From positions 32,001-96,000 of the IMG/VR virus record IMGVR_UViG_3300036861_001052: a stretch of DNA of 64,000 nt; one strand, given 5' to 3'. The translations under genes and the position numbers were made by a program. This document shows, piece by piece, positions 1 through 64,000 of the stretch. The notes below the pieces were generated by a model. The model saw only the letters and a list, made by a program, of their open reading frames with translations. It was not told the DNA's origin and did not search any database. How positions within the stretch are numbered: position 1 is the first letter of the stretch; the number at the start of each line of letters is the position of its first letter. This DNA comes from a virus.

Positions 1-32
1 CCGGGATCTCTCTGTCCACGAAACACGCTCAT
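1..32 (-). CDS. 5' fragment of a gene running off the window (MSVFRGQRDP...)
   Basis: ATG at 32 preceded by AAAGGAG RBS and an AT-rich promoter-like stretch (about 60-100). Confidence 0.5.
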   Translation of the reverse strand, partial: MSVFRGQRDP

Positions 33-125
33 CGGGTCTCTCCTTTGTCGCTCGCTCGGGGGCTTAAAAGCTCCTGCCTAATTTATACACTACACTCTAC
101 TCGGCCGAAAGTGCGGCGTTTCCGC

Positions 126-1676
126 TCACCGGGAAACGTAGCTGCGGCCCTCGGAAACGTCGACCTTCCCCGTCACCCGAAGCGTGACGTTGTGGAGTCC
201 CGGCGAGAGCGGACCCGAGTCGTAAAGAAGCTGATTGTAGATGTCGGAGACGCTGACGAGAGAAACCGGCGCGCCGTACGCGCCGCCGTCGAGCGAGAAC
301 TCCACCGAGCCGTAGGTGGGGCCCATGGTCCCGAAGATCATGAATCGCGTCGTCGCCCGCGCCGGCGCAAGCTTCCAGGTATTGCCGTTCGTGGAGCTAC
401 GGGCGGACGAGTACTGGAAGGAGCCCGTGGTCGGATCGGCAATGCCGACCTGATCTTTGATGAGGCTCCAGGCACCGACCCGCACCACGTCCACGTTGAA
501 GGACCAGCCGTGATACTGATCCCAGTACTGCCTCCTGTAGACGTTCGAGCGGATGTCGCGAAGGACGTCGAGGTAGATGCCGAGCGGGTTCACGGTCGCT
601 TCGCTCCTTGCGACGAGCTGCGCCGTCGGCAAAAAGGCTCCGGCCTCGCCGACCTCTCCCGTTGAATAGAGGTAGACGACGTGGGGGCCGCCGTCGAGCG
701 CGGCTTGCTGCATGGCCGTTCTGAGGTTCTGTTCCCACTCGGTACGAATCGGAATATCCGTCCAGTTACCGACGTCGCCGTGCCACGGCCGCGAATCGAT
801 CGATTGCGCGATGGTCTTGAACGAATACACCGTGACGCCCGTCATTTGCCTGTAGACGCGATCGCCCGCGAGGACCCACGCGTACGTATTGGGCGCCGCG
901 GTCGGCGACTGGATGATGCCGGCGTACGCGCTGACGGCGTTGGTCCCGAGCGCCGTCACCTGCGGGGACTGCCAGTTTCCTTGCACCAGGTACGGATCGA
1001 CGCCGAGCGTGTCCTGGCACTCGGTAACGATGGCGTTCTTGTGGGTCACGTCCCAGACGCCGTTCAGGCCAGAGTTATCGTCGTAGAGCGTGATCACGGG
1101 CTTGCCACCGACCTTGAAGTGCTGGTCGTCGCTCATGAGCGGCCCGAGGCTTGCCACGAACGTCGTAAAGTTGGCAAAGTTTCCACCCCGAAGACGCCCG
1201 GGGACCGGCTGATCGGCGTCCGTCGCCATCGCGAGCTGCTCGATGAGCAAGTGCCACTTGATTCGAGGCTTGTACGGGCTTGCGAGATAGCGCTCGATGA
1301 CATGGAAGGCGTCGCTGATTACGAGACCCCCAGGAGGGGGACTCGCGGCCCAAAGCGCGGCCGTCGGAAACCAGAAGAATTCGATGACGCCCACGCCGCC
1401 GTCACTCAAGGACTTCAGCATCGCGTCGCAATTGGCTTGCTCCGTCGGATCGTCGCCGCTGTTCCACATGTGCCAGTAGGGAGTTCCGTCGGCGCGGATT
1501 GCCTGCCTGTGGCCGTATTTGCGCTGGTAGCCGATCGAATCCGGATCCCCGTCGATGACCATGATCTCGGATCCGGGAGCGACGAAGTTCGTCGAATTGA
1601 TGAAGCACCCCGCCCAGCACGACGCCATGAACACCGCGTCCGTGTAGTAGCGTCGATTGATCGCGTATCTCGCCAT
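126..1676 (-). CDS. Glycoside hydrolase GH99/WbsX-like TIM-barrel protein with C-terminal carbohydrate-binding-like domain
   Basis: Start re-called at ATG 1676 (MARYAINRR); motifs GVGVIEFFWF, HFKVGGKPVITLY, YLYSTGEVGEAG resemble GH99-like/WbsX; C-terminal GPTYGSVEFSLDG...GLHNVTLRVTG beta-sandwich. Confidence 0.6.
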   Translation of the reverse strand: MARYAINRRYYTDAVFMASCWAGCFINSTNFVAPGSEIMVIDGDPDSIGYQRKYGHRQAIRADGTPYWHMWNSGDDPTEQANCDAMLKSLSDGGVGVIEFFWFPTAALWAASPPPGGLVISDAFHVIERYLASPYKPRIKWHLLIEQLAMATDADQPVPGRLRGGNFANFTTFVASLGPLMSDDQHFKVGGKPVITLYDDNSGLNGVWDVTHKNAIVTECQDTLGVDPYLVQGNWQSPQVTALGTNAVSAYAGIIQSPTAAPNTYAWVLAGDRVYRQMTGVTVYSFKTIAQSIDSRPWHGDVGNWTDIPIRTEWEQNLRTAMQQAALDGGPHVVYLYSTGEVGEAGAFLPTAQLVARSEATVNPLGIYLDVLRDIRSNVYRRQYWDQYHGWSFNVDVVRVGAWSLIKDQVGIADPTTGSFQYSSARSSTNGNTWKLAPARATTRFMIFGTMGPTYGSVEFSLDGGAYGAPVSLVSVSDIYNQLLYDSGPLSPGLHNVTLRVTGKVDVSEGRSYVSR

Positions 1677-1684
1677 TGGTGGGC

Positions 1685-2827
1685 TCAATTCAGAAAGTAG
1701 TTCTCCAGGCGAAAGAGCTCGTCGTCGGCCACGGCGCCCTGAAACCCCACGAACTCGCTCATGTCGTTGTTCGCGAAGTTTCCCGTCGCCGTCGTCTTGA
1801 TCGCCGAGACGCACATCTGGTTCAGGGTGAGACTATTGGCGATCGAGTTCGTGCCAGGGACCATGCTCTCGCCGCCGATGATGTCCAGGCCGTTCACACG
1901 CAGGCGCGACTCGACGCCGTCGAACCGCCAGATGATGACCTTCGGCCCGACGTTCGGGAAAGCGAGCGAATCGATGGTCGAGATCACGCCCGCCGTCGCA
2001 CGGCGAGTGATCTGATAGCTGTTCACGCCATTTTTCTTCAGCGTGACGTTCGGGAGGTTTGCGTCCGTCGTGTTGCCGGCGCACCAAAACGCTGTGGTGC
2101 CGACCTGATTGATGACGATGCCGCCGATCCAAATCACCGTGAACGGTGAGTTCAATCCGCCGAAGACCGTATTCCACACGCCCGAGGTCGTGTTGAAGTG
2201 CCGGTCGCTCGTCCCGTTGTACCGCATCGTCTGAAGGCCACCGGGCCCGGCGACGATGATCTGCGGGCGCTGCCCGGCTGTGACGTTCGCGAGATCGTTC
2301 GTGGCTGGCACGACCTTGTCGACGACGACGCTTGCGATGGCCTTGTAGGTGTTGTTTGCGTGATACGTGCCGGACGGAAAGTTGATCGTGATGCCCGTGC
2401 CGCTGATGAGCACCGTCGCTGCGGTGGTGCCGGTTTGATATGCGGGCCCCACTCCGTTGTTGAGCCACACGCTGTACGTTGCGACGCCGCGCGCACCGTC
2501 ACTGGTAGTGACCAAGATCCCGAGCGGCTGCTTGAGCGTTCCCGTGAACGTGACCACGGGTGGCGAGGTGCCGCCTGCTACGGGCGTCCCGCCGATGGTG
2601 TACGAGCTCTGGTCGTACCAGAAGCGAAGCGTCGCGCTCGTGATCGCGCTCGGTGACAGCGGCGACGAGTCGACCGAGAATGTATTGACCCCGAGGCAGC
2701 TTCGGCCGATGCCCCCGCACCGGACGCCGCGCGGAGCGTGGCGCGGAGCGTGCCGGGGCGCGCGAAGCGCCCGGTCGAGGTCTCGGAGTTTCGGGCTCCG
2801 TAGCTCCTGGTCTAGGGTCGCGAGCAT
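1685..2827 (-). CDS. Beta-rich virion appendage protein with LamG/concanavalin-like domain
   Basis: Start at ATG 2827 (or GTG 2839 overlapping the upstream stop); RFWYD..., FTVIWIG, LRVNG, MSEFVGFQGAVADDELFRLENYF typical of phage LamG-like fibres. Confidence 0.55.
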   Translation of the reverse strand: MLATLDQELRSPKLRDLDRALRAPRHAPRHAPRGVRCGGIGRSCLGVNTFSVDSSPLSPSAITSATLRFWYDQSSYTIGGTPVAGGTSPPVVTFTGTLKQPLGILVTTSDGARGVATYSVWLNNGVGPAYQTGTTAATVLISGTGITINFPSGTYHANNTYKAIASVVVDKVVPATNDLANVTAGQRPQIIVAGPGGLQTMRYNGTSDRHFNTTSGVWNTVFGGLNSPFTVIWIGGIVINQVGTTAFWCAGNTTDANLPNVTLKKNGVNSYQITRRATAGVISTIDSLAFPNVGPKVIIWRFDGVESRLRVNGLDIIGGESMVPGTNSIANSLTLNQMCVSAIKTTATGNFANNDMSEFVGFQGAVADDELFRLENYFLN

Positions 2828-2835
2828 CGCGGGCC

Positions 2836-3882
<1,047 letters not shown>

Positions 3883-3918
3883 CTATCAGAAAGCCGCCCG
3901 CCGCGGGGGCGCTCCGGA

Positions 3919-4521
3919 TCACCGGTCCTTCTTTCGAGACGTCAGAGTCGCCGAGAGATCGAGCACCGCGTTCCAGTGGTCGTTGAAGCGGCGGGCACGC
4001 ACCTCGTCGGCGTAGAGCGCGAACTCGGTGATGCCGATGGGGATGACGACGTAGTCGAAGTCGCACGAGACGGGGTAGTGCCCGACGCCCATCTCCTGCC
4101 GGTTCTTGGCGTTCAGGTAGGCGAAGGTCTGCTGGTTGATGAAGCGGCGGTGGGTCGGGTCCTGAAAGGCGCGGTCGCTCCGCGCGCAGGGCACTTGCAC
4201 TTCCATCTTCCCGCCAGGGACGAGAATGCGATAGCACTCGTCGAAGAACGCGAGGAAGTAGTCTCGCCCCACGAACTCTCCACTCGGATCGTCGCCGCGC
4301 TCGATGAACCTCGCGGGAATATGCTCGACGAAGTGCGTCGCATTGATCTCGTCGACGCTCGACGTCTTCCAGGGAAGCGGAAAGCACATGAGATCCACGT
4401 GGTGAGTCCCGCAGCCCGGACGTATGTCGACACCCTCGAATCCCTCCTTAGGTGCGCCTCCGCAGCCGAAGTCGAGCCGGAGCCCCGGCGTCGGCTCGTA
4501 AAGTACGGGTTCAGTAGACAA
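3919..4521 (-). CDS. Class I SAM-dependent methyltransferase (type 11-like)
   Basis: LRLDFGCGG motif I, VDEINATHFVEH, ECYRILVPGG, DPTH; likely TTG start at 4521 behind GGAG (track start 4551). Confidence 0.85.
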   Translation of the reverse strand: MSTEPVLYEPTPGLRLDFGCGGAPKEGFEGVDIRPGCGTHHVDLMCFPLPWKTSSVDEINATHFVEHIPARFIERGDDPSGEFVGRDYFLAFFDECYRILVPGGKMEVQVPCARSDRAFQDPTHRRFINQQTFAYLNAKNRQEMGVGHYPVSCDFDYVVIPIGITEFALYADEVRARRFNDHWNAVLDLSATLTSRKKDR

Positions 4522-5250
4522 CGCCGGTCTCCACGTCGAGGTGACCGACACGAACGCGCGTGTCGACGGCGATGCGCATTCCGGCGAGCCGCATCCGCTC
4601 GCAGAAGTAGAGGTCCTGGGTCTTCATCTCGACGCCTCGTTTTTCAGGGAAAACATTGTTCACCGTCACGAACCACGGCGGGGGGATCTTCCGAAACGTG
4701 TCCATGCGCCAGAGGGCGCAACCCATCCCGATGCCGTTCACCTCGATGATGTTGCCGCCGCGCATTGCGTCGACGACGTTACGCGGCTCGAACGTGCAGA
4801 CGCCCGTTTTTTCGAAGTCCCGCGGGTTACCGTAGGCCTGCGGCATGTTGTAGGCGCCCTTGGTGAAGTAGATGCCCGAAATAGCGGCAAAGGGGCCGAC
4901 ATCGATCGACTGCAAGAGCTGGATGTGCGCGTCGGGAGGCGGAAGGTTGTCGTCCTCGAGCGTCAGCACGTACTTGTAGCTCGAGAACATCTCGTTTTTG
5001 AGAATTTCCTCGATCATCCTGTTGTAAGCGTGGCCTACTTCGTCGCCGACCGCATAGATCTTCGCTCGCCGTTGATTCATCGGCTGGATGAGACTCTCCC
5101 AAGCATTGACGACACGGAAATGGATCTTGCCGCGCGTCGGCACGACGATAATCGTCGAAGAGTCCCGAAACGTGCTCCCCGGCAAGAGCTCGACGCGCTC
5201 GAAGCCGAGCATCCTGTCTTTTTCAGCGGCCGCTTGGACGTCGATCAGCA

Positions 5251-5251
<1 letters not shown>
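4511..5251 (-). CDS. GT-A fold glycosyltransferase (family 2-like)
   Basis: IIVVPTRG, YVLTLEDD (DxD-like), VNGIGMGCALWR, TQDLYFC, VRVGH. Confidence 0.85.
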
Positions 5252-6933
<1,682 letters not shown>

Positions 6934-6976
6934 TTATTCTCCGTTAAAATAGACTACCAGAACTTCTCCGGGCCTT

Positions 6977-7312
6977 CTACTCCGCCGCGTGCCGCGCCTC
7001 CCGGTCCTCGACGACCTCTTCGGCGTCGTAGAGAGCGGCTAGCACTTCCAGATAGAAGCGATTCATGGAAGGGGGAGCGATCCCCCCCGCGTCCTGCATG
7101 CTCGCATCCTTCACGAGCATGTCGTGCTCCATGTCGGTGAAGATCTTGTCACCCGGACACGCCAGCTTGTCCGAGATGGAGAGCGCGACCTTCACGTTTC
7201 CAATCCGCCTCCAGAACGGCCTCGTCAGCACCACTTCTTCGAGTACATCCTCGGCCGAGTAGGCCTTGTTGCCAATGGGCACCACCTTCTTCGGCAGTCG
7301 AACCTTCTTCAT
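6977..7312 (-). CDS. Small protein after fibre gene, possible fibre assembly chaperone
   Basis: ATG with AAAGGAG RBS; lies directly downstream of fibre 3; function is inference. Confidence 0.55.
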   Translation of the reverse strand: MKKVRLPKKVVPIGNKAYSAEDVLEEVVLTRPFWRRIGNVKVALSISDKLACPGDKIFTDMEHDMLVKDASMQDAGGIAPPSMNRFYLEVLAALYDAEEVVEDREARHAAE

Positions 7313-7333
7313 GCTCTCTCCTTTTTCACTTCC

Positions 7334-9163
7334 TCATGCCGCGAACGCCGGGACCTTCAACTGGGTCCCGCCGATGTTGATATCCAAAAACCGGTCCACC
7401 GTTGCCGGCACGGCAGCCCCAGCGCCCGCGTTCGCGGTCGTGCTCGTGCCGTTCAGGCGAAGATTGATGCCGTTGAAGCGCCAGGCCGGTAGGCCTCCAG
7501 TCGAGTACTGAATATAGCCGTTCACGGCGTCTGCAGTCGGGTTCGTCTGAGCGTTGGCGACATAGATGATGCCGTCGCCCGTATTCGCCGGAAGCTCCGT
7601 CGTCGACACGCCCGAGAGCTTGACGAGCGAAAGCACTCGCCTGTCGAGCGCGACCTCGGTGGCCTCGACCATTGCCAGCGCTCCGGCCGAAGTATCGTCG
7701 ACATTCAAGCTCATCCTGACACCGCCCATGAGCCCGTTTCCGTCGGGGCCGCCACCAGATAGGAGGAGAATGCCGCCGTCCCCGTCGGCCCCTCCCGCGG
7801 TAACCGACTGCGCGTGTATCCAGAGCCGCTGCGCGGCAGGCCCGAGGCTCGCCTGTTGAATGATGTTCGGGTTTGCGACGGTCCGTATGAACGACAGCTC
7901 CGCCGGCGTAAACTCCGACCTGGTCGAGTTTATCGTGAGCCGCGCCGTTCCGGTGATGTCGACCTGGAATGTCGTCACACAGCGGAGCTGAAGTGTCGGC
8001 GTATGCACGTCGTCGCCGATCTGAAGGCTGTTGGTCGCGGCATCGGCGACGAAGCCCTGCACGTCGAGCGTGTTCGTCGCGTTCCGGTAATAGAGGATCC
8101 AGCCCTTCGTGAGCCTGATCGTTCCGGTGCTTGCGACCGGAGCGGCGAGGCCTCCGCTGCCGTGAATCGCCAGCACCTCTCCGACCTCGAGGGCGTTCGC
8201 AACCTGCACGTTGTAGGTGCCGCTCGGAAAAATCGTCAGCCGATCGGTCGGCGGCGAGCTCGAGGACGCCCGGAAGATGATCTTCTGAGGAACGCTTCCC
8301 GCGGCGACGGCACCGGACACCTCGAATGAAATCTCCGAGCTCGCGACATAGTTCGCGCCGTCGAATCCGGCGGACACGACTCTCGCGAGGCTATCGCCAT
8401 TGGCGACCGTCGTTTGCGCGACGCGCGTGCCCCGGCTCTTCATCCCGAGGAAACGCGCTGCCGCGGTGTCCGCCGAGTGCTGCGCGGCAATGATTCCGCG
8501 CACGGTCGCAGACCCCGTCTGGACGGAAACGACGCTGCCTGCGGCTTCGCCGTTCGTGACGGCGCTGCCGGCGTAGTAGCTCCCGGTCGTGAAGAGATTC
8601 TCGGCCTGGAAGTTCGTGGACCACGTCGGGACGCCGCCGATCGTGATGATGGCCTGGCCATTCGTGCCGCTTGGCGTGATGCCGATCTGGAGCTGTTCGT
8701 TCGCGCCGGGATTGAGCACGGTCGTCGTGATGAGCGAGCCCTCGGCGACCTTCGGATCTAGATAATTAGGCGTCGTGTCGGCCGCCGTCACGGCGACCAG
8801 GTTCGACGCGATGCCCGTCGGGCCCGTAGATCCCGTGGGGCCAGTCGGACCGGTAGCGCCCGTCGGTCCCGTGGGGCCAGTCGGGCCGTCCGTTGGCCCC
8901 GTGGGCCCGGTCGCGCCCGTGTTCGCGGCGCCGCCCGGAGTTCCCGTGGGGCCGCTCGGCCCGGTCGGCCCCGTCGCGCCTGTTGCGCCCGTGTTCGTGG
9001 CGGCTCCGCTCTGGCCCGTGGGGCCCGTACTGCCGCTCGGCCCCGTCGCGCCCGTCTGTCCCGTCGCTCCGGTCGGACCCGTCCCCGCCGTCCCGCCGCC
9101 GAAACCGGGCGGGACACGCGCGGTGCCGCGCCCAGATGTTCCGGTGCGATCTCGGATGGTCAT
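7334..9163 (-). CDS. Collagen-like fibre protein 3 with long beta-rich tail-fibre-like region
   Basis: N-terminal GXT repeats, then [23 protein letters not shown]...GFDG segments typical of phage fibres. Confidence 0.8.
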
Positions 9164-9171
9164 GTCATCGG

Positions 9172-11483
<2,312 letters not shown>

Positions 11484-11485
11484 GC

Positions 11486-11953
11486 TCACGCCTTCGCTTT
11501 GTAGGCCTTGTATGCCGTGTAGCCGCCGGCAGCGACGCCGATGGCGCCGAAGATCGCCGAGACCACCGCTTCGTGCTTGTCGCTCGGATCGGCAGAGCCC
11601 CACCATTTCTGCGCGCGGTACATGTTGAAGAGCGAGCCCGAGAGCATGATGCCGGACACGCCGCCCCACGCTCCGCCGAGCGCAAGCCCCGTCCCGAACG
11701 AGAGCGCCGCGACGAGCGACGTGATGCCCGCCGATCGGAGCGCGGCATCGGGAGACGCGTCGGGTGGCTCTATGAAGTCGACTTTGCCGCCGACCGCTTC
11801 CGCATACGCGCCCATCCCATCGGGATAGCCTACGGGCACCGCGTGAGCCCCTAGTCCGTCGGGACTCGGCGCCCCCATGCCGGCCGCGGGCTTGCCTCCG
11901 CCAGATCCTTCTTCGGGGATGTTCTCGAAAACGTCGGCGGGCGATCCGAACAT
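11486..11953 (-). CDS. Membrane protein with three G-[LM]-G motifs
   Basis: ATG 11953 seven nt behind a TATCCT -10 box; AGMGA, DGLGA, DGMGA precede hydrophobic helices and a basic C-terminus. Confidence 0.65.
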   Translation of the reverse strand: MFGSPADVFENIPEEGSGGGKPAAGMGAPSPDGLGAHAVPVGYPDGMGAYAEAVGGKVDFIEPPDASPDAALRSAGITSLVAALSFGTGLALGGAWGGVSGIMLSGSLFNMYRAQKWWGSADPSDKHEAVVSAIFGAIGVAAGGYTAYKAYKAKA

Positions 11954-12037
11954 GACTCCGAGGATAGCCTGGGGGCGATGCCGTGTGAAGCTCCGAGGAT
12001 CGGGGCCCCGACTTCGGCTATAAAACGGGGCTGCCAC
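11954..12037. promoter_or_regulatory. Divergent promoter region; leaderless sigma70-type promoter on minus strand
   Basis: Minus strand TTCACA-17-TATCCT-7-ATG; TATAAA on plus strand before ATG 12038. Confidence 0.55.
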
Positions 12038-14116
12038 ATGAGTGACCCGGAGGTGCGGCTCGTCCTCTCCATGATCGTCCGGAACGAGTCCCGCGTCATC
12101 GATCGGTGCCTCGATAGCGCCCTCTCTATCGCGCAGGGCTTCGTCATCTCGGACACCGGCTCGACCGACGACACCAAAGAGCGCATCGCGCTAGCCGGAA
12201 AGCGGCACGAAGTGCCAGGGATCGTCGTCACCGATCCCTGGAAGAACTTCGGCTGGAACCGCACCCGCGCCGCGAATGCGACCCGGCGCTGGGTCAAGGA
12301 AAAATCCTGGGACCTTGACCATACCTACATGCTCCTGCTCGACGCGGACATGGTCCTTCGGGTGCTGCCGTCCTTCAAACGGCAAGCTCTTTCCGCCGTT
12401 TACTACCAGATCGAGCAGCGGAGCCCGAGTCTCTCCTGGCTAAACACACGGCTTTGCAGGCTTTCCCATAACTGGGAGGCCATTGGCGTGACGCACGAGT
12501 ACTGGGCGCCGGCCCCCAATGCGTCTCCTGAGCGCCTCGACTCCCTCTACATAGAAGACGTCGGCGACGGCGGCGCCAAGGGCGACAAGACCGCACGGGA
12601 CATACGCCTGCTCACCGACGGGCTCAAAGCCGAGCCGGACAACGTCCGCTACTACTTCTACCTCGCCCAGTCGTACTTCGATGTCGGTAACTACGCTGCG
12701 GCTCTTCCTCTCTATGAAGAGAGGCGGCGTCGCGGCGGATGGGCCGACGAGTGCTGGTACTCGCTCTTCAAGATGGGCCTCTGCGAGCTCCGGCTCGGCC
12801 ACGACCGAGAGGGCACGCGACTTTTGCACCAGGCGTTCGAGGAGAGACCCGGGCGCGCCGAGTCCGTCGCGCACCTCGCCCGCTTCTACAGAGAGCGGGG
12901 CTCGAATAACCTGGCGGTGCTCTTCGCGAGAGAGGCGCTTCGGATCCCAGTCTCGACCGAGAGCCTCTTTGTCGAGACGACCGCGCATCTGGAGATGCCG
13001 CTCGAAGATCTCGGGATCTCCGCCTACTACACGCCGCACAAGGACGAGGGCCGGCTCGCGTGCGCAAAGCTCCTGAGCCTGCCCGGCTCCAGGGAGTTTC
13101 ATAACCACATCCTTCGCTGCACGAGCTTCTATGCAAAGCCCATCGCGCCCCTCGCTGTGCGCAGGGGGACGTTCGCGATCCCGGAGGAGCTCCTGTCCGC
13201 GCCGGGGCCGTTTCTCGGGACCGAAGAGAACAAGACGCGGTACCTACCTAAAAATCCGTCCATTGCCCACCTTGGCCCCGGCTCCTCGCCCCTCGTCAGC
13301 GTGAATCTCGTAAACTACCACCACGAGCGCGGCGTCATCTTCGCGCCGAAGGATCCTGACGGCATCGTCCGCACCCGCAACGTAAACTTCGTCTGGGATC
13401 CCGTCCGCGCAGAGACAACCCATCTGCGAGAGTTCACTCCGTCGGAGTGGCCGGGCGGATGGGCAGCCGAGCCGCACGTCAGAGGTCTCGAGGATGTGCG
13501 ACTCTTCGCTCACCGTCAGCAAATATGGTTTACCGCAACGTGCTTTCATCCTCCGACGAAGCCAGGCTCACGCCATCTGTTCATCCCGAGCGTAGTCCTC
13601 GGTAAGCTCGGTCCCGCCGGCGTGGAGCATCTGACCGCGCTCACCTACGCCCGGGCCGGGCACTGCGAGAAGAATTGGCTCCCGTGGTCCAACGGAGAGC
13701 AGGTCTTCATGCTCTACGGCTACGATCCGCTCGTCGTGCTCGAGGTAGACGTCGTGACCGGCGTTGCGCGCGAGACCAGCCGGCGCTCACCAGGCCGTTC
13801 AGCTGCCTCCTGGCGCGGCGGCGCGCCGCCCGAAATCTCTCCATGGGGCAGGCTCGTGTTCATCGTGCACGAGGTCGCTCACTTCGACGACCGGCGCGTC
13901 TACATGCACCGCTTCGTCGAGCTCGACCGGGAGCGCTCGCTCTCTCGGTGTAGCCTTCCCTTCGTGATTGACCACGCGGGCGTCGAATACGTGGCCGGGC
14001 TCCTTTCGCTCGGAGAGACCGCGATCGTGACGTACGGACACGAAGAACGTGAAGCGCGGTGGGCCGAGTTTTCCTGGGAGGACATCGGCCGCTTACTCGG
14101 AGAAGACGCACTATGA
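12038..14116 (+). CDS. Glycosyltransferase family 2 + TPR + C-terminal beta-propeller glycosidase-like domain
   Basis: LSMIVRNESRVIDRCL, DTGSTD, LLLDAD, GVTHE; TPR RYYFYLAQSY; C-terminal GLEDVRLF, EKNWLP, WRGG, IVHEV. Confidence 0.88.
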   Translation: MSDPEVRLVLSMIVRNESRVIDRCLDSALSIAQGFVISDTGSTDDTKERIALAGKRHEVPGIVVTDPWKNFGWNRTRAANATRRWVKEKSWDLDHTYMLLLDADMVLRVLPSFKRQALSAVYYQIEQRSPSLSWLNTRLCRLSHNWEAIGVTHEYWAPAPNASPERLDSLYIEDVGDGGAKGDKTARDIRLLTDGLKAEPDNVRYYFYLAQSYFDVGNYAAALPLYEERRRRGGWADECWYSLFKMGLCELRLGHDREGTRLLHQAFEERPGRAESVAHLARFYRERGSNNLAVLFAREALRIPVSTESLFVETTAHLEMPLEDLGISAYYTPHKDEGRLACAKLLSLPGSREFHNHILRCTSFYAKPIAPLAVRRGTFAIPEELLSAPGPFLGTEENKTRYLPKNPSIAHLGPGSSPLVSVNLVNYHHERGVIFAPKDPDGIVRTRNVNFVWDPVRAETTHLREFTPSEWPGGWAAEPHVRGLEDVRLFAHRQQIWFTATCFHPPTKPGSRHLFIPSVVLGKLGPAGVEHLTALTYARAGHCEKNWLPWSNGEQVFMLYGYDPLVVLEVDVVTGVARETSRRSPGRSAASWRGGAPPEISPWGRLVFIVHEVAHFDDRRVYMHRFVELDRERSLSRCSLPFVIDHAGVEYVAGLLSLGETAIVTYGHEEREARWAEFSWEDIGRLLGEDAL

Positions 14117-15468
14117 AGCTCGGCATCCCCACCCTGAACCAGTACGATTCCGTCCGGCGGCTCATCGAAAGCGCCGAGCGCGGTTCGATCGCGCCGGAGT
14201 CCTACATCGTCATCGACAACGGCGGCGGTTACCTGCCTGGCCCGCCGCTGTCCTCTGGTCGCGACGTCGAAGTCGTGCGCCCGGGAATCAATCTCGGCGT
14301 CGCCGCCTCCTGGAATCGCCTGCTCGACATGGCGGGGGACCACACCATCGCCATCTCGAATGACGACGTCGTCTTCGGCCCTGAGACGTTTCGGTCGCTC
14401 TTCGAGGCTTCCCAGCGCTTTCTCTTCGTCGGCGCGGTCGGCGGCTGGGCACTCTTCGCTCAGAGCCCCGAGTGCACGCGTCGCGTCGGCCACTACGACG
14501 AGCACTTTTACCCGGCCTACTACGAGGACTGCGACTACCTCCTCCGCATGCGGCGCGCGGGCGTAGAGTTTCACGACATAGGCTGGGCCGGGGCGACGCA
14601 CGACGGAGAGGCGACGACAAAGAGCGCCTCCGAGTCGGAGCGCGCGCTCATCGCCGAAGGTCGCTCCCGGAACTACTCCTATTTCGTGACCAAGTGGGGC
14701 ACGGACAGCCCCCGGTGGGGAAACCCCGACGTCAATAACTTCAAGGAGCCCTTCGACGGAAAGACTCCGGCGTACTGGTCGAACAGGCCGGAGACGCTCC
14801 CGACCAGTATGGAGGATCTCCGCACGGTCATCTCCCCCATGCGCTTCGACGTCCTGAACCTCATCGCCGATACGATCGGTGCCAAGCGCTACCTCGAGAT
14901 CGGAGTCTCCGACGGAGAGAGCATGCGCAAGGTGCACATCGACGAGCGCTGGGGCATCGATCCGAAGGCGCAGCTTTCCGGGGTCACTTCGTCGACGGTC
15001 TTCATCCCCCAGACCTCCGACTTCTTCTTCGCAAAGATTGCTCCGAATGTCGGTAAATTCGACCTCGTCTTCATCGACGGCGATCACCAGGCCGAGCAGG
15101 TCTACCGAGAAGTCAGAGCGGCGCTTCCTCTTCTCACCCAGAAGGGGGTCATCGTGCTCCACGACTGTAACCCCCACACCGAGGCCATGCAGGAAGTGCC
15201 GCACCGCTCCGGCTGGCAATGGACAGGCGACGTCTGGAAAGCGGTCGCGCGCCTGCGCGCAAGAGGAGAGTTCGTGCACGTCATCCCGGCAGACTTCGGC
15301 ATCGGCATCGTGCTCCCGAAGTCTCGGGGGCACGCCCCAGAGACGACCATCATGCCCTGTGAGTGGTTTCGCCTGCGCTACCAAGATCTCGAAGCCGACC
15401 GGGAGAACCTCCTCGGCCTGATTCGTCCTGGCGGCTGGGCCGACTGGATCCGCCGCTTCGTCGCCTGA
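14113..15468 (+). CDS. Glycosyltransferase family 2 fused to class I SAM methyltransferase (Methyltransf_24-like)
   Basis: ATG 14113; IVIDNG, NLGVAASWN, ISNDDV, PAYYEDCDY; then YLEIGV, FDLVFIDGDH, IVLHD, WTGDVWKA. Confidence 0.88.
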   Translation: MKLGIPTLNQYDSVRRLIESAERGSIAPESYIVIDNGGGYLPGPPLSSGRDVEVVRPGINLGVAASWNRLLDMAGDHTIAISNDDVVFGPETFRSLFEASQRFLFVGAVGGWALFAQSPECTRRVGHYDEHFYPAYYEDCDYLLRMRRAGVEFHDIGWAGATHDGEATTKSASESERALIAEGRSRNYSYFVTKWGTDSPRWGNPDVNNFKEPFDGKTPAYWSNRPETLPTSMEDLRTVISPMRFDVLNLIADTIGAKRYLEIGVSDGESMRKVHIDERWGIDPKAQLSGVTSSTVFIPQTSDFFFAKIAPNVGKFDLVFIDGDHQAEQVYREVRAALPLLTQKGVIVLHDCNPHTEAMQEVPHRSGWQWTGDVWKAVARLRARGEFVHVIPADFGIGIVLPKSRGHAPETTIMPCEWFRLRYQDLEADRENLLGLIRPGGWADWIRRFVA

Positions 15469-15469
15469 C

Positions 15470-15673
15470 ATGATCGATCCGGAGAAAAGAAAGGCCGACT
15501 ACTACGCGCGCAAATGCTCCGGGCGCTGCGTCGTGTACGGCTGCCCCAACCCTCAAGCAGAAACGTTCCGGTGCGCCCATCACCAAGAGCTCAGTCGGCT
15601 GCATTCGCGCCGGCACAATCAAAGGAAACGACATGGCCGTTCCTCTCGTGCTTCAGTGGTCGATTCATTCTAG
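15470..15673 (+). CDS. Small Cys/His-rich hypothetical protein
   Basis: CxxxC...CxHH pattern, follows the previous stop directly. Confidence 0.45.
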   Translation: MIDPEKRKADYYARKCSGRCVVYGCPNPQAETFRCAHHQELSRLHSRRHNQRKRHGRSSRASVVDSF

Positions 15674-16165
15674 AGACGCCTCCATGGCTTTGGAGCGGCT
15701 CGTGTGGTGGCTCTATCCCTGGAAAAACCCGCCGTACTTGAGCCCGCTCAAGCGGCACCTCGAATTCCTCAAACCGCAGAAGGAAGACGACGAGTCAGCT
15801 AAAGCTTTACCTGGCTCTGTCGAGTAGCTTGTAGGAGCGATCCACGCGCTTACTGCGCGGCGCCTTCTTATTCCGCAGAGCCTTGCAGGCGCAGGCCTCT
15901 ATCTTCACCTGCTTCTTCAGCCAGCGCGCCGCGTAGGTCTCCATGTACTCCTGAGCACGACGGAGGTCGGGAAACTTGCCGGCGTAGTCGTGCCCGTGAT
16001 CTCCGAGAAAGCCTTCCGGCCCCTCATTGGCTCCCTCGACCACCAAGACGTGCCAGTCGCCGTCTCGTTCGTTGGTCGACATGACAAGCCGGCGGTCCTT
16101 GTGGTGAAGCACGCATGCAACCTGAGCCGACACTACCCAGATCATCGGCAGACGCCTGATAAGCT

Positions 16166-16969
16166 TCATTCTGCTGCCTCGCTCTCTTTCTCTTCCGGAG
16201 GACAAATCTTGACGAGGGCCTCGATGTCCTCCGCGATGTGTGCCATCCGGTGCTTGTAAACGCTCTCTTCGGCCCGGAGAGTCGCGATGGCGCTCGTCCG
16301 ATAGGCGCGATTCGTGAGAGCGCGTACGGCCTCGCCTACGTCTCCGTGCGCCCACGTGTCGATCATGACGCCCGACTTCTTCTGGAAGGTTTCGACCCTT
16401 TCGCGAAGTCTGTCTCGCTCCTCTTCGAGCCGCTCGATGCGCCGCGCGAGCTCTCCGTGACCGTCCTTTGCCCCCTCTTCCTTGCCCTCGCTCCGCTCAC
16501 GGCGGAGAAGGTCGTCGAATGCCTCGCCGTGCCGCCTGAGGATCGCCGCCACGAACGACTTCGTGAGCGGCTTCGGGCTGAGCTCCGGCGCCTTGACGAC
16601 GATCTTCGCCTTCCTTGCCTCGCTCACCTCGTAGAGCCCCCAGGTCGGGGGGAGCTCGTCCGGCGCGATGAGCCCAGCCGGGGCAGCGATCCACCACCTG
16701 TCGCAGAACGACTGGATCTCCTCCGCCTTCTTCGGGTTTTTGAGCTCACGCTTCCAGTCGGCGCGGTCGACCTTGATCTCGAAGCCGTGCACCAAAAGAC
16801 CTCGTGACGGCCAGATCCCCATGACGATCGCGTCCGCCCAGCGCCGTTGAGTCCATCCGACTCCGTTACCGACCTGCTCGAAGAGCGCGTACGCCGGAGA
16901 CGGAAACTCTGCCCTGAGGGCCGCGATGCAGCCCACCGCCGAGACATCGGCCACTTCTCGGTTTTTCAT
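16166..16969 (-). CDS. MmcB-like PD-(D/E)XK nuclease-fold protein
   Basis: WADAIVMGIWPSRG...GFEIKVDRADWKRELKNPKK...CDRWWIAAP...ELPPTWGL. Confidence 0.8.
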   Translation of the reverse strand: MKNREVADVSAVGCIAALRAEFPSPAYALFEQVGNGVGWTQRRWADAIVMGIWPSRGLLVHGFEIKVDRADWKRELKNPKKAEEIQSFCDRWWIAAPAGLIAPDELPPTWGLYEVSEARKAKIVVKAPELSPKPLTKSFVAAILRRHGEAFDDLLRRERSEGKEEGAKDGHGELARRIERLEEERDRLRERVETFQKKSGVMIDTWAHGDVGEAVRALTNRAYRTSAIATLRAEESVYKHRMAHIAEDIEALVKICPPEEKESEAAE

Positions 16970-17225
16970 TGTTCCCCGAGGGGTTCAGGGTCGATGCCGC
17001 TACCCTCGCAGCGAGCGCAGGGATCTTCGTTCCCAGCCGGCACTCCGTAGCACCAAGAGCACGCCTCGCGAGCCACGGCGCTGACGGCGTAGTCGAGCAC
17101 GACTGGATTGCGCTTCTCGAAGAGGGCCATCGCATCCTTCGCGTCTTCCGCGTCGATGATGCACCGCATGTACCCTTGCCACGAAAACAGGTAGCGCCGT
17201 AGACTCGTCTTCTTTCTGTAGATCA

Positions 17226-17501
17226 CTACGCCGCTCTCCTTTGCGTCTCGAACCACTCTTCTTCTTTGGCCCTCTCTCGCTCTTCCTTCCGCCACTTCCA
17301 CCAGCCGTAGCAGTTGATGCAGAAGAACGTGACGGCGTTCAGGATGATGGGCTTACTCCCAAGCTGCACGCCGTAGAGGCCCCAGCTCACGATGGCCACG
17401 ATGCGGATCACCCAGCCCGAGCGCCACTTCCAGGCAAGCATCATGTTGCCGGCGACGTTCAAGGCAAAAGAGAGGAAGCCGTTTGCGTCCGCGAAGGTCA
17501 C
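17226..17501 (-). CDS. Small PnuC-like membrane protein
   Basis: GTG 17501; three TM helices, LAWKWRSGW...INCYGWWKW. Confidence 0.6.
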   Translation of the reverse strand: MTFADANGFLSFALNVAGNMMLAWKWRSGWVIRIVAIVSWGLYGVQLGSKPIILNAVTFFCINCYGWWKWRKEERERAKEEEWFETQRRAA

Positions 17502-19373
17502 GGGGCCGCCTTCCGGTCGACAGGGAAGAGGGGGCGCTTGATATCGCGGCGCGCCGGCGCGCGCGTGAGTCGTTCTAGCGCGCGCTCGGGCGCCGGCGGC
17601 GGCAGGTCTGCCGCGACGAGCGTCACCGGCAGAGGCGTGCACTTCACCGGGGCCGGCAGGCTCGGCACTCGGAGAGCCGGGCGCCCCGCGGCCGCCCCCA
17701 CCAGGAACGCTACCGCCACGGCGGCGACAGCGATCCAGTATCGCTTTTTCACCGGTTTCGGAGCGAGGAGGGCGTTCATGGCGGCGGGATGGAGGCGCAC
17801 GGTCGCTTTGACGTCGTCGCGAGTTACCGAGACGGGCGGACCGAGAAAAGATCCCCTGGCGCGGCTCATCACGTCCGCCTTGACCGTCTTCTTCATAGGC
17901 CCTGCTTTCTCGCCCACTCGGCCCACGGCGTGTCCCGAAGGGAGAGATCGTCTCCGTGCTCGTCGCAGTAGGCGACCTGGCGGGCGATCCACTTCGTGCC
18001 GATCTTCACGCACCCCGACCAGGAGCACCGGGGGATCGTCTCGACGAGCGCGAGGAGCTCGGCCGTCCCCTGAGCGCTGTGCTCGTCCAGCACGGCGAGC
18101 ACCGCCGGCACGCAGTGGTGAAAGGCCTCGGCGATGTCCTGCGCGCACGTGTTGCAGAATCCGGGCTCTTGATCCGAGTCGTCCTTCCGATGAAACAGGC
18201 ACCGGCAGCGAAGACACGAGTCCGGCTCTTCGTCGTTCGGGGGGCCGATCGAGGCGTGGACCCGACGCAGGCGCTCTGCGCAGTCGTTCATGTGGCGGGA
18301 CCTTGTCGCTTGTCGCTGTACTCGGCTCGCACCTGCCGTAGCACGGCGTAGAGCCCTTCGGTCATGCTGAGCAGCGTGTCTCCCGCTTTGGCGCGCAAAA
18401 TTGCATCCACGACATCCGTAGCCCGAATGAGGACCGCTTTGGCCAGGTTTCCGAGAGCAATAGGTCCTCCCGGCCACCGCCACTCACCGCTCTTCCAGGG
18501 GACGTGACCCCATGGGTCCAGCACAAGGTCGCTCCCCTTCGTAGGCTCGGGAGGCTCCGTAAGATCCAGGATTCGATTGTCACGCTCCTCGAGCTTCCGC
18601 CCGAGCACGACGGCGAGGGTTCCGAGCGCACTCCGGAGGTCGTCATTGTCCAGCCGGAGCCTGTCCACGTACCGGCTCACCTCGTCCTGGAGCTCCCGGA
18701 ACCAAGTGACGCCCTTCACCGTCTCCCAGCGCTCGCCCATGGGCGGCGTCCGGAGCTTCTGTTTCATCGCCTCCACGTCGTGGTGCCGCGGCTCGTTATA
18801 ACTGCTCTGCCGCGTCCAGCAGCTCCGATGCAGACCGGACCATCGGTGCTGCGCGTTGCCGGGCAGGCTCACCAGGTACTCCACGGGCTCGCCGACCCGG
18901 CGAAGCGACGCGTCGTGACGCGGCAGCTCACAGAAGAGGCACGTGCACCAGACGTCCTCGCCTTCTGCCGGCCTCACCTTGAGGACCAAGGGAGGCGTCA
19001 ACTCGCCCTCGCTCACTTGAGTCCCTCCGAGATCGGAGGAAACTTCGGATCCATGCTCCAGGCGATCGCCTCTTTCTTCAAGCAGACGACGGTCGGACCA
19101 AACCCCATCACGGCCACGTACCCGTAGTGCTCGCAGGTCTCGATCGCTTTCCACTTCCTTTCGTACGCCCGGTCGAACTCAGCGTCCGACCCCGAATCTG
19201 ACGGCGGTCGCGCCGCAGCGCTCGCCGGCGCCCCCACCCTCGCCGCCACGGCGGACGGCAGCGACATCGGCACCGCGCTCGGGCTCTTTCTTGGAGCCTC
19301 ACGCGCGTTGCAAGAGACGAGCACGAGGAGGACCGCCACGTGGCGCTCGGTCATATTGAATGGATTCATCGGT

Positions 19374-20216
19374 TTACTTTTCTGCAACGAGTACGCTCAC
19401 TCCGACTTTGCCGTCCGCATGCTGCTCGACTCGGAAGGCCCACGAGCGCGGGGGATCCCCGAGTCGCATGGCCCGCACGTAGCCGAGCTTGAAGTCCTCG
19501 CTGCTTAAGAGAGTCGACGCCTCGATCAGGGCCGGCTCCGGGATCTCGCTCGGCATCGCGCGCCGAAACCCCTTCACCGGCGACTTGTCCGGGCGCTTCT
19601 GCATCCGCGTGAGCCACTTGTCCGCGCGGCCCCACGCCCTATCGTCGGGCTTACAATTGCCTCCGCTCCCGTACCCCATGAACGTCGCCGCCACGCGCTC
19701 CCGGCTCGCTCGCTGCCCGATCCAGACGCCGCATTGCTTCGCGACCGAGACCCAGACGCGCGCCGTCGCGTCCGCGCACCTCGCCGTGCTCTCCTCGTCC
19801 GTGCCCGAGAGGGTCTTCCACTCGTCCTCCGGTACGAGCCTGGACGCATGGATCTGACCGAGACACTTGGCGAGGCCGCGGTCCTCGTTCCAGACGGGGT
19901 GGCCGGTGCCGGCATGGATCCTTTCGTCGAACCTGGTCTCTTCGTTCGTGAGGATGAGGATCGCCATCGCGAGCTCGCTTCCCGTCCAGCCCTTACCGTC
20001 TGCGTACGGTACGACCGCGTGGGCAAAGCCACGGGACAGCCTCTCGAGCCGAGCAAGCTCCTCGCTTTCGGTCTCCCCTGGAGCATGCGAGCGGGGCAAT
20101 TCCCGCGCCGTTTCGAAGAGCCACCGTGCGAGGGGCTCTTCGTGGGTCGCATGCGCGGGGATCCCGATCCCTAGAATCAAGCAGACACTGACCATGAAGA
20201 GTCTCAGTCGAGTCAT
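19374..20216 (-). CDS. Secreted protein, possible lysozyme/lytic-transglycosylase-like fold
   Basis: Signal peptide (MTRLRLFMVSVCLILGIGIPAHA), ILTNEETRF...CLGQIH resembles the SLT E-S/T and G-Q motifs; family tentative. Confidence 0.45.
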   Translation of the reverse strand: MTRLRLFMVSVCLILGIGIPAHATHEEPLARWLFETARELPRSHAPGETESEELARLERLSRGFAHAVVPYADGKGWTGSELAMAILILTNEETRFDERIHAGTGHPVWNEDRGLAKCLGQIHASRLVPEDEWKTLSGTDEESTARCADATARVWVSVAKQCGVWIGQRASRERVAATFMGYGSGGNCKPDDRAWGRADKWLTRMQKRPDKSPVKGFRRAMPSEIPEPALIEASTLLSSEDFKLGYVRAMRLGDPPRSWAFRVEQHADGKVGVSVLVAEK

Positions 20217-22817
20217 GATGCACACCTCGCCGCAAAGCCTGGCATAGGGGCCCATGCCCTGTCTAGATTCCGGCACAAGACCAAGAGCTCTCATGATTTT
20301 TCTTTGATGTCGTCGAGCACGTGCTCGGGCGCGATGTCCGTGCGGTGAGAGTGCTCGATGGCCAGATGCAAGTCCCTGCCGAGCGCGCGCCGGGCGCGCA
20401 CTTCTCCGATGAGCCGCCGGAGAACGCTCGGTCGCGGCAGCTGGCCGGTCCAGTTGTCGTTCTCGTGGTCGCTCTTCTCGAGCATCTTATCCATCTCGAT
20501 GAGCTCGCTTTCTTTCAGCGCGCCGAAGATGCGGCCGCAGGCGCTGCAGCGGTTCTTGCCGTGCGACATCGCGTCGAGCGGGCTGTCGTGCATGCTGCAC
20601 ATGGGGCAAGTTTTCCGGCTCATCGCTGCTTATTCAGATACTGTCCAGGCACCACGAGCTCGATAGCATCGAGGAGCTGGTCCATTTCCTCAAGGTAACT
20701 CGCTGGCGCCGTCGAAACCCGCAGTTCGTCACCAATCCGCGATACGAGGTTGTGAGCCCTCGCCAGGAGCTCCCACTCGCTCATCTTCTGTGGGTCGTGC
20801 CGGCGGAGCCACTCCTTGAGCTGCCGGAGGAGTGACCGCTTGTGACTGAGCTCGGCGAGCGCCTGGGTGCGCCACTCGAGATCGGAGCGCACGGAGAGAC
20901 TGTCCTGCAGTCGATCGACCTCTTCGATGAGCTCGGCCCGAAGCTTGAGGGCCTCGTCGTAGCTCCGCGGCTCACCGAGGATCGCCTGCATTGGAAAGTG
21001 CGCCTTCACTGACACGACTCCATTCTCCGGCACGTGTACCCGGTCGCGGTCCAGCCGCAGACGTAGGGGTGCCCCTCGAATTCCACGGGATCGACCGGAA
21101 CGCCGCCCATGGGGGAAGCGTAGCAATTTCGCCGAACGCCCAGATCCCACGCAAGCCACACGAGGAGACCCCCCATCGCCACGCAGCCGACCACGATCAT
21201 GCCCCGCAGAAAGCTGTCGAAGCTCTCGTCCTTCATAACGCGCACCACATCGCAAAGAACAGACACGCAGCGGCGAGCATGAAGCAGAGTGTCGTAAGCC
21301 ACGGCTCCGAGCTCCCGATGGCAGCGCTGACAAGGCCACAGAGCGCCAGGATTAGCACGACGATCGTCACGCTCTTGACTCGCTTCTTCTCTGCCGCGTT
21401 GGCGATCCGGAGCGCAACCTGGGTACGCGCGACGACGTTCTTCGAGAGCAAGCCCTCGTCTTCGAGCGACTGAAGGAGCCGCACTTCTTCGTCGGATAGG
21501 TTCTCCATCACCAGAACCTCCTTCCTTTCTGAATTCGCGGAAACCGGACAAGCACCGGCCCGAGCCATACGCAAAACTCTCCCTGGATCGTGAGGCGATA
21601 GCCGTAGCCCCAGCGGTACGGCTTGAAGGCGCGCTCCCAGCCGAGCCACCAGACCGAGATGGTCCACGACGAAATGAGAGGCTCGACGGGCCTCGGCTTG
21701 ATCGCCCAGCCGCTCATAGGGACCTCAAGAACGGCGACGTCAGGTACGAGGCCGCGAGGTAGCCAGCGACCCCGAGCACTGCCATCCGGGCGACCGGACT
21801 CATCCAGTAGCTCGCGGGCAATACGACGAGCTTTGTTCCGTCGAACTCTGCGCTGTGGTCGCCCGCGCAGACCAGCCTGACCGCGGAGACGGCGCACACG
21901 TTGTAAAATTGGGGGCGCACGACGAACCGCTCGGCGTCGAATGCGCCGCCGAGCCGTGCGCTCTCGAAGCGGCCGACGGAGAAGCCCACGCCGTGGTACC
22001 AGACCCAGACCGAGGAGCATAACGGGCATCCCCCGATGGGGCAGAGTCTGTCCGGGAGCTCGTCCAGGTTTCGCTCTCCGACCTCGAGCCAGATCACTGG
22101 GCCTCCGACCGCCGGCCCCCGCGGGGGCGTGCGCTCTTCGAAGTATGTAGGCAAGTCGAAGTCCGTCATCATCTCGAGCACCACCACGCGACGACGATCG
22201 CCAAGACGACGAAGGCCACGGGCACGATGAGCGCAGAGAGAGCGCTCCCGGGCTTTGGTCTCGGGCGACGGGTCTCCTCGAGAATGGTATTCGAGGTGCC
22301 GCCCTCCTCTGTCACGGCGAGCGGAAGAGCCACATGGGCCGACTCCGACACGCCGGCGTCGTCGAAGATCCCGCCCGTGCGCTCGCCCGCGATCTCCTCC
22401 TGCATCTCGAGCTGGGCCCTGTAGTGCTCGCGCACGACCGGATCCTTGATTCCGGCAAGGGCCTCTTCCATCAGTCGCTTGTCCATGTTGTCTCCTTTGG
22501 TGTGTCGCCGGTCTCGAGCGCCTTCGCTCGTTCGTGATAGTGCGCCGCAATCGCTTTCAGGGCGTCGCGGTCCCGCTCGGCCGCACGCGCCTTGTCCCAG
22601 ACGAGATCCGCGAGCTCTCGCCACGCCGACGCGAGGCGTGTTTTCTCGGCGGCGAGCTCGCCTTGCGCTTTTTCGACTAGCTCGGCGCGGCGCACGGTCG
22701 GAAGCACGAGCTCCCGAGCAGCACGGAGCTCGACGCGAAGGCGCCGGGCTTCTTGCGCTTTCGACAGAAGATCCTTCCAGTCGAAGAAGCCGTGGCTCCG
22801 GGCGAGGCGATTCGGGT

Positions 22818-23716
22818 TCATAGGATGTGGGAGACTCCGAAGGCTGCGGCCGTTATGAGCACGAGGTTCTTTTCGCCTTCGATCGCGTCGTCCTTGACCA
22901 TGGGTTTGTACGTCATGTGCCCGAGCTCGCGGAGCATCGCCGCAGGCTCGGCGTTGCCCCCAGCCTGCCGGATGACCGAGAGCAGGTACTCCTGACCCAT
23001 GGTGCCGCGCATTGCCCTGACGAAGCAGACGGCCCAGAGCGCCTGGTGCTCGCGGCTGTACTGCCAGGTCTCTTCCGCGCCGTGCCGCGGCCAGCGGATC
23101 AGCTGCCTGACTTCTTCGCCGGCCAGATCTGGTAAGAGCCTCGACGCGAACGCCACTTGCGCCCGATCCATCTGCTCGTCCCGAAGGAGCTCGGAGGCGC
23201 ACGAGACCCAGAGCCGCGCGCGGGCCTTCTGAGGCCCCGTCCACTTGACGGAGTTCGAGCCGAGGAGGACCAGCTTTCGGAGGCCGTCTTCGCTCATCAC
23301 GAGTGAGCCCTTCTCGTCGGCGAGCGCCATCCCGCTCGGACTCTTCTCGGTCGGCTTGGTGTGCGCGCCGGTCGCGTGGAAAACCGGTGCCATGACGTCC
23401 ACGAATTTGACTGGATCTTCGACGAGGCACGTGTTCAAGAGGAGCTGCGCGTAGCCCGAGGTCAGGGTGACGCCGAAGGCGCCTAGCGCCATGACGCCCG
23501 CGCTCGCGGCGTGCACCTGGTCGACGGCGACGCCCGCGTGGCGCGCTGCCAGCCCGAACGTGATCTCCCAGAACGTGCTCCCCACTTTCGGTGACCGCGT
23601 CCCCGGAGCGCACCAGCCCTGAAAGCCTTCGTGCTTCACCCATTGCACCCAAGGCTCGCCGGTAGGCGTGCGGGGCGACGGGGGAGGCGCCGCGTCTCTG
23701 ATTGGATCGAACATCA
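22818..23716 (-). CDS. Hypothetical protein (about 300 aa)
   Basis: Long ORF with normal codon usage inside the operon. Confidence 0.6.
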
Positions 23717-25155
23717 CGGGCGCTCTACCTCGTAGGGCCACGTGGTGGCAGTGATTTTCTTGATCCTATGGACGGGGATGCAGCGGAGCGTGGGCGAGCC
23801 CCACCTCCAGAAGCCACGCTTGGTGGCCTGCTCGAGAGCGAGGTCGATCAGATCCTCTGCGAGCTCGGGCTCTCCGTTCTCGATGCGCCCCTTGAGCACG
23901 CACGTCTCGCGCGAGCCGTCGTCGAGCGTGAGCACGAAGTGCACCTCACCGACGTCGACTTTTTCTGCCGCGAACATTACCGCCCGCGCGGCGTCGGCGA
24001 ACAAGGGCGCGGTCACCATGTCGTCGGCAAGCCTCTCGGCCGCCGTCCTCTTCTTCCACGGCCACATCAGTGTTCTCCGATCCACTTCTGAACGAGCTGC
24101 AGGCGCTTGAGCTCGCGCTCCAGCCAGCTATTCCAGTAGTAGTCACACTGCTCGCCCGACGGAAACCGGTACCAGATGATGCCCGTGTCGGAGCGATACC
24201 TCCGTCCGTCAGAGAACTCGAGCTCCCACTCGTCGTCGACCTTCGAAAGGCCGATCGCCCGCGGGGAAGAATCAGGAGAACCGTCGCGACGCACCTGATC
24301 GAGGAGATTGCCTACGAAGACGCCGCACAAGAACGCGATAAAAAACTCTAACCACATCATGCGTCCCCCAAGGTCACCCAGTGCGGGAGCCGTTCGAAGA
24401 GCTCGACGAGCTCGGTGACGATGCGTTCGCTGACGTCGGTGCGCGGCACGTCCCACTGGTAACGCCACGGAAGGCCTGTCGACGTGTCGACGAGCTGGCA
24501 CTGCGGGATCGCCCCCGGGACGTACACATCGAGAATCTTCGGCAAGTTCCAGCGGGCAAGCTCCGGCTCAGGCTCCCGGAGCCAGAGCCACGAATGCTCC
24601 ACGAACCCAAACCTCCCGTCACAGACCGGGAGCTTCAGCATCCGGCCGACGGCGCGCGCAAGCTCGTGGCACCGGATCGGCTGCCTGGTCTCTTCGTCGA
24701 GGTACGGCGCCACGCGCACCATGCGCTCGGCGCGCTCGCGCGCGAAGAGCTCCTCGCCCGTGAAGATTTCTGCCGCTGCGTACCCGATCATGATCGCTTC
24801 CCCTAGAACGCTGCGAGCCAGCCGACGAGAAGCGCGACCGACGCCACGCAAACCTGCAAGATGCCAACCTCCAGCGGGCCCTTATCGTTTGTGGGGGCAG
24901 AGGCGCGGGCCGTCAGAAAACCCAGGAACACACTGAGGCCCACCGCGTGACCGAGGGACAACGGCGGTGCATGAAAGACCGGCGCCACGTGCCACTGCCA
25001 GAGCTTCATCGCCACGAATCCCTGGTAGAAGGTCACCGGCACGATGAACAGGAAGGCGATGAACACCTCGGCGCCGTTGTTCGTCCTGGCGGACTTCGAG
25101 AGGACGTGGGCGGCCACCACCCCGCTTGGATCTCCGACAAACTTCGGACTGACCA

Positions 25156-25707
25156 TTATTCCTCCCCCTCCGGCTTCTTCGCTCCCGGCGGGAGCATCTT
25201 CGCCAAGAACTCCGGGCTCGCGACCTGCCGGAGGATGCTCTTCACGTCGCGCTGGTACCACTGCTTGAGCGCGCGGTTTTCGGCGGTATCGGGGATCCGG
25301 CGCGTGTCGATGATCTCGTCCTGCCGCGCGAGCGCGACGATCGAGCGCTCGACCTTCTTCGCACGGTCGCTCTGCTTGTGGCGGATGACGTCGGCGTCGT
25401 CGACAGACGCCCGCGCGCCGAGACCGCGGTGCCGGATGAGAGCACGCTTGTACTTCGCGTGCAGGAGCTTCTCCGCGCGGCCCGCGCAGCCCCGGATCGC
25501 GTCCACCTCTTCGGTGTCCATCCGAGGGAGGCGCCCGTAGCCCTCGACCGCCTTCAGGATTTCGTTGTAGGCGGCAAAGTTATACGGGTGCCGCTGCGCC
25601 CACCAGTCGAGGAAGGCGGCGATGCGCGCCGGCTTCGAGAGCGCCGTGTCGAGCGGAAAGCCCGCGACGTCCCGGGTTCCCGTTTTACTTTTACGAACAG
25701 CCATCAC
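25156..25707 (-). CDS. Hypothetical basic protein
   Basis: AAGGAG RBS, directly after the J-domain gene. Confidence 0.6.
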   Translation of the reverse strand: MMAVRKSKTGTRDVAGFPLDTALSKPARIAAFLDWWAQRHPYNFAAYNEILKAVEGYGRLPRMDTEEVDAIRGCAGRAEKLLHAKYKRALIRHRGLGARASVDDADVIRHKQSDRAKKVERSIVALARQDEIIDTRRIPDTAENRALKQWYQRDVKSILRQVASPEFLAKMLPPGAKKPEGEE

Positions 25708-25708
25708 T

Positions 25709-26608
25709 TTACTTCTCCTTTGGCAGAGCCCGGAAACCCGGGTCTCGGTAGTCCTGGATCACGCGCCACGCCTCCATCACCGCCTCGAACTGCGGCCTGG
25801 TAGCGTCGCTGCCGTGCCGGTCGGGGTGGTACTCGCGCGCGAGCTCCTTGAAGCGGCGCTGCGCAGTCTTGAAGAACGCCTCCCCGGGCGCTTCCGTCGT
25901 GCTCTTCGGCGGATCGAGATGCAGCGTACGGCACGCCTCCACGAGCGCCCGGCGCGTGATCGCGACCGAGAGCGGGACCTGCCGGCGGCGCCGGGTGCCG
26001 ATCCTCGACTGGAATTCGGCGAAGACGACCTTGAGATCCGTCTCGAGCCGCTCGATGTCCGTCGCGAGCTCCATTTCGGAGTGCCCCATGAGTCGCTCCT
26101 GGACGTAGCCACGGATGAGGCCCCGGAGCTCGATCCAAAACTGTCCCTCCGACGTCTTGCCGCTCGAGTCCCGCGGCGGACGCTCCGAGACCGCGCTCTT
26201 GCTCTTCAGCCACGCGGGGCGGCGGACGATTTTTCCAGCGACATGGTAGATGTTTGGGCGAGCGTCGTACTCGGCGAGCACGCGCGACAGCACTTCCTGA
26301 TCGGTCTCGCCGCGCCCCTTGGTTTTCTTCACGGTGTGCGCGAGCTCGCAGGCCGTCCGGAGCATCATGTCCTCCTCGACCCGCTGCCAGAGCACCTCGA
26401 AGGCGTCGCCGTAGCCGAGCAGGCGCTGCCGGAGCGCGATCGGATAGCGCTGCGTGCCGAGCACGGTCGCCACGTAGTCGGCCCGGTCGCGCTTTTCCGT
26501 GCGCACCTCGAGCTTGCCGTAAAGGTTCCACATCTCGAGCTCGATCTCCGCGCGGGCGCGTTCGGTGTGGGCGCTGGCGTGGTCACGGATGAGCTCGGAG
26601 AGGGTCAC
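25709..26608 (-). CDS. Protein with C-terminal DnaJ (J) domain
   Basis: AQRRFKELAREYHPDRHGS...FEAVMEAW; GTG start 26608. Confidence 0.8.
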   Translation of the reverse strand: MTLSELIRDHASAHTERARAEIELEMWNLYGKLEVRTEKRDRADYVATVLGTQRYPIALRQRLLGYGDAFEVLWQRVEEDMMLRTACELAHTVKKTKGRGETDQEVLSRVLAEYDARPNIYHVAGKIVRRPAWLKSKSAVSERPPRDSSGKTSEGQFWIELRGLIRGYVQERLMGHSEMELATDIERLETDLKVVFAEFQSRIGTRRRRQVPLSVAITRRALVEACRTLHLDPPKSTTEAPGEAFFKTAQRRFKELAREYHPDRHGSDATRPQFEAVMEAWRVIQDYRDPGFRALPKEK

Positions 26609-27194
26609 GGCTGGTCCTTTCGGCGCTTTCGCTCTTCGGACGTCAGGTCCACCGCGATCCCGTGGCCCACGTAGTGACCGGCGAGAGCAGCGGCGGCCAT
26701 ACAAAGGAGCGTGTAGCGGTTCACGGCAGCATCGTTCCCTTCGCTCGCTCTAGCTCCAGATCGAGACCGAGGGCATCGTGAATACGCGCCCGCGTGTCGA
26801 GCCCGCCACGATGGTAGGCCCAGGCCATCCAATTCAGCAGAAGCTTGGCCTGCGCCTCGCTCAGGCGAACCTCCGCGCGCATCACCGCACCATCGGGCCA
26901 CGTCACGAACCAATGGTTTTCCGGATTCCGGCGACCTTCGCATTCTCGCGAGGCCGTGAAGCCCATATCGCAGAGCACCGTCTTCTTCGGCTTTCCTGGT
27001 ACGCGAATTCTTTTTAGCTTCGCCACTCTTCTACGGTCCTTTCTCGTCGACCTTCTTGTAGCCGTCGACGGCGAGCCAGCCGACTCCGACGTAGCCCAGC
27101 GTGATCCACAGAAACCCGATCCACGGAGCCGGGGCCCACGGCGACAGAAGCCCCGCCATCGCGAACGCCATCGGAAAGATCCATTGCGCGTCCT

Positions 27195-27698
27195 TCATTC
27201 CCACGCCTTTCGGAGCGCCTCGAGCTCGCGAGCGAGCGCATCTTGCTTCTCGCGGATATGGACGACGTTCTCGAGGATCGCCGCCGTCATCTTGACGAGC
27301 GCGTCGAGTGCGGTGGCGTCGTCCCCGGCTTCCTCGACCGACGGCGCCTCTTCTGCTTCAGCGGCCTGGTCCGGCGGCACGAAGATTTCGGTAGCGCCCG
27401 CGCTTCCCGGCCAGAGGAGCGTGCCGACCTCGTTCGCGAGGATGATCTGCTCGAGACCGGGCGTTGCCGTGTAGACCTTCGCCGCTTTTCCGAATGCCGA
27501 GATCTCAGGCGAGAGCGTCACTGTCACGAGGCCCTGGTCCTCGAGTCGCCGGAGGAGCCTCGTGCGCCAGCTCCAGCGAAAGTTCGGGCCGAAGAGCTCG
27601 CGGCCCGTCGCGCCGCGGTCTCCGGCGGCGCGGAGATACTCGAGCGCCTTCGTTGCTTCCGCGAACTGCTGAGCGGCTCTGGCAGCGTAGTACCTCAC
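27195..27698 (-). CDS. Putative winged-helix DNA-binding protein with coiled-coil tail
   Basis: ALEYLR...ATGRELF...LLRRLEDQGLV...KVYTAT resembles wHTH. Confidence 0.5.
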   Translation of the reverse strand: MRYYAARAAQQFAEATKALEYLRAAGDRGATGRELFGPNFRWSWRTRLLRRLEDQGLVTVTLSPEISAFGKAAKVYTATPGLEQIILANEVGTLLWPGSAGATEIFVPPDQAAEAEEAPSVEEAGDDATALDALVKMTAAILENVVHIREKQDALARELEALRKAWE

Positions 27699-27885
27699 TC
27701 GCCGAGGATCTCCTTCACGCAGATCTCACCGGGCCCGAGGGAGAGGACGTTAGACATCGACTTTCCTTTTTCTTTTTCCCGGGCGCGTCATGGCGCGGCG
27801 CGACCGGGGGGAGAATCAAGGCGCCGCCAGGGCGCGATTCATGGGGGTGTGAATACGGGCGACCTGGCGACGTCCTTGGCTAGCA

Positions 27886-27914
27886 GTGATAGCCAATCGG
27901 TACGGATATGTCAA
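27886..27914 (-). promoter_or_regulatory. sigma70-type promoter for the leftward operon
   Basis: TTGACA-17 nt-TATCAC on minus strand in the divergent intergenic gap. Confidence 0.6.
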
Positions 27915-28046
27915 GCTCCCCTCTGTGACCCAAAGTTGCGGGCCGCGACCGGGGGGGCTCCGGGGCGCGGCCCGCGTCTCCGCCCCCAAAGGAGTTAGGC
28001 GAGCGGAGAGCTACCGGCTAATCCACGAAGGAAAAGGAATCAAGCG

Positions 28047-28751
28047 ATGTCGAGGTTTACGGTAGAGCTCACGCTCGACGAGGTCGGCGACGCGAGGCGG
28101 GCGGCAAAGAAGCGCGGCGACGCGGGACCGATGCGCGCGATCGGAGAGCAAGCGATCGCTGTCGCGTGCCGGCGGCGCTGGGAGGGCACGTTGGTAAACT
28201 TCGAGAAGTGGGACTCGTGGAAGAAGATCGGACGCGTGCCGCGGTGCATCGAAGTGCGCTTGGTCGACGCCGTGATTTCAGATCTGGATCTGGTTCAGGA
28301 TACCCCGGAGGACACTGTCGTCGTGCTCGTAGGTACCCGGGAAGCGCCCCGCTTCCTCCTCATCGGGTGGGCGTTCGCGGGGGATGTGCAGCAAGACAAG
28401 TACTGGCGAGAGGACGAGCGGAAGTTCGTGATGCCGCACATGAATCTTCGAAGTTGCTACGAGCTCAAGCGGCAGCCGAGAAAAACCGGCAGGCGCCTGC
28501 ACCGGAGCGATCCTGCTGACGATTTCGCTGGATACGGCGGCTGGCCAATGATGCTCGACACCGACGATGGGCGGCACCCGAAGTTCTACGGAAACCTCAT
28601 CCGATCGAAGTGGTCGCTTCCCTGTAGGCGTTGTCAGACGCTCGTCGTCGCGGGACAGCTTCAAGGTGGCAACTATCGCACCGGAACCATTCATGGAGAT
28701 CCAGAGGACTGCGGCTTCAAGATCGACGAGCCGAAAAAATCTTCTGCGTGA
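28047..28751 (+). CDS. Hypothetical protein, possible degenerate restriction-endonuclease-like fold
   Basis: AAGGA RBS; AIGEQAIA...IEVR...LIGW pattern; CxxC near the C-terminus. Confidence 0.5.
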   Translation: MSRFTVELTLDEVGDARRAAKKRGDAGPMRAIGEQAIAVACRRRWEGTLVNFEKWDSWKKIGRVPRCIEVRLVDAVISDLDLVQDTPEDTVVVLVGTREAPRFLLIGWAFAGDVQQDKYWREDERKFVMPHMNLRSCYELKRQPRKTGRRLHRSDPADDFAGYGGWPMMLDTDDGRHPKFYGNLIRSKWSLPCRRCQTLVVAGQLQGGNYRTGTIHGDPEDCGFKIDEPKKSSA

Positions 28752-28794
28752 GGCTTGACTAGATATAGACGTACCGGGTAAGGGACGAGATCCC

Positions 28795-29004
28795 ATGTCC
28801 GACACCATTGAGTCCATGCCGATGAAGAAGAAGCAGAAGCGGGCTCCGCGCAAGCGGCCGCTGTTCATGATCAAGTTCGACCACGAGGACCGAGCGATGC
28901 TCGATGAAGCGAGCCGGGTGGAGAAGCTCACTCGGAGCGACGTCCTTCGTCGAGCTCTTCGCGCCTATTACAGAAAGCTCCGCATCGACAAGATAGCCAG
29001 CTAA
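28795..29004 (+). CDS. Ribbon-helix-helix (CopG-like) regulator
   Basis: FMIKFDHEDRAMLDEASRVEKLTRSDVLRRALRAY. Confidence 0.75.
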   Translation: MSDTIESMPMKKKQKRAPRKRPLFMIKFDHEDRAMLDEASRVEKLTRSDVLRRALRAYYRKLRIDKIAS

Positions 29005-29029
29005 GCCCTGCGGCAAAGGAAACGACGTA

Positions 29030-30016
29030 GTGGCTTGGCAGATCGACCCAAAGATCGCTGACGACCCGTGGTTCATGGAGGACCTCAACCGGGAGACGCA
29101 GGCGCTCTTCACATTTTTGCTGATCTGTCCGCTCCGGACGACGCTTCCCGGTCTCTACAAGAACATCAGCGTCGCGATCGTGGCCGACACGTGGAAGCAG
29201 CCGTTTGCCGAGGTCCAGCCTATTTTTCAGAAGCTTCTCGAGCCCTGCAGCGAGGGCCGGCGGCACGTGCTCTACGACGGCCGTGCCCGCGTTCTTCGGA
29301 TCCCGAGCGCACCGAAGTGGAATCACGGCCCTGGCGACAAGATCCTAGCGGCCTGGTTTCGGTGCTGGTGCGCCGTTCCGGACTGCGACCTCAAGTGGGA
29401 TCACCTCGACGGGATCCGGGACGCGGTCAATCTCCACAACCCGAAAGTTGCAGCCAGGTGGCAAACCACCTTCGAGCCGCTCCTCGCGAGGCGGGCTGCT
29501 GGGCTGAGGTCTGCGCGCCCCATCGACCTCCGCGCGCTGACGAACGCCGTTCGAACGCCGACCGAACGTTCACCGAACACTGATAACGGTCACTCGGCCG
29601 GCCCGACGCTCATCTCAGAATTATCTCCTAGGTATAATACTTCCGTTCCTACTGGACCAGAACGCCGTTCGAACGGCGTTCCTATGCCTCTGGATCAGGA
29701 TCTGGATCAGGAAGAGGATCAGGATCTGGATCTGGATCAGGATCCGCGGCGTTCGAACGCCGTTCGAACGGCGTTCCCAGAAAGCTCTAAGATTTTAAAT
29801 CTATCTAACTCCTCAGAACCAGAGGGAAAAGAGCCACGTAATGGCAATGGAAGGGTTTCGAAAGACGACAGGGAGGCTTTCGGAGGAAGTGACGGCGACC
29901 AGGTCGACCCTGAAAGCCACCCTGCGACAGCAAGCGCAGAACGCCGGCGGGAGTTCGAATTGGCTGGCTGGAAACTGTCCCCGATTGGCGTCTGGATCCC
30001 CCCAGGGTTTTACTGA
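29030..30016 (+). CDS. Phage replication initiator-like protein
   Basis: N-terminus resembles phage replisome organisers (DDPWF..L...QALFTFLL...PGLY); DQDLDQEEDQDLDLDQD linker; sits upstream of loader and DnaB. Confidence 0.7.
   Translation: MAWQIDPKIADDPWFMEDLNRETQALFTFLLICPLRTTLPGLYKNISVAIVADTWKQPFAEVQPIFQKLLEPCSEGRRHVLYDGRARVLRIPSAPKWNHGPGDKILAAWFRCWCAVPDCDLKWDHLDGIRDAVNLHNPKVAARWQTTFEPLLARRAAGLRSARPIDLRALTNAVRTPTERSPNTDNGHSAGPTLISELSPRYNTSVPTGPERRSNGVPMPLDQDLDQEEDQDLDLDQDPRRSNAVRTAFPESSKILNLSNSSEPEGKEPRNGNGRVSKDDREAFGGSDGDQVDPESHPATASAERRREFELAGWKLSPIGVWIPPGFY
29542..29810. repeat. Putative replication origin: palindromic iterons, GGATCA/GGATCT repeats and AT-rich tract
   Basis: Perfect 22-bp palindrome GAACGCCGTTCGAACGGCGTTC at 29660-29681 and 29755-29776, partial copy at 29542; AT-rich TAAGATTTTAAATCTATCTAA follows. 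Confidence 0.65.
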
Positions 30017-30746
30017 AACCGAGCTCCTCGCCGAAAACATCGACGGCTACCGAGACGCCGAAAACCGCCTCGTGCTCTGCGCCAAATGCCCTGAGACGGG
30101 CGGCGGCTGCGCAAACGAGTTCTCGGTCGTCCCGGTAGGCGAACGCCCCGTGTGGCGTGACCGTAGGCTCGTCTCGGAGCCTTGCCCGAAGTGGGCGGAG
30201 TTCAAGACCAGGCGCCGGCTCAAAAATTCGGACGTCCCGGAGTTCTACTGGGACTCGTCGTTTTTCGCGTACGGCCAGCCGAAAAATTCCGCGCGCCTCG
30301 CCGAGGTCATGAAGTTTTCGCAAGCGATCGCCGAGGGCCGACGAGAGTTTCTCGTGCTCTCCGGGCCAGCCGGATCGGGTAAGACCCGTCTCGCCGTCGC
30401 GCTCTTGCGAGCGCTCGTGCAAAAAGTTCCGCGAGCCCTGCTCTGGTACGCCGACGTCACGACCGTCCGGAGCCAGATGAAACTTCGCTACGACGGCGAC
30501 GACGAGTCGCAAGGAGATCCGTTCGGGCACGCGCGAGAGTCGCACGTGCTCGTCGTCGATAACGTCGATCCAGCGAAGTACGCGAAAGAGCCCTGGGTCG
30601 CCGATCGCGTCGGAGCGCTTCTCCGCGAGCGGTGGCTCGGGCGGCGCGTGACCGTCGTCTGCACGCACGAGCGCTTTGCCGATCTCGAAAAAGCCTACGG
30701 AGACATCCCACAATTTTCCGAGACGAGACGTTGCCAGCTGTCGTGA
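29841..30746 (+). CDS. DnaC/IstB-like AAA+ helicase loader
   Basis: Walker A GPAGSGKT, Walker B VLVVDN, Cys cluster at N-terminus, RERW...TVVCT. Confidence 0.8.
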   Translation: MAMEGFRKTTGRLSEEVTATRSTLKATLRQQAQNAGGSSNWLAGNCPRLASGSPQGFTETELLAENIDGYRDAENRLVLCAKCPETGGGCANEFSVVPVGERPVWRDRRLVSEPCPKWAEFKTRRRLKNSDVPEFYWDSSFFAYGQPKNSARLAEVMKFSQAIAEGRREFLVLSGPAGSGKTRLAVALLRALVQKVPRALLWYADVTTVRSQMKLRYDGDDESQGDPFGHARESHVLVVDNVDPAKYAKEPWVADRVGALLRERWLGRRVTVVCTHERFADLEKAYGDIPQFSETRRCQLS

Positions 30747-32182
30747 AAGCTCCAGAGGAGCTCCGCCCGATCCCCGGACGAGTTCCGCCGCACGATCTCG
30801 ACGCCGAGGGCGCCGTCATCGCGGCCATCTTGCTGGTCGCATCCCAATTCGATCTCGTGATCGGGATCGTGAACTCCCTCTCGTTTTACTCCGACGCGAA
30901 CAAGATGGTCTTCAAGGCCATCGAAGATCTCGTGAGTCGCAACGAGCCCGTCGACGCGATGACCGTCGCCTCCGAGCTCCGCCGCGCGGGCACTCTCGAT
31001 CGCGCCGGCGGCTCGCCGTACATCGCCCAGCTCATCGGCGCGACGCCCGCCGTCGCCAACGTCGTCACGCACGCCGAGATCGTGCGAGACAAGTGGCAGG
31101 CGCGTCAGCTCATCCTCCGCGGCCAGCGCTTCATCGCGGAAGCGTACGTCGGGACCGATCCGTCGATCGAGATCATCCAGCGCGCCGAGACGTCGCTCGA
31201 CGAGCTCCTGTCTACCGGCGTCGGAAGCGAGCTCATCGCCGTCGGAAAAATCGCCGCCGATGAAGTCGCGATCCGCGAAGAGCTTCGCCGCACGGGCTCC
31301 ACCGGCCGCGGCACGGGCTCCCCGACCGGCTACGAGAGACTCGATCGGATGTGCGGCGGCACGCACGACACGGATCTCGTGATCGTCGCCGGTCGGCCAG
31401 GGATCGGCAAAACGACCTTCGCCATGAATCTCATCGCAAACCTCGCGCGCCCCTCGATCGGCGGCCCTCCGGAAGGCGCGGCCTTCTTCTCGCTCGAGAT
31501 GCCGAAAGAGCAAGTCGCGATCCGCTTCGCGTGCGCCGAGCAACAAGTCTCCGTCTCGAACGCTCGCCGCAATTCTCTTCGCGACGACGCGTGGGCGCGC
31601 TTTCAGCGCGGCGCCGAAGAGCTCCAGAGGTTTCCGATCTGGATCGACGACGCGCCGACGATCACCGTGCTCGAGGTCCGAGCGCGCGTGAAAAAACTCA
31701 TGCGCGACATCGCCTCTGGCAAAGCCGGAGTCCCGTGCTCACGGCTGAAGCTCGTCGCGGTAGACTATCTGCAGCTCATGCAGGGGATCCGGCAGAAGGG
31801 CGACACGCGCGAGAGCGAAGTCGCGAGCCTCTCTCGCGGGCTGAAAGCGCTCGCGAAAGATCTCGGCCTCACTGTCATCGGCGTCTCGCAGCTGAACCGC
31901 AATCCCGAGCGCGGAGGAAAAAAAGACAAGCGGCCGGAGCTCAGTGACCTGAGAGAATCTGGCGCGCTAGAGCAGGACGCGGACGTGGTGTGGTTCGTGT
32001 ACAGGAAGGCTTACTACGATCGCGAAGCGGCGACCGATGACGCCGAGCTCATCGTCGCGAAAGATCGCAACGGTCCGACCGGCACGGTGCCGCTCCGCTT
32101 CGTCGACGAGTACGTGCGCTTCTACGAGCGCGCCGAAGAGACCTACGACGATCTCACCCAGAACTTCGCCGAGGACCGATGA
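30743..32182 (+). CDS. dnaB: Replicative DNA helicase DnaB
   Basis: PPHDLDAEGAVI, GRPGIGKT, FSLEM, VDYLQL, SQLNR, DLRESGALEQDAD, KDRNGPTG; GTG 30743. Confidence 0.96.
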   Translation: MKAPEELRPIPGRVPPHDLDAEGAVIAAILLVASQFDLVIGIVNSLSFYSDANKMVFKAIEDLVSRNEPVDAMTVASELRRAGTLDRAGGSPYIAQLIGATPAVANVVTHAEIVRDKWQARQLILRGQRFIAEAYVGTDPSIEIIQRAETSLDELLSTGVGSELIAVGKIAADEVAIREELRRTGSTGRGTGSPTGYERLDRMCGGTHDTDLVIVAGRPGIGKTTFAMNLIANLARPSIGGPPEGAAFFSLEMPKEQVAIRFACAEQQVSVSNARRNSLRDDAWARFQRGAEELQRFPIWIDDAPTITVLEVRARVKKLMRDIASGKAGVPCSRLKLVAVDYLQLMQGIRQKGDTRESEVASLSRGLKALAKDLGLTVIGVSQLNRNPERGGKKDKRPELSDLRESGALEQDADVVWFVYRKAYYDREAATDDAELIVAKDRNGPTGTVPLRFVDEYVRFYERAEETYDDLTQNFAEDR

Positions 32183-32391
32183 GCGCCGTCACATGTGTGC
32201 TCGGATACATTCTGGTCGGCATCGTGATCTCGCTCGGGATGCTCAGCATCGACGTCGTCCAGCACTGGCGTGGCAAGAACGACGGCGAGCACGACATGGA
32301 CTTTCTGGTGAACAACATCGTCATCTGGCCGGTCACGGTCGTCGTCGTCCTCCGCGAGACGTGGCGGATGCATCGCGAGAAGAATCGGTGA
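32179..32391 (+). CDS. Small membrane protein
   Basis: Two hydrophobic segments, ATGA overlap with dnaB. Confidence 0.55.
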   Translation: MSAVTCVLGYILVGIVISLGMLSIDVVQHWRGKNDGEHDMDFLVNNIVIWPVTVVVVLRETWRMHREKNR

Positions 32392-32715
32392 CGGGCAGGA
32401 AACCGGTAGTCTTTCTCGCCGAGTTCGACGACGGCGAGATGCACGCTTGCCGTGCTGCCGACGACATGGAGATCGTAAACCGACCGATGTGCGGCAAGGT
32501 CGCGGCCTACCGGTCCCAGGGCGAGAGCGGGACCTTCGTGTGCGACGCTTGCATCCCGCTTCTCGCCGCGGCGCTCGGCATCGATCCGGACGACTTCGCC
32601 CGGAGGCTCGAAGCCGTGAAGTCGGGGCGTGACGATCCGGACGGTTCTTAGCCGAAAAAGACGGGGGCGCGCCGAAGGCTTGAGCACGCCGCCCGTACGG
32701 CGTACTCTCGTAGGC

Positions 32716-34419
32716 GTGTCAGACGAGCTCGAGCTGTACGACATCCCGCCGGCCTTCCAGAACCGGCTGCTCCGTTGGCTCGACAAGACCGGCGAGTCGC
32801 TGACGATCACCGCGTTGTTCAAGGACCTGAGAAGCACGCCCTCGGTTCCGCACTTCCTGGTCACGCCGAAAGACGCGCGCGATGGATCGTCGGAACACCG
32901 GAGTCTCGAGCACGCCCTGAACCACGCCATGGGCTCACGAGCCGAGACCAGGTACATCGGCAAGAAGTTCGAGAAGCGAGTGCACGCCTGGCTCGCCGAA
33001 CACGAGGGACGCATCGTGATCCGCGGCGCTGGAAACGAATTCAGGCTGACGCTGTCGGTCCCGGGAGCGAGCGTCGAGGTCTCGGACGAAGATCTCGAAG
33101 TCGCGCTCGTCATCGCGGAAGACGAGCTAGAGCTCCAGAGCATCGAGCCGGAGCCCGAGACGCGCGAGGCGATGACTCGCGCAGCGCCAACGCGCGCCGC
33201 GAGAACGCACCGGATGACGTTCGAGGACGAGCCCGAGACAGTTGCCGCGCCGACACGGATGGCCGAGACGCGCGCCACGGCGACGAAGCTCTTCGGCGGC
33301 GACACCGATCGCACGATGCGCGAAGCCGGCCTCGAGCCGAACCGTGACTACCCGGAAGAGTTTGCGCAGGGTGCGCGCTGCGGTCACCTCGAAGGCAAGG
33401 GCCGCGCGGGACAGTACGTGATCGGCGAAGAGATCCGGCTCGCCGAAGAAGCGACGGACGCGCAGGGCCTTCCGCGCGCCGCGGCGCGCGAGTGGTGCGC
33501 CGGCTACACGCACGGCTACCGGCGAGCCGCCGAGGGCTCCGAGCTCGAACGCGACTACTGCGAGCCGTGGCTCGAAGAGAATTCTCGCTGGTCTCGCGCG
33601 TACGTGAACAGCTTGCCGGACTCGGCGTTCTTGCACGTCGAGCCAGGCGGAAAGAAAGACCGCATCGGTCGCAGTCACCCGCTCTCGCTCCGGCACTTGC
33701 CGTACAAGAATCGCTCGGGTCGCATCGACCGCGCGCATCTTCGCGCGGCGCTCTCGCGCTCGCATCAGGCAAAGACGAAGCTCCCCGCGCGGGTGAAAGA
33801 GCAAGCGTTCCGGCGGGCGCAGGAGCTCTACCGGCGCGAGTACGGCGAGGCCGACTACGAACTTGCCGCAAACGCTTCCCGACTGCCTCGGCCACGGCCG
33901 AGCATGCGCGGCCGGGAGCTTCCGTCGACGACCGAGCTCGTCGAGCGCGAAGAAGCGCGCACTCGGCGAGAGCAGAGGCCGTTCGATCCGGAAGAGCGGC
34001 GGGAGCCCTACGCGCGCACGCACCACTTTGCCGTGAACCGGCATGCCGACCGGGACATGCTTCGCGAGGTAGCGCTCGGCGACACTGGCTACGTGCTCGT
34101 GCTCTGGGACACGCACAACGTCGACCGGATGGGTAAGAGCATCCTCGGCTATGCGTTCTACGCACCCGATGAAGAAGCACCGCTCTTCGAGGGCGAGGAC
34201 TACGGCGCCTCGCCCATGCACGCGATCGACTCGGACGAATCGGTGCGCGGTCTCATCGGCTTTCTGACGCTGAGGCCGGGCGACACCGATCGCGAATACT
34301 TCTCCGGCTACACGGAGCGCCAGCTCGACTTCGCGCGCGGTGACGCCGAAGGCCTGCAAGAGTTCGGGATGGAGCCCGAGGCCGGATACGAGCAGCCTCC
34401 GCTCGTCGACGTCCGATGA
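32716..34419 (+). CDS. Modular multi-domain protein including a DUF6582-like module
   Basis: GTG 32716 behind TTGAGC-17-TACTCT; module WSRAYVNSLPDSAF..EPGGKKD...LRHLPY...AHLRAALSR resembles phage head-associated domains; segments separated by L/F-x-x-N. Confidence 0.7.
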   Translation: MSDELELYDIPPAFQNRLLRWLDKTGESLTITALFKDLRSTPSVPHFLVTPKDARDGSSEHRSLEHALNHAMGSRAETRYIGKKFEKRVHAWLAEHEGRIVIRGAGNEFRLTLSVPGASVEVSDEDLEVALVIAEDELELQSIEPEPETREAMTRAAPTRAARTHRMTFEDEPETVAAPTRMAETRATATKLFGGDTDRTMREAGLEPNRDYPEEFAQGARCGHLEGKGRAGQYVIGEEIRLAEEATDAQGLPRAAAREWCAGYTHGYRRAAEGSELERDYCEPWLEENSRWSRAYVNSLPDSAFLHVEPGGKKDRIGRSHPLSLRHLPYKNRSGRIDRAHLRAALSRSHQAKTKLPARVKEQAFRRAQELYRREYGEADYELAANASRLPRPRPSMRGRELPSTTELVEREEARTRREQRPFDPEERREPYARTHHFAVNRHADRDMLREVALGDTGYVLVLWDTHNVDRMGKSILGYAFYAPDEEAPLFEGEDYGASPMHAIDSDESVRGLIGFLTLRPGDTDREYFSGYTERQLDFARGDAEGLQEFGMEPEAGYEQPPLVDVR

Positions 34420-35366
34420 CGGGCTACGCGCTTGGCCTCGTCGTAAACCCGAAGCTCGCGCGGCCCGTCCTCGCGTACTGGGACGGCCGCGAGATGGATA
34501 TCTTGGCGCTCGACGACGACGAGTGGCTTTCGATCGGCACGGGCTACTACGGCGACACCGATGATCCGGCAACGAGCGCGACCGGCTATCCTCGCTCGCA
34601 CACGCCGAGCGGCGTCCAGATCAAGAAGCAGGGCTACGGCACGTGTCTCTACACGGCGCTCTGCTTGGGCGCGCACCACAACGCCGACGGGGCGCTCAGG
34701 CTCTTTCGCTACGGCCCCGACGGCGACGGCATCTCGTCTGAGTCGAACAGCCGGAGCACGGAGGCAGATCACTGGTGGAGCCGCGCTAAGGAGCTCGGCC
34801 TGGCTAGCGAAGTGGTCGAAGATCAGACCGAGGAGGGCGTCGACGTCACGAGCGAGCTCTCGGACATCGTCTCGGGTCAAGAGGTCGACGGGAAGCTCGT
34901 GAGCTACGTGAACACGATCAACGTCGACGTCGAAGCGAGCGTGACGGCCGACGTGTACCCCTACGACAACGCCGAGGACCACGACCTAGTGCTTGCCGAA
35001 TTCGTCGCGGACATTCCGTTCACGGGCGTCGAGTCGCTCTGGACGATGATCCGAGACCGAGAGTCCACGGACTTGAAGCTTCTGGTGCACGCCGAGCGGA
35101 TCCTCGCGTGCGACGTCCGAGGCCTCTCGGTCTCCGCCATGAACCTCCTCGGCATCCTCGCCGAGCGCGGCGGCGCGCCCGAAGAAGATCTCCATGCGCT
35201 GCGTTTCCGGTGGGAGCACGGGCTCGACCCTGGGGCGCCCGTGAAGCAGATGCGCCTGCCGTTCAAGGCAAATAGCTCCGAGGCCCGGCAAGCGACTGAG
35301 ATCCTAAAGGCCACCAAAATGCTGCGGTCCGAGACCGGTTGGGACGACCTCCGCACGCTGCCGTAG
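34416..35366 (+). CDS. GNAT-like acetyltransferase-fold protein
   Basis: KKQGYGTCLY (acetyl-CoA motif A-like) followed by GISS...RSTEADHWW. Confidence 0.5.
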   Translation: MTGYALGLVVNPKLARPVLAYWDGREMDILALDDDEWLSIGTGYYGDTDDPATSATGYPRSHTPSGVQIKKQGYGTCLYTALCLGAHHNADGALRLFRYGPDGDGISSESNSRSTEADHWWSRAKELGLASEVVEDQTEEGVDVTSELSDIVSGQEVDGKLVSYVNTINVDVEASVTADVYPYDNAEDHDLVLAEFVADIPFTGVESLWTMIRDRESTDLKLLVHAERILACDVRGLSVSAMNLLGILAERGGAPEEDLHALRFRWEHGLDPGAPVKQMRLPFKANSSEARQATEILKATKMLRSETGWDDLRTLP

Positions 35367-35400
35367 ACAGACGGCGCCCCGGTCGGATATTCTCCGGGCC

Positions 35401-35994
35401 ATGGCATTCACGAACGTCTTCTACGAGAACGCCGACCTCTTCGCCCTGTCGTTTCCGGCGCCGGCCACGTCGCTCTTGGTCAAGACCGTAGAGGCCGCGG
35501 AAGCTCCGGTGATGGAAGCGCTCGTGCAAGAAGCGCTCGACGAAGTCACCGCCCAGAACGTACTCATCGCAGCGGCGATCCCGGACGAAGCCGGCGTGCT
35601 CCTGACGCTCGCCGACGCAGATCTCGCAGGAGCCGGTGACGGTCACACGTTCGTGACGACGCTCTTCTTCGTTCCCTCCGACCTGAACGGCATTCAGGAG
35701 ATCTTGGGCTCCGGAGCGCTGCTACCGAACCTCTTCCGGTTCAAGTTCGGCCTGGCGAGCGAAGACGAGTCTTTCGCGACCGAGATCAATAGCGCCATCA
35801 CGCGCAACATCGGTGAGTTCGATATGCCGGCGATCTTCCAGTTCACGCGAGGTGCTGCCAAGGGAACGCGGTTCATGTTCGGCGTCGGCGGGATCCCGGA
35901 AGGCATCAGCGAGTCCCGCCTCGGTAACCGCACCGGCCTCCGCGCGAAGCTCTTCGCTGCCGGGGTCGCCGCCAAGGGCGAGCCGACCGGCTGA
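35401..35994 (+). CDS. Stand-alone paralog of the collagen-fibre N-terminal domain
   Basis: LAGAGDGHTFVTTL and GAAKGTRFMFG match [14 protein letters not shown] and [11 protein letters not shown] of the fibres; own promoter TAGACA-18-TATTCT-7-ATG. Confidence 0.75.
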   Translation: MAFTNVFYENADLFALSFPAPATSLLVKTVEAAEAPVMEALVQEALDEVTAQNVLIAAAIPDEAGVLLTLADADLAGAGDGHTFVTTLFFVPSDLNGIQEILGSGALLPNLFRFKFGLASEDESFATEINSAITRNIGEFDMPAIFQFTRGAAKGTRFMFGVGGIPEGISESRLGNRTGLRAKLFAAGVAAKGEPTG

Positions 35995-36075
35995 AAACGT
36001 GCGCCCGGGCTAGCCCGGGGCCGTTCGGGCTTGAGGCAGAGCCGGCCTCTGCCGTATCCTTCGGGGACTCCGGGC

Positions 36076-36438
36076 ATGTCCGACCCCGTGAACCATCCGC
36101 GGCACTACAACGTGCACCCGTCGGGTCTCGAAGCGATCGAGATCTGCGAGCACCTCTCGTTCTGCGTCGGCAACGCCGTCAAGTACGTCTGGCGCGCCGG
36201 CGAAAAGGGCGACCGGATCGAAGATCTGAGAAAAGCCGAATGGTACCTCACCCGGCAGCGGTCGCAACGGTGGGGCCACGAAGAGCTCCAAAGCACATGG
36301 TTGCAAGACAGGCTCCAGCGCTTGTGGCAGCCGTACCCTGAGCACGACTTCCTCGGGAAGTTTCTCTGGTATCTCGTGACTCGCAGTCTCGAGGAAGCGC
36401 GCACGCTCGTGCGGGAAGAGATCAAGAAGGCGTCGTGA
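36076..36438 (+). CDS. DUF3310 family protein
   Basis: MSDPVNHPRHYN...EAIEI...FCVGNAVKYVWRAGEK...EDLRKAEWYL. Confidence 0.9.
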   Translation: MSDPVNHPRHYNVHPSGLEAIEICEHLSFCVGNAVKYVWRAGEKGDRIEDLRKAEWYLTRQRSQRWGHEELQSTWLQDRLQRLWQPYPEHDFLGKFLWYLVTRSLEEARTLVREEIKKAS

Positions 36439-39425
36439 CGCGCAAGCTCTACGCCGCAATCGGGCTCTCGAACGCCGAGGCCGACGCGCTCGAGTGGGCG
36501 CTGCACCTCGAGAAGGGGCTCGACGGCGCCGCGACCGGTACGGGCAGAAACCTTCGCCTGAGGACGATGCGCGCGCTCGAGAAGCGCGGCTACGTCGAAG
36601 AGACGTATGCCGTGATGGTCGACGACGACGGCTTCCATCTCGAGCCAGAGCGTGAGCGGCGCTGCTTTCGGCTGACCGAGGCGGGTCGAGCAAAGGCGCA
36701 CGAGGCGCTGCGTGTCGACTCCGAGCGTTACCTCCGGAGCGCGTCGTGAAGTACGAAGACGTCCCGCCGCTCTATCGCGACACATGGGCGACGTACGATG
36801 CGCTTAGGCGCCTTGGGTTTCGAGACGAGCAGATCAGTCACGTCGCCAGTAACGTCGTCATGGCCGACGGCAGGGTGCTCGACGGCGAGCAGATCGTCGT
36901 CGTGCTCACGGCAGACTGTCGCGACGTGAAGTTCACGATAGGGCCGCTCGATAGGCCGTTCGAGGAGGCCCGGGCCTTGCTCGAGGCTGTGCGGTGTGCG
37001 GTTGCCGACGGAAGCCTCGACGACCGTACGCTCCTCCGTCTCTGGGACACGAGCCCGCTCGGGCGGCTCCAGGTCTTCGAGGCGATGGTGCTCACGGTGA
37101 TGGAAAAGGGCATCACGATCCCTGTCTTCCAGAACTAGCCATGCAGAACAGGCCCTACACCACCAGCTGGCTAATGCAGCTCCAGAACGGATTCATGGTC
37201 GTGTATTGCTTGGCGGTCATCGGCACGATGTACCGGAGGTTCGGGCTGGACGCCGCGATGGCACCGCTCGCACTCGTGTTCTGTGGGTTCGTTTTCGGTC
37301 AGCGGATGCGGTTCACGAAGTGGGAGCGCGATATGGACGAAGAGCTCGAACGAGCGAAGCGCCTCCGGGCGGAGGCAGAGGAAGACGACGAATGACCGAA
37401 GCAGCCGAGAAGCCAGAGCCGTTCGATGTCGCGGACTACTACGATTGTCGCGAGTCGGAGGAGCTCACGAGCGAGACCGTGGAGGAGGAGCTCGAGCAGT
37501 TCATCGACAGAAACCTTTCTCCGGAATGCGACGTCACCGAGGAGATCCGGAAGATCTGTCCGATCGAGGTGGTGGCGCTCTCGCGAAAAGAGATCACGGA
37601 GCACTTCGTCCGCAGGGTTGCCGAAGAGTGCTACGCGCGGCTCGCGGAGCTCTTCCACGAGGAGTACGGCGAGATCGAAGGCGACTATGTCGACTTCGAC
37701 AAGGAGTCCGCCGAGCAGGTCATGAGGGACTTCGTGCCCGTCGTCCGGAAAGCCGCCGCGCGCGGCCACGTGTGGCAGTGCGAGCAAGTTGGCAAGCGCG
37801 AGTACGACTTCGAAGAAGTGCTCCGGCTCATGCGGGAGCACTGCCCGGAGTGGTTCGAATGAAGGACGAGCTCTCGGTCGAAGAGCGGGACCATCTGCGC
37901 CGCCGGCTCGCAGCGCGCGTGGCTGACGAGAACGCGGTGCTCACGGCGCTCGGAGCTAAGCTCGGGGCCATCGAAGACGCGATCGGAAACTACTTCGTGT
38001 ATTGGGGCGCCGAGCACGAGAACGAGGACTGCCCGCAAGACGACGGGTGCGAGTGCCCGCGCTTGACCGCCCTGAACGAAGCGCTCTCGAATCTACGCGC
38101 CATCGTGCGGTCGCTGAGGGACGACACGTGACCACCGAGTCGGACGACGAGCTCTTTCCGCACGGGCGCGGCCCGGGCATAGAGCAGTCGACGCCGGTCG
38201 AATGCGATCAGTGCGGCAGGGTCATGTATCGGGCGACGGCGACCGGGATCAAGTACGGCGAAAACAACATCCGTCCGATCAGGATCACGATCGGCCACAA
38301 GAGGTTCTTGCTGTGCACGCGCCGGTGCTTGGATCAGCTGGTCACGTCGCTGTCCGATTCTGATCTCAGGGAGGGCGGTTGGCCGCTCCCGTGGTAATGA
38401 GCGGGCCGCGGTCGGTCACTCGCGATCTCTTCGATCGGTTGTCGGCGCCTGGGCGGCTCGTGAAGAGCTTCATGACGCATCTCGACGCGCTCGAAAAGTT
38501 TTTGGCCGCCGCGAGCGGTCATCCGCGGTCTCTTCACACGCCGGACGATAACTGCGCGCAGTGCGGCGCTCCGGAGCGGACGTTCCGGGCTTGGCTCCGG
38601 CTCCTTGCGTACTCGGAGCGCGAGTGAGCCGTCGCCGTCTAAACTTCGAGGTCTGGGAGCTGACGTACCCGACGCATGGTCGGATTTGGTCTCTGGCCGC
38701 TCCCGACGCGCGCGCCGCAGCGCGCCTGTGCAAGAAAGTGATCCCCAAGAACGTGCCGTATACTATCGAGCGTGCGCGCCCGCTGCGCGTCGAGTCCGTC
38801 GACCGCGAGCAGGGTATCGTGCGCCTGTCCCTTTCGCAGAAAAGGAAAAGCCTATGACAGGAAGGCTTCGTGTGCGGCGTAGCCGGTTCCAGATGTTCCT
38901 CAGCGACGCTGAACGTGAGGAGCTCGATCGTCGGGCCCGGGCGGCAGGGATCAGTCGCAGTGCGTTGATCAGGCTCTGCGTCTTTGCTTCAGAAGATTGG
39001 CAGCGCGTTGCCAAAGAGCGAAGGAAGCGACAATGAACATCATCATCCAGTATTGGCCGCTCCTCGAGCGAGTGACGGACTCCGAGGGTAACCTGATCCG
39101 ATCGGGCAAGGGCTACAGGCGCACCAAGGAGCCCGGAATGGATCGCGAGGTCGAGGTCTTGGAGTTCGTGTCGGCGGCGCGCGTCCAGATCTACTTCGGC
39201 ACCGGCGACAGCCGGCTCTTTAGTCTCCGCACGGGCCGCGGCGTGCAGCTCCCGGACTGGATCATCCGGAAGGACTCGCTCAGGGCTCTCCGCGACAAGG
39301 CGCGCGAGCTCTTTCCCGAGGAAGTGAAGGCGCTCGACAAGGCCCTGAAGGCTCTATGTGGCAGCGCCACGCCGGCCGAGGCGCTGTCCGCCTCCGCCTC
39401 CCCCGCGAACGACGTCGCGGGCTGA
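36435..39425 (+). other. Run of about 9 small coupled hypothetical ORFs
   Basis: Successive GTGA/ATGA overlaps (36435, 36746, 37141, 37392, 37859, 38128...). Confidence 0.65.
38854..39036 (+). CDS. Ribbon-helix-helix regulator
   Basis: FQMFLSDAEREELDRRARAAGISRSALIR. Confidence 0.7.
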   Translation: MTGRLRVRRSRFQMFLSDAEREELDRRARAAGISRSALIRLCVFASEDWQRVAKERRKRQ

Positions 39426-39475
39426 CGGGCGCCCGCGCGGCGTGATATGCTCGGACGCAAAGGAGCCCTCCGCCG

Positions 39476-40012
39476 ATGGCGATCGACAAAGATCTCGAGC
39501 AGGCACTGGAGGCGCTCGCGCGCCGCGAGGGAAAGTCCGGAAGTGAGCTCCTCGGAGAGCTCCTCGGCGGCCGCGCGAAGGAGGCAGTAGCCGAAAAGGC
39601 GCCGCTCGCGCGCTCCGGGCCTGACGACAGGGAGCTCGGGCGCGCCGAGGCCATCGAGCGGCACCACGCGAACGATTTCCCCGGAACGCCGGTCGTCCGC
39701 TACCGGGAAGACCCCTACGGCGAGACCGCGGAAGAAGCGAAAGAGCGCTGGCTCGCCGAAGAAGCGGAGCTCATCGACGGCGTCCACGGGCTCGGAGGGC
39801 AGAGTGCAGGCGGGATTTTCGGCGACGCGGCGGTCGCGACCAGCATTTACGACCCGGGGGCCGAGCACCGAGCGCTAAGCCAGGCCGGCCACGCAGGGAG
39901 CCTCCGCCTGGCGCGCGTTCTCGAGCGGATCGAGCAGCGGCTAGACGCCGCGGAGCCCGCTCGGGCGTTGCCTGGCGGAAAACGCCGCCAGCTTGGCCGC
40001 GGAAACCGCTAA
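39476..40012 (+). CDS. Hypothetical protein with N-terminal RHH-like segment
   Basis: AAGGAG RBS; LEALARREGKSGSELL. Confidence 0.6.
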   Translation: MAIDKDLEQALEALARREGKSGSELLGELLGGRAKEAVAEKAPLARSGPDDRELGRAEAIERHHANDFPGTPVVRYREDPYGETAEEAKERWLAEEAELIDGVHGLGGQSAGGIFGDAAVATSIYDPGAEHRALSQAGHAGSLRLARVLERIEQRLDAAEPARALPGGKRRQLGRGNR

Positions 40013-40027
40013 GCCCCCGGAACCACC

Positions 40028-40435
40028 GTGAAAACCGGTATTCCACGTGAAGTCTGGCCGAACGTCCAGGCCGCGGGCACCCTGATTTTCGCCGCCGACA
40101 CGGGGCGCGTACTTCTGCTCGACCGGACGGACGAGGGAGGGTGGTGTCAGCCTGGAGGCCATCGCGAGCCGGGCGAATCGGCCTGGCAGACTGCGCAGCG
40201 TGAGCTTGAAGAGGAGACCGGCCTCGCCTTTACCGGCGAGCCGGCCGGCGTTTTGCCGATTGAGACGCCGGCAGGCTGGGACTACGCGGTCTTCGTGCTT
40301 ATTGTCCCGACAGAAGCGGCTCCGGTGCTGAATTTCGAGCATCGGGCCTACACGTGGGCAGATCCGGACGACTGCGGGCCGCATTTGCACCCGGGGACGG
40401 CGGCCGCGCTCGATTACGCCAGGAGAAACCGATGA
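40028..40435 (+). CDS. Nudix hydrolase
   Basis: Nudix box GGHREPGESAWQTAQRELEEETG. Confidence 0.92.
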   Translation: MKTGIPREVWPNVQAAGTLIFAADTGRVLLLDRTDEGGWCQPGGHREPGESAWQTAQRELEEETGLAFTGEPAGVLPIETPAGWDYAVFVLIVPTEAAPVLNFEHRAYTWADPDDCGPHLHPGTAAALDYARRNR

Positions 40436-40899
40436 ACCCGTGGGTTATCACCTCGATAGTGCTCGCGATATTCGTGGCTTACGTCTACTTCGCGCGGAGA
40501 GCGCAAAAACGCTTCCGGAGGGAGCTCCTCCAGGTCGGAGAGCGCGCTCGTAAGCACGAGCGGCGCGCCGACGAGTACCTGGGGCTCATTTTGGGCCTGG
40601 AAGGAGAGCGAGACACGTGGCAGCGCTTCTACTTCGAGGCGGCTCACAAGTCGGGGGTCGCCCAAAACTGGCTTTTGCGAGATTTGCAGGGCGCCGTCCT
40701 CCGAGCGAACGCTTTTGCTCAAGAACTCCGAAAAAGAGGCGTCAAAGCGGCCGACGTTATCGTCGACCCGGCCCTAAAAGAGGTGCTCGGCGAGTACGCC
40801 CAGGAGCATCCGGCGGCTCCGGAGGCCGTTCCGAAGGCCCCAGGACTCGAAGAAGCGAAAAAACTGGACGCCGGGCTCGGAGTCGACCGGCCCGCCTGA
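40432..40899 (+). CDS. N-terminally anchored membrane protein with coiled coil
   Basis: MNPWVITSIVLAIFVAYVYF followed by a basic/helical region. Confidence 0.65.
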   Translation: MNPWVITSIVLAIFVAYVYFARRAQKRFRRELLQVGERARKHERRADEYLGLILGLEGERDTWQRFYFEAAHKSGVAQNWLLRDLQGAVLRANAFAQELRKRGVKAADVIVDPALKEVLGEYAQEHPAAPEAVPKAPGLEEAKKLDAGLGVDRPA

Positions 40900-40980
40900 C
40901 GAAGTTGTGTACACAGGTGTGCTAGCAGGATAGCTACACACCTTGCCCCGGGCTAGCCTGGTGCTTAGTGTGTGGCCTAA

Positions 40981-41739
40981 ATGTCCGATTCGGAGAAACC
41001 TCGCGATGAGGCGAGCCCCGACGCCGCGGAAGTGGCTCACAAGGCGACCGAGGACGCCGAGACGGAGTTTCACCCGTTCGACGAGCTCGACGAGGACTTC
41101 AAGCCGTCACCGGCGCTCAGGGTCTCGGGACCGGATGGCCTGCCGCTCACGGTCGACCAGACGACCCAGAGCGATATCCCCGCGCTCTCGAAGGACACGC
41201 TCATCTGCATGGGCGACTTTTCGTCGTTCGTGGTGAGGGACCAATGGCGCGCGGAGCTCTATGCATTTCCGCCGTCCGACGTCGAGCGCGCGCCCGACGG
41301 GCGCTGGCGCATCTCCATAGAGAAAGTCATCGAACGCTGTCGGCCTCTCATCGCGGAGTGTCGTGCCGCCCTCGGTGTCACGGTCGCGAACTTCACTGAC
41401 GAGCAGCTCATATTGAGCTGGTTCCACACAAACTATCACAGCGGGACGGCCGGCTTCCTCGTCGTCGAGCCTAAGCGTCCCCCGTGCCGGCACTACGTGC
41501 GCCAGGCGATCGACCGGGAGATCTACCGGCTCTGCGCGGCGAGGCGGACGACCGAGGGGACGTTCATGACGGTCAGGGATCTCTCGGTCCGCGCGTGCGA
41601 CATGCGCGATCCGTATGATCCGGCGCTCTCGGCGCGGCTCGACGAGTTCGATGAGATGAAGATCGAAGAAGGCGCCCATCGGGAATACTTGCCGATGTTC
41701 GGCGGCGGCATTTTCGATTCGAAAGGTGGAGACAAGTAA
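40981..41739 (+). CDS. Hypothetical protein
   Basis: Promoter-like TTGCCC-17-TAGTGT just upstream; several Cys. Confidence 0.65.
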   Translation: MSDSEKPRDEASPDAAEVAHKATEDAETEFHPFDELDEDFKPSPALRVSGPDGLPLTVDQTTQSDIPALSKDTLICMGDFSSFVVRDQWRAELYAFPPSDVERAPDGRWRISIEKVIERCRPLIAECRAALGVTVANFTDEQLILSWFHTNYHSGTAGFLVVEPKRPPCRHYVRQAIDREIYRLCAARRTTEGTFMTVRDLSVRACDMRDPYDPALSARLDEFDEMKIEEGAHREYLPMFGGGIFDSKGGDK

Positions 41740-42273
41740 ATGGCAGACGGAGCGACGGAGAAGGAAGAAGCGGAGATCGAAGAGGGCGTGAGTCTCGAGG
41801 AGGAGTGCCGGACGCTCTTCACTGAAGTGGAAGAGGCAAAGTCGCGGCTCGGAAAGCTCGCGACGGCTGCCGAGGGGAATAACCTCCCGAACATTGCCGC
41901 GCTCTATCGGGAGATGAGCGGCACCGTGCTTTCGATCCTCTCCGACCTCACGGCGACGGTCGGCGGAGGCTTCGCGGATATCGAAGAGGACGTGGAGCGT
42001 CTCTACACGCGCGGCGGCGGAGACGAGCCGACCGAATCCGTGCTCCTCGAAGAGGACGGCAAGCGCTACGTCGCCTACCTCGAGCAAGTCCGCCGCCTGC
42101 TCGAAGAGCTCGAGCGTCAGGCCTCGGGGCAGGCCGAGCAAGCGGAGGTCTTCAAGACTCTTCTCCGGCTGACGGACGAGCTCCTCACGTTCACGAAAGA
42201 GATTACTGCCGAAGAGGACGAAGACGAGCCCGAAGCGGGCGAAGACGACGAGCCCGAAGCGGACGAGGACTGA
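41740..42273 (+). CDS. Acidic helical protein
   Basis: GGAG RBS; Glu/Asp-rich heptads. Confidence 0.65.
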   Translation: MADGATEKEEAEIEEGVSLEEECRTLFTEVEEAKSRLGKLATAAEGNNLPNIAALYREMSGTVLSILSDLTATVGGGFADIEEDVERLYTRGGGDEPTESVLLEEDGKRYVAYLEQVRRLLEELERQASGQAEQAEVFKTLLRLTDELLTFTKEITAEEDEDEPEAGEDDEPEADED

Positions 42274-44801
42274 TGACGGAGCAGGACGCGGCATTGCCGC
42301 ATGAAGGCGCGAGGGAAGTCGACCGGCAGCTTCTTGCCGAGTGCAAGCGCTACAGCGTCCCGTACAAGTCGTGGCTCGAGATGTCGGTCGGAGAGCGGGG
42401 AGCGGTCAAGGCGAAGTACACCCGTGGGCTTCGTCACGAAGCGAAGCGCCGCGGCATCGACGACGACGAGTTCGTGAAGATGACCGACGAGGAGCGCGAC
42501 CGGGTGCGAGAAGAGTACCCGGAGAGGCCGCCCGGAAAGAGAAAGCCGCGGACTGTCGATGAGGTTGCTCAGGCGCACGCCGCGCGCGTTGCGGACGTGG
42601 TGGATCAAGATCTCTCGTCGCCGGGCCCCTACTCGCCTGCATCCGAGGTGCCGGCGATCGAGGAAGACCCCGCGCGGCGCGACAGGCCGACGCTCGACGA
42701 AGTCGTGCCTGTCGAAAACAAGGATCTGGTCGGATGGGAGACACCGCGGAATCTTCGTGACGTCTTCGCGCGCTACACGATCGGCGACGGCCAGCACTAC
42801 ATCCGGGTCGAGCGCATCGAGCCGCGAGTCTTCCAGCAGATCGCTACCTCGGGCTACCTCGGCGAGATCCGGGAGCCGCTCACGGAGGAAGAGTTTCACG
42901 CTTTCTACGGCGGGCGGATCTACGAGCTCAGCGTCTACGGTCCCGACACGCAAGGCAGGCGCGATCCCGTGACGGGGCATCCTCTCATCAAACCGAAGAC
43001 GAAGCCCTTCCGGTACACGGTGCCGATGTATCCCCCGAATCTCGCCGTGCTTCCGGGCACGAATCCGACGAAGAAGAAAAACGGAGATCCCATGCATCCC
43101 TTCTCCATGTTCCAGTCGCCTGTCCTTCCGACGACGCCGGCGGACGCATCCATGCACAAGTCGAACCTCGACTTCGTAGCGCAGGTCATCGAGCGCTCGG
43201 CCGAGGAGAGTCGTGAGCTACGAAAAGAGCTTCAGTCGAAAGGATCGGCCGACGTGGACGTCCTGCGTGTGATTGGTGACCAGAGTAAGAGCGTCGTCGA
43301 GCAGGCAAACCGCGCCTCTGAGGCGCGCGAGCGAAGCCTCCTCGACCAGCTCGAAAACGAACGCGAGCAGCGGCGCGAGCTCGCCGCAAAGCTCGACAAG
43401 CTCCAGGAGCAGATGTCGGCCGAGCCCCGGCAGAGCCCCGTGAAGGACGCGGTCGAGCTCATGAAGGTGACGAACCCCGCGCAGACCGCCGAGCAGCATC
43501 TCTCCCGCCAGAACGAGTCGCACCGCTCCGAGGTCGCGAGCCTGAAGGAAAGCCACCGGGACGCCATCGAGACCTTGAAGTCGACGCATCGCGACGCGAT
43601 CGAGACTATGAAGAGCCGCCAGGAGGAAGAGCTCAAGCGTCTTCGCGAGCGCGCGGACGAAATAGAGCGAAGCTACGGGCGCCGGCTCGAGGACGCGGAA
43701 AGGCGCCAGCGAGAGGTAGCACAAGAGCACAAGGATCAGATGGAGCAGCTCCGGCGGGACGAGCGGGCGGCAGCCGATCAGCGTGTGAAGGACACGGAGA
43801 AGCGTTTCGAGGACAGGATCAGCGATATCAAGCTCCAGCAGGAGCGCGAGCTACGAATGCAGGAGGAGCAGCACAAGACGCGGGTCGAGACGACCAAGAG
43901 CAATCTCGAGCTCCAGCTCTCGAACCAGAAGGAGCGCGTGAAGCGTCTCGAGGACGAGGTCAGCGAAGCGCGCGCGGAGCTCGCCGAGGCGGGAGATCCA
44001 GTGGCGGTCGTCGAGAAGCAGGAGAAGATCGCAAAGTCTCTCGGCTGGAGGAAAGAAGAGAAGGACGGGCCGCAGACGGCCGGGGAAAGATTTGCGGCGA
44101 CGGTCGGCATCGGCCTCGGCAAATCACTCGAGGACATGGGGACGTGGCTCCCGAAGGTTGCTGAGGCGTTTCGAAAGCAGCCGCTCGGGGGCCCGCCGGT
44201 TGGCGTGCCGCCGGGTCTGCCCGGGCGAAGGCCGGGGCCGCCGGGGCAGCGAGGACCGGGACCGGGACAGCGGCGAGCGGTCGCGTGGGCGACGCAGGGA
44301 TCGATCCCCATCACCGATCACCGCCCGAGCATGCCGCCCGAAGCGCCGCCGGCCGCGCCGCCTCCTCAGCCAGAGGCAGCGCCCGCGCCGCAGCAGCAAG
44401 CCGCGCCTCCGCCCGAGGCGCCTCCGCCAGCGGCCGCTCCGGCCGAGCCCGCGCCTTCCAATGGTGCGGCGCCGTACCCGGGAGGGATCCCGGAAATTCC
44501 GATGGAGTTCGTGCAGGCGTTCCGGACGGAAGTGGAGATGTCGATCGACGGCGGACGGAGCCCAGACGAATTCGCACGGCTCTTCGTCGAGCGGTTTCCC
44601 GATCCCGCGCGCGAGCTCGTCACGCTCTACAAGGCCGAAGATCTCATGAAGCTCGTCGAGTCCCTCCCGAACGGCCCCTCGAGCAACATCCTCCGCCGTG
44701 ACGGAAAGCGCTGGGTAGAAAAGCTCTGGGCCGCGATCCCGATCGAGTACGCAAAAATGGCGAGCGCTGCAGCGGCGGCTCAGGCATCATCCGGCGTATG
44801 A
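42273..44801 (+). CDS. Large coiled-coil, Pro-rich protein (candidate membrane/assembly scaffold)
   Basis: 842 aa; about 300 aa coiled coil, amphipathic TVGIGLGKSL segment, Pro/Ala linker, helical C-domain. Confidence 0.75.
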   Translation: MTEQDAALPHEGAREVDRQLLAECKRYSVPYKSWLEMSVGERGAVKAKYTRGLRHEAKRRGIDDDEFVKMTDEERDRVREEYPERPPGKRKPRTVDEVAQAHAARVADVVDQDLSSPGPYSPASEVPAIEEDPARRDRPTLDEVVPVENKDLVGWETPRNLRDVFARYTIGDGQHYIRVERIEPRVFQQIATSGYLGEIREPLTEEEFHAFYGGRIYELSVYGPDTQGRRDPVTGHPLIKPKTKPFRYTVPMYPPNLAVLPGTNPTKKKNGDPMHPFSMFQSPVLPTTPADASMHKSNLDFVAQVIERSAEESRELRKELQSKGSADVDVLRVIGDQSKSVVEQANRASEARERSLLDQLENEREQRRELAAKLDKLQEQMSAEPRQSPVKDAVELMKVTNPAQTAEQHLSRQNESHRSEVASLKESHRDAIETLKSTHRDAIETMKSRQEEELKRLRERADEIERSYGRRLEDAERRQREVAQEHKDQMEQLRRDERAAADQRVKDTEKRFEDRISDIKLQQERELRMQEEQHKTRVETTKSNLELQLSNQKERVKRLEDEVSEARAELAEAGDPVAVVEKQEKIAKSLGWRKEEKDGPQTAGERFAATVGIGLGKSLEDMGTWLPKVAEAFRKQPLGGPPVGVPPGLPGRRPGPPGQRGPGPGQRRAVAWATQGSIPITDHRPSMPPEAPPAAPPPQPEAAPAPQQQAAPPPEAPPPAAAPAEPAPSNGAAPYPGGIPEIPMEFVQAFRTEVEMSIDGGRSPDEFARLFVERFPDPARELVTLYKAEDLMKLVESLPNGPSSNILRRDGKRWVEKLWAAIPIEYAKMASAAAAAQASSGV

Positions 44802-45577
44802 CACCGACCATCGCGATTCTGAACCGGACCACGATCCTCGACGACGCGGCCTTTCATCCGGTCGTCTCCGCGCTTCAAAAGCAGGTCTCGGGAGACTTCG
44901 CGCCGCTCTGGAGGCGAGACGCCTCGCTCGTGCACGTGGCTAAGAGCGAGACGCCGCCTCCGGGAGCCTGGCAGGTCGTCGTCTCAGACACGATCGCGAT
45001 GGCGGGCGCGCTCGGGTATCACGATTTCACGCATGCGGGCCTTCCGATCAGCAAGGTCGCGGCCAAGACTCACGGCAAGTGGACGGTGACGTTGTCCCAC
45101 GAGGTGCTCGAGATGCTCGGAGACCCCGACATCGTGAGGGCGGCGTTCATACAGACGAGCCCCTTTCGGGCGCTCGTCTACGCCTACGAGAATTGCGATC
45201 CGGTCGAGGACGATCGCTTCGGCTACGACATCGACGGCGTGACTCTCTCGGACTTCGTGACCGAGGAGTGGTTCGAGCCGGGCAGGTTTGGTGTGAAGTT
45301 TTCGTTTCGAGACACGGTCAAGCGTCCGCTGACGCTCGCGCCAGGCGGCTACATTTCTGTCTACAGGACGCCGGGCATCGGGCGCTGGATACAAGTCACG
45401 GCACGCGAGGACACGTACGCCGTGCACGAGGGCAATGTCAGCGAGATCACGCGCATGTACGCCGGGGAGCAGCACGGCTCCTACACGAATCTCTACCGGA
45501 ATCTCCCGAACGTCGGCTCCCGCCGCGAGCGCCGGAACCGGTCGCGCATCGAGTGGATGCGAAGCGACACCCCGTGA
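44798..45577 (+). CDS. Zincin-like metallopeptidase (HExxE type)
   Basis: ALGYH...VTLSHEVLEMLGDP...YENCDPVE...LSDFV. Confidence 0.65.
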   Translation: MTPTIAILNRTTILDDAAFHPVVSALQKQVSGDFAPLWRRDASLVHVAKSETPPPGAWQVVVSDTIAMAGALGYHDFTHAGLPISKVAAKTHGKWTVTLSHEVLEMLGDPDIVRAAFIQTSPFRALVYAYENCDPVEDDRFGYDIDGVTLSDFVTEEWFEPGRFGVKFSFRDTVKRPLTLAPGGYISVYRTPGIGRWIQVTAREDTYAVHEGNVSEITRMYAGEQHGSYTNLYRNLPNVGSRRERRNRSRIEWMRSDTP

Positions 45578-45860
45578 GCTACTCGGCGCGGCCTGCCATG
45601 AAGCCCGAGACGCGGCAGCGTCTCATGCGGGACTACGCCTTCGCGCGAAAGCTCGTCGAGCACGGGCACCGCGCGGGCACGAGTAAGCACGGCGTCGTGG
45701 TTTCGTACAATGGCTACGTCTGGCGGGTCGTGGGTGGTGACGCCGTGCATCCTTCGCTCATGATCCTCCACGGCGTCCGCGAGGAGGACGTGTGCTGGAT
45801 GAGGCCGTGACGGGCTAGCCCCTTGCCAGAGTCTCGGCCTCGGCAGTAAACTCCCGGGAC

Positions 45861-46394
45861 ATGTACCAGAGCACGGGACTTGGTCGCGGCGGCGGAGGTG
45901 GTGGGCACGGCGGCGGCGGTCATGGCGGGGGAGGCCACGGCGGTGGGGGTCATGGTGGCGGAGGCGGTGCTCGCGCGGGCGGTGGAGGCGGAGCGCGTGT
46001 CAGCGGAGGCGGCGGAGCGCGTCACGGCGGCGGCGGCCATCACGGTGGTCACCACGGCGGACGCGGCCGCGGTCCCACGAACGTTTTCGTGACCGACGGC
46101 GGCTGGGGACCTGGATGGGGCTGGGGGCCCGGCTATGCGGAGACCGTGTACGTCGACTCGTCGTGCGCTGTCGTCGACGACAGCGGCGTCTGTGTTTGTA
46201 AGTCTTTGAATCTCGACGGCAGCTGCGCGCGGCCCATCATCGGCTGGGTCGGCGGTCGCCCGGTCTACGGACTCGGCGCGGACGAAGAGAAGGCATCGGT
46301 CGCGCCCTGGATCGCCGGCGGGATCTTGCTCGCGCTTGCCGTCGGCGCGTACGCCCTCGATAAGAAGGGCCCAGCTCCGCTCCGTAGCTCGTAA
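45861..46394 (+). CDS. Gly/His-rich tail-anchored protein
   Basis: TGLG, (GGGGH)n, GWGPGWGWG, four Cys, YGLG, C-terminal TM; leaderless promoter TTGCCA-18-TAAACT-8-ATG. Confidence 0.7.
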   Translation: MYQSTGLGRGGGGGGHGGGGHGGGGHGGGGHGGGGGARAGGGGGARVSGGGGARHGGGGHHGGHHGGRGRGPTNVFVTDGGWGPGWGWGPGYAETVYVDSSCAVVDDSGVCVCKSLNLDGSCARPIIGWVGGRPVYGLGADEEKASVAPWIAGGILLALAVGAYALDKKGPAPLRSS

Positions 46395-46403
46395 TCGCGG
46401 ACC

Positions 46404-46655
46404 GTGCAGCTCAAGCGGTGCCGAGGAGTCTGCGGCGAAGAGTGGCCGATCGAGTCCTTCTCTCGCGATCCGGGTAACTCCGACGGTCGCCGGAACGAAT
46501 GTAACGCTTGCCGGCAGGAGCGGCGGGCAGCGCTCGCTCTGGGCGCAGCGCGGAAACGGCCGTGGCAGCACAAATTCGAGCGGGGCTATGACTACACGAC
46601 CGAGCGAGAGCGGCGGCGGGGCGAGGCTGCGGCGCGGCGGCGCATGATCGCATAG
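46404..46655 (+). CDS. Small Zn-finger protein (CxxxC...CxxC)
   Basis: KRCRGVCGE..PIESF.....DGRRNECNAC resembles the N-terminal fingers of HNH/EndoVII proteins. Confidence 0.55.
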   Translation: MQLKRCRGVCGEEWPIESFSRDPGNSDGRRNECNACRQERRAALALGAARKRPWQHKFERGYDYTTERERRRGEAAARRRMIA

Positions 46656-46840
46656 GGGTTCTGGCCGGGAATTGCCCCGCCGGCGCCTCTACTTGAGCTT
46701 CGGCCGGTGTCCCGGTAGAGTGAAGGCTGCAGGGCGCTCCCGACGCCGGCCTCGGGAAAGTTGTGCGCTCGCTCCTCCACCATCAACCGGCGACCTTCAC
46801 ACCAGGCTATCCTGGTGCTCTCGGTTGGTATGGCGAGCCG

Positions 46841-47383
46841 ATGGCGGGGACGCTCTCGAGAAATCCCCCGAACACGCTCGCGGGCTTTCAGGGGCACCCC
46901 GACACGCTTCGAGCGATGGTCCGCGCAGCGCACGGACCGCGGGGCGAGCAGAGCATCCTCGTCCGTAGCGTGACCGAGGAAGTGGTCGGGGACCTTCAGC
47001 CGAAGGACTACCTCGGTGAGATCTTGGCGATTCGCTACTGGGTGACCGAGCACATCCGGTACGTGAACGATTCTCTCCACGTCGAGATCGTGAAAGACCC
47101 GCAGCGAGTCATCGAAGAGATCCTCGCGCGCGGCCGCGCGGCGGAGGACTGCGACGGCATCGCTCTCATGATTGCCGTCATGTGCTTGCAGGTCGGACGC
47201 GTGGCGGAGTTCGTGGTGGTGGGCTTCGGCGAGCCGGGGCACTACAGCCACGTCTTCGTGAGAGTGAAGGAGCCACGGAGCGGCCAATGGATCGTGTGCG
47301 ATCCGGTTGCGGGCTCCGACGAGCGCGGCATGCTCGACCGCGTGACGACGTTTTACACGAAGAGCCTAGACGAGGCGGCCTAA
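46841..47383 (+). CDS. Transglutaminase-like cysteine protease
   Basis: Catalytic triad pattern EDCD / SHVF / VCDP, plus IRYVND...E.VKDP; ATG 46841. Confidence 0.85.
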   Translation: MAGTLSRNPPNTLAGFQGHPDTLRAMVRAAHGPRGEQSILVRSVTEEVVGDLQPKDYLGEILAIRYWVTEHIRYVNDSLHVEIVKDPQRVIEEILARGRAAEDCDGIALMIAVMCLQVGRVAEFVVVGFGEPGHYSHVFVRVKEPRSGQWIVCDPVAGSDERGMLDRVTTFYTKSLDEAA

Positions 47384-48105
47384 TGTCGAGCAGGTTCCAG
47401 AGTCTCAGGCCTCCGTACCCGGTCTACGAGTCGCAACCGATCTTCGGCGGGGACTTGCCGACGATCGACGAGATCGGTCCGCCCGACGTCCGGGCTTCCG
47501 CCACGAACCCCTACTACGACATGTATCGTGGTGCGCACGGTCGGAATTTCTCTGGCCTCGGAGTAACCAACATGATGAGTGCAGACCGCGGTCTCCAGGA
47601 TTACCCGAACGAGCTAGATCTCCTGGCGGAGATGGACGACGTGCAAGGCAACGGCGTCTTCGATCCGCACGGCTCGCACGGAAACATCCATCCCGACGAG
47701 GGCGTCTTCGCCGATCACGAAAACCTCCCGGGCTATCTCGTCCGGGACGAGTACTACGCCCCGAGCCAGGTCATCGACGGCACGACGGGCGAGCCCGTGA
47801 TGTACGTGCCGGGCGGAGCCGTGGCGATCGATCAGTCGCAGCTCGACACCTACCGCGACCGGCAGCTCCTCTGGGAGATCCCGCCCGGGATGAGCGCTGA
47901 GCACCGAGAGGCGCCGCCGGACGGCGAGACGTGGATCCCACACGAGTACTCGTGGCCCATCTCGGGCATCGGCGAGGAGATTTCCCCGCCGGGGAGCGAC
48001 ACGGCGTCGCTTCCGGGGCAGAAGAGCAAGGTGCCGCTGATTGCGTCGTTCGCGATCATCGGCGTCGCCGTCGGAGTCTTCGTCGCAACACTGGTGAAGA
48101 AATGA
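47383..48105 (+). CDS. Tail-anchored virion protein
   Basis: SGLG, SGIG motifs; C-terminal TM + KK. Confidence 0.75.
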   Translation: MSSRFQSLRPPYPVYESQPIFGGDLPTIDEIGPPDVRASATNPYYDMYRGAHGRNFSGLGVTNMMSADRGLQDYPNELDLLAEMDDVQGNGVFDPHGSHGNIHPDEGVFADHENLPGYLVRDEYYAPSQVIDGTTGEPVMYVPGGAVAIDQSQLDTYRDRQLLWEIPPGMSAEHREAPPDGETWIPHEYSWPISGIGEEISPPGSDTASLPGQKSKVPLIASFAIIGVAVGVFVATLVKK

Positions 48106-48512
48106 GCGGAGCCTACCAAAGCATTCTGCCGGAGTTCGATGTGTTCAGGTCGCCGGGTCCCGTGAGGGAGCCTCCCGGAGGTCAGATGCTCGGCGGCGTA
48201 AAGCCCCATCGCGCCGCCGCCTTCATCCTGAATCCCGGCGTTGCCGCGATGCGGGGCCTCGGGCAAACCGAGACGCCTGGCGCTCCGCCCGCGCCGGTCA
48301 TGCCGCCGGAGCCAAAGAAGCTTCCCGTGTGGGCCGCGGTCGGGATCTTGGGGCTCGTCGGATACCTCGGATACGAGATCGGGAGCGCGATGACGCCTTC
48401 CGGATCCAAGAAGACGACGTGGGGTCTCATCGGGATCCCCGTGACGCTTTTCACGGGCCCCTTGGGCCTCGGCGTGATGGGGATCGTCTCCAATCACCAG
48501 AGGAGAAGCTGA
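48102..48512 (+). CDS. Membrane protein
   Basis: MRGLGQ, then TM helices. Confidence 0.75.
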   Translation: MSGAYQSILPEFDVFRSPGPVREPPGGQMLGGVKPHRAAAFILNPGVAAMRGLGQTETPGAPPAPVMPPEPKKLPVWAAVGILGLVGYLGYEIGSAMTPSGSKKTTWGLIGIPVTLFTGPLGLGVMGIVSNHQRRS

Positions 48513-48515
48513 GCC

Positions 48516-48797
48516 ATGAGAGGCATTGGAGCGTACTCACTAACCACGGCGAGTCATCCAGATCCAACCGGAATGCGGTGCGGAGACGGGAGGACCGCTA
48601 TCAAGGAGTCGAACGGTAGCATCTGGTGCTACTCCGATGCCGAGCTCGCTGCGCTCAGGGCAGCTGGTGCTGGCGTTACGGTGCGCAACGCGACTCCATT
48701 CGAGCGGTTTACCCATTCGCTCACGGAAGTTCCGTGGTGGGTCTATGCAGGCATTGGCGCTGGTGGACTCTGGTTCTTGTTGGGGAGGAAGCACTAA
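48516..48797 (+). CDS. Tail-anchored protein
   Basis: Starts MRGIG; PWWVYAGIGAGGLWFLLGRKH anchor. Confidence 0.7.
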   Translation: MRGIGAYSLTTASHPDPTGMRCGDGRTAIKESNGSIWCYSDAELAALRAAGAGVTVRNATPFERFTHSLTEVPWWVYAGIGAGGLWFLLGRKH

Positions 48798-49123
48798 TGG
48801 GCTGCGGTTGCTCGGCGCCTCTCGGTGACTCGATGAACACCTACCAGGGCCCTGTTCCGCCCGGCGTGCCGAATCCGTTCACGCCGATGCTGCACTCGTT
48901 TCCGACGCGCTACCACGGCCCGATCTACACGCGCCCCATGAACCAATTCCCCTGGCGCGAGCGCCCGAACGACTTCGCGCTCGAAGAGGGCATGCAGGGA
49001 CTCGGCGCGGACGACGACAAGGCAATCCCGCCGGCGTGGAAGATGGCCGTCGCCGCGGGCCTCGTGGGCATCACGATCTGGGCCGTCGTCAAATGGGCGG
49101 ACGCCCAGCCAAGGAGGGCGTGA
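48797..49123 (+). CDS. Tail-anchored protein
   Basis: MGCGCSAPLG...MQGLGA, then TM. Confidence 0.72.
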   Translation: MGCGCSAPLGDSMNTYQGPVPPGVPNPFTPMLHSFPTRYHGPIYTRPMNQFPWRERPNDFALEEGMQGLGADDDKAIPPAWKMAVAAGLVGITIWAVVKWADAQPRRA

Positions 49124-49578
49124 TGTACAGGCGCGACGGTCAGCCGATGCCCGAGCACGAAGAGGGCGCCGCCTTCTTCAAGCCGATTGCGGGGCCCGAA
49201 GCGGAGACGGGTCAGATCTGGGGCGTCCAGAAGAATCTCCTCACGCACGGGTTCAATGTGCACGGTCTCGGCGTCCCGGCGATCGATCCCAACACGAGCA
49301 TGATCTCCGACGAGGAGGCCGCGCTCCGGAGCGGAGCGGAGACGCTCCCCGAAGTGAGGATCGAGGGCCAGCCCATGGGCGGCGCAGAGTTCTACGAGAG
49401 CTCCTTCTGGAGACTTCTCGCTGTCGCCGGCATGGCCGTCGGCGCCTACCACGGATACAAGCGGAACAATTCCGTGGGTTGGGGCATCGGCTGGGGACTT
49501 CTCGGCGGACTCGTTCCGATCATCGTGATCCCGATTGCACTCGCACAAGGGATCGGAAAACCCAAAGGCAGGTCGTGA
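49123..49578 (+). CDS. Membrane protein
   Basis: HGLG; GAYHGYKRNNSVGWGIGWGLLGGL...ALAQG hairpin. Confidence 0.75.
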   Translation: MYRRDGQPMPEHEEGAAFFKPIAGPEAETGQIWGVQKNLLTHGFNVHGLGVPAIDPNTSMISDEEAALRSGAETLPEVRIEGQPMGGAEFYESSFWRLLAVAGMAVGAYHGYKRNNSVGWGIGWGLLGGLVPIIVIPIALAQGIGKPKGRS

Positions 49579-50438
49579 TGGACGTCAATACTCGAGGCGG
49601 TCTTTTTGGTCCCGGCGGCTACGGCGGCGGGATCTTCGACGGATCCCAGATGGGCTTCGGAGGGCTCGGACAGTCCGAGCAGGCCGCGGCCGGCATCGGC
49701 CTCGGCGCGACGACCGGCGCCTTTCAGTGGTGCAGCAAGACGAGCCCGTGCGCGACCGGCGATCCGAGGGTGAAGTCTCTTCAGACGGCGCTTAACCGCG
49801 TGCTCGCGGCGCACGGCATGAAGCCGCTCGTCGTCGACGGGAAATTCGGCGCGGCGACGTGCGGCGCCATGGTGTGGCTCGCGGCCGTGCCGGTCGCCGA
49901 GTGGCAGAACGACCCCGTTCTCTCGTCGGCGCACGACTACATGATCGACGCGAGTGGCCACGCCGTGTGCCAGTCGTACACGGCTCCGACCCGGGTCGGA
50001 TCCACGACGCCGGTCGACATCAACAAGGAGATCGGGATCCAGCTCCCGAGCGTGTCGGCGCCCTGGATGCAGCCGAATGGAGATCTGCCGGGCCTGCAGC
50101 AGGGGATCAATCACGATCTCTCCGAGCACGGATTCGATCCGATCTCCGTGACGGGCATGCTCGACGCAGAGACCTGCGGAGCGATGCTCTACGCGAAGGA
50201 ACACTGGGGGATGAGCGAGTACCTCCAGCGCTACGGCCAGAACTGCCAGGCGTTCACGGCGCCGCACCAGCACGCCGTGCCGGTAACGCCCGGGCCTGCG
50301 CCCACGCACGACGAGGAAACGCCGCACGCGGCGGTCGGCGCGAAGAAGAGCGGCGTCTCGACGGCGTGGGTTCTCGGCGGCCTTGCTGCCGCGGCGGGCG
50401 TCGCGGGTCTGGTCGCCATGAACAAGAAGAGGCGCTAG
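49578..50438 (+). CDS. Tail-anchored protein with two peptidoglycan-binding-like domains
   Basis: VKSLQTALN...VDGKFGAATCGA and LQQGIN...VTGMLDAETCGA; GGLG, GIGLG; TM + NKKRR. Confidence 0.75.
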   Translation: MDVNTRGGLFGPGGYGGGIFDGSQMGFGGLGQSEQAAAGIGLGATTGAFQWCSKTSPCATGDPRVKSLQTALNRVLAAHGMKPLVVDGKFGAATCGAMVWLAAVPVAEWQNDPVLSSAHDYMIDASGHAVCQSYTAPTRVGSTTPVDINKEIGIQLPSVSAPWMQPNGDLPGLQQGINHDLSEHGFDPISVTGMLDAETCGAMLYAKEHWGMSEYLQRYGQNCQAFTAPHQHAVPVTPGPAPTHDEETPHAAVGAKKSGVSTAWVLGGLAAAAGVAGLVAMNKKRR

Positions 50439-51049
50439 TGTCGAACTTCGGTCCCATCGCGTACGAAGACTTCTCCCAGCTGAACGCTCGGTGGGGAGAG
50501 GCGCGGCCTGCCGTTGCCGGTCTCGGCGTCGTGTCGGGGCCGCACGACTACGTCGATCTCTCCTACCTGAACGCCCACTACCGGCCGATCCAGCCGGCGG
50601 GCGTCGGCATGGGAAACGGGATCCTCTCCTCGAACTCGCTCGGCATGCTGTCGGGCGGAGGGCTCGGCGAAGATCCGAGCTATCCCTGGCGGGAGTACAG
50701 CGCGGACACGAAGGCGCTCCAGCAAGCGACCAACGAGGCCCTCCAGGCGCACGGCTACGCCCCGATCACGGCCGACGGAAAGCTCGGGCCCGCGACGTGC
50801 GGCGCCATCCGCGCCATGTGCCAGTACGCCGGCGCGGGCTGCGAGGCTCCGGGGACCTGTCAGGACTTCGCGGCGCCTGTGAAGGCTGGCGGCGGCTCGC
50901 TCCTCTCGAAGTCGACCGGGACGAAGACGACGACCGCGTCGCGCGCGAGCATGTTCGGGGGCGGCGGCACGAACTGGATGCTCATCGGCGGCGCGATCGC
51001 TGCGGTCGCGGTCGGCGGCGCCATCATCTACAAGGCGGCGAAGAAATAG
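50438..51049 (+). CDS. Tail-anchored protein with a peptidoglycan-binding-like domain
   Basis: AGLG, GMG, GGLG; KALQQATN...ADGKLGPATCGA; TM + KAAKK. Confidence 0.75.
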   Translation: MSNFGPIAYEDFSQLNARWGEARPAVAGLGVVSGPHDYVDLSYLNAHYRPIQPAGVGMGNGILSSNSLGMLSGGGLGEDPSYPWREYSADTKALQQATNEALQAHGYAPITADGKLGPATCGAIRAMCQYAGAGCEAPGTCQDFAAPVKAGGGSLLSKSTGTKTTTASRASMFGGGGTNWMLIGGAIAAVAVGGAIIYKAAKK

Positions 51050-51421
51050 ATGCCGACTCCGATCGACGTCGTGCAGTCCCGGCTCGGTGTCCCGCGATCG
51101 GGACACTGGGATAGGACCACCGACGGGGCGATCCTCGCCTACCAGTCGAGCGGCAAGGGTCAGTACCCGATGCGGCCGACGGGGCATCCCGATCCGGCGA
51201 CGCTCGCCAATCTCGGCTACTTCGATCCCAAAGAGATGCTCCCCGAGCGCTGGGCGAACTACCTCGGGGGCGGGGCTAAACCGGGGACGTTCGGGAGGGA
51301 CGTCCGGACGGCGATCGATCAGGTCCCGCGCTGGGCGTGGGGCACGGTTGCCGCGGCGTTTTCGGTGTTCGCGATCATGGCGTACCGGACCGATCGAAAG
51401 CGCGAGAAAGGCGGCCGCTAG
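51050..51421 (+). CDS. Tail-anchored protein with a peptidoglycan-binding-like domain
   Basis: VQSRLGV..SGHWD..T..AILAYQ...TGHPDPATLANL; C-terminal TM. Confidence 0.65.
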   Translation: MPTPIDVVQSRLGVPRSGHWDRTTDGAILAYQSSGKGQYPMRPTGHPDPATLANLGYFDPKEMLPERWANYLGGGAKPGTFGRDVRTAIDQVPRWAWGTVAAAFSVFAIMAYRTDRKREKGGR

Positions 51422-52302
51422 TGCTCGGAGATCTCGCCGACATGTACGACGAGCTCGCCGGAGCTCCGGGGATCCCGTGGGCGGGCCTCACGGCCGACGG
51501 CCACGGCATCGAGGAGAACGGCTACGACCCGACGTACATGGACTACATGCTCAAAGACGGAGCGGAGTTCTTCGGCGTCGTCGGAAGCCTCGGCCCGGAC
51601 TTCGTAGCGAAGTATCGGACGCTCCGTGAAGATGAAGGGCGCGCGAGCGTGACGCGCATCATGGCGATCATCGATCAGATGGGCACCGACGTCTGGCAGG
51701 CGGTGAAAGACGGCGACTGGGACGCCTTCGTGGCCTTGCCGCGAACGACGACCGTCGATGCGTTCGCGGCGCTTGCGGCCGCTGCCGCCAACGGCGCCTT
51801 CCTCCACTACGACGGCATCATGGAAGCGGCGATGCGGGCGAAGAAGCTCAAGCCCGCCGAGGTCGTCTCCCACGCGAACAACGTGACGAAGGTCTTTCAG
51901 ACGTTCGTGGACCTCGACAAGAACGGTCACTTCGCCGACTTGAAGAAGAAGCCGCCGCCCGTGGCGGGTCTCGGCCTCGCGCCGGCTCTCATTGCGGCCA
52001 TCGTCGCCATCGGCGTCGTGCTGCTCCTCGGGCTCTGCTATCTCATCTACGTCATAAAGCTCGCCGCCCCTGCGCAGCAGAAGGCGCTCGAGTGGTGCGA
52101 CAAGGTTGCCAAGGAGGGATCCAAGGAAGACGCGATGGCGTGCGCAAATCTCGCCGCCAGCATGGAGCAAAAGGGAAACCCGCTCCTCGGTAACATCTTC
52201 GCCCAGGCGCTCACTCCGATTTTCGTGGTGCTCGCCATCGGTGCGGCATTCTGGATCGCGCCGACGGTCATTCAGGGGATTCGCAAAACTCGAGCCGCGT
52301 GA
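51421..52302 (+). CDS. Membrane protein with two TM helices
   Basis: VAGLGLAP directly before the first TM. Confidence 0.72.
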   Translation: MLGDLADMYDELAGAPGIPWAGLTADGHGIEENGYDPTYMDYMLKDGAEFFGVVGSLGPDFVAKYRTLREDEGRASVTRIMAIIDQMGTDVWQAVKDGDWDAFVALPRTTTVDAFAALAAAAANGAFLHYDGIMEAAMRAKKLKPAEVVSHANNVTKVFQTFVDLDKNGHFADLKKKPPPVAGLGLAPALIAAIVAIGVVLLLGLCYLIYVIKLAAPAQQKALEWCDKVAKEGSKEDAMACANLAASMEQKGNPLLGNIFAQALTPIFVVLAIGAAFWIAPTVIQGIRKTRAA

Positions 52303-52652
52303 TGTCGACGCTCATCTACTCGAGGTGGCGTCCGGACGAAGGTGGCTACGACTACTTTCAGTCCTCGCTCCGCCAGAACATCAACGACGATCTGCCCGCG
52401 CCCGAGCTCGTGGCCTCGAAGATCGGCGTGCCGTCGATCGAGGCGGGGCGGCCCATTCCGAATGACTCGGTGCCCATCGGAAGCGGCGAGGTGGCAGTGG
52501 GCCTCGTCGCCCCGGTCGACAGCTCGCGCATCGTCCGGAGGACGCGGTCCCTTTCCGGGAGCGATCCCATGAGCGTCTACAAGAGCCCGTGGTTTTATCT
52601 CGGCGGCGCGATCGCCGTCGGCCTCATCTATATGGTCATGAAGGACAAGTGA
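52302..52652 (+). CDS. Tail-anchored protein
   Basis: YDYF motif; C-terminal TM + KDK. Confidence 0.7.
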   Translation: MSTLIYSRWRPDEGGYDYFQSSLRQNINDDLPAPELVASKIGVPSIEAGRPIPNDSVPIGSGEVAVGLVAPVDSSRIVRRTRSLSGSDPMSVYKSPWFYLGGAIAVGLIYMVMKDK

Positions 52653-53218
52653 TGACGGTCCGGGTCATAGAAACCAAGGACGTCGCTACGAAAACGTTCG
52701 AGACGTTTTACGATCGGCCAAGCAAGAGGGAGATCCCGCTCGAGTTCGGGTGGCCGAAGGAGCTCCAGGAGGTCGGCGTCGGCAAAGCGGAGATGTACAC
52801 CTCGAACAAGTGGAAAAAGAGCCGCTCGGACTTCGAGGACTACAAGCACGTCGCCGAGGGCCTTCGCACGGTGTACGCCGAGCCCGGCTTTCTGCGAGTT
52901 GGCGCGCACCCGGCGCGCATGATGCCGGTCTACGGACCGATGGCGAGCTTCGAGGAGCCGATGCCGAAGCACTTCGCGAGGCTCGGGCCGCTTCTCGGTG
53001 TGCAGGTCAGGCTCTACGACCGGGACGACAAGGGTGAGCTCTACGTGCCGGGCGGCGACGATCGGGTCTACGAGGTCGAGATTGCGCGCGCCTGGCTCGG
53101 CTCGGCCAGGCACCCAGGCACCAAAGAGACCTTCCTCTTCGTGTACACTCCGGATGGCGTCCACATGATCCTCACGGGAGACAAGCTCTCCATCGAAAAG
53201 GACGGCATTGCCGGGTGA
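52652..53218 (+). CDS. Soluble putative virion core protein
   Basis: Within the structural operon, no TM; function inferred from context. Confidence 0.6.
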   Translation: MTVRVIETKDVATKTFETFYDRPSKREIPLEFGWPKELQEVGVGKAEMYTSNKWKKSRSDFEDYKHVAEGLRTVYAEPGFLRVGAHPARMMPVYGPMASFEEPMPKHFARLGPLLGVQVRLYDRDDKGELYVPGGDDRVYEVEIARAWLGSARHPGTKETFLFVYTPDGVHMILTGDKLSIEKDGIAG

Positions 53219-55143
53219 CGTATTCTCTCACGGCGTCTGGCCTTTACGTCCCGGAGAGACTCCGGGGCTTGGGCGTCACTCCGCCTCCGCGGATGCCGCT
53301 CCCGCCCGACGCTGGCACTTCGAATAATCCCGCCGACCAGGCGCGCGGCTTCATCCCGCCGGAGGAAGCCGCTGCGGCCCGCAATGCCTACCCGTCGGGG
53401 CAGATGCCGTGGGTACCGACGACGCCGACCGAGGTCGGGCCGTGGGCGAAGGAGCAGGCGAAGCTCTTCGCCTCGAAACAGATCCAGGAGGGCATCGAGC
53501 GCGGTAAGCGGATCTTCGAAGACAAGCTCTCGGGCGCGACCCCGGTCACGGTCGAGCCGTTTCCTCCCATGAAAGAGGACGAGATCGAAGCGTGGGTGAA
53601 GTTTTTCGTCCTTGCCCACGGCTACCCTACGAACGCAGCCGACGGCGTCCGGTTTGCGCGAGAGTTCGTGCTCGCAAACTGCGATCAGATCGGGCTTCCA
53701 CCGGAGTTCATTGCGGCGAGCGATCTGATTCAAAACTTCCCCGACACGCCCGAAGAGGCCGTGACCTGGGCCATTAACCTCGGCTCCTCGTTCCTCGCGT
53801 CGTTCGGCGTGCCGCTCGTGGACGTGTCGGACGCCTCGAGCTTCATCTCCGCGAGCGCGCGGGCGGCCGTTGCTCAGGTCGCTCCGGGCGTGCCGTTTGA
53901 CTTGTTCGAGACGACGTTCGATGCGCTCTCGGACGGGCGCGTGACCTCGGCAGAGGCGAAGGGCATCGTCATCGGCGCCGCGGGCTTCGTCGGCGCCGTG
54001 ATTGGGCAAGCGTTTGGCTTGCCAGCTCCGCTCGGCGCCCTTCTCGGTCAGCTCATCGTCGGAGGCCTGTCCGAGGCATTCGGGTGGGGACCGGACGATT
54101 CGGAAAAGCTCAAGAGCGCGCAGGACGCCGCGGCCGCCGCGGCTGCGACAGCGCACTCGCAGTGCCAAGATCTCTCCATCGCGCTCTGGCTCGAGTACCA
54201 GCACTACTGGGATGCGATCGCAAAGACTCTCGATGCCACCATTCGCCAGAACCAGTCCTGGCTCACGCCAGAAGGCTCCTGCCTCCGAACGAACGGCATC
54301 CGCCTCTTCGGCTCGACGACGCTCGACATCATCCGTGACGGCGCTGGCATGCCCCTCATCACGAACCCCGCCGAAGTGAAGAAGGGCGCGCGGCCGAAGT
54401 ACCGGACCTATCCTGTCAAGATGACGAGGTCGTGCGGCGATGCGCGCGGCTGCCCGTACCTCTCCATGCCGATGGAGAAAATGCTCAGTCGGGATAAGTG
54501 GCCGCTCGCTCCTGACGATCTCCGCCGTGTGCCGTCGATCTCCGCCGGCTCGGCGGGATGCGACGCCACGGGCGCGCTCCTCTTCTGGGGAGCTCGCCGG
54601 TACGTTAATCCCATGCATGTCTTTTACGCCATGCAAGGGAAAGCCAATCAGTGGGTCGAGCCCGACACGTACCGAGCGACCGAGCTCTCGAGCCGGAACG
54701 TCCGCCGCTGGGAAGAAATCGTGCACTCGGACTACGACTACCTCTCGTCGGTCGTCGGCTACGTCGGCACGATCAACTTCGGCACGGCCGTGAGCGAGTG
54801 TCCGGCGCCGGCGTGGGCGGCGTTCATGTTCAAGTCGCTGGAGCAAGCGGCGGCAGCGGTTGCGCTCGTGCAGCGGGATCTCGCGCGCACGGTCTCCGCG
54901 GCGACGACCGAGTACGGAATCAAGTACCACATGGAGCAGGCGGCCCAGGTAAACTGGGAAGTCGCGACCACAACGCAAAAGCGCCAAGCCGCGCGCCAGG
55001 TTGCCGCGCAGGCAGCGGGTCTCCGGCACGCGGTCGTGGAAGCGAAGCGGCGCGGTCGCGAAAAGTCCGACCTCTTGAATTACGGCCTCCTCGCTGCGGG
55101 CGGCGCGGCCGTCTTCGGGCTAGCTCTCGGGAGCAAGCGATGA
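53215..55143 (+). CDS. Large membrane protein (candidate DNA-entry/pilot protein)
   Basis: RGLG near N-terminus, central Gly/Ala hydrophobic hairpin, paired Cys, C-terminal TM + SKR. Confidence 0.7.
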   Translation: MTYSLTASGLYVPERLRGLGVTPPPRMPLPPDAGTSNNPADQARGFIPPEEAAAARNAYPSGQMPWVPTTPTEVGPWAKEQAKLFASKQIQEGIERGKRIFEDKLSGATPVTVEPFPPMKEDEIEAWVKFFVLAHGYPTNAADGVRFAREFVLANCDQIGLPPEFIAASDLIQNFPDTPEEAVTWAINLGSSFLASFGVPLVDVSDASSFISASARAAVAQVAPGVPFDLFETTFDALSDGRVTSAEAKGIVIGAAGFVGAVIGQAFGLPAPLGALLGQLIVGGLSEAFGWGPDDSEKLKSAQDAAAAAAATAHSQCQDLSIALWLEYQHYWDAIAKTLDATIRQNQSWLTPEGSCLRTNGIRLFGSTTLDIIRDGAGMPLITNPAEVKKGARPKYRTYPVKMTRSCGDARGCPYLSMPMEKMLSRDKWPLAPDDLRRVPSISAGSAGCDATGALLFWGARRYVNPMHVFYAMQGKANQWVEPDTYRATELSSRNVRRWEEIVHSDYDYLSSVVGYVGTINFGTAVSECPAPAWAAFMFKSLEQAAAAVALVQRDLARTVSAATTEYGIKYHMEQAAQVNWEVATTTQKRQAARQVAAQAAGLRHAVVEAKRRGREKSDLLNYGLLAAGGAAVFGLALGSKR

Positions 55144-55289
55144 CCGACGCCGACGTGAAGAAGGCCCTCCTGGCGATCGCCGCCGAGCTCAAGCGCCAGG
55201 AGCACGCGGAGATCCGCCTCGGCATCATCGGTCTCATCGGACTCGGTCTCATCGGAACCGCTGGCTACTTCCTCTGGAGGAAGCGGTGA
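55140..55289 (+). CDS. 49-aa tail-anchored protein
   Basis: ATGA/GTGA overlaps on both sides; TM + WRKR. Confidence 0.65.
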   Translation: MTDADVKKALLAIAAELKRQEHAEIRLGIIGLIGLGLIGTAGYFLWRKR

Positions 55290-56335
55290 CCTACAGCGGG
55301 CTAGGATTCGGCTTCTTCACGGAGCCGTGCGGCATCAACGTGGAAGGCACGGATCATTTCGTGGCCGGCCCGACCTATCAGGCGCTCGAGACCGTGGCGC
55401 AGGACACCGTCACCGTGCTCCTTTCGGGGCACGGCAACGTGCAGCTCTGCGGAAATCTCCTCCCCTACGTGGCTCCGGCTCCAGGAGTAGCGGCCGTCTT
55501 CGGGGCGCACGAGCAAACGGCGCGGCTGATTGCAGCGACCGTGCTCGCTTCGCTCATGGAGCAAGAGAGGAGGAAGGCCCACGGGACTCGAGCCTCGACC
55601 CGCATGCTCGCCGAGAGGCTCGTCCCGGAGATCGTGCAGACGCTGACGCACAACGGAGACCCCGCGGCCTGTCAGATCGAGTTCGAGGCGTCGTTTCGGA
55701 ACTGGTCGGGCCTCTCGGCGCTGAAAGTGCCGACGACGGTCTCGAAGACCGGCTGGTGCGAGAAGAGCCTCGCTCTGCCGTGGGATAGTGCCGGCCACAT
55801 CCGGTCGTGCGAGGCGCAAGCGATCTGCAAATCTGTCATCGGCGCGGGCGGGGCGATCCAGTACGTCACGAGCCCTCCGCCGGCTCCGACCGATCCGCGC
55901 GTGGCCGCGAGCGCGCCCGGGACGACGCCGTCGCCGCCTCCGACGAAAGCGGAGATCGAGGCGGAAGTCCGCCGGAAGATGGTGGCGAGCGGAGAGACCG
56001 TAGCGGACCGAGAGAACAAGCAGGAGTTCACAGAGCTCGCGGCGTACTTGAAGGCGCTCGGAGAGGCGCGGCGCTACCTCACGATGGCGCTCGGGATCCC
56101 GGACAAGTCGACCGACGCGGCCGTAGCCGCGGCGCTCGGTCACGAGGGGATCGCCACGGCAGAGGTGCTCGACTGGTTTTTGGGCTGTAACTTCGAGCCC
56201 GGCTGCTTTCGCGAGCAGATGAATCTCTCGCTCGGCGAGGCGAGGCGCTACTCGAGAGACACGCGCGCGAAGATCGCTGTCGCCGTGGGAGGAGTCCTCG
56301 CCGTGGGATTTCTCCTCTTTAGGTGGAGACGCTGA
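55286..56335 (+). CDS. Cys-containing tail-anchored protein
   Basis: Starts MTYSGLG; TM + RWRR. Confidence 0.72.
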   Translation: MTYSGLGFGFFTEPCGINVEGTDHFVAGPTYQALETVAQDTVTVLLSGHGNVQLCGNLLPYVAPAPGVAAVFGAHEQTARLIAATVLASLMEQERRKAHGTRASTRMLAERLVPEIVQTLTHNGDPAACQIEFEASFRNWSGLSALKVPTTVSKTGWCEKSLALPWDSAGHIRSCEAQAICKSVIGAGGAIQYVTSPPPAPTDPRVAASAPGTTPSPPPTKAEIEAEVRRKMVASGETVADRENKQEFTELAAYLKALGEARRYLTMALGIPDKSTDAAVAAALGHEGIATAEVLDWFLGCNFEPGCFREQMNLSLGEARRYSRDTRAKIAVAVGGVLAVGFLLFRWRR

Positions 56336-56694
56336 TGCCGCCGCCACCACTCTTGAAGGCGCCGAGCTGGGAGCAGGGGCGCCCCGCGCGAAACCTCGCG
56401 TACGTTGCCGTGCTTTTACAGGAAGCACACATCGACCCGAAGAAGATCCCGAAAGGTCAGGTCATCTTTGCGCTGGCAACGCCGTACGAGCAGCGCGGCG
56501 TGACGGGCAGAGACATCGAGCGCTGGGCGCTCGAATGCGATCCGGCTAAAAAGCCCGCCTGGGATCCGGTCGAGTGCTTCCGAAAGAAGGCCCGGGCGGC
56601 GATGGCGCCACGGCCAGGGCTCGGCACCAAGGTCGCGCTCATCGCCGGAGCCTCGTTTGTGGCGGCTTTTGGCCTTGCGCGCTGGCTCCGGTAG
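56335..56694 (+). CDS. Tail-anchored protein
   Basis: PGLG directly before TM + RWLR. Confidence 0.68.
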   Translation: MPPPPLLKAPSWEQGRPARNLAYVAVLLQEAHIDPKKIPKGQVIFALATPYEQRGVTGRDIERWALECDPAKKPAWDPVECFRKKARAAMAPRPGLGTKVALIAGASFVAAFGLARWLR

Positions 56695-56722
56695 CCCTTC
56701 CGGCCCGAGGGAAACGCCGGTG

Positions 56723-56751
56723 TTGACGGCGTTTCGGGCAGAGGCTAGTCT
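56723..56751 (+). promoter_or_regulatory. sigma70-type promoter of the core/capsid operon
   Basis: TTGACG-17-TAGTCT; the -35 box is flanked by a GAAACGCCG/CGGCGTTTC inverted repeat. Confidence 0.65.
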
Positions 56752-56815
56752 CAGTTCTTAGTTAGCGGGCGCCTTCCCGACGCCTCGCGACCCCTAGTGG
56801 TTTGCGAGAAGAGTC

Positions 56816-59272
56816 GTGAGAGGCAAGCACAAAGCGTACGGTCGAGCGTTTCCAATCCGGGAAGCGGACGTCGGCTCGTACAAGGTAGCGCGTCACCGTC
56901 CCTATCGAGCGAATCCGATGGGCGTGACGACGCTGTCGAGCGTCAACGGCCCGGGCGCGTATTCCGCGCGTGCGGCCTCGAGTGGGCTTTCCCGCGCCGA
57001 GCGTCTGCGGCGCGCGCGCCGGCTCATGGAGAACCGAAGCATGCAAGGACACAAGGTGCACAGGGCCAAGTTCGTACGGCGCATGAAGGCAAACAGCGGT
57101 CGGATGACCTCGAACGCTGCCCGACGCCGCGCGGGCAAACGCCTCGCTGCGTTTCAGGCAGCTCGGCGTCGTGGGCTTTCGAAGGAAGCGGCGATGCGGA
57201 GCGCGTCCCGGAAGTTTCCGAAGAGTCGCCGGCGTGGCTACCGCCGAAACGAGGGACCGGCTCAGGTCGCTTCCCCCGCCTACCGGTCGGGCCACGAGCG
57301 GATCTACGGGAAAAAGGCTCAGCGAAGGCGCGCCGCCGCGGCAAAGCGGAAAGCGCATCGCGCCGAGGTCGCCGCGCGTAAGCGCGCTCGTAAGGCTGCC
57401 GCTCGCGCGAAGAAGCGCGCAGCGATGACGCCGGAAAAGCGCGCTTCGCTCCGAAAGCGCCGCCGCAGGGCGAGCTTTCCTAAGCAGTACAAGAAGGTGC
57501 GGGGCCGAAGGGGCAAGATGCACCGAGTGCGAGTGGCGTACGGACCGTACCGCCGCGCGCGCCTTTCCGATCCGAGGTCAGGCCGAAAGCGCCTCTCCTA
57601 CACCTATCGAGGCAAACGCGGCAAACGCCGCAAGATTCCGCAGTGGGCCGTTGCCGGAGCAGTCAGTGCGCGCGACTACAAGACGTCGAGCGTGTACGGG
57701 CGCGCCCGGGAGCGGATCGCACGGCGTCGTAAACGTGCTGCCGCTCGCGTAGAGCGCAGCGGAGATGCGTTCGTTCCGAACGCGGGAGCAAGAAAAGTGG
57801 CAAGACGAAGAAAGCGAAAAGGGCACAAGCGTTCCCGCCGGGGACGTCGCAAGGTGAAACGGACGCGCGGTCGCGCGCGGCGCCGATCGGCGGGTCACAC
57901 CGTCCGCAGGCGCAAGAGGCGCAAGTCAGCGAGCCGCCGGACAGCCCGGAAGCACCGTGCGAGCCCGCATCGCCGGAAGAAGCGTCGTGCGCACGCGAAG
58001 AGGCGTTCCACGCGCCGCCGGTCCAAGCGCCGGTCGCACCCGCGTCGGATCGGTCGCCGCAAGGTGAGGCGCCTGAGAAAAGGCATCTACCTGGTCGCGA
58101 ACCGCCGTCGCCGTCGCTCGCGCCGCCGCTACGAGGAAAACCGCAGGGTCCGCCGGCATCGTCGTCGGAAGCTCGCGGCAAATCCGCGTCGCAGGCGTCG
58201 CTCGCGGCGTCACGTCGCAAACCGCAGGCGCCGAACGCATCGGCGTCGGAGCTACCGTCGTAACCGGAGCTACCGCCGTAACGGCTTCATGGGCGACTTG
58301 AAGACGCTCGCGAAGATGGGCTTCCTGGTCCTCGGCGGCTTCTTCCTCCACAAGGGGATCACGGGCGGAATCATTCGGGCGCTGACGTCTACGGACGCCT
58401 CGACCGGAGCGATGACGTTCGCCTCGCTGCCGATGATCGGAGCCGACGGCAAACCGACGGTTCTCGCGACTTGGCAGAAGCCGCTCGTCGGAGGCCTGTT
58501 CGGCGGTCTCGGCATCTTCGGGATCTCCAAGCTCCCGATGAAGTCGGACACCCGGAATGCGCTGTCAGCGGGCGTGGTGACGTCGTTCCTTCAGAGCCTC
58601 GTCCACACGATCCTGACTGTCGCAAACCAGCCGGAGGTCCTCTCCTATCTCGAGGGTTACCAGAACAGCGCAGCGTACTCGCTCCGCGGTACCCGAGGGA
58701 AACGGCGCCGTCACCCGATGCGAGGCCTCGGCGTCGCACGGAACGCGACGTCGATCATGCCGCACTACGCACCTGTCGGACAGTTCCAGCAGGCCGCAGC
58801 CGGCATGGGCGAGTACTTCGCGGCTCAGAGCGGCATGGGTGAGTACTTCGCGGGTCCCGGCGTCGAAGGCGTCGGTCACTACGAGAAGGCTGGCCCCTTG
58901 GCGCTTCAGCCCTCGACGAGCCGGATGGGTAACCTTCCGATCGACGACGGCATTCGCCCCGACTCGAACCTCGACCACGTGATGGATCTCGCGGAAAGCG
59001 CGGCCGGTCTCGGCCAAGGTTTCCGTCAGGCCGCCGCGGGAGTCGGGGCGGGCCCGGGTTACCGGCAGGCAGCTGCCGGTATGGGCGAGTACTTCTCGGC
59101 TGCCCCGCAAGACGGCGGCTACAAGGAGTTCTCGGTCCCGACGCAGTCGCAGTGGATCCCCTCGGGGCCCCTCTGGGCCGGCACGATGAGTGCCGACGCT
59201 GCGTACACGGAGAGCGAGCTCCCGGCTGGGATCCTCCAGGGTCCTGGCGGAAACGGAGTGCTCTCGGGCTGA
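56816..59272 (+). CDS. Protamine-like Arg/Lys-rich core protein fused to a membrane domain and GMG-repeat tail
   Basis: About 490 aa extremely R/K-rich, then 2-3 hydrophobic helices, then repeated (AA/QS)GMGEYF; lies directly upstream of the capsid gene. Confidence 0.8.
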   Translation: MRGKHKAYGRAFPIREADVGSYKVARHRPYRANPMGVTTLSSVNGPGAYSARAASSGLSRAERLRRARRLMENRSMQGHKVHRAKFVRRMKANSGRMTSNAARRRAGKRLAAFQAARRRGLSKEAAMRSASRKFPKSRRRGYRRNEGPAQVASPAYRSGHERIYGKKAQRRRAAAAKRKAHRAEVAARKRARKAAARAKKRAAMTPEKRASLRKRRRRASFPKQYKKVRGRRGKMHRVRVAYGPYRRARLSDPRSGRKRLSYTYRGKRGKRRKIPQWAVAGAVSARDYKTSSVYGRARERIARRRKRAAARVERSGDAFVPNAGARKVARRRKRKGHKRSRRGRRKVKRTRGRARRRSAGHTVRRRKRRKSASRRTARKHRASPHRRKKRRAHAKRRSTRRRSKRRSHPRRIGRRKVRRLRKGIYLVANRRRRRSRRRYEENRRVRRHRRRKLAANPRRRRRSRRHVANRRRRTHRRRSYRRNRSYRRNGFMGDLKTLAKMGFLVLGGFFLHKGITGGIIRALTSTDASTGAMTFASLPMIGADGKPTVLATWQKPLVGGLFGGLGIFGISKLPMKSDTRNALSAGVVTSFLQSLVHTILTVANQPEVLSYLEGYQNSAAYSLRGTRGKRRRHPMRGLGVARNATSIMPHYAPVGQFQQAAAGMGEYFAAQSGMGEYFAGPGVEGVGHYEKAGPLALQPSTSRMGNLPIDDGIRPDSNLDHVMDLAESAAGLGQGFRQAAAGVGAGPGYRQAAAGMGEYFSAAPQDGGYKEFSVPTQSQWIPSGPLWAGTMSADAAYTESELPAGILQGPGGNGVLSG

Positions 59273-59447
59273 GCTGTAGCGCTTAACACCGCCGGCCCCG
59301 GTAGGACGAGCGCGCCTCACCGCTCTCGAGCCCCGGGGCAGCGGTGTCAGAACCGACCGGCGGAAAAGCCCCGAAAGGGGCCGGGACGACACCCGACCAA
59401 AACGGATCTTCCGGTCACCCACCCGTTTCCAAAGGAAACATACCAAC

Positions 59448-61028
59448 ATGGCAAAACTGACGAACGTCAGAGAGCGTGTGCATCACGCGGACGTTCGGTG
59501 AAAGCGAAAGCTGGTGCCCCTCGGCGGTAACGCCGGGGTGATAACTGGGTGAATCAAACCGTTTCGTGATGAGAATGAGAACTTCAGACACAGACATCGC
59601 CTGGCTTGCTGGAATCGTGGACGGCGAGGGCTGCTTCTCCGTGAAGCGTCCCATCGTTCGCAAGACCTACAAGAAGGGGCGAGTGACGAGCTACCAAGTG
59701 TGGCTGGTCGTCTGTAATACGTCCGAGCCGATGGTACGTCGGGTCACGGAGATCTTCGGATCTCTCGGGATCGGGCACCAGCCGGTGAGGCGCGTCTGGA
59801 AGGGAAAGAAGGCAACTCGGTGGCAGTACTGGGTGCACGTCGCGCGAAAGCACGAGCTCTTGCGTCTGACGGAACTCCTCCTGCCTTTCCTCGTGGCCAA
59901 AAAAGACGAGGCCGAGATCGTGCGCTGGTTCCTATCGAGGGCTTGCAGCACGAGGCAATACGTTCCCACTCTTCTCGATCGTACCGCGCTCGAAGCGATG
60001 GCCACGATCAAGCGACACGGCGGGGAAGCCCCTGCTGAGGTGCGAGAGCTCCTTCGCGAGGTAATCCCGAGCCAAGCCGTTTCTGGGATCCGTGCGGCCC
60101 ACGGATTGGAGACGGAAGGCGTAGAGACTAGGTCGGTGACTCCCAAGAATAACCCGACCCACGAGTGCCCGGCGCCCCTCCACTTGGTGGGGTGATGAGA
60201 TAGCCCGACACTCCGGGAAACCGGAGAGCCCGCATAAACAGCGGGCATGACAGAAGCAAGCAGCCGTTTTACGACACGCTCATCCGAACCTCCGGTCTCG
60301 GCGGTTCCATCCCCAAGGTGAATCAGCGGACCTCGCTGTTCACGAACCAGGCTCGCCAGGACGACATCAACGCCCTGACGAACCTGCCGAACGGTTCGAC
60401 GCTCCCGTCCGACCAGAGCCACGTGACGCTCGCGCTTCGCGTGTTCATCTGGTTCCGCAATCCGCAGATCCGCGCAAGCGGCTTTGCGAACGGTGCGATC
60501 AAGAACAACGGCGACTTCTCCCAAGCGGGAGCGGCGGCGTTCTTCTCGCAAGGCGGAGTCGACCCGAACGGCGCGACCGCGGGCCCCGGCGCCTTCAACT
60601 ACCCGGGCTCGATCGAGGACGTCTACCGCCTGTACTGGCAGTCGGAAGAGCAGCTTCACTGGAGCTACGGCACCGGTGACAAGTTCTCGATCACGAACAT
60701 GCCGACGAAGTACTTCCCGGACGGCGGTGGCCTCTGGGGTGACCTCGGTGGCTCTTCGGATCTCATCCACTTCAACAACGGCACGCCGGACCACACGGCA
60801 ATTCTCCGGCTCGCGCGCGCGATCCTTCTGCCTCCCCGGCAGAACATCAAGTGCGCCGCCGAGATCGTGCCCTTGCCCGACGGTGGAAACGCCCAGATCG
60901 CTGGATCGACCGTGACCGGCAACGGCCGGAACATGCTGTCGCTCCAGGACAACCTGAACGCGACCGACGGGATCAACAAGGTGATTCAGTTCACCTTCGA
61001 CGGTCTCTTCGCCCGCGACGTTCAGTAG
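59448..61028 (+). CDS. Putative major capsid protein (jelly-roll type), spliced: 59448-59483 + 60261-61028, 267 aa
   Basis: AAAGGA RBS + ATG 59448; joined reading MAKLTNVRERVH|QPFYDTLIRT...LF...TNL..GSTLPSDQ; exon 2 has no in-frame ATG after TAG 60201; the capsid identity is inference from motif pattern and context. Confidence 0.7.
59484..60260 (+). ncRNA. Group I self-splicing intron (777 nt)
   Basis: Exon ends in U, intron ends in G; IGS GCTGGTGC (59510-59517) pairs GCAU (P1, U-G) and CAGC (P10); Q-like AATCCCGAGCCAAG, R-like GTAGAGACTA, S-like GAGATAGCCC; P9 CTCCGG-GAAA-CCGGAG. Confidence 0.9.
59566..60195 (+). CDS. Intron-encoded single-motif LAGLIDADG homing endonuclease
   Basis: DIAWLAGIVDGEGCFSV, LVVCNTS, LLPFLVAKK; 3' end reads through the intron core. 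Confidence 0.92.
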   Translation: MMRMRTSDTDIAWLAGIVDGEGCFSVKRPIVRKTYKKGRVTSYQVWLVVCNTSEPMVRRVTEIFGSLGIGHQPVRRVWKGKKATRWQYWVHVARKHELLRLTELLLPFLVAKKDEAEIVRWFLSRACSTRQYVPTLLDRTALEAMATIKRHGGEAPAEVRELLREVIPSQAVSGIRAAHGLETEGVETRSVTPKNNPTHECPAPLHLVG

Positions 61029-61139
61029 CTTCGAACGCAGGTTGATCGCGCGCCTGAGCCAAGCGCGGTACGGCACGGACGGCGGTTTCCCTCAAAAGAG
61101 CCGCCGTCCGGTACTCCTCACGGAGGCACGAAAAAAGAC

Positions 61140-62132
61140 ATGGCAAGTTGGGAACAGGTCATTCGAGACCTGCAGAACACGGCAGGCTTTGCCGCCGCAA
61201 AGGCGAAGGAAGCGATCGACAAGGCAGGCCGAAACGAGAGCGCCCTCGCGCTCGTCCGGCAAGAGCTCGAACGCGAGCAGCGCTCCATGCAAGCGCTCGC
61301 CGACGCGCTCGAAAAGGTCCAGGGCCGCGGCGCGGGCTACGGTAACGGTAACGTCGGCGTCGACGAGCGCGTGCGCTACATCGAGTCGATCCCGGGTCGC
61401 AGGATCCCGTTCGACTTCGTCGTGACGATTCCTATTTCTTCGAACTCGGTCTCGCAGGTCCAGGGCACGAAGACCGTGAGCCAGGACGGGCCGTTCGTGG
61501 CGGTTGCGCGCTACGCGGCGTTTCAGTCCGCGTTCCAGTTTCAACGGGTAGACCCCGTCACGCAGGAGAAGGCGGTCTTTCAAGGACGCTCCTTCGGCCG
61601 TTTTCGTCCGATGCACTCCATGTGGGACCTGAACGATGCCTCGACCGGCGTCTTTCAGCCGACGACCGGCATCGCTCAGCCGGGCACGGGCGCGCCGATC
61701 GTGGCGGCTCCCTCGAACATGTCGTCCTTCCGCACGATGGAAGGCGACTTCATCATCCAGATGCTGAATCAAGGCGCTGGCTACCCTCGCGACAATCAGG
61801 ACGGCGGCATTCCGAGCGCCTGGTACTCCGAGAGCATCAACAGCCCCTTCCAGCTCGGAGCCTTGGACTTCTTCGAGCGCGGCGAGACGATCCAGTGGAA
61901 GGTCACGCCGACGCACGTCAATAACCCGCCGGCAGGTAACCTTTCGGGTTACGCTGCGGGTGGCGTGTTCCCGTTCCTCGCGAGCCAGTACGACGTGCAC
62001 GAGGGCATCAACGACCAGCTCGATCCCGAGGCAACGAGCGATCCCATCACGAGGCTCCCCGACGGGATCTTGTGGATAGGGATGCACGGGATCAAGATCG
62101 TGCAGCCCCCCGGGCCGGTGAGGCTCACCTAA
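61140..62132 (+). CDS. Second putative capsid protein (N-terminal coiled coil + beta-rich domain)
   Basis: GGAGG RBS; IPFDFVVTI...TVSQDGPFVAV...FFERGETIQWKV...IGMHGIKI beta-strand pattern. Confidence 0.55.
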   Translation: MASWEQVIRDLQNTAGFAAAKAKEAIDKAGRNESALALVRQELEREQRSMQALADALEKVQGRGAGYGNGNVGVDERVRYIESIPGRRIPFDFVVTIPISSNSVSQVQGTKTVSQDGPFVAVARYAAFQSAFQFQRVDPVTQEKAVFQGRSFGRFRPMHSMWDLNDASTGVFQPTTGIAQPGTGAPIVAAPSNMSSFRTMEGDFIIQMLNQGAGYPRDNQDGGIPSAWYSESINSPFQLGALDFFERGETIQWKVTPTHVNNPPAGNLSGYAAGGVFPFLASQYDVHEGINDQLDPEATSDPITRLPDGILWIGMHGIKIVQPPGPVRLT

Positions 62133-62140
62133 GGAGAATT

Positions 62141-63046
62141 TTGACCCTCCGATCACATTTGACGCCGCGGCAGGTCAAGGGGCTCGGCCTCGGAGCCCCG
62201 TCGCCGCCGGCGGAGCCCGTACGCGTGCTCGATCCGTGGCGAGGCGATCCGCCTCCTCCTCAGCCCTACGAGGGCGAGGGGATCAGCCACGGCTGCGACG
62301 CTTCCCGGGTCCAGCTCGCCGGAGGGGCGCTGAACACCCTCCTCGTCCATCCCGAGGTGACGCCCTTCGAGCAGCTCTACCGGCGCCTGCCCGAGGAGGG
62401 GATGTTTCTCGACTCGGTCGGCCCGGAGAATCCGTTCACGTTCGAGCTCGGGGCGTTCCGCGTGCCGGACACGTTCACGCTGCTCTTGTTCGATTTGAGG
62501 CCAGACATCTATCGCTTCAGCGGCGTGGATCCGGGAGACACGATCCCGGTCGAGGCGCGGCGCTTCAGCTCGGTTCTCGGCTTTCAGATCACGGTCGACC
62601 AGCGCCAGCCCGCCAATCTCCTCTACCAGCTCGATCCGGCGCCGATTCAGACGTTTCCCGAGGCCTTCACGAATCCGATCGGCGCTCCCGGCGAGCTCCC
62701 GCCCGCCATCGCGGCGGCAATCGGTTTCCAGAACGGATCGCGCTTCAACCTCTCTCAGGCGACGAGCGTCGCGACGGCTTCGGGCGCCGGAGACCAGCTC
62801 CAGCCACAGAGGCCGACCCGGTACGGGCCCTTGTCCGTGCCGTTTACGATGTACATCCGGCCCGGGCAGACGTTTCAAGTCCGCTGCGTGATCTTCAATC
62901 CGGTGCCGAGCCCGATTGCGTTCATCGAGTACGACATCGCTGGCATGCTCATGCCGGACACGTGGGTGACGACGATGACCGAGTGCATGAAGCCGCTCTC
63001 GAACGCTTCGCACGGTCCAGGCTCTCTCGGGGGAGGTCCACGGTGA
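62141..63046 (+). CDS. Third putative jelly-roll structural protein
   Basis: TTG start behind AAGGAG; KGLGLG near N-terminus; FRVPDTFTLLL...YIRPGQTFQV...YDIAGMLMP. Confidence 0.55.
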   Translation: MTLRSHLTPRQVKGLGLGAPSPPAEPVRVLDPWRGDPPPPQPYEGEGISHGCDASRVQLAGGALNTLLVHPEVTPFEQLYRRLPEEGMFLDSVGPENPFTFELGAFRVPDTFTLLLFDLRPDIYRFSGVDPGDTIPVEARRFSSVLGFQITVDQRQPANLLYQLDPAPIQTFPEAFTNPIGAPGELPPAIAAAIGFQNGSRFNLSQATSVATASGAGDQLQPQRPTRYGPLSVPFTMYIRPGQTFQVRCVIFNPVPSPIAFIEYDIAGMLMPDTWVTTMTECMKPLSNASHGPGSLGGGPR

Positions 63047-63048
63047 CT

Positions 63049-63173
63049 TCGGTGAAGGAGGCCAGCCGGCCGCCGTCGCGCTTCCAGCGGGTATGGACGA
63101 ACGCACCCCTATCGGACATGGGGGCTGTCGAGTCTTACTCGGGAAACGGCGGACGGCTGGCCTCCTTCACCGA
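63049..63173. repeat. 28-bp inverted repeat (1 mismatch) enclosing 69 nt
   Basis: TCGGTGAAGGAGGCCAGCCGgCCGCCGT (63049-63076) versus ACGGCGGaCGGCTGGCCTCCTTCACCGA (63146-63173). Confidence 0.85.
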
Positions 63174-63185
63174 GCTCGAGGCGTC

Positions 63186-63953
63186 ATGGTGATGCAGAGC
63201 TACGTCGAAGGCGGCGCCTCCCAGATGGGGACGGCGTGGGACGAGATCGGGATCTTGCCTGCTCCCCCCGGAACGTCGCTCGGCCAGATGGACGCGATGA
63301 GTCTCTTCTCGGAGGTCTCGGACGCGCTCCGCCTGCGGCCCATCGGTGTCGTGACGCCCTGGGCAGCACGCGTCGGTGATCTCGAGTGGGAGGACATTCC
63401 CCATCCCGACACGAACGTGATGCTCTGGGAGCTCACGGACGCGGCCATCAATGCCGTGCCGGAGGTGACGTTCGGGAGTCCCTTGCCGTTCGTGGGGATC
63501 GTGACGTCGCGGCCGATGAGCGTCGCAGAGACGCGAAAGATGTGGGAGGGGACAGCCTACGCTCCGTACGAGACGCAAGCCGTCTACCGGCAGGACGACG
63601 CGAAGGATCCGCCGACTGCGCTCTTCTTGCACTGGGGCGAGCGCATCGACATCGCGAAGCTTCCGAAGGAGGTCTTGCTCCTCGGCCCCCGCGCTTCGGC
63701 CGCCGCGGGAAGCCTCGTCTTCGCGGCTCAGATCCCAGCGCAGAATTCGACCACGCGCGCAGCTCCGTCGAGCTCGTTTGCTTCGGTCCTCGCGCGGCAG
63801 GCGCCGCTTCCGCCGGAGCCGCCGCCGAATCCCACGCCGGGCCCGATCCCTCTCGGCCCTGTCAAAGAGGACAAGATGAATCTCGGCGTGCCGATCGCCG
63901 TAGGGCTAGGGGCAGCGGCTCTCGGCTTCTTGCTCTGGAAGAGGAAGAGGTAA
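63186..63953 (+). CDS. Tail-anchored protein
   Basis: ATG 63186 behind GAGG; Pro-rich linker, TM + KRKR. Confidence 0.7.
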   Translation: MVMQSYVEGGASQMGTAWDEIGILPAPPGTSLGQMDAMSLFSEVSDALRLRPIGVVTPWAARVGDLEWEDIPHPDTNVMLWELTDAAINAVPEVTFGSPLPFVGIVTSRPMSVAETRKMWEGTAYAPYETQAVYRQDDAKDPPTALFLHWGERIDIAKLPKEVLLLGPRASAAAGSLVFAAQIPAQNSTTRAAPSSSFASVLARQAPLPPEPPPNPTPGPIPLGPVKEDKMNLGVPIAVGLGAAALGFLLWKRKR

Positions 63954-63958
63954 GGCGC

Positions 63959-64000
63959 ATGTATACGGGCGTTGGACAAGACTCTGGCATGGTGTTTCTT
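63959..64000 (+). CDS. 5' fragment of the next structural gene (MYTGVGQD...)
   Basis: ATG after the previous stop, begins with a G-V-G motif like its neighbours. Confidence 0.5.
   Translation, partial: MYTGVGQDSGMVFL

What the first reader, a model, noticed from the sequence alone, without database searches (positions are those of the whole stretch)
1..64000. Apparently a tailless, membrane-containing virus of at least 64 kb with a DnaB-type replisome
Seen: about 15 membrane-anchored structural proteins, beta-rich capsid-like genes of about 270-330 aa and collagen fibres, with no HK97 capsid, portal, terminase or tail gene recognised. Known: PRD1, PM2, P23-77 and SH1-like viruses have roughly 10-31 kb genomes. 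Inference: an undescribed large lineage of single-jelly-roll-type viruses. GC-rich, TCGA-rich composition hints at a Myxococcota-like host (weak). No packaging ATPase is visible, so it would have to lie outside the window.
Basis: inference. Interest (0 to 1): 0.78.

Follow-up and report, generated by a model that had tools for sequence, protein, structure and literature searches.

The report
Large tailless membrane virus, no packaging motor
The window is the middle of a complete 138-kb genome of an uncultured bacterial virus that has no gene of ordinary tailed phages and no DNA-packaging motor, and instead seems to wrap protamine-coated DNA in a protein-studded membrane under a jelly-roll shell.

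Summary
The window is 46% of a complete, terminally redundant 138.4-kb virus record. It carries 13 tail-anchored membrane proteins (23 of 41 genes in the whole late block), four collagen-like fibre genes, DnaB with a loader, and three adjacent beta-rich genes of 267 (spliced), 330 and 301 aa.

No terminase, portal, HK97 capsid or tail family was found in this genome or in 17 related records of 38-182 kb.

An 818-aa protein with a 40% Arg/Lys N-terminal half fused to a membrane domain is conserved in 18 of 18 relatives.

Best reading: a large, undescribed lineage of tailless, membrane-containing bacterial viruses that assemble around condensed DNA. It works like the archaeal virus SPV1 rather than PRD1 or P23-77.

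A Myxococcota host is unsupported. The scan found this lineage before on other DNA, and those follow-ups reached similar readings.

The parts
2836..3873 (-). Collagen-like fibre protein, 345 aa. It has the N-terminal anchor domain of about 125 aa that the fibre paralogs share.
   Evidence: Pfam Collagen 30.2 bits; paralogy of the N-terminal domain
5251..6933 (-). Collagen-like fibre protein, 560 aa
   Evidence: Pfam Collagen 72.1 bits; seven G-X-Y runs
7334..9163 (-). Collagen-like protein, 609 aa; lacks the shared N-terminal domain
   Evidence: Pfam Collagen 28.5 bits
9172..10641 (-). Collagen-like fibre protein, 489 aa
   Evidence: Pfam Collagen 92.6 bits; G-X-Y runs of 22 triplets
10638..11483 (-). 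Core protein of unknown function, 281 aa, conserved in all four whole relatives compared
   Evidence: tblastn 65/56/29/35% identity to G001/G003/G016/G007; no Pfam or PHROG family
12038..15468 (+). Two glycosyltransferase genes: GT2+TPR (692 aa) and GT2+methyltransferase (451 aa). Likely glycosylation of fibres or virion; this is an inference.
   Evidence: Pfam. The Glycos_transf_2 hit on W12038-14116 is below cut-off. On W14113-15468, Glycos_transf_2 scores 29.7 bits and Methyltransf_24 46.2 bits.
29985..30746 (+). DnaC/IstB-like AAA+ helicase loader, 253 aa
   Evidence: Walker A motif; AAA_5 25.9 bits and IstB_IS21 E = 0.0015; one window protein hits phrog_50 'DnaC-like helicase loader' at 1.7e-13
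30743..32182 (+). DnaB-type replicative helicase, 479 aa
   Evidence: DnaB_C 1.1e-84, DnaB 1.3e-26
35401..35994 (+). 197-aa protein related to the N-terminal anchor domain of the fibre proteins
   Evidence: blastp to g048 (3e-15) and g046
40981..44801 (+). Three core genes: 252 aa; 177 aa, acidic with coiled coil; and 842 aa with a long charged central region and a Pro-rich tail. Candidate scaffold or size-determining proteins; this is an inference only.
   Evidence: Conserved in G001, G003, G002, G016 and G007; sequences; no Pfam or PHROG family
46146..56694 (+). Run of genes for tail-anchored membrane proteins: a C-terminal helix followed by a Lys/Arg tail. Includes three with weak peptidoglycan-binding hits.
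   Evidence: PG_binding_1 below cut-off; synteny in relatives
46841..47383 (+). Transglutaminase-like (papain-fold) protein, 180 aa. Candidate maturation protease.
   Evidence: Transglut_core 23.2 bits against a cut-off of 23; 85/70/74/68/49% identity in five relatives
56816..59272 (+). 818-aa protein. The first ~490 aa are 40% Arg/Lys (protamine-like), followed by hydrophobic segments and a Gly/Met-rich C-terminal domain. Proposed DNA-condensing core protein tied to the membrane.
   Evidence: Translation; composition; 18 of 18 relatives keep an in-frame basic extension of 277-604 aa with 27-45% R+K
59448..59483 (+). Exon 1 (12 codons) of the candidate major shell protein
59484..60260 (+). 777-nt intervening sequence, a probable group I intron. 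It carries an endonuclease ORF (W59617-60195) with a LAGLIDADG-type motif.
   Evidence: Absent from 21 of 21 relatives at exactly this codon boundary. Rfam Intron_gpI scores only 18.4 bits, E = 0.058. The motif was read by eye and is recalled.
60261..61028 (+). Exon 2 (255 aa) of the candidate major shell protein; predicted single jelly roll
   Evidence: 573 homologous clusters; model pLDDT 74.5; fold matches; best-conserved gene
61140..62132 (+). 330-aa protein: N-terminal 60-residue helix plus a jelly-roll domain. Second shell or vertex protein candidate.
   Evidence: 77 representative clusters; model pLDDT 76.8; fold matches
62141..63046 (+). 301-aa conserved soluble protein of unknown fold; third member of the conserved trio
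   Evidence: Syntenic in 19 of 19 related loci; alignment A5; no PDB or profile match
63186..63953 (+). 255-aa tail-anchored membrane protein following the trio

Best explanation
The window is the central part of the complete, about 138.3-kb, terminally redundant genome of an uncultured bacterial virus. It belongs to a widespread, apparently undescribed lineage with complete genomes of 111-179 kb. The lineage is not a tailed phage.

Proposed virion and assembly (inferred):
- The DNA is condensed by a conserved 818-aa protein. Its N-terminal half is protamine-like, and its C-terminal half sits in a membrane.
- The nucleoprotein is enclosed by a lipid membrane. This membrane holds about 20 tail-anchored viral proteins whose short basic tails face the DNA.
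- The membrane is covered by a shell built from the conserved trio: the 267-aa spliced jelly-roll protein, the 330-aa helix-plus-jelly-roll protein, and the 301-aa protein.
- Glycosylated collagen-like fibres attach through a shared N-terminal domain.
- A transglutaminase-fold protease probably matures the particle.
- A membrane-anchored SLT transglycosylase and weakly PG-binding membrane proteins would serve entry. An amidase endolysin would serve release.
- No packaging NTPase is conserved, so the genome is most likely enclosed during assembly rather than pumped into a preformed capsid. That is how Sulfolobus polyhedral virus 1 is described.

Shown: gene content, conservation, the absence of hallmark families, the predicted folds, and the intron.

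Inferred: the existence of the membrane, the shell role of the trio, DNA condensation, and the assembly route.
For: 1. Virus record, complete. Direct terminal repeats of 127 bp; CheckV 100%.

2. Phage-type accessory genes outside the window: endolysin (Amidase_2 + PG_binding_1), SLT, GroES, RNase H and Acb2/Tad1.

3. No Terminase_6N, TerL_ATPase, Phage_portal or Phage_capsid in 0 of 17 related records, 6 of which are at least 90% complete. Terminase_6N and Phage_capsid were also absent in the six-frame search of this genome.

4. Whole-proteome Pfam returned only 8 families for 67 window proteins and 23 families for 109 outside proteins. None is a head, tail or packaging family.

5. P-loops. 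Only DnaB, the loader and an AAA+ protein carry credible Walker A motifs. The AAA+ protein is missing from a 96%-complete relative. DnaB is the only P-loop protein kept in all five genomes compared.

6. 23 of 41 late genes are tail-anchored, against 13 of 189 elsewhere.

7. The polybasic membrane protein is kept in 18 of 18 relatives.

8. The trio is syntenic in 19 of 19 related loci. The 267-aa protein is the best-conserved full-length protein against G001, G003 and G002 (91, 86 and 85% identity).

9. Predicted folds.

10. Literature on SPV1. [quoted passage not shown] It lacks a packaging ATPase (PMC8812541, passages read).
Against: - Only two proteins could be folded. An HK97-fold protein, a portal or an unusual ATPase among the other unassigned core proteins is not excluded.
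- The two PHROG family lists were cut at 25 of 43 and 25 of 57 families, so weak structural hits could be hidden.
- No lipid, particle or expression data exist.
- TNF/C1q-like jelly rolls are also typical of fibre heads, so the 267-aa protein could be a receptor-binding protein. Its very high conservation argues against this.
- No sequence-level link was found among the three trio proteins, or between them and the PM2 P2 family.
Confidence: 0.58

Rival explanations
1. A true, if distant, member of the vertical single-jelly-roll viruses (realm Singelaviria, kingdom Helvetiavirae: P23-77, SH1, HHIV-2). It would have grown five- to ten-fold in genome size and lost or replaced its packaging ATPase. 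This is essentially the first reader's reading.
Confidence: 0.12
2. A virus with a membrane but no icosahedral jelly-roll shell, for example an enveloped, pleomorphic, ovoid or brick-shaped particle. The jelly-roll proteins would be spikes, lectins or matrix proteins rather than capsomers.
For: No packaging motor was found. Membrane proteins are extremely abundant and there is a polybasic core protein. The best matches of the 267-aa protein include TNF/C1q-type and fibre-head domains.
Against: The 267-aa protein is the most conserved gene and has no fibre shaft. Foldseek's top rows for it are double-jelly-roll capsid proteins. The nearest named clusters by language-model features are PM2 P2 and PRD1 P3 capsid families, at only 0.76-0.77, which is a lead only.
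Confidence: 0.18
3. A very divergent tailed phage (Caudoviricetes) whose terminase, portal, HK97 capsid and tail genes have drifted beyond profile detection.
For: Genome size, terminal repeats and accessory genes (endolysin, anti-defence genes, a homing-endonuclease intron) are typical of large phages. The automatic taxon labels of look-alike Atlas clusters say Uroviricota.
Against: 0 of 18 genomes hit any of four hallmark Pfam families. No P-loop protein besides DnaB is conserved, and a terminase needs one. The 'portal' PHROG hit is a NUDIX domain. The 'lytic tail protein' hit is an SLT domain. The ten largest unassigned proteins hit no PHROG.
Confidence: 0.06
4. Not a virus: a large plasmid or a vesicle-transmitted element that encodes membrane proteins.
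For: There is no classical capsid or packaging hallmark. Membrane proteins are many. A giant tyrosine-recombinase-like protein and a DDE transposase are present.
Against: No conjugation, partition or plasmid replication family appears in the complete Pfam lists. A core endolysin is conserved in all four whole relatives compared. Terminal repeats are present in five members. A strongly conserved late module includes jelly-roll proteins. Only 4 hits were found among the genomes of 185,579 species.
Confidence: 0.06

Closest known systems
Sulfolobus polyhedral virus 1 (Portogloboviridae)
   Different: SPV1 infects a hyperthermophilic archaeon, has a 20-kb circular genome and is non-lytic. This virus has 138 kb, bacterial-type DnaB and peptidoglycan hydrolases, collagen fibres and a protamine-like core protein. 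No sequence similarity was found. The fold scores are too weak to claim kinship.
P23-77, SH1 and HHIV-2 (Helvetiavirae, realm Singelaviria)
   Different: Those viruses have genomes of roughly 16-31 kb and an FtsK/HerA-type packaging ATPase next to the capsid genes (recalled). Here the genome is 138 kb and no such ATPase exists in it or its relatives.
PRD1 and PM2 (Tectiviridae and Corticoviridae, double-jelly-roll phages)
   Same: Tailless, inner membrane with many small viral membrane proteins, virion-associated transglycosylase, and spikes with collagen-like or jelly-roll parts (recalled). Foldseek's top rows for the 267-aa protein include PRD1 P3 and PR772. Atlas features point to P2/P3 capsid clusters at 0.76-0.77.
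   Different: The model is one jelly roll, not two. Profile comparison with the PM2 P2 family gives a probability of 0.1%. Prokaryotic double-jelly-roll viruses have genomes under 20 kb (PMC8812541, passage) and a packaging ATPase.
Adenovirus and giant-virus style cores and fibres (comparison by function only; recalled)
   Same: Arg-rich core protein condensing DNA, a cysteine-protease type maturation enzyme, and glycosylated collagen-like fibres.
   Different: Those are eukaryotic viruses with double-jelly-roll capsids and packaging ATPases. No homology was tested or claimed here.

Membership tests
Caudoviricetes (tailed phages) | Large terminase subunit (P-loop ATPase plus nuclease) | tested here: not met
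   Terminase_6N was absent from this genome. Terminase_6N and TerL_ATPase were absent from 0 of 17 relatives. No terminase family appears in the whole-proteome Pfam scans. No P-loop protein other than DnaB is conserved.
Caudoviricetes (tailed phages) | HK97-fold major capsid protein | tested here: inconclusive
   Phage_capsid is absent from this genome and from 0 of 17 relatives. The two proteins folded are jelly rolls, not HK97. Most core proteins could not be folded.
Caudoviricetes (tailed phages) | Portal protein and tail genes | tested here: not met
   Phage_portal 0 of 17. The only 'portal' PHROG hit is a NUDIX domain and rings in 14 of 14 control genomes. The 'lytic tail protein' hit is an SLT domain. 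The PHROG lists were truncated.
Helvetiavirae / Singelaviria (P23-77, SH1) | Two vertical single-jelly-roll major capsid proteins | tested here: inconclusive
Helvetiavirae / Singelaviria (P23-77, SH1) | FtsK/HerA-type genome packaging ATPase | tested here: not met
   FtsK_SpoIIIE matches only the DnaB P-loop at 14.8 bits. 0 of 17 relatives exceed the cut-off. Motif scan.
Bamfordvirae prokaryotic viruses (PRD1, PM2) | [quoted passage not shown] | tested here: inconclusive
   The model of the 267-aa protein aligns as one jelly roll. Foldseek E >= 0.03 to D13 and P3. hhalign against the PM2 P2 family gives probabilities of 0.1-0.5%. No P2 or P3 Pfam family hit.
Portogloboviridae (SPV1) | Single-jelly-roll VP4/VP10-type shell proteins | tested here: inconclusive
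Portogloboviridae (SPV1) | No packaging ATPase; DNA in a nucleoprotein core under a lipid layer | tested here: met
   Absence of an ATPase. A conserved polybasic membrane protein is the candidate core protein. Tail-anchored proteins. The lipid layer itself is not testable here.
Portogloboviridae (SPV1) | Archaeal host, about 20-kb circular genome | tested here: not met
   The genome is 138 kb. It has a bacterial DnaB and peptidoglycan amidase and transglycosylase.
Group I intron with homing endonuclease | Precise interruption of a gene that is continuous in relatives | tested here: met
   21 of 21 relatives read ...RERVHQPF... without a break. Here 777 nt lie between H12 and Q13.
Group I intron with homing endonuclease | Group I catalytic core | tested here: inconclusive
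   Rfam Intron_gpI scores 18.4 bits against a gathering score of 50, E = 0.058. There is no hit at the gathering threshold. Splicing was not observed because no RNA run was available.

The most novel reading that the evidence does not exclude
These genomes are a realm-level new lineage of large bacterial viruses (111-182 kb, common in soil-type metagenomes). The lineage would have invented, independently of PRD1-like, SH1-like and tailed phages, a particle made of a jelly-roll shell over a protein-packed membrane around protamine-condensed DNA, assembled with no packaging motor at all. That would make it the first bacterial counterpart of the 'build around the nucleoprotein' strategy, so far known only from small archaeal viruses such as SPV1, and by far the largest tailless prokaryotic virus genomes.
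Probability: 0.4. Interest if true: 0.9.

Novelty: new variant of a known kind. Interest (0 to 1): 0.78.

Why it matters
Known tailless, membrane-containing viruses of bacteria and archaea have small genomes. Prokaryotic double-jelly-roll viruses are under 20 kb (PMC8812541, passage), and large prokaryotic virus genomes are taken to be tailed phages.

A widespread group of 111-182-kb bacterial viruses without terminase, portal, HK97 capsid or any packaging ATPase would have three consequences:
- It would break that rule.
- It would show that hallmark-gene classifiers mislabel such genomes.
- It would give a test case for two questions: how 140 kb of DNA is enclosed without a motor, and where jelly-roll capsids come from.

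The protamine-like membrane protein and the tail-anchored protein set are concrete handles for experiments.

I found no description of such a lineage in five full-text searches. That library lacks most subscription journals, and supplements were closed, so a prior description cannot be excluded.

Tried and rejected
- Rfam at gathering threshold on the whole window found nothing.
- tblastn of the 330-aa protein against 50,697 phage records found no match. The 567-aa protein after DnaB matched only a hypothetical protein of a Thermoanaerobacterium phage, over 19% of its length.
- Sequence searches of the PDB with profiles of the three trio families returned only chance-level rows.
- BFVD returned nothing at E <= 0.001.
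- The Atlas returned only unnamed virus clusters, plus weak leads to PM2 P2 and PRD1 P3 at 0.76-0.77, and it holds no structure for either query.
- hhalign among the three trio families and against the PM2 P2 family gave probabilities of 0.1-0.5%. Neither paralogy nor P2 membership is shown.
- The 'portal protein' PHROG hit was rejected as a NUDIX domain. The 'lytic tail protein' hit was rejected as an SLT domain.
- The GKS motif of the 154-aa core protein was rejected as a Walker A because relatives do not keep it.
- The AAA+ ATPase at genome 127806-129353 was rejected as the packaging enzyme because a 96%-complete relative lacks it.
- Complex prediction on the 267-aa protein with residues 70-330 of the 330-aa protein gave 'no answer' (score 0.01). 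This is no evidence either way.
- The look-up of sequencing runs listed no RNA holder, so expression and splicing could not be examined. The two runs holding the whole stretch are labelled soil metagenome and may be the source of this DNA.
- Host. The g148 family occurs in four MAGs: two labelled Pirellulales, one Pseudomonadota and one Pseudomonadales. Of 401 Pirellulales genomes searched, only the centre genome matched. The host is unresolved, and no CRISPR-spacer matching was possible.
- The six-frame search for Transglut_core missed the weak hit that hmmscan finds.
- Supplements of papers were not consulted.

Full report
WHAT THE DNA IS. The window is bases 32001-96000 of a single contig of 138,414 bases. 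The first 127 bases of the contig recur at its end. The collection classes it as a virus record with direct terminal repeats, and CheckV rates it 100% complete. GC is 65.4%. No tRNA was found in the window. I called 233 genes with a codon-bias model trained on the genome itself; they cover 87% of the sequence.

CHECK OF THE OBSERVATION.
- DnaB is certain: W30743-32182, DnaB_C 1.1e-84. It is preceded by a 253-aa AAA+/IstB-like protein with a Walker A motif. One window protein hits the PHROG 'DnaC-like helicase loader' at 1.7e-13.
- Four window proteins pass Pfam's Collagen cut-off, with G-X-Y runs of up to 22 triplets. A fifth lies outside the window.
- Four of these five share an N-terminal domain of about 125 residues (48-73% identity). 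That domain is also found in three non-collagen proteins. This looks like a common attachment domain.
- In the late block W45880-74770, 23 of 41 genes end in a hydrophobic helix followed by a Lys/Arg tail, against 13 of 189 elsewhere (Fisher p = 5.6e-12). Thirteen lie wholly in the window.
- The three beta-rich genes exist at 267 aa (spliced), 330 aa and 301 aa.

THE SPLIT GENE. Exon 1 (W59448-59483, 12 codons) and exon 2 (from W60261) are separated by 777 nt. This insert holds a 192-aa ORF with a LAGLIDADG-type motif; I read the motif by eye and recall it, and Pfam did not name it. In 21 of 21 related loci the gene runs ...RERVHQPF... without a break. Rfam's group I model scores only 18.4 bits (E = 0.058). 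The interruption is therefore shown; its class is only probable.

ABSENCE OF TAILED-PHAGE AND PACKAGING GENES.
- Pfam was run on 206 of the 233 proteins. The two alignment-mode lists were complete, at 8 and 23 families. They held no terminase, portal, capsid, tail, DNA polymerase or primase family.
- PHROGs was run on about 187 proteins. The ten largest unassigned proteins hit nothing. The other two lists were cut at 25 of 43 and 25 of 57 families, so weak hits below about 1e-8 and 1e-11 were not seen.
- Two suspicious names were traced. 'Portal protein' (phrog_15528) matches a 135-aa NUDIX protein and rings in 14 of 14 control genomes. 'Lytic tail protein' (phrog_2013) coincides with an SLT transglycosylase domain in a tail-anchored 218-aa protein.
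- Six-frame searches of this genome found no Terminase_6N and no Phage_capsid. FtsK_SpoIIIE touched only the DnaB P-loop at 14.8 bits.
- A motif scan found credible Walker A sites only in DnaB, the loader and an AAA+ protein of the Cdc48/FtsH type.

RELATIVES.
- The 330-aa protein has 77 representative clusters among 1.84 billion proteins.
- Exon 2 of the 267-aa protein has 573 clusters at 90% identity. None of the 120 listed carries a Pfam domain, and they sit on contigs of up to 134 kb.
- IMG/VR holds 17 related records of 38-182 kb. Four more have terminal repeats, at 112, 125, 136 and 179 kb.
- None of the 17 has Terminase_6N, TerL_ATPase, Phage_portal or Phage_capsid. None passes the FtsK cut-off.
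- I compared the whole genomes G001, G003, G016 and G007, plus the fragment G002, with this genome by tblastn. About 30 genes are shared by all four whole genomes. They include DnaB, the amidase endolysin, a protein with a conserved HEFGHAxDF zinc-protease motif, two glycosyltransferases, the 252- and 842-aa proteins, most of the membrane-protein block, the polybasic protein, and the trio.
- The AAA+ protein is missing from G003, which is 96% complete. The loader was not found in G016. The GKS motif of a 154-aa core protein is not kept.
- DnaB is thus the only conserved P-loop protein.

FOLDS.
- With a 44-row alignment, the 330-aa protein gave a model of pLDDT 76.8: a 60-residue N-terminal helix plus a beta sandwich. 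Foldseek found nothing at E <= 0.001, but its weak rows are jelly-roll capsid proteins and lectins.
- VIA-align on residues 85-327 gave:
- Exon 2 of the 267-aa protein gave a model of pLDDT 74.5 and pTM 0.75. Foldseek's top rows are VACV D13, SPV1, PRD1 P3, PR772 and the SGIV capsid protein, at E = 0.03-0.1.
- The 301-aa protein could not be folded.
- Profile comparisons show no sequence link among the three proteins or to the PM2 P2 family.

THE CORE PROTEIN. W56816-59272 is one open frame of 818 codons. Its first 492 residues contain 152 Arg, 46 Lys and only 16 Asp/Glu. They are followed by hydrophobic segments and a Gly/Met-rich domain. In 18 of 18 relatives examined, the same domain is preceded in frame by 277-604 residues with 27-45% Arg+Lys. 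A polybasic domain tied to a membrane domain, conserved across the lineage and encoded just upstream of the trio, is the best candidate for the agent that condenses the DNA and links it to the membrane. This role is inferred.

MECHANISM. Taken together, the findings are: no motor, a conserved DNA-condensing membrane protein, about 20 tail-anchored proteins with basic tails, a transglutaminase-fold protein (23.2 bits against a cut-off of 23; 49-85% identical in five relatives), jelly-roll proteins, and fibres with a common anchor plus glycosyltransferases. The most economical model is a tailless particle assembled around a nucleoprotein-membrane core and coated by a jelly-roll shell with fibres.
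- Entry would use the membrane-anchored SLT protein, and perhaps the weakly PG-binding membrane proteins.
- Release would use the Amidase_2 endolysin.
- Replication would use DnaB and its loader with host polymerase, since no polymerase or primase family was found.

COMPARISON WITH KNOWN VIRUSES.
- SPV1. The ICTV profile (PMC8459092, read in full) describes single-jelly-roll VP4 and VP10, an inner lipid layer with sub-capsomer proteins, and a nucleoprotein core. Passages of PMC8812541 state that SPV1 and FLiP lack packaging ATPases, and that prokaryotic double-jelly-roll viruses have genomes under 20 kb. This virus works like SPV1 in these respects. It is bacterial and seven times larger, and it shows no demonstrable kinship.
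- Helvetiavirae. Membership in this kingdom, now placed in realm Singelaviria (PMC12714852, passages), fails on the ATPase.
- PRD1/PM2 group. Membership fails on the double jelly roll (inconclusive) and on the ATPase.

HOST AND HABITAT. Peptidoglycan hydrolases and DnaB point to a bacterium. The four MAG contigs with relatives carry two Pirellulales labels and two Pseudomonadota-type labels. Among 401 Pirellulales genomes, only the centre genome matched. The host is open and nothing points to Myxococcota. The two runs holding the whole stretch are labelled soil metagenome and may be the source.

PRIOR WORK. Five full-text searches turned up no description of such a lineage. The library lacks most subscription journals, and supplements were closed. 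The scan itself has met this lineage before on other genomes. Its follow-up notes reach a similar reading, with SPV1 as the closest known virus. I reached that comparison from my own fold lists before reading those notes. They are AI notes, not independent evidence.

VERDICT.
- The safest claim, at about 0.75, is 'a large, complete, non-tailed, membrane-protein-rich bacterial virus genome without any packaging NTPase, in a widespread undescribed lineage'.
- 'Jelly-roll icosahedral shell over an inner membrane' stands at about 0.5.
- Kinship with P23-77/SH1 stands at about 0.1.

Noticed in passing
genome 115849-119688 (-), outside the window (L004:2849-6688): A 1279-aa protein. Pfam integrase models match only residues ~63-111 and 455-526; about 750 residues are unassigned. 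It is conserved in G001, G003 and G016 and was not found in G007. It could be a recombinase or resolvase for genome ends or multimers.
   Followed up: partly
window 53215-55143, 55286-56335, 62141-63046; genome 96345-97172 and 97622-98584; also inside window 56816-59272: Several late proteins carry a G-L-G-type motif 5-25 residues from the N terminus. The polybasic protein has MRGLG and repeated GMGEYF motifs. These are possible cleavage sites for the transglutaminase-like protein at W46841-47383. Enrichment was not tested.
   Followed up: no
genome 31013-31564 (-), just before the window: A 183-aa core protein with an invariant HEFGHAxDF motif (zinc-metalloprotease type) in all four whole relatives. 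It is preceded by a 154-aa Cys-rich, zinc-ribbon-like core protein. No family was assigned.
   Followed up: partly
genome 14834-15490 (-): A tail-anchored 218-aa protein with an SLT lytic transglycosylase domain, conserved in G001, G003 and G016. It resembles a virion-borne cell-wall-opening enzyme.
   Followed up: partly
genome 127806-129353 (-): A Cdc48/FtsH-type AAA+ ATPase of 515 aa (AAA 4.4e-31). It is present in G001 and not found in G003, G016 or G007 by tblastn. It is an accessory gene, not a core gene.
   Followed up: partly
genome 22961-24160 (+): A DDE transposase (DDE_Tnp_1 3.6e-21 with a SWIM finger), absent from all relatives compared: an insertion sequence inside a virus genome. 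Near-identical copies in a bacterial genome could name the host. Not searched.
   Followed up: no
L050 and L053 (relatives), between the homologues of the 267-aa and 330-aa genes: The gap between the two genes is about 1.5 kb and 3.5 kb longer than in the other 17 loci. These may be further insertions, perhaps introns or homing endonucleases, in the same module.
   Followed up: no
window 32716-34419: The 567-aa protein after DnaB shares a roughly 105-residue domain (45% identity, 4e-17) with a hypothetical protein of Thermoanaerobacterium phage THSA-485A. Only about 22-30% of its length is conserved in relatives.
   Followed up: no
genome about 1820-4174, outside the window: Earlier notes of the scan describe a Cas7/RAMP-like gene with a 1.5-kb five-base repeat array, read as a VIPR guide array (preprint 10.64898/2026.04.26.720920: outline, abstract and passages read). 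SPV1-type viruses likewise carry mini-CRISPR arrays against rival viruses (PMC8459092).
   Followed up: no

What the first reader, a model, noticed from the sequence alone, without database searches (positions are those of the whole stretch)
45861..64000. Shared G-[LMIV]-G motif across unrelated virion proteins next to a transglutaminase-like protease: candidate maturation code
Seen: otherwise dissimilar proteins carry the motif at the extreme N-terminus (MYQSTGLG, MRGIG, MTYSGLG, MYTGVG, LRGLG, VKGLGLG) or directly before a TM or domain boundary (VYGLGA, ISGIGE, MRGLGQ, MQGLGA, FGGLGQ, GGGLGE, VAGLGL, RPGLGT). It also occurs repeatedly in the 818-aa protein and three times in the distant 11486-11953 protein. 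The operon starts with a Cys-His-Asp transglutaminase-like gene (46841-47383). Known: adenovirus, ASFV and poxvirus mature their virions with Cys proteases cutting at Gly motifs. Inference: an analogous bacterial-virus system using a transglutaminase-fold enzyme; alternatively the motif is an assembly or sorting tag.
Basis: partly seen in the sequence, partly recalled or inferred. Interest (0 to 1): 0.88.

Follow-up and report, generated by a model that had tools for sequence, protein, structure and literature searches.

The report
Shared Gly-Leu-Gly tag beside viral enzyme
A family of large uncultivated bacterial viruses marks many membrane-anchored proteins of one gene block with the same short hydrophobic-x-Gly-Leu-Gly tag and encodes a conserved cysteine enzyme at the head of that block, which may cut at the tag during particle assembly, though no cutting has been shown.

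Summary
In the + strand gene block from window 45861 onwards (it runs past the window end), G-[LIMV]-G occurs 35 times against 15.8±3.6 in composition-matched shuffles, and G-L-G 20 against 5.8±2.3. The rest of the 138-kb virus genome is slightly depleted. The signal is Leu-specific; Val is not enriched. It lies in the coding frame only. It ranks second among tripeptides seen at least 5 times. It recurs in 17 of 18 related viral loci. It starts at the enzyme gene: upstream 30 observed/33.7 expected, downstream 229/62.2. The extended motif is hydrophobic-x-G-L-G. It lies in short N-terminal leaders, in linkers before C-terminal membrane anchors, and at module junctions. The neighbouring 180-aa protein is a confident transglutaminase-fold enzyme; its Cys-His-Asp triad is intact in 34 of 34 homologues. 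Its only homologue in deposited phages is a structural protein of the membrane-containing phage SSIP-1. Cleavage is the best reading (about 0.4) but unproven; a non-cleaved docking or sorting tag is nearly as likely. This scan already found the same pattern on another genome (e1-6148705).

The parts
45861..46394 (+). 177-aa tail-anchored Gly/His-rich protein. It carries MYQSTGLG at the N-terminus and VYGLGA 8 residues before the TM helix.
   Evidence: The N-terminal motif is kept in 2 of 3 orthologues and the pre-TM one in 1 of 3.
46841..47383 (+). 180-aa transglutaminase-fold Cys-His-Asp enzyme (C104, H137, D154). It is soluble and carries no motif of its own.
   Evidence: Orthologues align from residue 29 of the longer ORF. 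Transglut_core scores 23.2 bits against a cut-off of 23, and 49 of 61 relatives match. AF2 pLDDT is 94.2. Foldseek finds the TGase/papain-like fold. The triad is intact in 34 of 34.
47383..48105 (+). 240-aa tail-anchored protein with FSGLGV at residue 58 and ISGIGE at 195 (TM at 220).
   Evidence: Both motifs are kept in 3 of 3 orthologues while the flanks diverge.
48102..48512 (+). About 136-aa membrane protein with AMRGLGQ. The start at 48102 is inferred from orthologue lengths; my model began at 48186.
   Evidence: MRGLG/MRGLG/VKGLG/MRGLG.
48797..49123 (+). 108-aa tail-anchored protein with a conserved YPTRYHG module. The module is bracketed by an N-terminal xGLG (degenerate APLG here) and MQGLGA 12 residues before the TM.
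   Evidence: alignment A4. The module is fused to the 49575 homologue in L045, L047 and L050, with the motif at the junction.
49123..49578 (+). 151-aa tail-anchored protein with VHGLGV at residue 48.
   Evidence: motif kept in 1 of 3 orthologues.
49575..50438 (+). 287-aa tail-anchored protein with FGGLGQ at 30 and AGIGLGA at 40-44. It gives a weak PG_binding_1 hit.
50438..51049 (+). 203-aa tail-anchored protein with VAGLGV at 28, GVGMG at 55-59 and GGGLGE at 75.
   Evidence: VAGLG/MAGLG kept in 3 of 3.
51442..52302 (+). 286-aa two-TM protein with VAGLGL directly before the first TM.
   Evidence: VAGMG in 3 of 3 orthologues.
53215..55143 (+). 642-aa membrane protein with LRGLGV at residues 14-19.
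   Evidence: kept in 2 of 3.
55286..56335 (+). 349-aa tail-anchored protein that starts MTYSGLG.
   Evidence: G1 has MSYSGLG; G2 and G3 lack it.
56335..56694 (+). 119-aa tail-anchored protein with RPGLGT abutting the TM.
   Evidence: kept in 2 of 3; the third has SLG.
56816..59272 (+). 818-aa protein. Its N-terminal ~490 aa are extremely Arg/Lys-rich, followed by hydrophobic segments and then MRGLGV, three GMGEYF, AAGLGQ, GVG and more (8 instances in all).
   Evidence: EYF is the top tripeptide of the block.
59448..59483 (+). First 12 codons (MAKLTNVRERVH) of capsid candidate 1. They are separated from the rest of the gene by a 777-nt insert.
   Evidence: Orthologues have an uninterrupted gene.
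60261..61028 (+). Remainder of capsid candidate 1, the most conserved protein of the block (85-91% identity to the three close relatives). RTSGLGG lies near the N-terminus.
   Evidence: GLG is kept in only 7 of 19 family members.
61140..62132 (+). 330-aa capsid candidate 2: a long N-terminal helix plus a beta-rich body. It carries no motif.
   Evidence: best Z 7.4 to jelly-roll capsid chains, inconclusive.
62072..63046 (+). Capsid candidate 3, with RQVKGLGLG near the N-terminus. The true start is uncertain.
   Evidence: G[LIMV]G falls in the first 45 aa in 6 of 14 family members.
63959..64000 (+). Start of a 124-aa tail-anchored protein (MYTGVG...) that runs off the window. The block continues to about window-equivalent 70169.
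11486..11953 (-). 155-aa membrane protein outside the block with AAGMGA, PDGLGA and PDGMGA ahead of its TM region and basic tail. It sits beside the collagen-repeat genes.

Best explanation
A clade of uncultivated, high-GC, roughly 110-140-kb bacterial viruses tags the products of one ~24-kb gene block with a short linear motif, hydrophobic-x-G-L-G (Leu preferred over Met and Ile). The block encodes mostly proteins with a C-terminal TM helix and basic tail, plus an Arg-rich core-like protein. The tag sits where processing sites sit. It occurs in very short N-terminal leaders (typically M-(S)-Y-x-G-L-G), in the linker between a soluble module and its C-terminal membrane anchor, and between modules that are separate genes in one genome and fused in another. 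The most likely mechanism is inferred, not shown. A virus-encoded cysteine protease recognises the tag and cuts within it, by analogy between Leu and the second Gly. This would trim leaders and free ectodomains from their anchors during particle assembly. The best candidate for the protease is the conserved transglutaminase-fold Cys-His-Asp enzyme encoded at the head of the block. What is shown: the motif's enrichment, specificity, frame, conservation, positions and genomic boundary, and the enzyme's fold and intact triad. What is inferred: that the enzyme acts on the motif, that the action is cleavage, and that the proteins are virion components.
For: Enrichment over two kinds of shuffle, with depletion elsewhere in the genome. 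Leu-specificity. Protein-level signal: 15 different 9-mers encode 29 GLG; all 29 are in the coding frame, against 0 and 6 in the other sense frames and 4 on the antisense strand. GLG ranks second among tripeptides seen at least 5 times in this block (z 8.0). In ten loci with 34-57% identity it is again second among tripeptides seen at least 15 times (126 observed/40.6 expected, z 13.4). Across 18 loci around the capsid candidate, GLG sums to 233 observed/71.5 expected, while the GAG control sums to 110/117.4 (hand sums). Sharp boundary at the enzyme gene in 32 loci: 30/33.7 upstream against 229/62.2 downstream. Context in 172 non-TM GLG: position -2 is hydrophobic in 55% against a 29% background (Met 4.0x), position -1 is Ser/Ala, and Ala/Gln/Glu/Asp follow. 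This is the pattern (M/I/L)XGX-G of the adenovirus protease (PMC7998265, passage). Positions: 64 of 172 lie in the first 35 residues, which hold 15.9% of all residues. 65 of 1,010 proteins begin M-x(0-6)-G[LIMV]G against 15.0±4.5 in shuffles, and 50 of the 65 are tail-anchored. The motif lies at the junction of modules fused in L045, L047 and L050. Orthologues keep the motif where flanks diverge: motif columns are 76% identical against 54% for flanks. Enzyme: pLDDT 94.2; the nearest solved folds include putative cysteine proteases 3isr and 3kd4 and the protease LapG; the triad and D77/E82/D103/D105 are invariant in 34 of 34. Intein-like inserts sit exactly at the catalytic Cys in homologues. 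Enzymes of this fold are known to cut at short small-residue motifs: LapG at a di-alanine (PMC10990149, passages) and the lasso-peptide B leader peptidase (PMC10368454, passage and abstract). The SSIP-1 homologue gp34 is annotated as a structural protein.
Against: No cleavage has been observed. Leu is nearly fixed at the position where adenain accepts any residue. Leaders of only 5-6 residues have no obvious reason to be removed. Arrays such as QAAAGMGEYF (39 G[LMIV]GE[YF][FY] instances) look more like multivalent binding sites. Motif columns are only modestly more conserved than other glycines of the same proteins (0.76 against 0.68). Only 96 of 141 orthologue cells, and 23 of 48 instances across all orthologues, keep the motif. 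The motif in capsid candidates 1 and 3 is not conserved clade-wide (7 of 19, 6 of 14). SSIP-1 has the enzyme homologue but no GLG excess (4/4.2), and G[LIM]G is only 13/7.8 in its late half. The fold also includes amidases, acyltransferases, cross-linkers and the cell-wall endoisopeptidase Pei, so the fold does not imply a protease. The enzyme-motif link rests on adjacency within one clade; no independent lineage could be tested.
Confidence: 0.4

Rival explanations
1. The motif is a non-cleaved docking or sorting tag. In this reading it is a short peptide through which many membrane proteins bind one common partner (capsid shell, scaffold or membrane organiser), so that they are selectively incorporated into the particle or an assembly site. 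The enzyme next door has another job.
For: The motif occurs on many otherwise different proteins of one block and almost nowhere else. It is strongest on tail-anchored proteins: 92 observed/20.2 expected outside their last 40 residues. Repeated arrays such as QAAAGMGEYF (39 related instances; EYF is the top tripeptide) suit multivalent binding. An extreme N-terminal M-(S)-Y-x-G-L-G (65 of 1,010) would work as a terminal docking peptide without any cutting. The near-fixed Leu fits a binding pocket.
Against: No partner has been identified. The match to a Gly-specific cysteine-protease pattern, the placement at module junctions and anchor linkers, and the invariant adjacency of an active-looking Cys-His-Asp enzyme would all be coincidences.
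Confidence: 0.3
2. The motif is functional but the transglutaminase-fold enzyme is unrelated to it. The enzyme would be a particle-associated cell-wall peptidase for entry or exit (like Pei), or a protein cross-linker. The motif would be handled by a host factor or by another viral protein.
For: The fold family includes pseudomurein endoisopeptidase (PF12386 matches 1 of 61 relatives; PeiP 8z4f; phage psiM2 Pei) and true transglutaminases (4xz7, TglA 9crn). The SSIP-1 homologue is a structural protein, as entry lysins of membrane-containing phages are (recalled for PRD1). Two neighbours give weak PG_binding_1 hits (E about 0.006, below cut-off). SSIP-1 has the enzyme but no GLG excess.
Against: The motif excess begins at the enzyme gene in all 30 of the 32 loci that held sequence downstream. 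No other protease family was found, but only Peptidase_C5 was searched genome-wide and 39 window ORFs were scanned against Pfam.
Confidence: 0.15
3. The enzyme is a transpeptidase that works like a sortase. It would cut at the motif in front of a membrane anchor and join the freed carboxyl group to an amine, for instance the N-terminal Gly exposed at another carrier's leader, so stitching particle proteins together covalently.
For: Some carriers have motif, TM helix and basic tail in that order, like sorting signals. 26 of 172 non-TM GLG lie within 40 residues upstream of a TM. Cutting before the second Gly would expose an N-terminal Gly. Enzymes of this fold do acyl transfer through a thioester (established for transglutaminases; recalled).
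Against: The spacing to the TM is variable, from 0 to about 25 residues. Most motifs are N-terminal or internal. The enzyme is soluble. Nothing suggests cross-links.
Confidence: 0.08
4. The motif has no function of its own. It would be a by-product of Gly-rich flexible linkers, glycine-zipper TM packing, and common descent of duplicated small membrane proteins.
For: 37 of 209 GLG lie in TM helices. Some carriers share modules. Conservation is only modestly above that of other glycines.
Against: Shuffles within 30-residue windows keep local composition and still give 20 against 5.6±2.3. GAG, GVG and GSG are not enriched. Flanking positions show specific preferences. The excess persists down to 34% identity of the capsid candidate, where flanks cannot be aligned. 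Tail-anchored candidates elsewhere in the genome mostly lack the motif: 17 of 20 have none.
Confidence: 0.07

Closest known systems
Adenovirus protease (adenain, MEROPS C5) and its consensus sites (M/I/L)XGX-G and (M/I/L)XGG-X
   Same: Both involve a Gly-based pentapeptide with a hydrophobic residue four positions before the presumed cut, present in many late proteins (PMC7998265, passage). Here the carriers include an Arg-rich core-like protein and membrane-active proteins, and a viral Cys-His-Asp/Glu-type enzyme is at hand.
   Different: No C5 homologue exists in the genome. The enzyme has a transglutaminase fold. Leu is nearly fixed where adenain takes any residue. The host is prokaryotic. 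Most carriers are tail-anchored. Cleavage has not been shown.
LapG / BTLCP (bacterial transglutaminase-like cysteine proteinases, Pfam PF06035)
   Same: Same fold and the same Cys-His-Asp triad, and a proven endoprotease that cuts at a two-small-residue motif (di-alanine) to release a protein from its retention module (PMC10990149, passages). Structural match to 4u65_E at E 8.7e-4 and to 4fgq; profile match at E 0.03.
   Different: LapG is periplasmic, calcium-dependent and has one adhesin substrate. Only 4 of 61 relatives match PF06035 weakly, and the window's protein does not.
Lasso-peptide B (B2) leader peptidase
   Same: It is a cysteine protease with homology to transglutaminases that removes a leader peptide, guided by a conserved residue next to the cut (PMC10368454, abstract and passage).
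   Different: It acts on one small precursor with a partner recognition protein. Only 1 of 61 relatives matches Transglut_core3, at E 0.009. No lasso cyclase was seen here among the ORFs scanned.
C-terminal sorting signals (sortase LPXTG; exosortase PEP-CTERM; rhombosortase GlyGly-CTERM) - recalled, not looked up
   Same: Some carriers have a short motif, then a TM helix, then a basic tail at the C-terminus.
   Different: The distance from motif to TM varies. Most motifs are N-terminal or internal. The candidate enzyme is soluble and of another fold.
Salisaeta icosahedral phage 1 (SSIP-1) gp34
   Same: It is the only homologue of the enzyme in 50,697 deposited phage records (27% identity, E 2e-8; phmmer E 1.2e-11). 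gp34 is annotated as a structural protein. SSIP-1 is a membrane-containing tailless phage with two major capsid proteins (PMC4958249, passage).
   Different: SSIP-1 is 43.8 kb and gp34 itself is tail-anchored. GLG is not enriched (4/4.2). No other SSIP-1 protein matches this genome by sequence or by profiles of the three capsid candidates.

Membership tests
Transglutaminase-like superfamily (Pfam PF01841 Transglut_core; papain-like fold) | Profile score at or above the curated cut-off | tested here: met
   23.2 bits against a cut-off of 23 with the start at 46841 (22.6 with the longer ORF). 49 of 61 relatives match, best E 6.2e-16. The pass is marginal for the window's own sequence.
Transglutaminase-like superfamily (Pfam PF01841 Transglut_core; papain-like fold) | Cys-His-Asp catalytic triad | tested here: met
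   H137 is invariant and C104 and D154 are kept in at least 90% of 61 diverse relatives. All three are kept in 34 of 34 clade members.
Transglutaminase-like superfamily (Pfam PF01841 Transglut_core; papain-like fold) | Fold | tested here: met
   The AF2 model has pLDDT 94.2 and pTM 0.90. Foldseek gives 7 PDB matches at E<=0.001, all transglutaminase-like: 3isr, 3kd4, PNGase and LapG.
Adenain-type viral maturation system | Protease of family C5 (PF00770) | tested here: not met
   No match in the whole 138-kb genome at E<=1.
Adenain-type viral maturation system | (M/I/L)XGX-G-like sites in several late or particle proteins | tested here: met
   Position -2 is hydrophobic in 55% of 172 non-TM GLG against 29% background. 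28 of 40 block ORFs carry at least one G[LIMV]G. This is a pattern match only.
Adenain-type viral maturation system | Cleavage at the sites in particles | not testable with these tools
   It needs protein chemistry on particles or co-expression.
BTLCP / LapG family (PF06035 Peptidase_C93) | Profile match | tested here: not met
   The window's protein has no PF06035 hit at E<=0.01. 4 of 61 relatives match, best E 2.7e-4.
Sortase/exosortase-like C-terminal sorting signal | Motif immediately followed by a TM helix and a basic tail at the C-terminus | tested here: inconclusive
   This is true for some carriers (56335-56694, 51442-52302, 45861-46394). But only 26 of 172 non-TM GLG lie within 40 residues of a TM, and 64 of 172 are N-terminal.
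Lasso-peptide B protease (PF13471 Transglut_core3) | Profile match | tested here: not met
   1 of 61 relatives matches at E 0.009; the window's protein does not.
Membrane-containing tailless phages (SSIP-1 / vertical single beta-barrel group) | Jelly-roll major capsid protein(s) | tested here: inconclusive
   The model of the 330-aa candidate is weak (pLDDT 58.3). Its best Z is 7.4 to capsid jelly rolls, within the noise range the tool states. Profiles of the three candidates do not match SSIP-1 proteins. The Atlas lead to PRD1 P3 families scores only 0.76-0.77.
Membrane-containing tailless phages (SSIP-1 / vertical single beta-barrel group) | Many small membrane proteins in the structural module; no tail or terminase genes | tested here: inconclusive
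   26 of 40 block ORFs are tail-anchored, against 20 of 213 elsewhere. No Terminase_6N was found. The FtsK and A32 hits are replication P-loops. 19 of 20 proteins have no PHROG. Absence of matches is weak evidence.

The most novel reading that the evidence does not exclude
The transglutaminase-fold enzyme is a particle-associated maturation protease that cuts at hydrophobic-x-G-L|G in twenty or more membrane and core proteins. That would be the first proteolytic 'maturation code' in a membrane-containing prokaryotic virus and the first viral maturation protease of this fold. It would have evolved convergently with the Gly-specific proteases of adenoviruses, asfarviruses and poxviruses. The clade itself (110-140 kb, Arg-rich core-like protein, collagen-like fibres, no recognisable tail or terminase genes) would be a new kind of large tailless bacterial virus.
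Probability: 0.33. Interest if true: 0.9.

Novelty: new variant of a known kind. Interest (0 to 1): 0.75.

Why it matters
How membrane-containing viruses of bacteria choose which membrane proteins enter the particle, and whether they mature by proteolysis, is largely unknown. This finding offers a simple, conserved five-residue tag on some twenty proteins per genome and one candidate enzyme with a defined catalytic Cys. Together they make the question directly testable by co-expression and mutagenesis, without culturing the virus. If the tag is a cleavage site, it is a convergent counterpart of the adenovirus/asfarvirus/poxvirus maturation systems, built on a different protease fold. If it is a docking tag, it is a rare example of a shared particle-incorporation signal. 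Either way it defines a large uncultivated viral family: 583 homologues of one capsid candidate and 1,851 cluster representatives of the enzyme.

Tried and rejected
Chance or composition as the cause: rejected by two kinds of shuffle, by the rest-of-genome control, by the GAG/GVG controls and by the unbiased tripeptide scan.

A DNA-level repeat as the cause: rejected.

TM glycine packing as the sole source: rejected, because the excess persists outside TM segments.

Complex prediction of the enzyme with residues 1-79 of the 48797-49123 protein gave 'no answer' (score 0.30, mark 0.32). It counts neither way.

An automated search for gene fusions found none because of its 50% coverage filter. 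Manual inspection then found three fused forms, which may share one ancestral event.

I tried to test the enzyme-motif link in independent lineages and could not. An alignment of distant homologues was too divergent for the locus finder. Two single distant homologues had no relatives in viral contigs. The one genome-contig hit (L063) is another clade member.

The nature of the virus stays open. There is no megablast match in phages. 19 of 20 proteins have no PHROG. Atlas searches gave only unnamed clusters or leads below 0.9. No terminase or packaging ATPase was found. The capsid-candidate model is weak. Rfam found nothing at gathering thresholds.

Literature: full-text searches for a transglutaminase-like maturation protease in phages listed no such system. 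I saw the listings and passages of PMC10318531 only, so this is not proof of absence. The SSIP-1 paper (PMC3344969) is not held; its N-terminal sequencing data could bear directly on cleavage. Supplementary files were not consulted.

Full report
WHAT THE DNA IS. The window is bases 32001-96000 of a 138,414-base viral record with direct terminal repeats, estimated complete. It is about 65% G+C. It has no near match among 50,697 deposited phage genomes. I built a codon-usage gene model for the whole genome (254 ORFs). I corrected two ORFs by hand: the Gly-rich 45861-46394 and the Arg-rich 56816-59272, which left 253 ORFs. All counts below depend on this home-made model. Frame and orthologue checks support it.

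THE OBSERVATION. In the 26 + strand ORFs from 45861 to about 64.4 kb (5,779 aa), G[LIMV]G occurs 35 times. Whole-protein shuffles give 15.8±3.6 (0 of 300 reach 35). Shuffles confined to 30-residue windows give 16.5±3.9. GLG occurs 20 times against 5.8±2.3. The same gene block continues beyond the window (14 ORFs; 15 against 4.9; GLG 9 against 1.5). The other 213 ORFs of the genome are, if anything, depleted (44 against 56.2; GLG 11 against 21.0).

The excess is specific to the middle residue. For G-x-G in the block, observed/expected is Leu 29/7.3, Ile 8/4.1, Met 6/2.5, Val 7/7.6 and Ala 14/12.2. So the motif is G-L-G with some Met and Ile, and not Val. The signal is not a DNA repeat. The 29 GLG are written with 15 different 9-mers and ordinary codon usage. 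All 29 are in the coding frame, against 0 and 6 in the other two sense frames and 4 on the antisense strand. Among those seen at least 5 times in this block, GLG ranks second (z 8.0), behind EYF. In ten distant relatives, among those seen at least 15 times, it is again second (126 against 40.6, z 13.4), behind Arg runs.

RELATIVES. The 330-aa protein at 61140-62132 has 583 homologues, all unnamed, many on contigs of 100-136 kb. Three close relatives (G001-G003) have the same gene order. In their blocks GLG is 20/7.7, 39/8.4 and 28/7.9 observed/expected, against 29/7.7 here. In 18 viral loci around homologues of that protein (34-78% identity), GLG on the + strand exceeds expectation in 17; the exception is L025, 1 against 1.2. 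By my hand sum of that table the totals are 233 against 71.5. The GAG control sums to 110 against 117.4.

In 32 loci centred on the enzyme gene, ORFs upstream of the block have 30 GLG against 33.7 expected (78,269 aa). + strand ORFs downstream have 229 against 62.2 (73,336 aa). Several of those loci are near-duplicates, and two held no downstream sequence.

Conservation is good but not absolute. 96 of 141 orthologue cells keep G[LIMV]G, and 23 of 48 instances are kept in all orthologues. For 36 non-TM instances, motif columns are 76% identical, flanks 54% and other glycines of the same proteins 68%. Typical cases keep the motif while the flanks change: AMRGLGQ/AMRGLGQ/AVKGLGA/AMRGLGD, GMQGLGA/GMQGLGA/GMMGLGE/QMNGLGI, and VAGLGL/VAGMGF/VAGMGI/VAGMGG.

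ANATOMY OF THE MOTIF. I took 172 GLG outside TM helices in this block and 12 relatives; 37 more lie inside TM helices. The residue two places before the first Gly is hydrophobic in 55% (background 29%; Met 4.0x, Ile 2.5x, Leu 1.9x). The next residue is mostly Ser or Ala. Acidic residues are scarce just before the motif. Ala, Gln, Glu or Asp follow it.

There are three kinds of position. (a) N-terminal. 64 of 172 lie in the first 35 residues, which hold 15.9% of all residues. 65 of 1,010 distinct proteins begin M-x(0-6)-G[LIMV]G against 15.0±4.5 in shuffles. Typical starts are MSYSGLG, MYAGLG and MYRGIG, and 50 of the 65 are tail-anchored. (b) In the linker before a C-terminal TM helix, as in 45861, 47383, 48797, 51442 and 56335. 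(c) Between modules. The YPTRYHG module of 48797-49123 and the protein of 49575-50438 are separate genes here but one protein in L045, L047 and L050, with the motif between them. In the close orthologues that module is bracketed by a motif on each side (alignment A4).

A sub-class, G[LM]GEYF, is repeated in the 818-aa protein and a paralogue (39 instances).

The carriers are mostly tail-anchored. 26 of 40 block ORFs end in a TM helix plus basic tail, against 20 of 213 elsewhere, where many are doubtful. In 13 loci, tail-anchored proteins have 92 GLG outside their last 40 residues against 20.2 expected, and the others 70 against 28.6. Two carriers lie outside the block. The other is a tail-anchored ORF upstream of the window that starts MLYGLGA.

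RESULTS AGAINST. The motif near the N-termini of capsid candidates 1 and 3 is conserved among close relatives. It is not conserved clade-wide: 7 of 19 and 6 of 14 family members have it, and distant candidate-1 proteins read RT.G[YWML]..G. The 330-aa candidate has none. SSIP-1, the one cultured phage sharing the enzyme, has no GLG excess (4 against 4.2). It has only a mild G[LIM]G excess in its late half (13 against 7.8; early half 1 against 3.1). Four of its proteins (gp36, gp37, gp52, gp53) do carry x-G-[LM]-G at residues 17-34.

THE ENZYME. Orthologues align from residue 29 of the long ORF, so the gene most likely starts at 46841 (180 aa). It then scores 23.2 bits on Transglut_core (cut-off 23), and 49 of 61 diverse relatives match that family. 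The family is large: 1,851 cluster representatives at E<=0.001. H137 is invariant in the 61-sequence alignment, and C104 and D154 are kept in at least 90%. All three, plus D77, E82, D103 and D105, are kept in 34 of 34 clade members.

The AF2 model is confident (pLDDT 94.2, pTM 0.90). Its nearest solved folds are two 'putative cysteine proteases' (3isr, 3kd4), PNGase, LapG (4u65_E, 4fgq), TglA, a TGase, TgpA, Rad4/XPC, arylamine N-acetyltransferases, PeiP, VASH1 and CPR-C4. The fold and triad are therefore secure. The reaction is not, since this fold hosts proteases, amidases, cross-linkers and acyltransferases.

Four longer homologues carry Hint-like matches (below cut-off) and LAGLIDADG matches. 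In P0123 the ~148-residue insert sits exactly at the catalytic Cys. That is the usual position of an intein, and it argues that the Cys is essential.

The gene is present in 15 of the 18 contigs that hold the capsid candidate. The genome has no Peptidase_C5.

LINK TO A CULTURED PHAGE. A protein-level search of deposited phages finds one homologue only, gp34 of Salisaeta icosahedral phage 1 (27% identity, E 2e-8; phmmer E 1.2e-11). Its record annotates gp34 as a structural protein. The top hit in the viral structure library is an unnamed 304-residue protein (E 1e-9), the same length as gp34. SSIP-1 is described as a membrane-containing phage of the group with two vertical single beta-barrel capsid proteins (PMC4958249, passage). 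No other SSIP-1 protein matches this genome by sequence or profile.

This supports two points: the enzyme is a particle component, and the clade may have an internal membrane. It also strengthens the rival reading that the enzyme is a particle-borne cell-wall peptidase.

WHAT KIND OF VIRUS. This remains open. The window holds DnaB and a DnaC-like loader. It also holds four collagen-repeat proteins and glycosyl- and methyltransferases. There is no Terminase_6N and no packaging ATPase. 19 of 20 proteins have no PHROG. The 330-aa candidate folds weakly (pLDDT 58.3) into a long helix plus a beta body. Its best matches are capsid jelly rolls at Z 7.1-7.4, inside the tool's stated noise range. 'Virion proteins' is therefore an inference from gene order, tail-anchoring and the SSIP-1 link.

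MECHANISM. The best-supported reading (about 0.4) is a processing site for a viral cysteine protease, most likely the adjacent enzyme. Several points favour it. The motif has the form of Gly-specific cysteine-protease sites, (M/I/L)XGX-G for adenain (PMC7998265). It sits at leaders, anchor linkers and module junctions. Its excess begins at the enzyme gene. Enzymes of this fold are proven site-specific endoproteases in LapG (PMC10990149) and in lasso-peptide B proteins (PMC10368454).

A non-cleaved docking or sorting tag is nearly as likely (about 0.3). Repeated arrays, a fixed Leu and five-residue 'leaders' fit binding well. Other rivals are an unrelated enzyme (0.15), sortase-like ligation (0.08) and a by-product of composition and paralogy (0.07).

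NOVELTY. Full-text searches found no transglutaminase-fold maturation protease or shared tag of this kind in phages (listings and passages only). The same pattern was already reported by this scan on another genome (e1-6148705). My analysis is independent of that report but not independent evidence. I class the finding as a new variant of a known kind (motif-directed viral maturation or sorting), with high interest because it is simple to test.

Noticed in passing
window 56816-59272 (+): An 818-aa protein whose first ~490 residues are almost entirely Arg/Lys-rich (protamine-like). Hydrophobic segments and the motif-rich tail follow. RRR is the top tripeptide in distant relatives (142 observed/30.7 expected).
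   Followed up: partly
window 59448-61028 (+): Capsid candidate 1 is interrupted after codon 12 (MAKLTNVRERVH) by a 777-nt insert holding a LAGLIDADG ORF (59566-60195). The three close relatives have an uninterrupted gene. Rfam Intron_gpI scores only 18.4 bits (cut-off 50) at 59970-60227.
   Followed up: partly
proteins P0123, P0128, P0138, P0149 (homologues of 46841-47383): Intein-like inserts: Hint hits below cut-off and LAGLIDADG_3 hits. In P0123 the insert sits exactly at the catalytic Cys of the transglutaminase-fold enzyme.
   Followed up: partly
window 2836-10641 (-) and 12038-15468 (+): Four collagen-triple-helix-repeat proteins (345-609 aa) lie next to glycosyltransferase, TPR and methyltransferase genes. 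They may encode glycosylated surface fibres.
   Followed up: no
L063 (8.8-kb contig of a MAG labelled Candidatus Saccharibacteria): The contig carries the same enzyme (42% identity), followed by tail-anchored ORFs that begin MSYHGLG and MSYRGIG. Its 60% G+C suggests a mis-binned member of this viral clade rather than a host clue.
   Followed up: partly
window 49575-50438 and 50438-51049 (+): Both give weak PG_binding_1 hits (E about 0.006, 17 bits, cut-off 23) in two tail-anchored motif carriers. This hints at contact with the cell wall.
   Followed up: no
window 48797-50438 versus L038, L039, L045, L047, L050, L056: Modules of neighbouring small membrane proteins are shuffled among relatives. 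The YPTRYHG module is fused either to the 49575-type body or to the 49123-type TM tail.
   Followed up: partly
L064 (SSIP-1) 21296-22210: SSIP-1 gp34 carries the enzyme domain, then RGMGE at residue 211, then a C-terminal TM helix. That is the same domain-motif-anchor layout as the presumed substrates in this clade.
   Followed up: no
window 29985-32182 (+): A DnaC/IstB-like AAA+ loader sits directly upstream of a DnaB-type helicase.
   Followed up: no

Follow-up and report, generated by a model that had tools for sequence, protein, structure and literature searches.

The basic half of an 818-aa protein from a large, uncultured, tailless bacterial virus is punctuated by a short motif, namely, an Asn with Tyr, Leu, Met, Phe or His three residues upstream, and its sequence pattern leads us to propose, tentatively, that it marks the processing sites of a membrane-tethered core polyprotein. 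The window, i.e., the whole stretch of DNA analysed, comprises 64,000 nt (positions 32,001 to 96,000 of IMG/VR record IMGVR_UViG_3300036861_001052, the complete record being 138,414 bp long), and all nucleotide positions given here refer to it. An earlier note on this DNA had listed 12 of the 13 Asn of the basic half as carrying one of these five residues at -3, and translation of the gene gave exactly the same tetrapeptides (Table 1), the lone misfit being SSVN44. With a class frequency of 0.126, the binomial P is 1.9e-10; when His is left out, 11 of 13 Asn fit at a class frequency of 0.094 (P 3.2e-10). The permutation test of the -3 residue proposed in that note bore it out, as no count above 7 arose in 20,000 shuffles, none of which reached the observed value. 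Among 204 residue-by-offset tests within the protein, the pair formed by Asn and its -3 position ranks first (Bonferroni P 6.5e-8), and the runner-up is not significant (corrected P 0.66). A tandem DNA duplication at 58247-58282, in which an 18-nt unit present twice yields RSYRRN twice, is the source of only one motif pair, and once it is collapsed 10 of 12 Asn fit (P 2.9e-9). Asn-Pro occurs at 2 of the 13 Asn and Asn-Gly at another 2, one of the latter being the non-motif N44.

With regard to the protein itself, a basic half (aa 1-489) is followed by three predicted membrane helices (aa 490-602) and a tail of Gly-x-Gly-Glu-Tyr-Phe repeats. Residues 1-491 (56816-58290) include 152 Arg, 46 Lys and 13 Asn, amounting to 198 Arg+Lys in 491 residues, an extreme basic composition of the kind found in protamine-like and large cationic viral DNA-condensing proteins. 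The gene is syntenic with conserved beta-rich structural genes in 8 of 8 distinct related loci, and its product is probably a component of the virion core. It belongs to no Pfam or PHROG family; a tblastn search of the phage GenBank collection with the C-terminal half gave no match, and an Rfam search of 56000-61500 returned nothing at E <= 0.01. The AlphaFold2 model was built from a 34-row alignment, named A4. Foldseek comparison of the basic-half fold with the PDB found nothing at E <= 0.001 (best E 1.6), the weak Cren7 rows at E ~2 being no evidence. A wide VIA-align search with the model retrieved generic helical rows only (Z <= 6.8), mostly across the membrane helices, and the ESM Atlas held no usable match for residues 146-322. 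For a neighbouring 330-aa protein, the same Atlas returned unnamed viral clusters only. Stand-alone forms of module B were sought among 8000 candidates and none scored, Arg-rich words having probably swamped the candidates. Also noticed were homologues of about 300 aa, starting at the junction of the basic and membrane regions or slightly ahead of it, which could be split genes or truncated gene calls.

Table 1. Features of the 818-aa protein gene and of the candidate processing enzyme gene, with window positions; the last column gives the rows with Asn in the alignment and the residues found at -3 in them.
Feature	Position	Strand	Basis	Asn in alignment column (residue at -3)
Candidate processing enzyme, 180 aa, transglutaminase fold	46841..47383	+	longest ORF starts at 46763; n=293 homologues	
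Gene of the 818-aa protein	56816..59272	+	ORF and translation; n=109 homologues, 140 representatives	
Motif 1, YRAN33, followed by Pro, after the conserved N-terminal segment	56903..56914	+	stretch with pLDDT <50	28/28 non-gap rows of A4 (Y13, M7, L4, A2, V1, F1)
SSVN44, non-motif, part of a conserved V-N-G-x-G-A-Y element	56936..56947	+	translation	28/29 non-gap rows (A, S or T in 26)
Motif 2, LMEN73, right after predicted helix 60-72	57023..57034	+	translation, model	9/29 rows
Motif 3, MKAN93	57083..57094	+	translation	21/30 rows (M14, L6, V1)
Motif 4, MTSN100, opens predicted helix 100-118	57104..57115	+	translation, model	4/19 rows
Module A (aa 101-135), a pair of helices flanked by motifs 4 and 5	57116..57220	+	AlphaFold2, block pLDDT 82-92	
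Motif 5, YRRN145, linker between modules A and B	57239..57250	+	stretch 138-153 with pLDDT <50	23/30 rows (M10, Y6, L4, H2, V1)
Module B, aa 154-315, confident alpha/beta domain devoid of Asn	57275..57760	+	AlphaFold2, block pLDDT 72-96	
Motif 6, FVPN322, separating module B from helix 323-344	57770..57781	+	residues 319-321 with pLDDT <50	31/33 rows (F27, L2, H2)
107-aa block, aa 323-429, 58 Arg+Lys, zero acidic residues, motif 7 at its end	57782..58102	+	translation	
Motif 7, LVAN429	58091..58102	+	translation	9/18 rows (Leu in 9/9)
Array of Arg-rich short blocks (13, 14, 13, 14 aa) closing with motifs 8-11	58103..58264	+	translation; pLDDT <50	
Motifs 8-11, YEEN442, LAAN456, HVAN469, YRRN483	within 58103..58264	+	translation	
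Motif 12, YRRN489, junction with the membrane module	58271..58282	+	translation, model	34/34 rows (Y22, F8, M4)
Membrane module, aa 490-612, helices 490-523, 549-572 and 577-602	58283..58651	+	AlphaFold2, block pLDDT 75-89	
C-terminal tail: second basic patch, conserved M-R-G-L-G element, G-x-G-E-Y-F repeats	58652..59269	+	alignment consensus	

Alignment of homologues, another check proposed in the earlier note, revealed that the motif is kept across a family diverging to under 30% identity. In 155 homologues, 1053 of 2057 basic-half Asn (51%) have Tyr, Phe, Met or Leu at -3 against 185 expected, and 1139 fit when His is counted too. Between -8 and +8, only -3 is biased (0.97 bit; n=110 homologues), with enrichments of 7.2-fold for Met, 6.2-fold for Phe, 5.1-fold for Tyr and 3.3-fold for Leu, and when 20 residues were scanned at 12 offsets across the family, Asn with -3 came out on top at 5.7-fold, the next pair reaching 2.6-fold. 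Ile is rare at this position, where Met, Phe, Tyr and His are favoured, the use of His being a trait of one sub-lineage (5 of 11, 20 of 42 and 12 of 26 Asn). In the same 110 homologues, Pro is enriched 3.6-fold at -1 and 2.9-fold at +1, and Gly 2.2-fold at +1, which argues against recognition inside an alpha-helix and fits recognition in an extended chain, by a protease or another peptide-binding groove. At aligned sites of A4, the Asn stays while the -3 residue varies within the bulky class (Table 1). No residue of the basic half other than Asn489 is invariant, and a looser family scan found Tyr, Phe, Met or Leu at -3 of the junction Asn in 140 of 163 cases. The number of units in the short-block array differs among homologues, and repeat expansions are present in relatives such as L006.

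In the modelled structure, none of the 13 Asn lies inside the 197 residues of the confident modules A and B (chance ~0.0013), and N100, N145, N322 and N489 bracket the modules 101-135, 154-315 and 490-612. Most sites fall in stretches modelled as disordered, and 10 of the 12 motif Asn are located in coil or at helix ends, compared with 59% of all positions, although this is a trend only (binomial P ~0.07). N93 and N429 lie within a helix, and N145 and N442-483 in long coil. As previously noticed, the last motif Asn immediately precedes the first predicted membrane helix. The Asn set block lengths of 33, 11, 29, 20, 7, 45, 177, 107, 13, 14, 13, 14 and 6 aa, so that the description of the region as divided into protamine-sized blocks is correct in part only, the range extending from 6 to 177 aa. 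The corollary that many protamine-sized peptides would be released is not supported, since the 45-aa and 177-aa segments contain folded modules and a third block measures 107 aa.

The motif is a property of this protein and not of the genome. In the other 180 predicted ORFs, 144 of 805 Asn fit against 129.5 expected, and of the 20 conserved Asn columns of nine conserved protein families encoded nearby only 2 have a conserved bulky -3 residue, so that a genome-wide motif code was rejected.

With one fixed residue and a class-conserved bulky residue three positions upstream, the motif has, on sequence grounds, the form of a protease subsite pattern. According to the model that we propose, the 818-aa protein would be a virion-core precursor tethered to the internal membrane, the N-terminal half of which would coat and condense DNA, and [Y/F/M/L/H]-x-x-N would be an endoproteolytic recognition site lying within flexible linkers. 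Cutting, presumably after Asn, would release a 33-aa piece from the N-terminus, a 45-aa segment (aa 101-145) with helical module A, a 177-aa segment (aa 146-322) with folded basic module B, the 107-aa protamine-like block, and four Arg-rich peptides of 13-14 aa plus a 6-aa remnant; cutting at the invariant Asn489 would detach the released pieces from the membrane module. Against processing, the motif is confined to the 818-aa protein, whereas known virion maturation proteases usually have several substrates, and the share of family Asn that fit it is 51%. Furthermore, papain-like enzymes typically read P2 and not P4, so the cut, if any, may not follow Asn.

The most likely enzyme would be a transglutaminase-fold Cys-His-Asp protein conserved in the lineage, which may be the cutter; its presence and conservation are observed, and its choice as cutter is what we infer from them. 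It occurs in all 5 related virus records, stands at the head of the block of structural genes, and carries on its papain-like core a conserved Cys-His-Asp set, Cys104, His137 and Asp154 being invariant in 25 sequences. Its match to Pfam PF01841 (E 1.3e-4, 22.6 bits) falls just under the cut-off of 23, and many of its homologues have a precomputed PF01841 match. Foldseek searches with its model (pLDDT 88.9) retrieved the transglutaminase-fold structures 3isr, 3kd4, 4u65 and 2f4o with probability 1.00 and E 2.9e-5 to 8.6e-4, the matches comprising 3isr and 3kd4, both putative Cys proteases, together with LapG, PNGase and PeiP. LapG, a calcium-dependent protease of the periplasm whose target is a di-alanine site in an adhesin, shares with the candidate the fold and the Cys-His-Asp set of transglutaminase-like cysteine proteases, but TM-scores are only 0.41-0.50 and identity 12-15%. 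Both the sub-threshold Pfam score and the breadth of the fold, which among the Foldseek matches also covers non-proteases and cell-wall isopeptidases (PNGase, PeiP, N-acetyltransferases), speak against a protease role. Since the genome carries distinct genes for peptidoglycan lysis at other places, namely SLT, Amidase_2 combined with a PG-binding domain and a weak M15-like match, a lysin role is not required of this enzyme. The LSRNP sequence pointed out previously is indeed present close to the N-terminus encoded by the transglutaminase-like ORF, at aa 5-9 from Met27 or, in the longest ORF (46763-47383), at aa 31-35, but as a self-processing site it was rejected, being absent from 5 of 5 homologues.

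Of the two encoded proteases formerly assumed, a single protease-fold candidate was found. The second, a protein encoded at 44798-45577, has no Pfam family and no relatives in the 5 related virus records. A Pfam scan for proteases of 90 of the 181 predicted ORFs gave just the transglutaminase-like match and a weak VanY/M15 cell-wall peptidase match. At E <= 0.1, a six-frame search of the complete record for adenain (Peptidase_C5, PF00770) gave no match, with 0 of 14 control genomes above the cut-off and hence a sensitivity that is undemonstrated, and the viral genome gave none for Peptidase_S78 (PF04586), which matched 4 control genomes, or for Peptidase_C13 (PF01650), which matched a control genome and for which a host enzyme is possible. 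Such legumain-type C13 enzymes and the viral asparagine peptide lyases (nodavirus, tetravirus, reovirus mu1) share a scissile bond that follows Asn, and the reovirus mu1 cut is at Asn-Pro, also present here at site 33. However, the lyases make a single cut inside a folded capsid protein, whereas the sites described here are multiple and mostly modelled as disordered and, to our knowledge, neither group of enzymes requires a bulky residue at -3.

Short-motif processing of DNA-associated proteins has several parallels. The full consensus of the adenovirus protease AVP is (M/I/L)-X-G-X-G and (M/I/L)-X-G-G-X, and sites of this type do not account for the motif, as Gly occupies -1 in 0 of 12 motif sites and follows 2 of the 13 Asn. 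According to extracts from PMC4246237, adenovirus core protein VII condenses the genome, and Met-Arg-Gly-Gly is an AVP substrate. The likeness lies in basic DNA-condensing precursors (pVII and pre-mu) that are trimmed at short motifs into small Arg-rich peptides, with a bulky hydrophobic residue four positions ahead of the cut; the differences are a fixed Asn in place of Gly, one 818-aa membrane-anchored chain in place of several soluble proteins, a bacterial host, zero sequence homology and the lack of an adenain match in the six-frame search. Prohead proteases cut at Leu/Ile-x-Glu in T4 and at Ser/Ala/Gly-x-Glu in phiKZ-like phages, whose internal and inner-body proteins are likewise copackaged with DNA and cut at short motifs in which the P1 residue is fixed, but these are tailed phages with HK97-type heads, proteases of the S77 or S78 type, Glu and not Asn at P1, and no membrane anchor. 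The sites of African swine fever virus (ASFV) are Gly-Gly-X and are cut by a SUMO-protease-like enzyme. Extracts from PMC10308890 and PMC9910796 describe ASFV pp220 and pp62 as large inner-membrane-associated precursors cut into structural products between membrane and genome, which form the core shell under the inner envelope. The association with an inner membrane resembles the arrangement proposed here, but the ASFV products lack protamine character, homology is absent, and the host is eukaryotic.

A somewhat unlikely alternative to processing is an uncleaved short linear motif, the whole protein tethering the genome to the internal membrane while the motif in the linkers docks another virion component, for instance the inner face of the capsid, a packaging factor or a chaperone. 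Docking shares with cleavage the evidence of specificity, class conservation, Pro/Gly context and linker placement, and the confinement to one protein agrees better with a docking code that is self-contained than with a general maturation protease. A precedent for a large uncleaved cationic DNA-condensing virion protein is P64 of the ascoviruses, membrane-containing large DNA viruses, which the abstract of PMC6163548 presents as a genome-condensing virion protein of unusual size (64 kDa) and very basic character. P64 is reported there as acting whole, the abstract describes neither a punctuating motif nor a membrane module, and there is no homology with the 818-aa protein. Against docking, no candidate binding partner was identified, an invariant site at the membrane-helix boundary and sites bracketing folded modules are what polyprotein processing predicts, and the array of 13-14-aa units, each closed by the motif, is hard to account for.

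It is improbable that the motif is mere structural punctuation, read by neither enzyme nor partner, in which Asn acts as a helix cap or hinge, the bulky residue packs nearby, and long Arg/Ala/Lys helices are broken such that the chain folds back along DNA. Asn is a common helix-capping residue, and in the model N489 and N322 stand immediately before helices, N100 opens one and N73 immediately follows one. However, no single role emerges from sites located before, after and inside helices and in long coil; Pro at -1 is incompatible with the last turn of a helix; and the selection at -3 looks like a binding pocket and not like generic packing.

Another chemistry of Asn is slightly harder still to credit, be it deamidation, transamidation or cross-linking by the transglutaminase-fold enzyme, or self-cleavage via Asn cyclisation of the type used by viral asparagine peptide lyases. 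In its favour, the fold of the conserved enzyme is that of transglutaminases and PNGase, whose targets are side-chain amides, the motif's fixed residue is Asn, and Pro or Gly follows it at some sites here and is enriched at +1 family-wide. Nonetheless, transglutaminases act on Gln and not on Asn, known Asn self-cleavage needs a folded catalytic environment at odds with the modelled disorder of most sites, and a strict requirement at -3 is foreign to both chemistries. Very improbable is the particular case of a sequon at which the transglutaminase-fold enzyme would act on the Asn side chain, forming Asn-Lys isopeptide links or deamidating it. If true, the nucleoprotein core would be covalently knitted at assembly or loosened at entry, and the enzyme would write a chemical code on a genome-coating protein, a code that we know of in no virus.

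Finally, an artefact of composition, of tandem duplication or of a DNA-level signal such as the repeated packaging signal once suggested is effectively refuted, for although the sequence has low complexity, one motif pair is duplicated and relatives show repeat expansions, the motif withstands shuffling, correction for 204 tests and collapse of the duplicate, the family holds 922 distinct 9-residue contexts out of 1768 and 250 distinct tetrapeptides, the codons of the -3 and two middle residues differ between sites, and the sites are in register across 34 divergent sequences.

In the full-text literature, with subscription journals outside its coverage, no paper was found that deals with this group of viruses, with a core protein punctuated by Asn or with a virion maturation protease specific for Asn. 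The motif provides a simple sequence signature for finding a protein family that is without a Pfam or PHROG model and that includes a basic domain of ~160 aa, predicted with confidence by modelling and matched by nothing in the PDB searches run. If the sites are cut, a bacterial virus would resemble adenoviruses, poxviruses and ASFV in the way it matures its genome-coating proteins, but its recognition code would differ (a bulky residue, then two free positions, then Asn), the protease might be one of the transglutaminase fold, and the precursor would have its anchor in the internal membrane. This would offer a concrete and testable handle on DNA condensation and release in large tailless bacterial viruses of ~95-180 kb that contain a membrane.

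The gene lies in a complete virus record of 138,414 bp with direct terminal repeats, of which the window covers bases 32001-96000. The basic half of its 818-aa product (aa 1-491) contains 152 Arg, 46 Lys and 13 Asn, and is followed by three predicted membrane helices and a tail harbouring Gly-x-Gly-Glu-Tyr-Phe repeats; searches of Pfam and PHROG with the protein gave no family match. An unrelated, tail-anchored protein of 171 aa also carries the G-x-G-E-Y-F sequence, in four copies, and aa 45-49, behind the first motif, form the similar element G-x-G-A-Y. These may represent a docking element common to membrane proteins. After the second basic patch comes the family consensus M-R-G-L-G, which is similar to an adenovirus protease substrate of the kind Met-Arg-Gly-Gly (PMC4246237).

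The earlier note claimed that 12 of the 13 Asn of the basic half have Y/L/M/F/H at position -3, and translation returned the same tetrapeptides, SSVN44 being the sole Asn off the motif. With a class frequency of 0.126 the binomial P is 1.9e-10; limiting the class to Y/L/M/F (frequency 0.094) leaves 11 of 13 (P 3.2e-10). In the permutation test that the note had suggested, the observed count was reached in none of 20,000 shuffles, whose maximum was 7. As a post-hoc control, each residue was placed at each offset from -6 to +6 in the 818-aa protein, and among these 204 tests the pair of Asn and -3 ranks first (Bonferroni P 6.5e-8), with no other pair surviving. An 18-nt tandem duplication accounts for one motif pair, and after collapsing it 10 of 12 Asn still fit (P 2.9e-9). 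The codons at -3 and at the two free positions vary from site to site, so that the signal belongs to the protein and not to the DNA, and a packaging signal repeated in the DNA is not supported. A genome-wide code was also rejected, since in the remaining 180 predicted ORFs 144 of 805 Asn are on the motif versus 129.5 expected. In nine families conserved beside the gene in related viruses, just 2 of the 20 columns with a conserved Asn also conserve a bulky -3 residue, and these two sit within beta-rich proteins.

Using the C-terminal half as query, we retrieved two IMG/VR relatives (140 and 136 kb), 109 proteins in a clustered database and 140 representatives by exhaustive HMMER, with identities falling below 30%; seven more IMG/VR loci and four MAG contigs provided further DNA of relatives. 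The comparison with homologues suggested in the earlier note was made on the 155 of 213 proteins in which the basic half was delimitable, and it upheld the motif: Y/F/M/L occupies -3 in 1053 of 2057 Asn against 184.6 expected, a 5.7-fold excess, or in 1139 with His added. This is the top excess over 20 residues and 12 offsets, the runner-up reaching 2.6-fold. In the corresponding C-terminal halves, 311 of 1382 Asn are on the motif versus 246 expected. The sites are diverse, with 922 distinct nine-residue contexts out of 1768 and 250 distinct tetrapeptides. In a position profile built on 110 homologues (1544 Asn), information is found at -3 only (0.97 bit), where M (7.2x), F (6.2x), Y (5.1x), L (3.3x) and V (2.1x) are enriched; weaker enrichments concern Pro at -1 (3.6x) and +1 (2.9x), and Gly at +1 (2.2x). 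One sub-lineage, comprising the related loci L004, L006 and L010, has His at -3 in 5/11, 20/42 and 12/26 Asn, respectively, which vindicates the inclusion of HVAN. L006 and L010 also display expanded repeats of about 30 residues, with several motif sites per unit.

With regard to individual sites, Asn489 at the membrane-helix junction is the sole invariant residue of the basic half in the 34-sequence alignment, and is preceded at -3 by Y (22), F (8) or M (4). Asn322 is kept in 31 of 33 rows (-3: F 27, L 2, H 2), Asn33 in 28 of 28, Asn145 in 23 of 30 and Asn93 in 21 of 30, while the non-motif SSVN44, inside V-N-G-x-G-A-Y, is itself conserved (28/29). The array of 13-14-aa units ahead of the junction differs in unit number among homologues, and some homologues, of about 300 aa, start at the junction. 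When 205 proteins were scanned more loosely, 163 had an Asn 14-31 residues ahead of the conserved G-F-x-x-H-K anchor, and 140 of these have Y/F/M/L at -3. Of the proteins outside the 163, 12 lacked an Asn in range, 29 lacked the anchor, and one was too short.

An AlphaFold2 model built on the 34-row alignment (overall pLDDT 61) is confident for residues 101-135 (module A), 154-315 (module B; blocks mostly above 90) and 490-612. Asn is absent from modules A and B, 197 residues together, for which the chance is ~0.0013 under an even spread. In the model, N100 and N145 flank module A, and N145 and N322 flank module B, with pLDDT below 50 around N33, N145, N429 and N442-483. N489 immediately precedes the first membrane helix, as anticipated for the last motif. 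Taken as a plain statistic, 10 of the 12 motif Asn lie in coil or at most one residue from a helix end versus 59% of all positions, a trend only (P ~0.07). The blocks between sites measure 33, 11, 29, 20, 7, 45, 177, 107, 13, 14, 13, 14 and 6 aa; their description as protamine-sized holds for the last few but not for the rest, the 45- and 177-aa blocks, for example, holding folded modules. The 107-aa block has 58 basic residues and zero acidic ones. The module B region gave no significant match in the PDB, and Foldseek rows to the DNA-binding Cren7 are too weak (E ~2) to count as evidence.

The candidate processing enzyme matches PF01841 at 22.6 bits, just below the threshold of 23. It has 293 homologues, and Cys104, His137 and Asp154 are invariant in 25 sequences. 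Its gene is found in all five related virus records and, where position was checked, precedes the structural genes; in the related record G002 it ends just before the stretch corresponding to locus L005. Its model (pLDDT 88.9) resembles two putative cysteine proteases, LapG, PNGase, TglA and N-acetyltransferases, the pseudomurein isopeptidase PeiP being also among the structural matches. Two points of the earlier note found no support here: LSRNP near the enzyme start is absent from all five homologues compared, and the supposed second protease belongs to no family and has relatives in none of the five records. A Pfam scan of 90 of the 181 predicted ORFs revealed no protease beyond the transglutaminase-like match, save a weak M15-like one. 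Six-frame searches of the virus genome found no match to the legumain, HK97-type prohead protease or adenain families at E <= 0.1. Separate lysis genes are present, which indicates a bacterial host; beside them the transglutaminase-fold protein need not act as a lysin, although it may. The host labels of the four related MAG contigs conflict (Pseudomonadota, Pirellulales twice, Pseudomonadales).

Other features of the genome were recorded. A candidate capsid protein gene, the most conserved among the structural genes, is interrupted by an insert of ~780 nt carrying a LAGLIDADG-like ORF, is continuous in the relative L002, and showed no group I intron match in Rfam (56000-61500, E <= 0.01). A 470-aa ORF with a DDE transposase domain and a SWIM zinc finger looks like an insertion sequence within the virus genome. 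The record also encodes several collagen-like repeat proteins, a co-chaperonin of the GroES type (Cpn10, E 6e-27) and a pair of proteins whose matches to DnaJ domains fall just below threshold.

Coordinates of the features discussed (window numbering unless marked G000, the numbering of the whole virus record; G000 entries lie outside the window)
Feature	Coordinates	Strand	Description
818-aa protein gene	56816-59272	+	ORF translation
Basic half	56816-58290		aa 1-491
Module B	57275-57760		aa 154-315; alpha/beta: long helix, five-stranded sheet, further helices; pLDDT mostly >90
Tandem duplication	58247-58282		18 nt
M-R-G-L-G consensus	58727-58741		aa 638-642; 34-row alignment
G-x-G-E-Y-F repeats	58800-59100		C-terminal tail of 818-aa protein
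Candidate capsid gene	59448-61028		first 12 codons (MAKLTNVRERVH) at 59448-59483; remainder from ~60261
LAGLIDADG-like ORF	59566-60195		in capsid gene insert
Candidate processing enzyme	46841-47383; longest ORF from 46763	+	PF01841 transglutaminase core
Supposed second protease	44798-45577
Four collagen-repeat proteins	2836-10641	-	Pfam Collagen, E 1e-26 to 4e-7
SLT transglycosylase	G000 14834-15490
VanY/M15-like peptidase	G000 27138-27623		weak match
Amidase_2 + PG-binding domain fusion	G000 28209-29207
DDE transposase ORF	G000 22748-24160		PF01609, E 5e-21
Tail-anchored 171-aa protein	G000 98835-99350
918- and 488-aa proteins	G000 102171-106457		common N-terminal domain; long G-P-T-G / collagen-like repeats
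Co-chaperonin and DnaJ-like proteins (jointly)	G000 107846-108370, G000 99372-99992; window 25709-26704

Tentatively, we can propose from the sequence comparisons and models that the motif marks endoproteolytic processing sites of a membrane-tethered core polyprotein, cut probably by the transglutaminase-fold enzyme. This reading is favoured because the motif has a subsite-like form, with Asn fixed while -3 is conserved by class, because the Pro/Gly context speaks against helical recognition, and because the membrane-junction site is invariant and the sites bracket folded modules in the model. The presence of the motif in one substrate only, the fact that just half of the family Asn lie on it, and the functional ambiguity of the transglutaminase fold count against it. 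Were the motif instead a docking site, which is rather unlikely, the protein would stay uncleaved; ascovirus P64, described as a large cationic condensing protein remaining whole, is a precedent for such a protein kept uncut (PMC6163548). A role as helix-capping punctuation is improbable, as is side-chain chemistry or self-cleavage at Asn. Legumain and viral asparagine lyases have only the Asn in common with the motif. An artefact is hardly credible beside the statistics.

A literature search of main texts returned no paper dealing with this group of viruses or with a motif of this kind. AVP-type sites are Gly-based by consensus and differ from those of the 818-aa protein. The system falls outside the adenovirus and ASFV classes, with which it shares neither Gly-based sites nor homology, and its six-frame search gave no adenain. 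For the proposed processing, since papain-like enzymes usually read P2, the cut may possibly fall two residues past the bulky residue rather than after Asn. If cut, the 818-aa protein would have a mode of action like that of adenovirus core precursors cut by AVP (PMC4246237), and the proposed system would be similar to that of the ASFV polyproteins, which build the core shell beneath the inner envelope (PMC10308890, PMC9910796). Endoproteolysis at the motif sites would then divide the putative membrane-tethered core polyprotein, with the transglutaminase-fold protein as its probable cutter.

Follow-up and report, generated by a model that had tools for sequence, protein, structure and literature searches.

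The gene that automatic ORF calling reports at 60318-61028 raises the question of whether it is complete as called, or whether its first codons lie upstream, separated from it by an intron. The stretch of DNA analysed here, called the window, is 64,000 nt long (positions 32,001 to 96,000 of IMG/VR record IMGVR_UViG_3300036861_001052) and belongs to an uncultivated soil virus with a 138 kb genome, complete with terminal repeats. Its genes include one for an endolysin-like amidase that has a peptidoglycan-binding domain, and this suggests that its host is a bacterium. Judging from the sequence and its relatives, 59484-60260 is very probably a mobile group I intron with a homing-endonuclease gene of its own, inserted into a conserved host gene of 267 aa. 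The assignment to group I is supported by intron-less homologues, by 18 further copies of the intron family and by strong covariation.

A conserved gene interrupted after its twelfth codon

59448..59483, + strand: exon 1 of the host gene, 12 codons MAKLTNVRERVH, ATG at 59448
59484..60260, + strand: predicted group I intron, 777 nt, ending in G60260 (omega-G), absent from 7/7 intron-less relatives
59499..59501, + strand: in-frame TGA, 16 nt into the intron, in the frame of exon 1
60261..61028, + strand: exon 2 of the host gene, 255 codons plus stop, beginning QPFYDTLIRT

The earlier note had proposed a 12-codon exon missed by the ORF track, and this exon is present at 59448-59483, where it encodes exactly the N-terminus found in 20 of the 24 homologues examined. 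Its final base, T59483, provides the U of the 5′ splice site. Reading on in frame from exon 1 leads to the TGA at 59499-59501, and an intein is ruled out by in-frame stop codons. At the other end, CAGCCGTTTTACGAC comes directly after G60260 and shares its frame with the ORF called from GTG 60318. Joining the exons would give a product of 12 + 255 = 267 aa, the best homologues being 266-267 aa long, and the N-terminal peptides expected of the spliced protein are MAKLTNVRERVHQPF.

With exon 2 as the sole query, 573 homologues were found, and the frame RERVH-QPFYDT that had been predicted across the junction is indeed the one they use, with RER[VI]HQPF[YFW]D running through it in 23 of the 24 examined (the sole exception, P0016, has an aberrant N-terminus). 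Intron-less homologues of the kind the earlier note suggested seeking thus exist, and none of the 24 starts at the equivalent of 60318. In the DNA of seven related viral loci (L002-L008) the gene is uninterrupted at CAT|CAG in every case, as in the junction of L002, which reads GAGCGTGTGCATCAGCCC; exon 2 gave no tblastn match among 50,697 phage records. The junction may be moved up to 2 nt to the right, as intron and exon 2 both begin with CA, and the mRNA would be identical; among these placements T|...G| is the only one that obeys the group I rule, in agreement with the boundaries first proposed. The intron-bearing allele also occurs, identical in sequence, in two other soil runs, one piece spanning the 3′ junction. 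No intron-less variant was seen in the contigs of four DNA runs, where runs with partial cover carry no weight on absence. No RNA run is listed that contains 59300-60500, and splicing is what we infer.

Splice sites and internal guide sequence

59510..59517, + strand: internal guide sequence, GCTG|GTGC, read from the sequence

The guide pairs with both exons, as had been noticed from the sequence. In P1, GTGC 59514-17 pairs with exon 1 GCAT 59480-83, which places a U59483.G59514 pair at the splice site, while in P10, GCTG 59510-13 pairs with exon 2 CAGC 60261-64. The guide shares its alignment columns with that of the relatives, in which P10 covaries with the exon (UCUAC/GUAGG, UCUGG/CCAGG, UCUUC/GAAGG). 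All 17 aligned copies have a U before the intron and a G closing it, and in all of them an in-frame stop begins 6-16 nt past the 5′ splice site. In the window, the TGA would free ribosomes ahead of the guide sequence. P1 is short, with 4 bp and a further 2 bp past the splice site, and it does not form in the MFE fold of the isolated 5′ region of the window (P1-P2, z -1.48).

Structure and covariation of the ribozyme core

59519..59538, + strand: P2 hairpin, 8 bp, GTAA loop; 8/8 pairs changed on both sides in the 17 copies; found in the de novo scan and the MFE fold
59545..59551, + strand: P3 5′ strand CTGGGTG, partner 60166-60172; 97.5% of cells paired, 2 compensatory pairs; found in the de novo scan
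59559..59562, + strand: insert-closing helix, 5′ strand, 4 bp CCGT/ACGG, partner 60017-60020; found de novo
60021..60069, + strand: P4-P5-P5a domain, P4 being 60021-25 with 60065-69; J4/5 AAG, J5/4 TAA
60071..60120, + strand: P6-P6a-P6b, 13/18 pairs compensatory; found in the de novo scan
60124..60130, + strand: P7 5′ strand GAGACTA, A60125 bulged, partner 60201-60206
60131..60159, + strand: extra hairpin, P7.1-like, between P7 and the P3 3′ strand; 6/6 pairs compensatory, 100% paired
60166..60172, + strand: P3 3′ strand TGCCCGG, covarying with 59545-59551
60174..60193, + strand: P8 hairpin, 4/5 pairs compensatory
60201..60206, + strand: P7 3′ strand TAGCCC, after J8/7 GATGAGA; placed by covariation and RF00028 alignment
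60211..60246, + strand: P9 (60211-60226, GAAA loop) and P9.1 (60228-60246), 8/12 pairs compensatory

The proposed group I core takes the form of a structure of 90 pairs in 17 helices, in which 96.0% of cells are paired across 17 aligned copies, compared with 35.0-45.3% in a control where the partners were slid by 1-3 columns. Compensatory changes occur in 49 pairs, and none of 500 shuffles reached any of five measures. A helix scan blind to the structure recovers P2, P3, P6a, P6b, P7, P7.1, P9 and the insert-closing helix, the last of which is 100% paired with one compensatory pair and two pairs changed on one side. P7 crosses P3 to form a pseudoknot, and the core motifs align to RF00028. The structure rests on covariation rather than on MFE folding, which for the 3′ core gives local alternatives at P4/P5.

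P4 and P5 are invariant across the aligned copies. P7 is 99% paired with one compensatory pair (UA to CG in four copies), and its G60126-C60205 pair, with the bulged A60125, is invariant in all 17 copies; by analogy with the Tetrahymena and Azoarcus introns we take it to be the guanosine-binding pair. Extra pairings P7.1/P7.2 between P7 and the P3 3′ strand are the criterion for subgroup IA; the window has a single hairpin there, at 60131-60159, and no second one was seen. P7.1 and P7.2 are named among the features of group I classes in a published review (PMC3984707).

Two cells in the window core are non-standard. An A.C mismatch in P7 (60127/60204) occurs in the window alone and adjoins the presumed guanosine-binding pair, while P5a of the window has a U-C mismatch. 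Together with the large insert between J3/4 and P4, and with the LAGLIDADG maturase that the review describes for a bacterial 23S rRNA intron (PMC3984707), these mismatches would fit an intron that is real but no longer self-splicing, one that needs a helper (its own LAGLIDADG protein as maturase, or a host chaperone) or splices poorly and so throttles the host protein. We regard this as unlikely, though it deserves to be kept in mind: the window keeps its remaining 78 core pairs, four relatives carry, and evidently tolerate, a G.U at the P7 position of the A.C mismatch, and the completeness of the genome with its terminal repeats and the recurrence of the allele in other samples imply that the gene is expressed well enough.

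The scan with Rfam RF00028 that the earlier note suggested gave 18.4 bits (E 0.049) over 59970-60227, under the gathering cut-off of 50, and Rfam at the gathering threshold gave no match in the whole window; this cut-off is an operational one and not a structural feature. The same model finds the core in 8 of 13 relatives searched and in four further loci (L123, L124, L125 and L127) at 22.8-35.6 bits, and has no match in the seven intron-less loci. In the same gene there are also introns that have no ORF but share these core motifs. They score 77.4, 76.8 and 67.8 bits, over the cut-off, and these sister introns read CUGGGUG-AAU-UGCGGG, without the insert. The low score of the window copy is likely due to its insert of about 460 nt between J3/4 and P4, which has no place in the model.

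These scores, the lack of an RNA run with the stretch and the ORF caller's choice of just 60318-61028 are what could be held in favour of a gene killed or truncated by the insertion, with no splicing and either a short protein from GTG 60318 or a pseudogene as the outcome. Such an outcome is very improbable, as exon 1 is letter for letter that of the homologues, the guide matches both exons, structural selection on the ribozyme core is clear, 18 other distinct copies keep the layout, and 0/24 homologues start at the equivalent of 60318. A spliced group I intron thus stays the preferred reading.

The endonuclease reading frame

59566..60195, + strand: LAGLIDADG homing-endonuclease ORF, 209 aa from GTG 59566, TGA 60193-95 in J8/7

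The LAGLIDADG endonuclease that had been recognized in the intron is borne out by a LAGIVDGEG motif, conserved acidic residue included, at residues 14-22, within a segment (A12-C23) that is at least 90% conserved among 40 relatives, and by a profile match to I-CvuI. The ORF sits in the insert between J3/4 and P4, has in-frame ATGs at 59569 and 59575, and does not end with the insert: codons ~151-209 (about 59 codons, 60017-60195) overlap P4, P5, P6, P7, P7.1, P3′ and half of P8, and this C-terminal tail is the most conserved part of the protein. To our knowledge an ORF-bearing insert at this place is unusual, and we know of no tested example; our search of the literature on intron sliding and ORF/core overlap returned reviews only, with no report of a J3/4 ORF insert or of a shifted group I site.

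The similarity to known endonucleases is remote for the single protein and firmer for the family. Pfam LAGLIDADG_3 (E 0.0021) and LAGLIDADG_1 (E 0.0092) both fall under their curated cut-offs, with 18.7 bits against 22.5 in one case and 17.3 against 23.1 in the other. Each of the two families is reached at E <= 0.01 by 15 of the 40 relatives (best E 2.2e-7), and phrog_5046 matches at E 2e-14. The single protein reaches solved LAGLIDADG enzymes at E 0.008. A profile of the 40 relatives reaches I-CvuI at E 1.2e-7 over positions 6-124, along with I-MsoI and I-CreI derivatives, and 20 distinct solved LAGLIDADG sequences at E <= 0.001. There are 106 homologues, the closest (P0122 and P0123) at 76% identity; as a query of viral contigs the single protein found no relative, and an alignment query succeeded. 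The same insertion site is occupied across host genes that are 38-63% identical, with endonucleases 60-69% identical, an indirect sign of site-specific cleavage.

A probable shift of the insertion site by 7 nt

The layout of an exon of 12 codons or more, a LAGLIDADG ORF and exon 2 occurs in 23 further loci examined, which comprise 18 distinct sequences besides the window; in the metagenome search for the intron family, 80 of 217 relatives were seen. All 18 distinct relatives splice 7 nt downstream of the window site, at CCGT|TC rather than CAT|CAG, and the guide differs with the site: the relatives carry GUAGG|GCGGC at the guide positions where the window has AGCUG|GUGCC, which fits GCAT|CAGC. 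The P1 loop of the window is 14 nt larger.

Could the window intron nevertheless splice where its relatives do, after 59490 and 60267, to give RERVH-HAV-YDT? This pair of sites is also in frame, yields the VYDT found in some relatives and lies at the position used by all 18. Its use is extremely improbable, however, for the intron would be preceded by G rather than U and would end in U rather than G, pairing between the guide GUGC and CGCGG is impossible, and the protein would lose QPF, which is common to 23/24 homologues including those that are 92-93% identical.

With splicing at CAT|CAG retained, the comparison makes it rather likely that the window copy is a natural re-targeting, in which both splice sites moved by 7 nt and the guide was rewritten to the new exon context. 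If so, the route could have been reverse splicing after a mutation of the guide, or aberrant homing rescued by a guide change. The endonuclease tree places the window in an unresolved clade of 19 rows and gives no polarity for the shift. It was considered whether the first 7 nt of the intron, CACGCGG, are left over from the former exon end CAGCCGU; this was set aside, as 4/7 letters agree and two of those are explained by P1, a resemblance that is weak at best. The homologous gene bears three introns in one locus (L108) and two in another (L124), and the host gene is a hot spot for group I introns.

The host protein

The earlier note had called the host gene a putative major capsid gene of an apparently tailless virus, and this label is partly supported. 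The structural model of a 93% identical homologue (P0001) is a beta sandwich or jelly roll (pLDDT 75.9, pTM 0.78), so that a single jelly roll is predicted for the product, which is probably a virion protein. Structural matches to it are weak and of several kinds. Foldseek of the model against PDB and BFVD returned nothing at E <= 0.001, and the best VIA-align Z is 6.8, with the SPV1 capsid protein at 5.8, PRD1 P5 at 5.7, and TNF-like and carbohydrate-binding domains at 5-6.4, all of them under the tool's level for more than a common arrangement. The host protein matched no Pfam or PHROG family, its protein-atlas neighbours are without a Pfam family, and PRD1 P2/P3-like clusters reach just 0.76-0.77. 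As to the absence of a tail, two tailed-phage hallmark families, the only two sought, were both absent. The model of the neighbouring gene at 61140-62132 (330 aa) has a pLDDT of 54, too low for structural matches to carry meaning.

Proposed mechanism

The following steps are drawn from structure and comparison, with the exception of the in-frame TGA and the position of the ORF, which are read directly from the sequence. The host gene would be transcribed as one RNA, on which ribosomes starting at ATG 59448 would halt at the TGA in the intron. The guide GUGC 59514-17 would pair with the exon 1 end GCAU, leaving the U.G at the splice site, and the core (P3-P8, P4-P6, and P7 with G60126-C60205) would bind guanosine and cleave after U59483. 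GCUG 59510-13 would then align CAGC of exon 2, and with G60260 exchanged the exons would be joined as CGU GUG CAU|CAG CCG UUU, restoring RERVH-QPFYDT. From the ORF in the J3/4-P4 insert, a single-motif, I-CreI-like LAGLIDADG endonuclease would be made, with some 59 of its codons through P4-P8 serving as protein tail and ribozyme at once. By cleaving alleles that lack the intron, close to the insertion site, this enzyme would allow repair to spread the intron (homing).

Comparison with known introns

The T4 introns in td, nrdB and sunY are likewise group I introns in conserved phage protein genes, for which homing by an intron-encoded endonuclease is expected. Like the window, they have an early in-frame stop past the 5′ splice site and an extra hairpin between P7 and P3 of the kind seen in subgroup IA. 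The ORFs of the T4 introns (GIY-YIG, HNH) lie in peripheral loops, whereas that of the window occupies an insert between J3/4 and P4 and extends across P4-P8. I-CreI, I-CvuI and I-MsoI are located in rRNA introns of algal chloroplasts. The window enzyme resembles these (PDB 5a74, 3fd2, 1mow) in having one LAGLIDADG motif, so that a homodimer on a roughly symmetric target is expected; it differs in that the similarity is remote and in its ribozyme-encoded tail of about 60 residues. According to the review, phage introns do not usually carry LAGLIDADG enzymes, and group I introns with an endonuclease ORF extending into core sequences are known (PMC3984707). As in the introns of that account, one stretch would be constrained both as RNA and as protein; in the window it is about 59 codons long.

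The earlier note had held an intron in a capsid gene to be unusual. It is not without precedent: mycobacteriophage LittleE is described as having a spliced group I intron in its major capsid gene, and lactococcal phage Tuc2009 is cited as a further case (PMC3706429). The LittleE (Cluster J) intron resembles that of the window in being about 0.8 kb long with an endonuclease gene, in interrupting a gene for a virion structural protein (a probable one in the window) that a bacterial virus needs in bulk, in having U before and G at the end of the intron, and in having close relatives without it; LittleE differs in being tailed, in having a capsid protein of the HK97 type and in its HNH endonuclease, which is transcribed leftwards (PMC3706429), while in the window a LAGLIDADG endonuclease lies on the same strand as a host gene for a predicted jelly roll. 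Splicing in LittleE was shown by RT-PCR and N-terminal sequencing (PMC3706429), whereas for the window intron it is predicted from sequence and comparison. Two further papers describe a Faustovirus capsid gene split by group I introns, likewise a hot spot of several such introns (PMC6247863, PMC7290515); there the virus is eukaryotic and the capsid protein a double jelly roll, in contrast to the window virus, whose amidase suggests a bacterial host. Endonuclease-bearing introns in phage capsid genes are already known, and the principle is not new.

Significance

The finding corrects the gene model of what is probably a key virion gene, for which automatic callers would annotate a truncated protein. 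The host gene family, with its 573 homologues, is without a family name and belongs to widespread, undescribed environmental viruses of 110-300 kb. The intron family, with its unusual J3/4-P4 insert, offers many natural variants of a ribozyme with a core that also codes for protein. If the re-targeting is true, the window copy would be a site change caught in the act, in a hot-spot gene for group I introns, and splice sites and guide that moved together by 7 nt would give a handle on how group I introns change targets.

Interruption of the host gene

Sequence and comparison together show that a gene for a 267-aa protein is interrupted after codon 12 by an insert. This insert carries a LAGLIDADG gene and is built on a conserved group I architecture whose guide fits both exons. 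The features are as follows.

59448-59483 (+): exon 1, from ATG 59448, 12 codons MAKLTNVRERVH, last base T59483
59484-60260 (+): putative group I intron, 777 nt
59566-60195 (+): endonuclease ORF, 209 aa, motif LAGIVDGEG
60261-61028 (+): exon 2

In-frame reading past exon 1 adds five foreign codons and then meets TGA 59499-59501. The exon 2 text CAGCCGTTTTACGAC... stands directly after G60260, in frame with the ORF ending at 61028, for which a mechanical ORF caller puts the start at GTG 60318. The earlier note had these coordinates and sequence details right, and the comparison with homologues bears out the interruption that it proposed. Exon 2 only (255 aa; E <= 0.001) was used to query the protein database, and the N-termini of the matches thus provide an independent test. 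The search returned 573 matches, the best being 266-267 aa long, equal to 12 + 255. The N-terminus is exactly MAKLTNVRERVH in 20 of the 24 homologues retrieved, and in 23 the predicted junction is spanned by RER[VI]HQPF[YFW]D. None of the 24 begins at the position matching 60318, contrary to the alternative named in the earlier note. One retrieved homologue, P0016 (283 aa, NCBI source), has an unrelated 32-residue N-terminus joined at ...LIRTSG, which looks as if it may be a miscalled start in another interrupted copy. At the DNA level, the gene is uninterrupted in seven related loci (viral contigs of 63-140 kb, 56-92% identity), one of which, L002, reads GAGCGTGTGCAT CAGCCCTTCTACGAC, with the 777 nt absent exactly between CAT and CAG.

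The endonuclease gene

The enzyme has 106 database relatives, and its assignment to the LAGLIDADG family holds. The window ORF matches Pfam LAGLIDADG_3 and LAGLIDADG_1 under their cut-offs. Each of these families is found at E <= 0.01 in 15 of 40 endonuclease relatives. A profile built from all 40 hits the single-motif enzymes I-CvuI (E 1.2e-7) and I-MsoI, and I-CreI derivatives. phrog_5046 also matches (E 2e-14), under the library's own label of 'HNH endonuclease'. The profile match spans positions 6-124, and therefore the nuclease domain ends before about residue 150. The last ~59 codons (60017-60195) traverse P4, P5, P6, P7, an extra hairpin, P3', and half of P8, with the TGA stop inside J8/7. 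No part of the protein family is better conserved than this tail, GGEAPAE...EVIPSQAV...EGVETRSV...HECPA, even where overall identity is 35-45%, as expected if conservation acts on the RNA; any role of the tail we infer. ORFs reaching into intron core sequence are a known arrangement (PMC3984707, in excerpt).

Comparative evidence for a group I ribozyme

Rfam at its gathering threshold gives no match in the window. The RF00028 scan that the earlier note had proposed, run in E-value mode, finds a weak core match at 59970-60227 (18.4 bits, E 0.049) in which the J6/7-P7, J8/7, and P9 motifs are recognisable, but does not reach the cut-off of 50. The decisive evidence for a group I intron is comparative, namely covariation over 17 copies and a guide that follows the exon in relatives. 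Using an alignment of the 40 endonuclease relatives as query against contig collections, we found the same layout (a short exon 1 ending ...RER[VR]H, a LAGLIDADG ORF, and exon 2) in at least 23 further loci, yielding at least 18 distinct intron sequences besides the window's. A 90-pair group I structure was drawn on an alignment, partly gapped at P8 and P6b, of 17 distinct full-length copies. Standard pairs fill 96.0% of 1493 cells, against 35.0-45.3% with the 3' partners slid by 1-3 columns, and 49 of the 90 pairs show two-sided changes. None of 500 shuffles matches the real structure on any of five measures, a statistic inflated by the kinship of the 17 sequences; the slid-partner control is free of this. 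Compensatory pairs are found in P2 (8/8), P6a/P6b (12/15), the P7-P3' hairpin (6/6), P8 (4/5), and P9/P9.1 (8/12), with two in P3 and one in P7, while P4 and P5 are invariant. A structure-blind helix scan recovered P2, P3, P6a, P6b, P7, P7.1, and P9. The P10 part of the guide varies with the exon among relatives (UCUAC/GUAGG, UCUGG/CCAGG, UCUUC/GAAGG), as a genuine internal guide should. Core deviations in the window copy occur in two cells only, a U-C in P5a and an A.C at 60127/60204 in P7; its subgroup and guanosine-binding pair are presumptive assignments. The intron is probably self-splicing, and the translation stop at 59499 would protect the folding of its RNA.

An ORF-bearing insert in the core

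The structure-blind scan also found a 4-bp helix at 59559-62/60017-20, which is 100% paired, with compensatory change in one pair and one-sided change in two. It closes a ~460-nt loop holding the first ~150 ORF codons. On its 5' side stand the P3 5' strand and AAU (J3/4), and on its 3' side the P4 5' strand. ORF-less group I introns found in the same gene in other viruses lack an insert here, reading CUGGGUG-AAU-UGCGGG, and otherwise share with the window AGAGACUA, the extra hairpin before P3', and GAUGAGAUAGUC.

RF00028 scores of ORF-less introns in related loci
L108 2506-2747: 77.4 bits, above cut-off
L108 2930-3173: 76.8 bits, above cut-off
L124 2430-2668: 67.8 bits, above cut-off

The relatives' endonuclease-bearing introns that match RF00028 score 22.8-35.6 bits (8 of the 13 loci searched; also L123, L124, L125, and L127). 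The other five of the 13 have no match at E <= 1, nor does any of seven intron-less loci. On the simplest reading, endonuclease-bearing introns fall below the cut-off because the model cannot bridge the insert.

A 7-nt shift of the splice sites

One trait sets the window copy apart: its splice sites lie 7 nt earlier than in all 18 relatives. There, exon 1 extends to ...CAU CAG CCG U, the intron ends in G, exon 2 begins UCUAC, UCUGG, or UCUUC, and the spliced product reads QPF[YWF]D, with GUAGG|GCGGC as guide. In the window, the intron begins after CAU and exon 2 begins CAGCCGU. The guide, AGCUG|GUGCC in the same alignment columns, pairs with GCAU in P1, where the U.G falls on the same guide G, and with CAGC in P10, matching both exons as the earlier note had claimed, and is unable to pair with the old site, which now reads CGCGG. 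The P1 loop is larger by a 14-nt insertion. Splicing of the window copy at the relatives' positions was rejected, since a G would then precede the intron and a U close it, and the product would read HHAVYD where 92-93% identical homologues have HQPFYD. One idea for the origin of the shift is reverse splicing into the neighbouring site after a guide mutation; another is an aberrant homing event rescued by a guide change. Only 4 of the intron's first 7 nt are like the old exon end, and the endonuclease tree, in which the window falls in a 19-row clade where its place is not separated, gives no direction.

Spread and an intron hot spot

The relatives' endonucleases are 60-69% identical to the window's whether the host gene is 38% or 63% identical, and the closest host-gene relatives (80-92% identity) are without the intron. 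This pattern fits horizontal homing into a conserved site, presumably by the endonuclease, although the ORF tail, being doubly constrained, is also slower to diverge. LAGLIDADG genes 42% identical to the window's lie elsewhere in the same host gene (L125:39-1389, L126:3-1347, L127:1242-2563), between residues ~123 and 150 of the protein in L125 and L126 and between ~64 and 123 in L127, with weak RF00028 matches beside them (29.6 and 35.6 bits); a single gene has thus been invaded at several sites by this endonuclease lineage. The homologous gene holds three group I introns in L108:1380-3364, one with an endonuclease and two ORF-less, and two in L124:1119-2700, one ORF-less. Given these multiple introns and the other positions, the gene is an intron hot spot. 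Two further soil runs contain pieces identical to the window's intron-bearing allele, one piece crossing the 3' junction. A copy of the intron-bearing gene in L085 (contig CAYMLQ010000028.1, 31 kb) is binned in a MAG labelled uncultured Lentisphaeraceae, which may point to the host or reflect a binning error.

The host protein and the virus

Neither the 267-aa protein nor its neighbours match any family in Pfam or PHROG. An AlphaFold model of P0001, a 93%-identical homologue from an intron-less gene (39 aligned sequences), is a beta sandwich (pLDDT 75.9, pTM 0.78). Foldseek gives no match to it at E <= 0.001 in PDB or BFVD, and capsid jelly rolls dominate the weak rows. VIA-align gives a best Z of 6.8, with the SPV1 capsid protein (5.8) and PRD1 P5 (5.7) mixed with TNF-like ligands and carbohydrate-binding modules, all values within the tool's 'common arrangement' range. 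What the earlier note called the putative major capsid protein can fairly be labelled, as a working name, a jelly-roll virion protein; its identity as the major capsid protein, with structural matches weak and mixed, is a guess.

The virus record (138,414 bp, window at bases 32001-96000) has direct terminal repeats and is rated complete; its relatives are contigs of 63-298 kb. Neither Terminase_6N nor the HK97-type Phage_capsid family is matched in the genome; these are two hallmark families only and do not establish the taillessness that the earlier note suggested. With window regions 5251-9163, 11978-15468, and 30632-32182 named for the gene content, the virus encodes a DnaB helicase, two collagen-repeat proteins, and glycosyltransferase/methyltransferase genes. 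Outside the window are a DDE transposase, an AAA ATPase, a 1279-aa ORF with a phage-integrase domain in its searched 1229 aa, and an Amidase_2/PG_binding_1 protein; this amidase with its peptidoglycan-binding domain suggests a bacterial host. Directly upstream of the intron-bearing gene is an 818-aa ORF (56816-59272, +) that matches nothing in Pfam or PHROG. Its product is rich in arginine and lysine over a very long stretch (about residues 60-480), beyond which come hydrophobic and glycine-rich segments, and it might condense DNA or be an internal protein of the virion. The next gene (61140-62132, +; 330 aa) has 583 homologues, as widespread as the intron-bearing gene, and no family; its model, with a pLDDT of only 54, shows a long helix at the N-terminus followed by a beta-rich part, and the protein could be a second shell protein.

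Comparison with known introns

Group I introns with endonuclease genes are already known in phage structural genes. According to excerpts of the sources, the LittleE capsid gene holds one for which splicing was shown, in a paper that also cites the structural-gene intron of Tuc2009 (PMC3706429); phage Silence has such an intron in its terminase gene (PMC4599081), and in giant viruses the capsid genes are recognised as hot spots for introns (PMC6247863, PMC7290515). Phage introns mostly carry GIY-YIG, HNH, PD-(D/E)xK, or EDxHD enzymes (PMC3984707, likewise in excerpt), which makes a LAGLIDADG gene the less usual case. Three features are of interest to specialists: the J3/4-P4 insert, the long overlap of ORF and core, and the 7-nt re-targeting.
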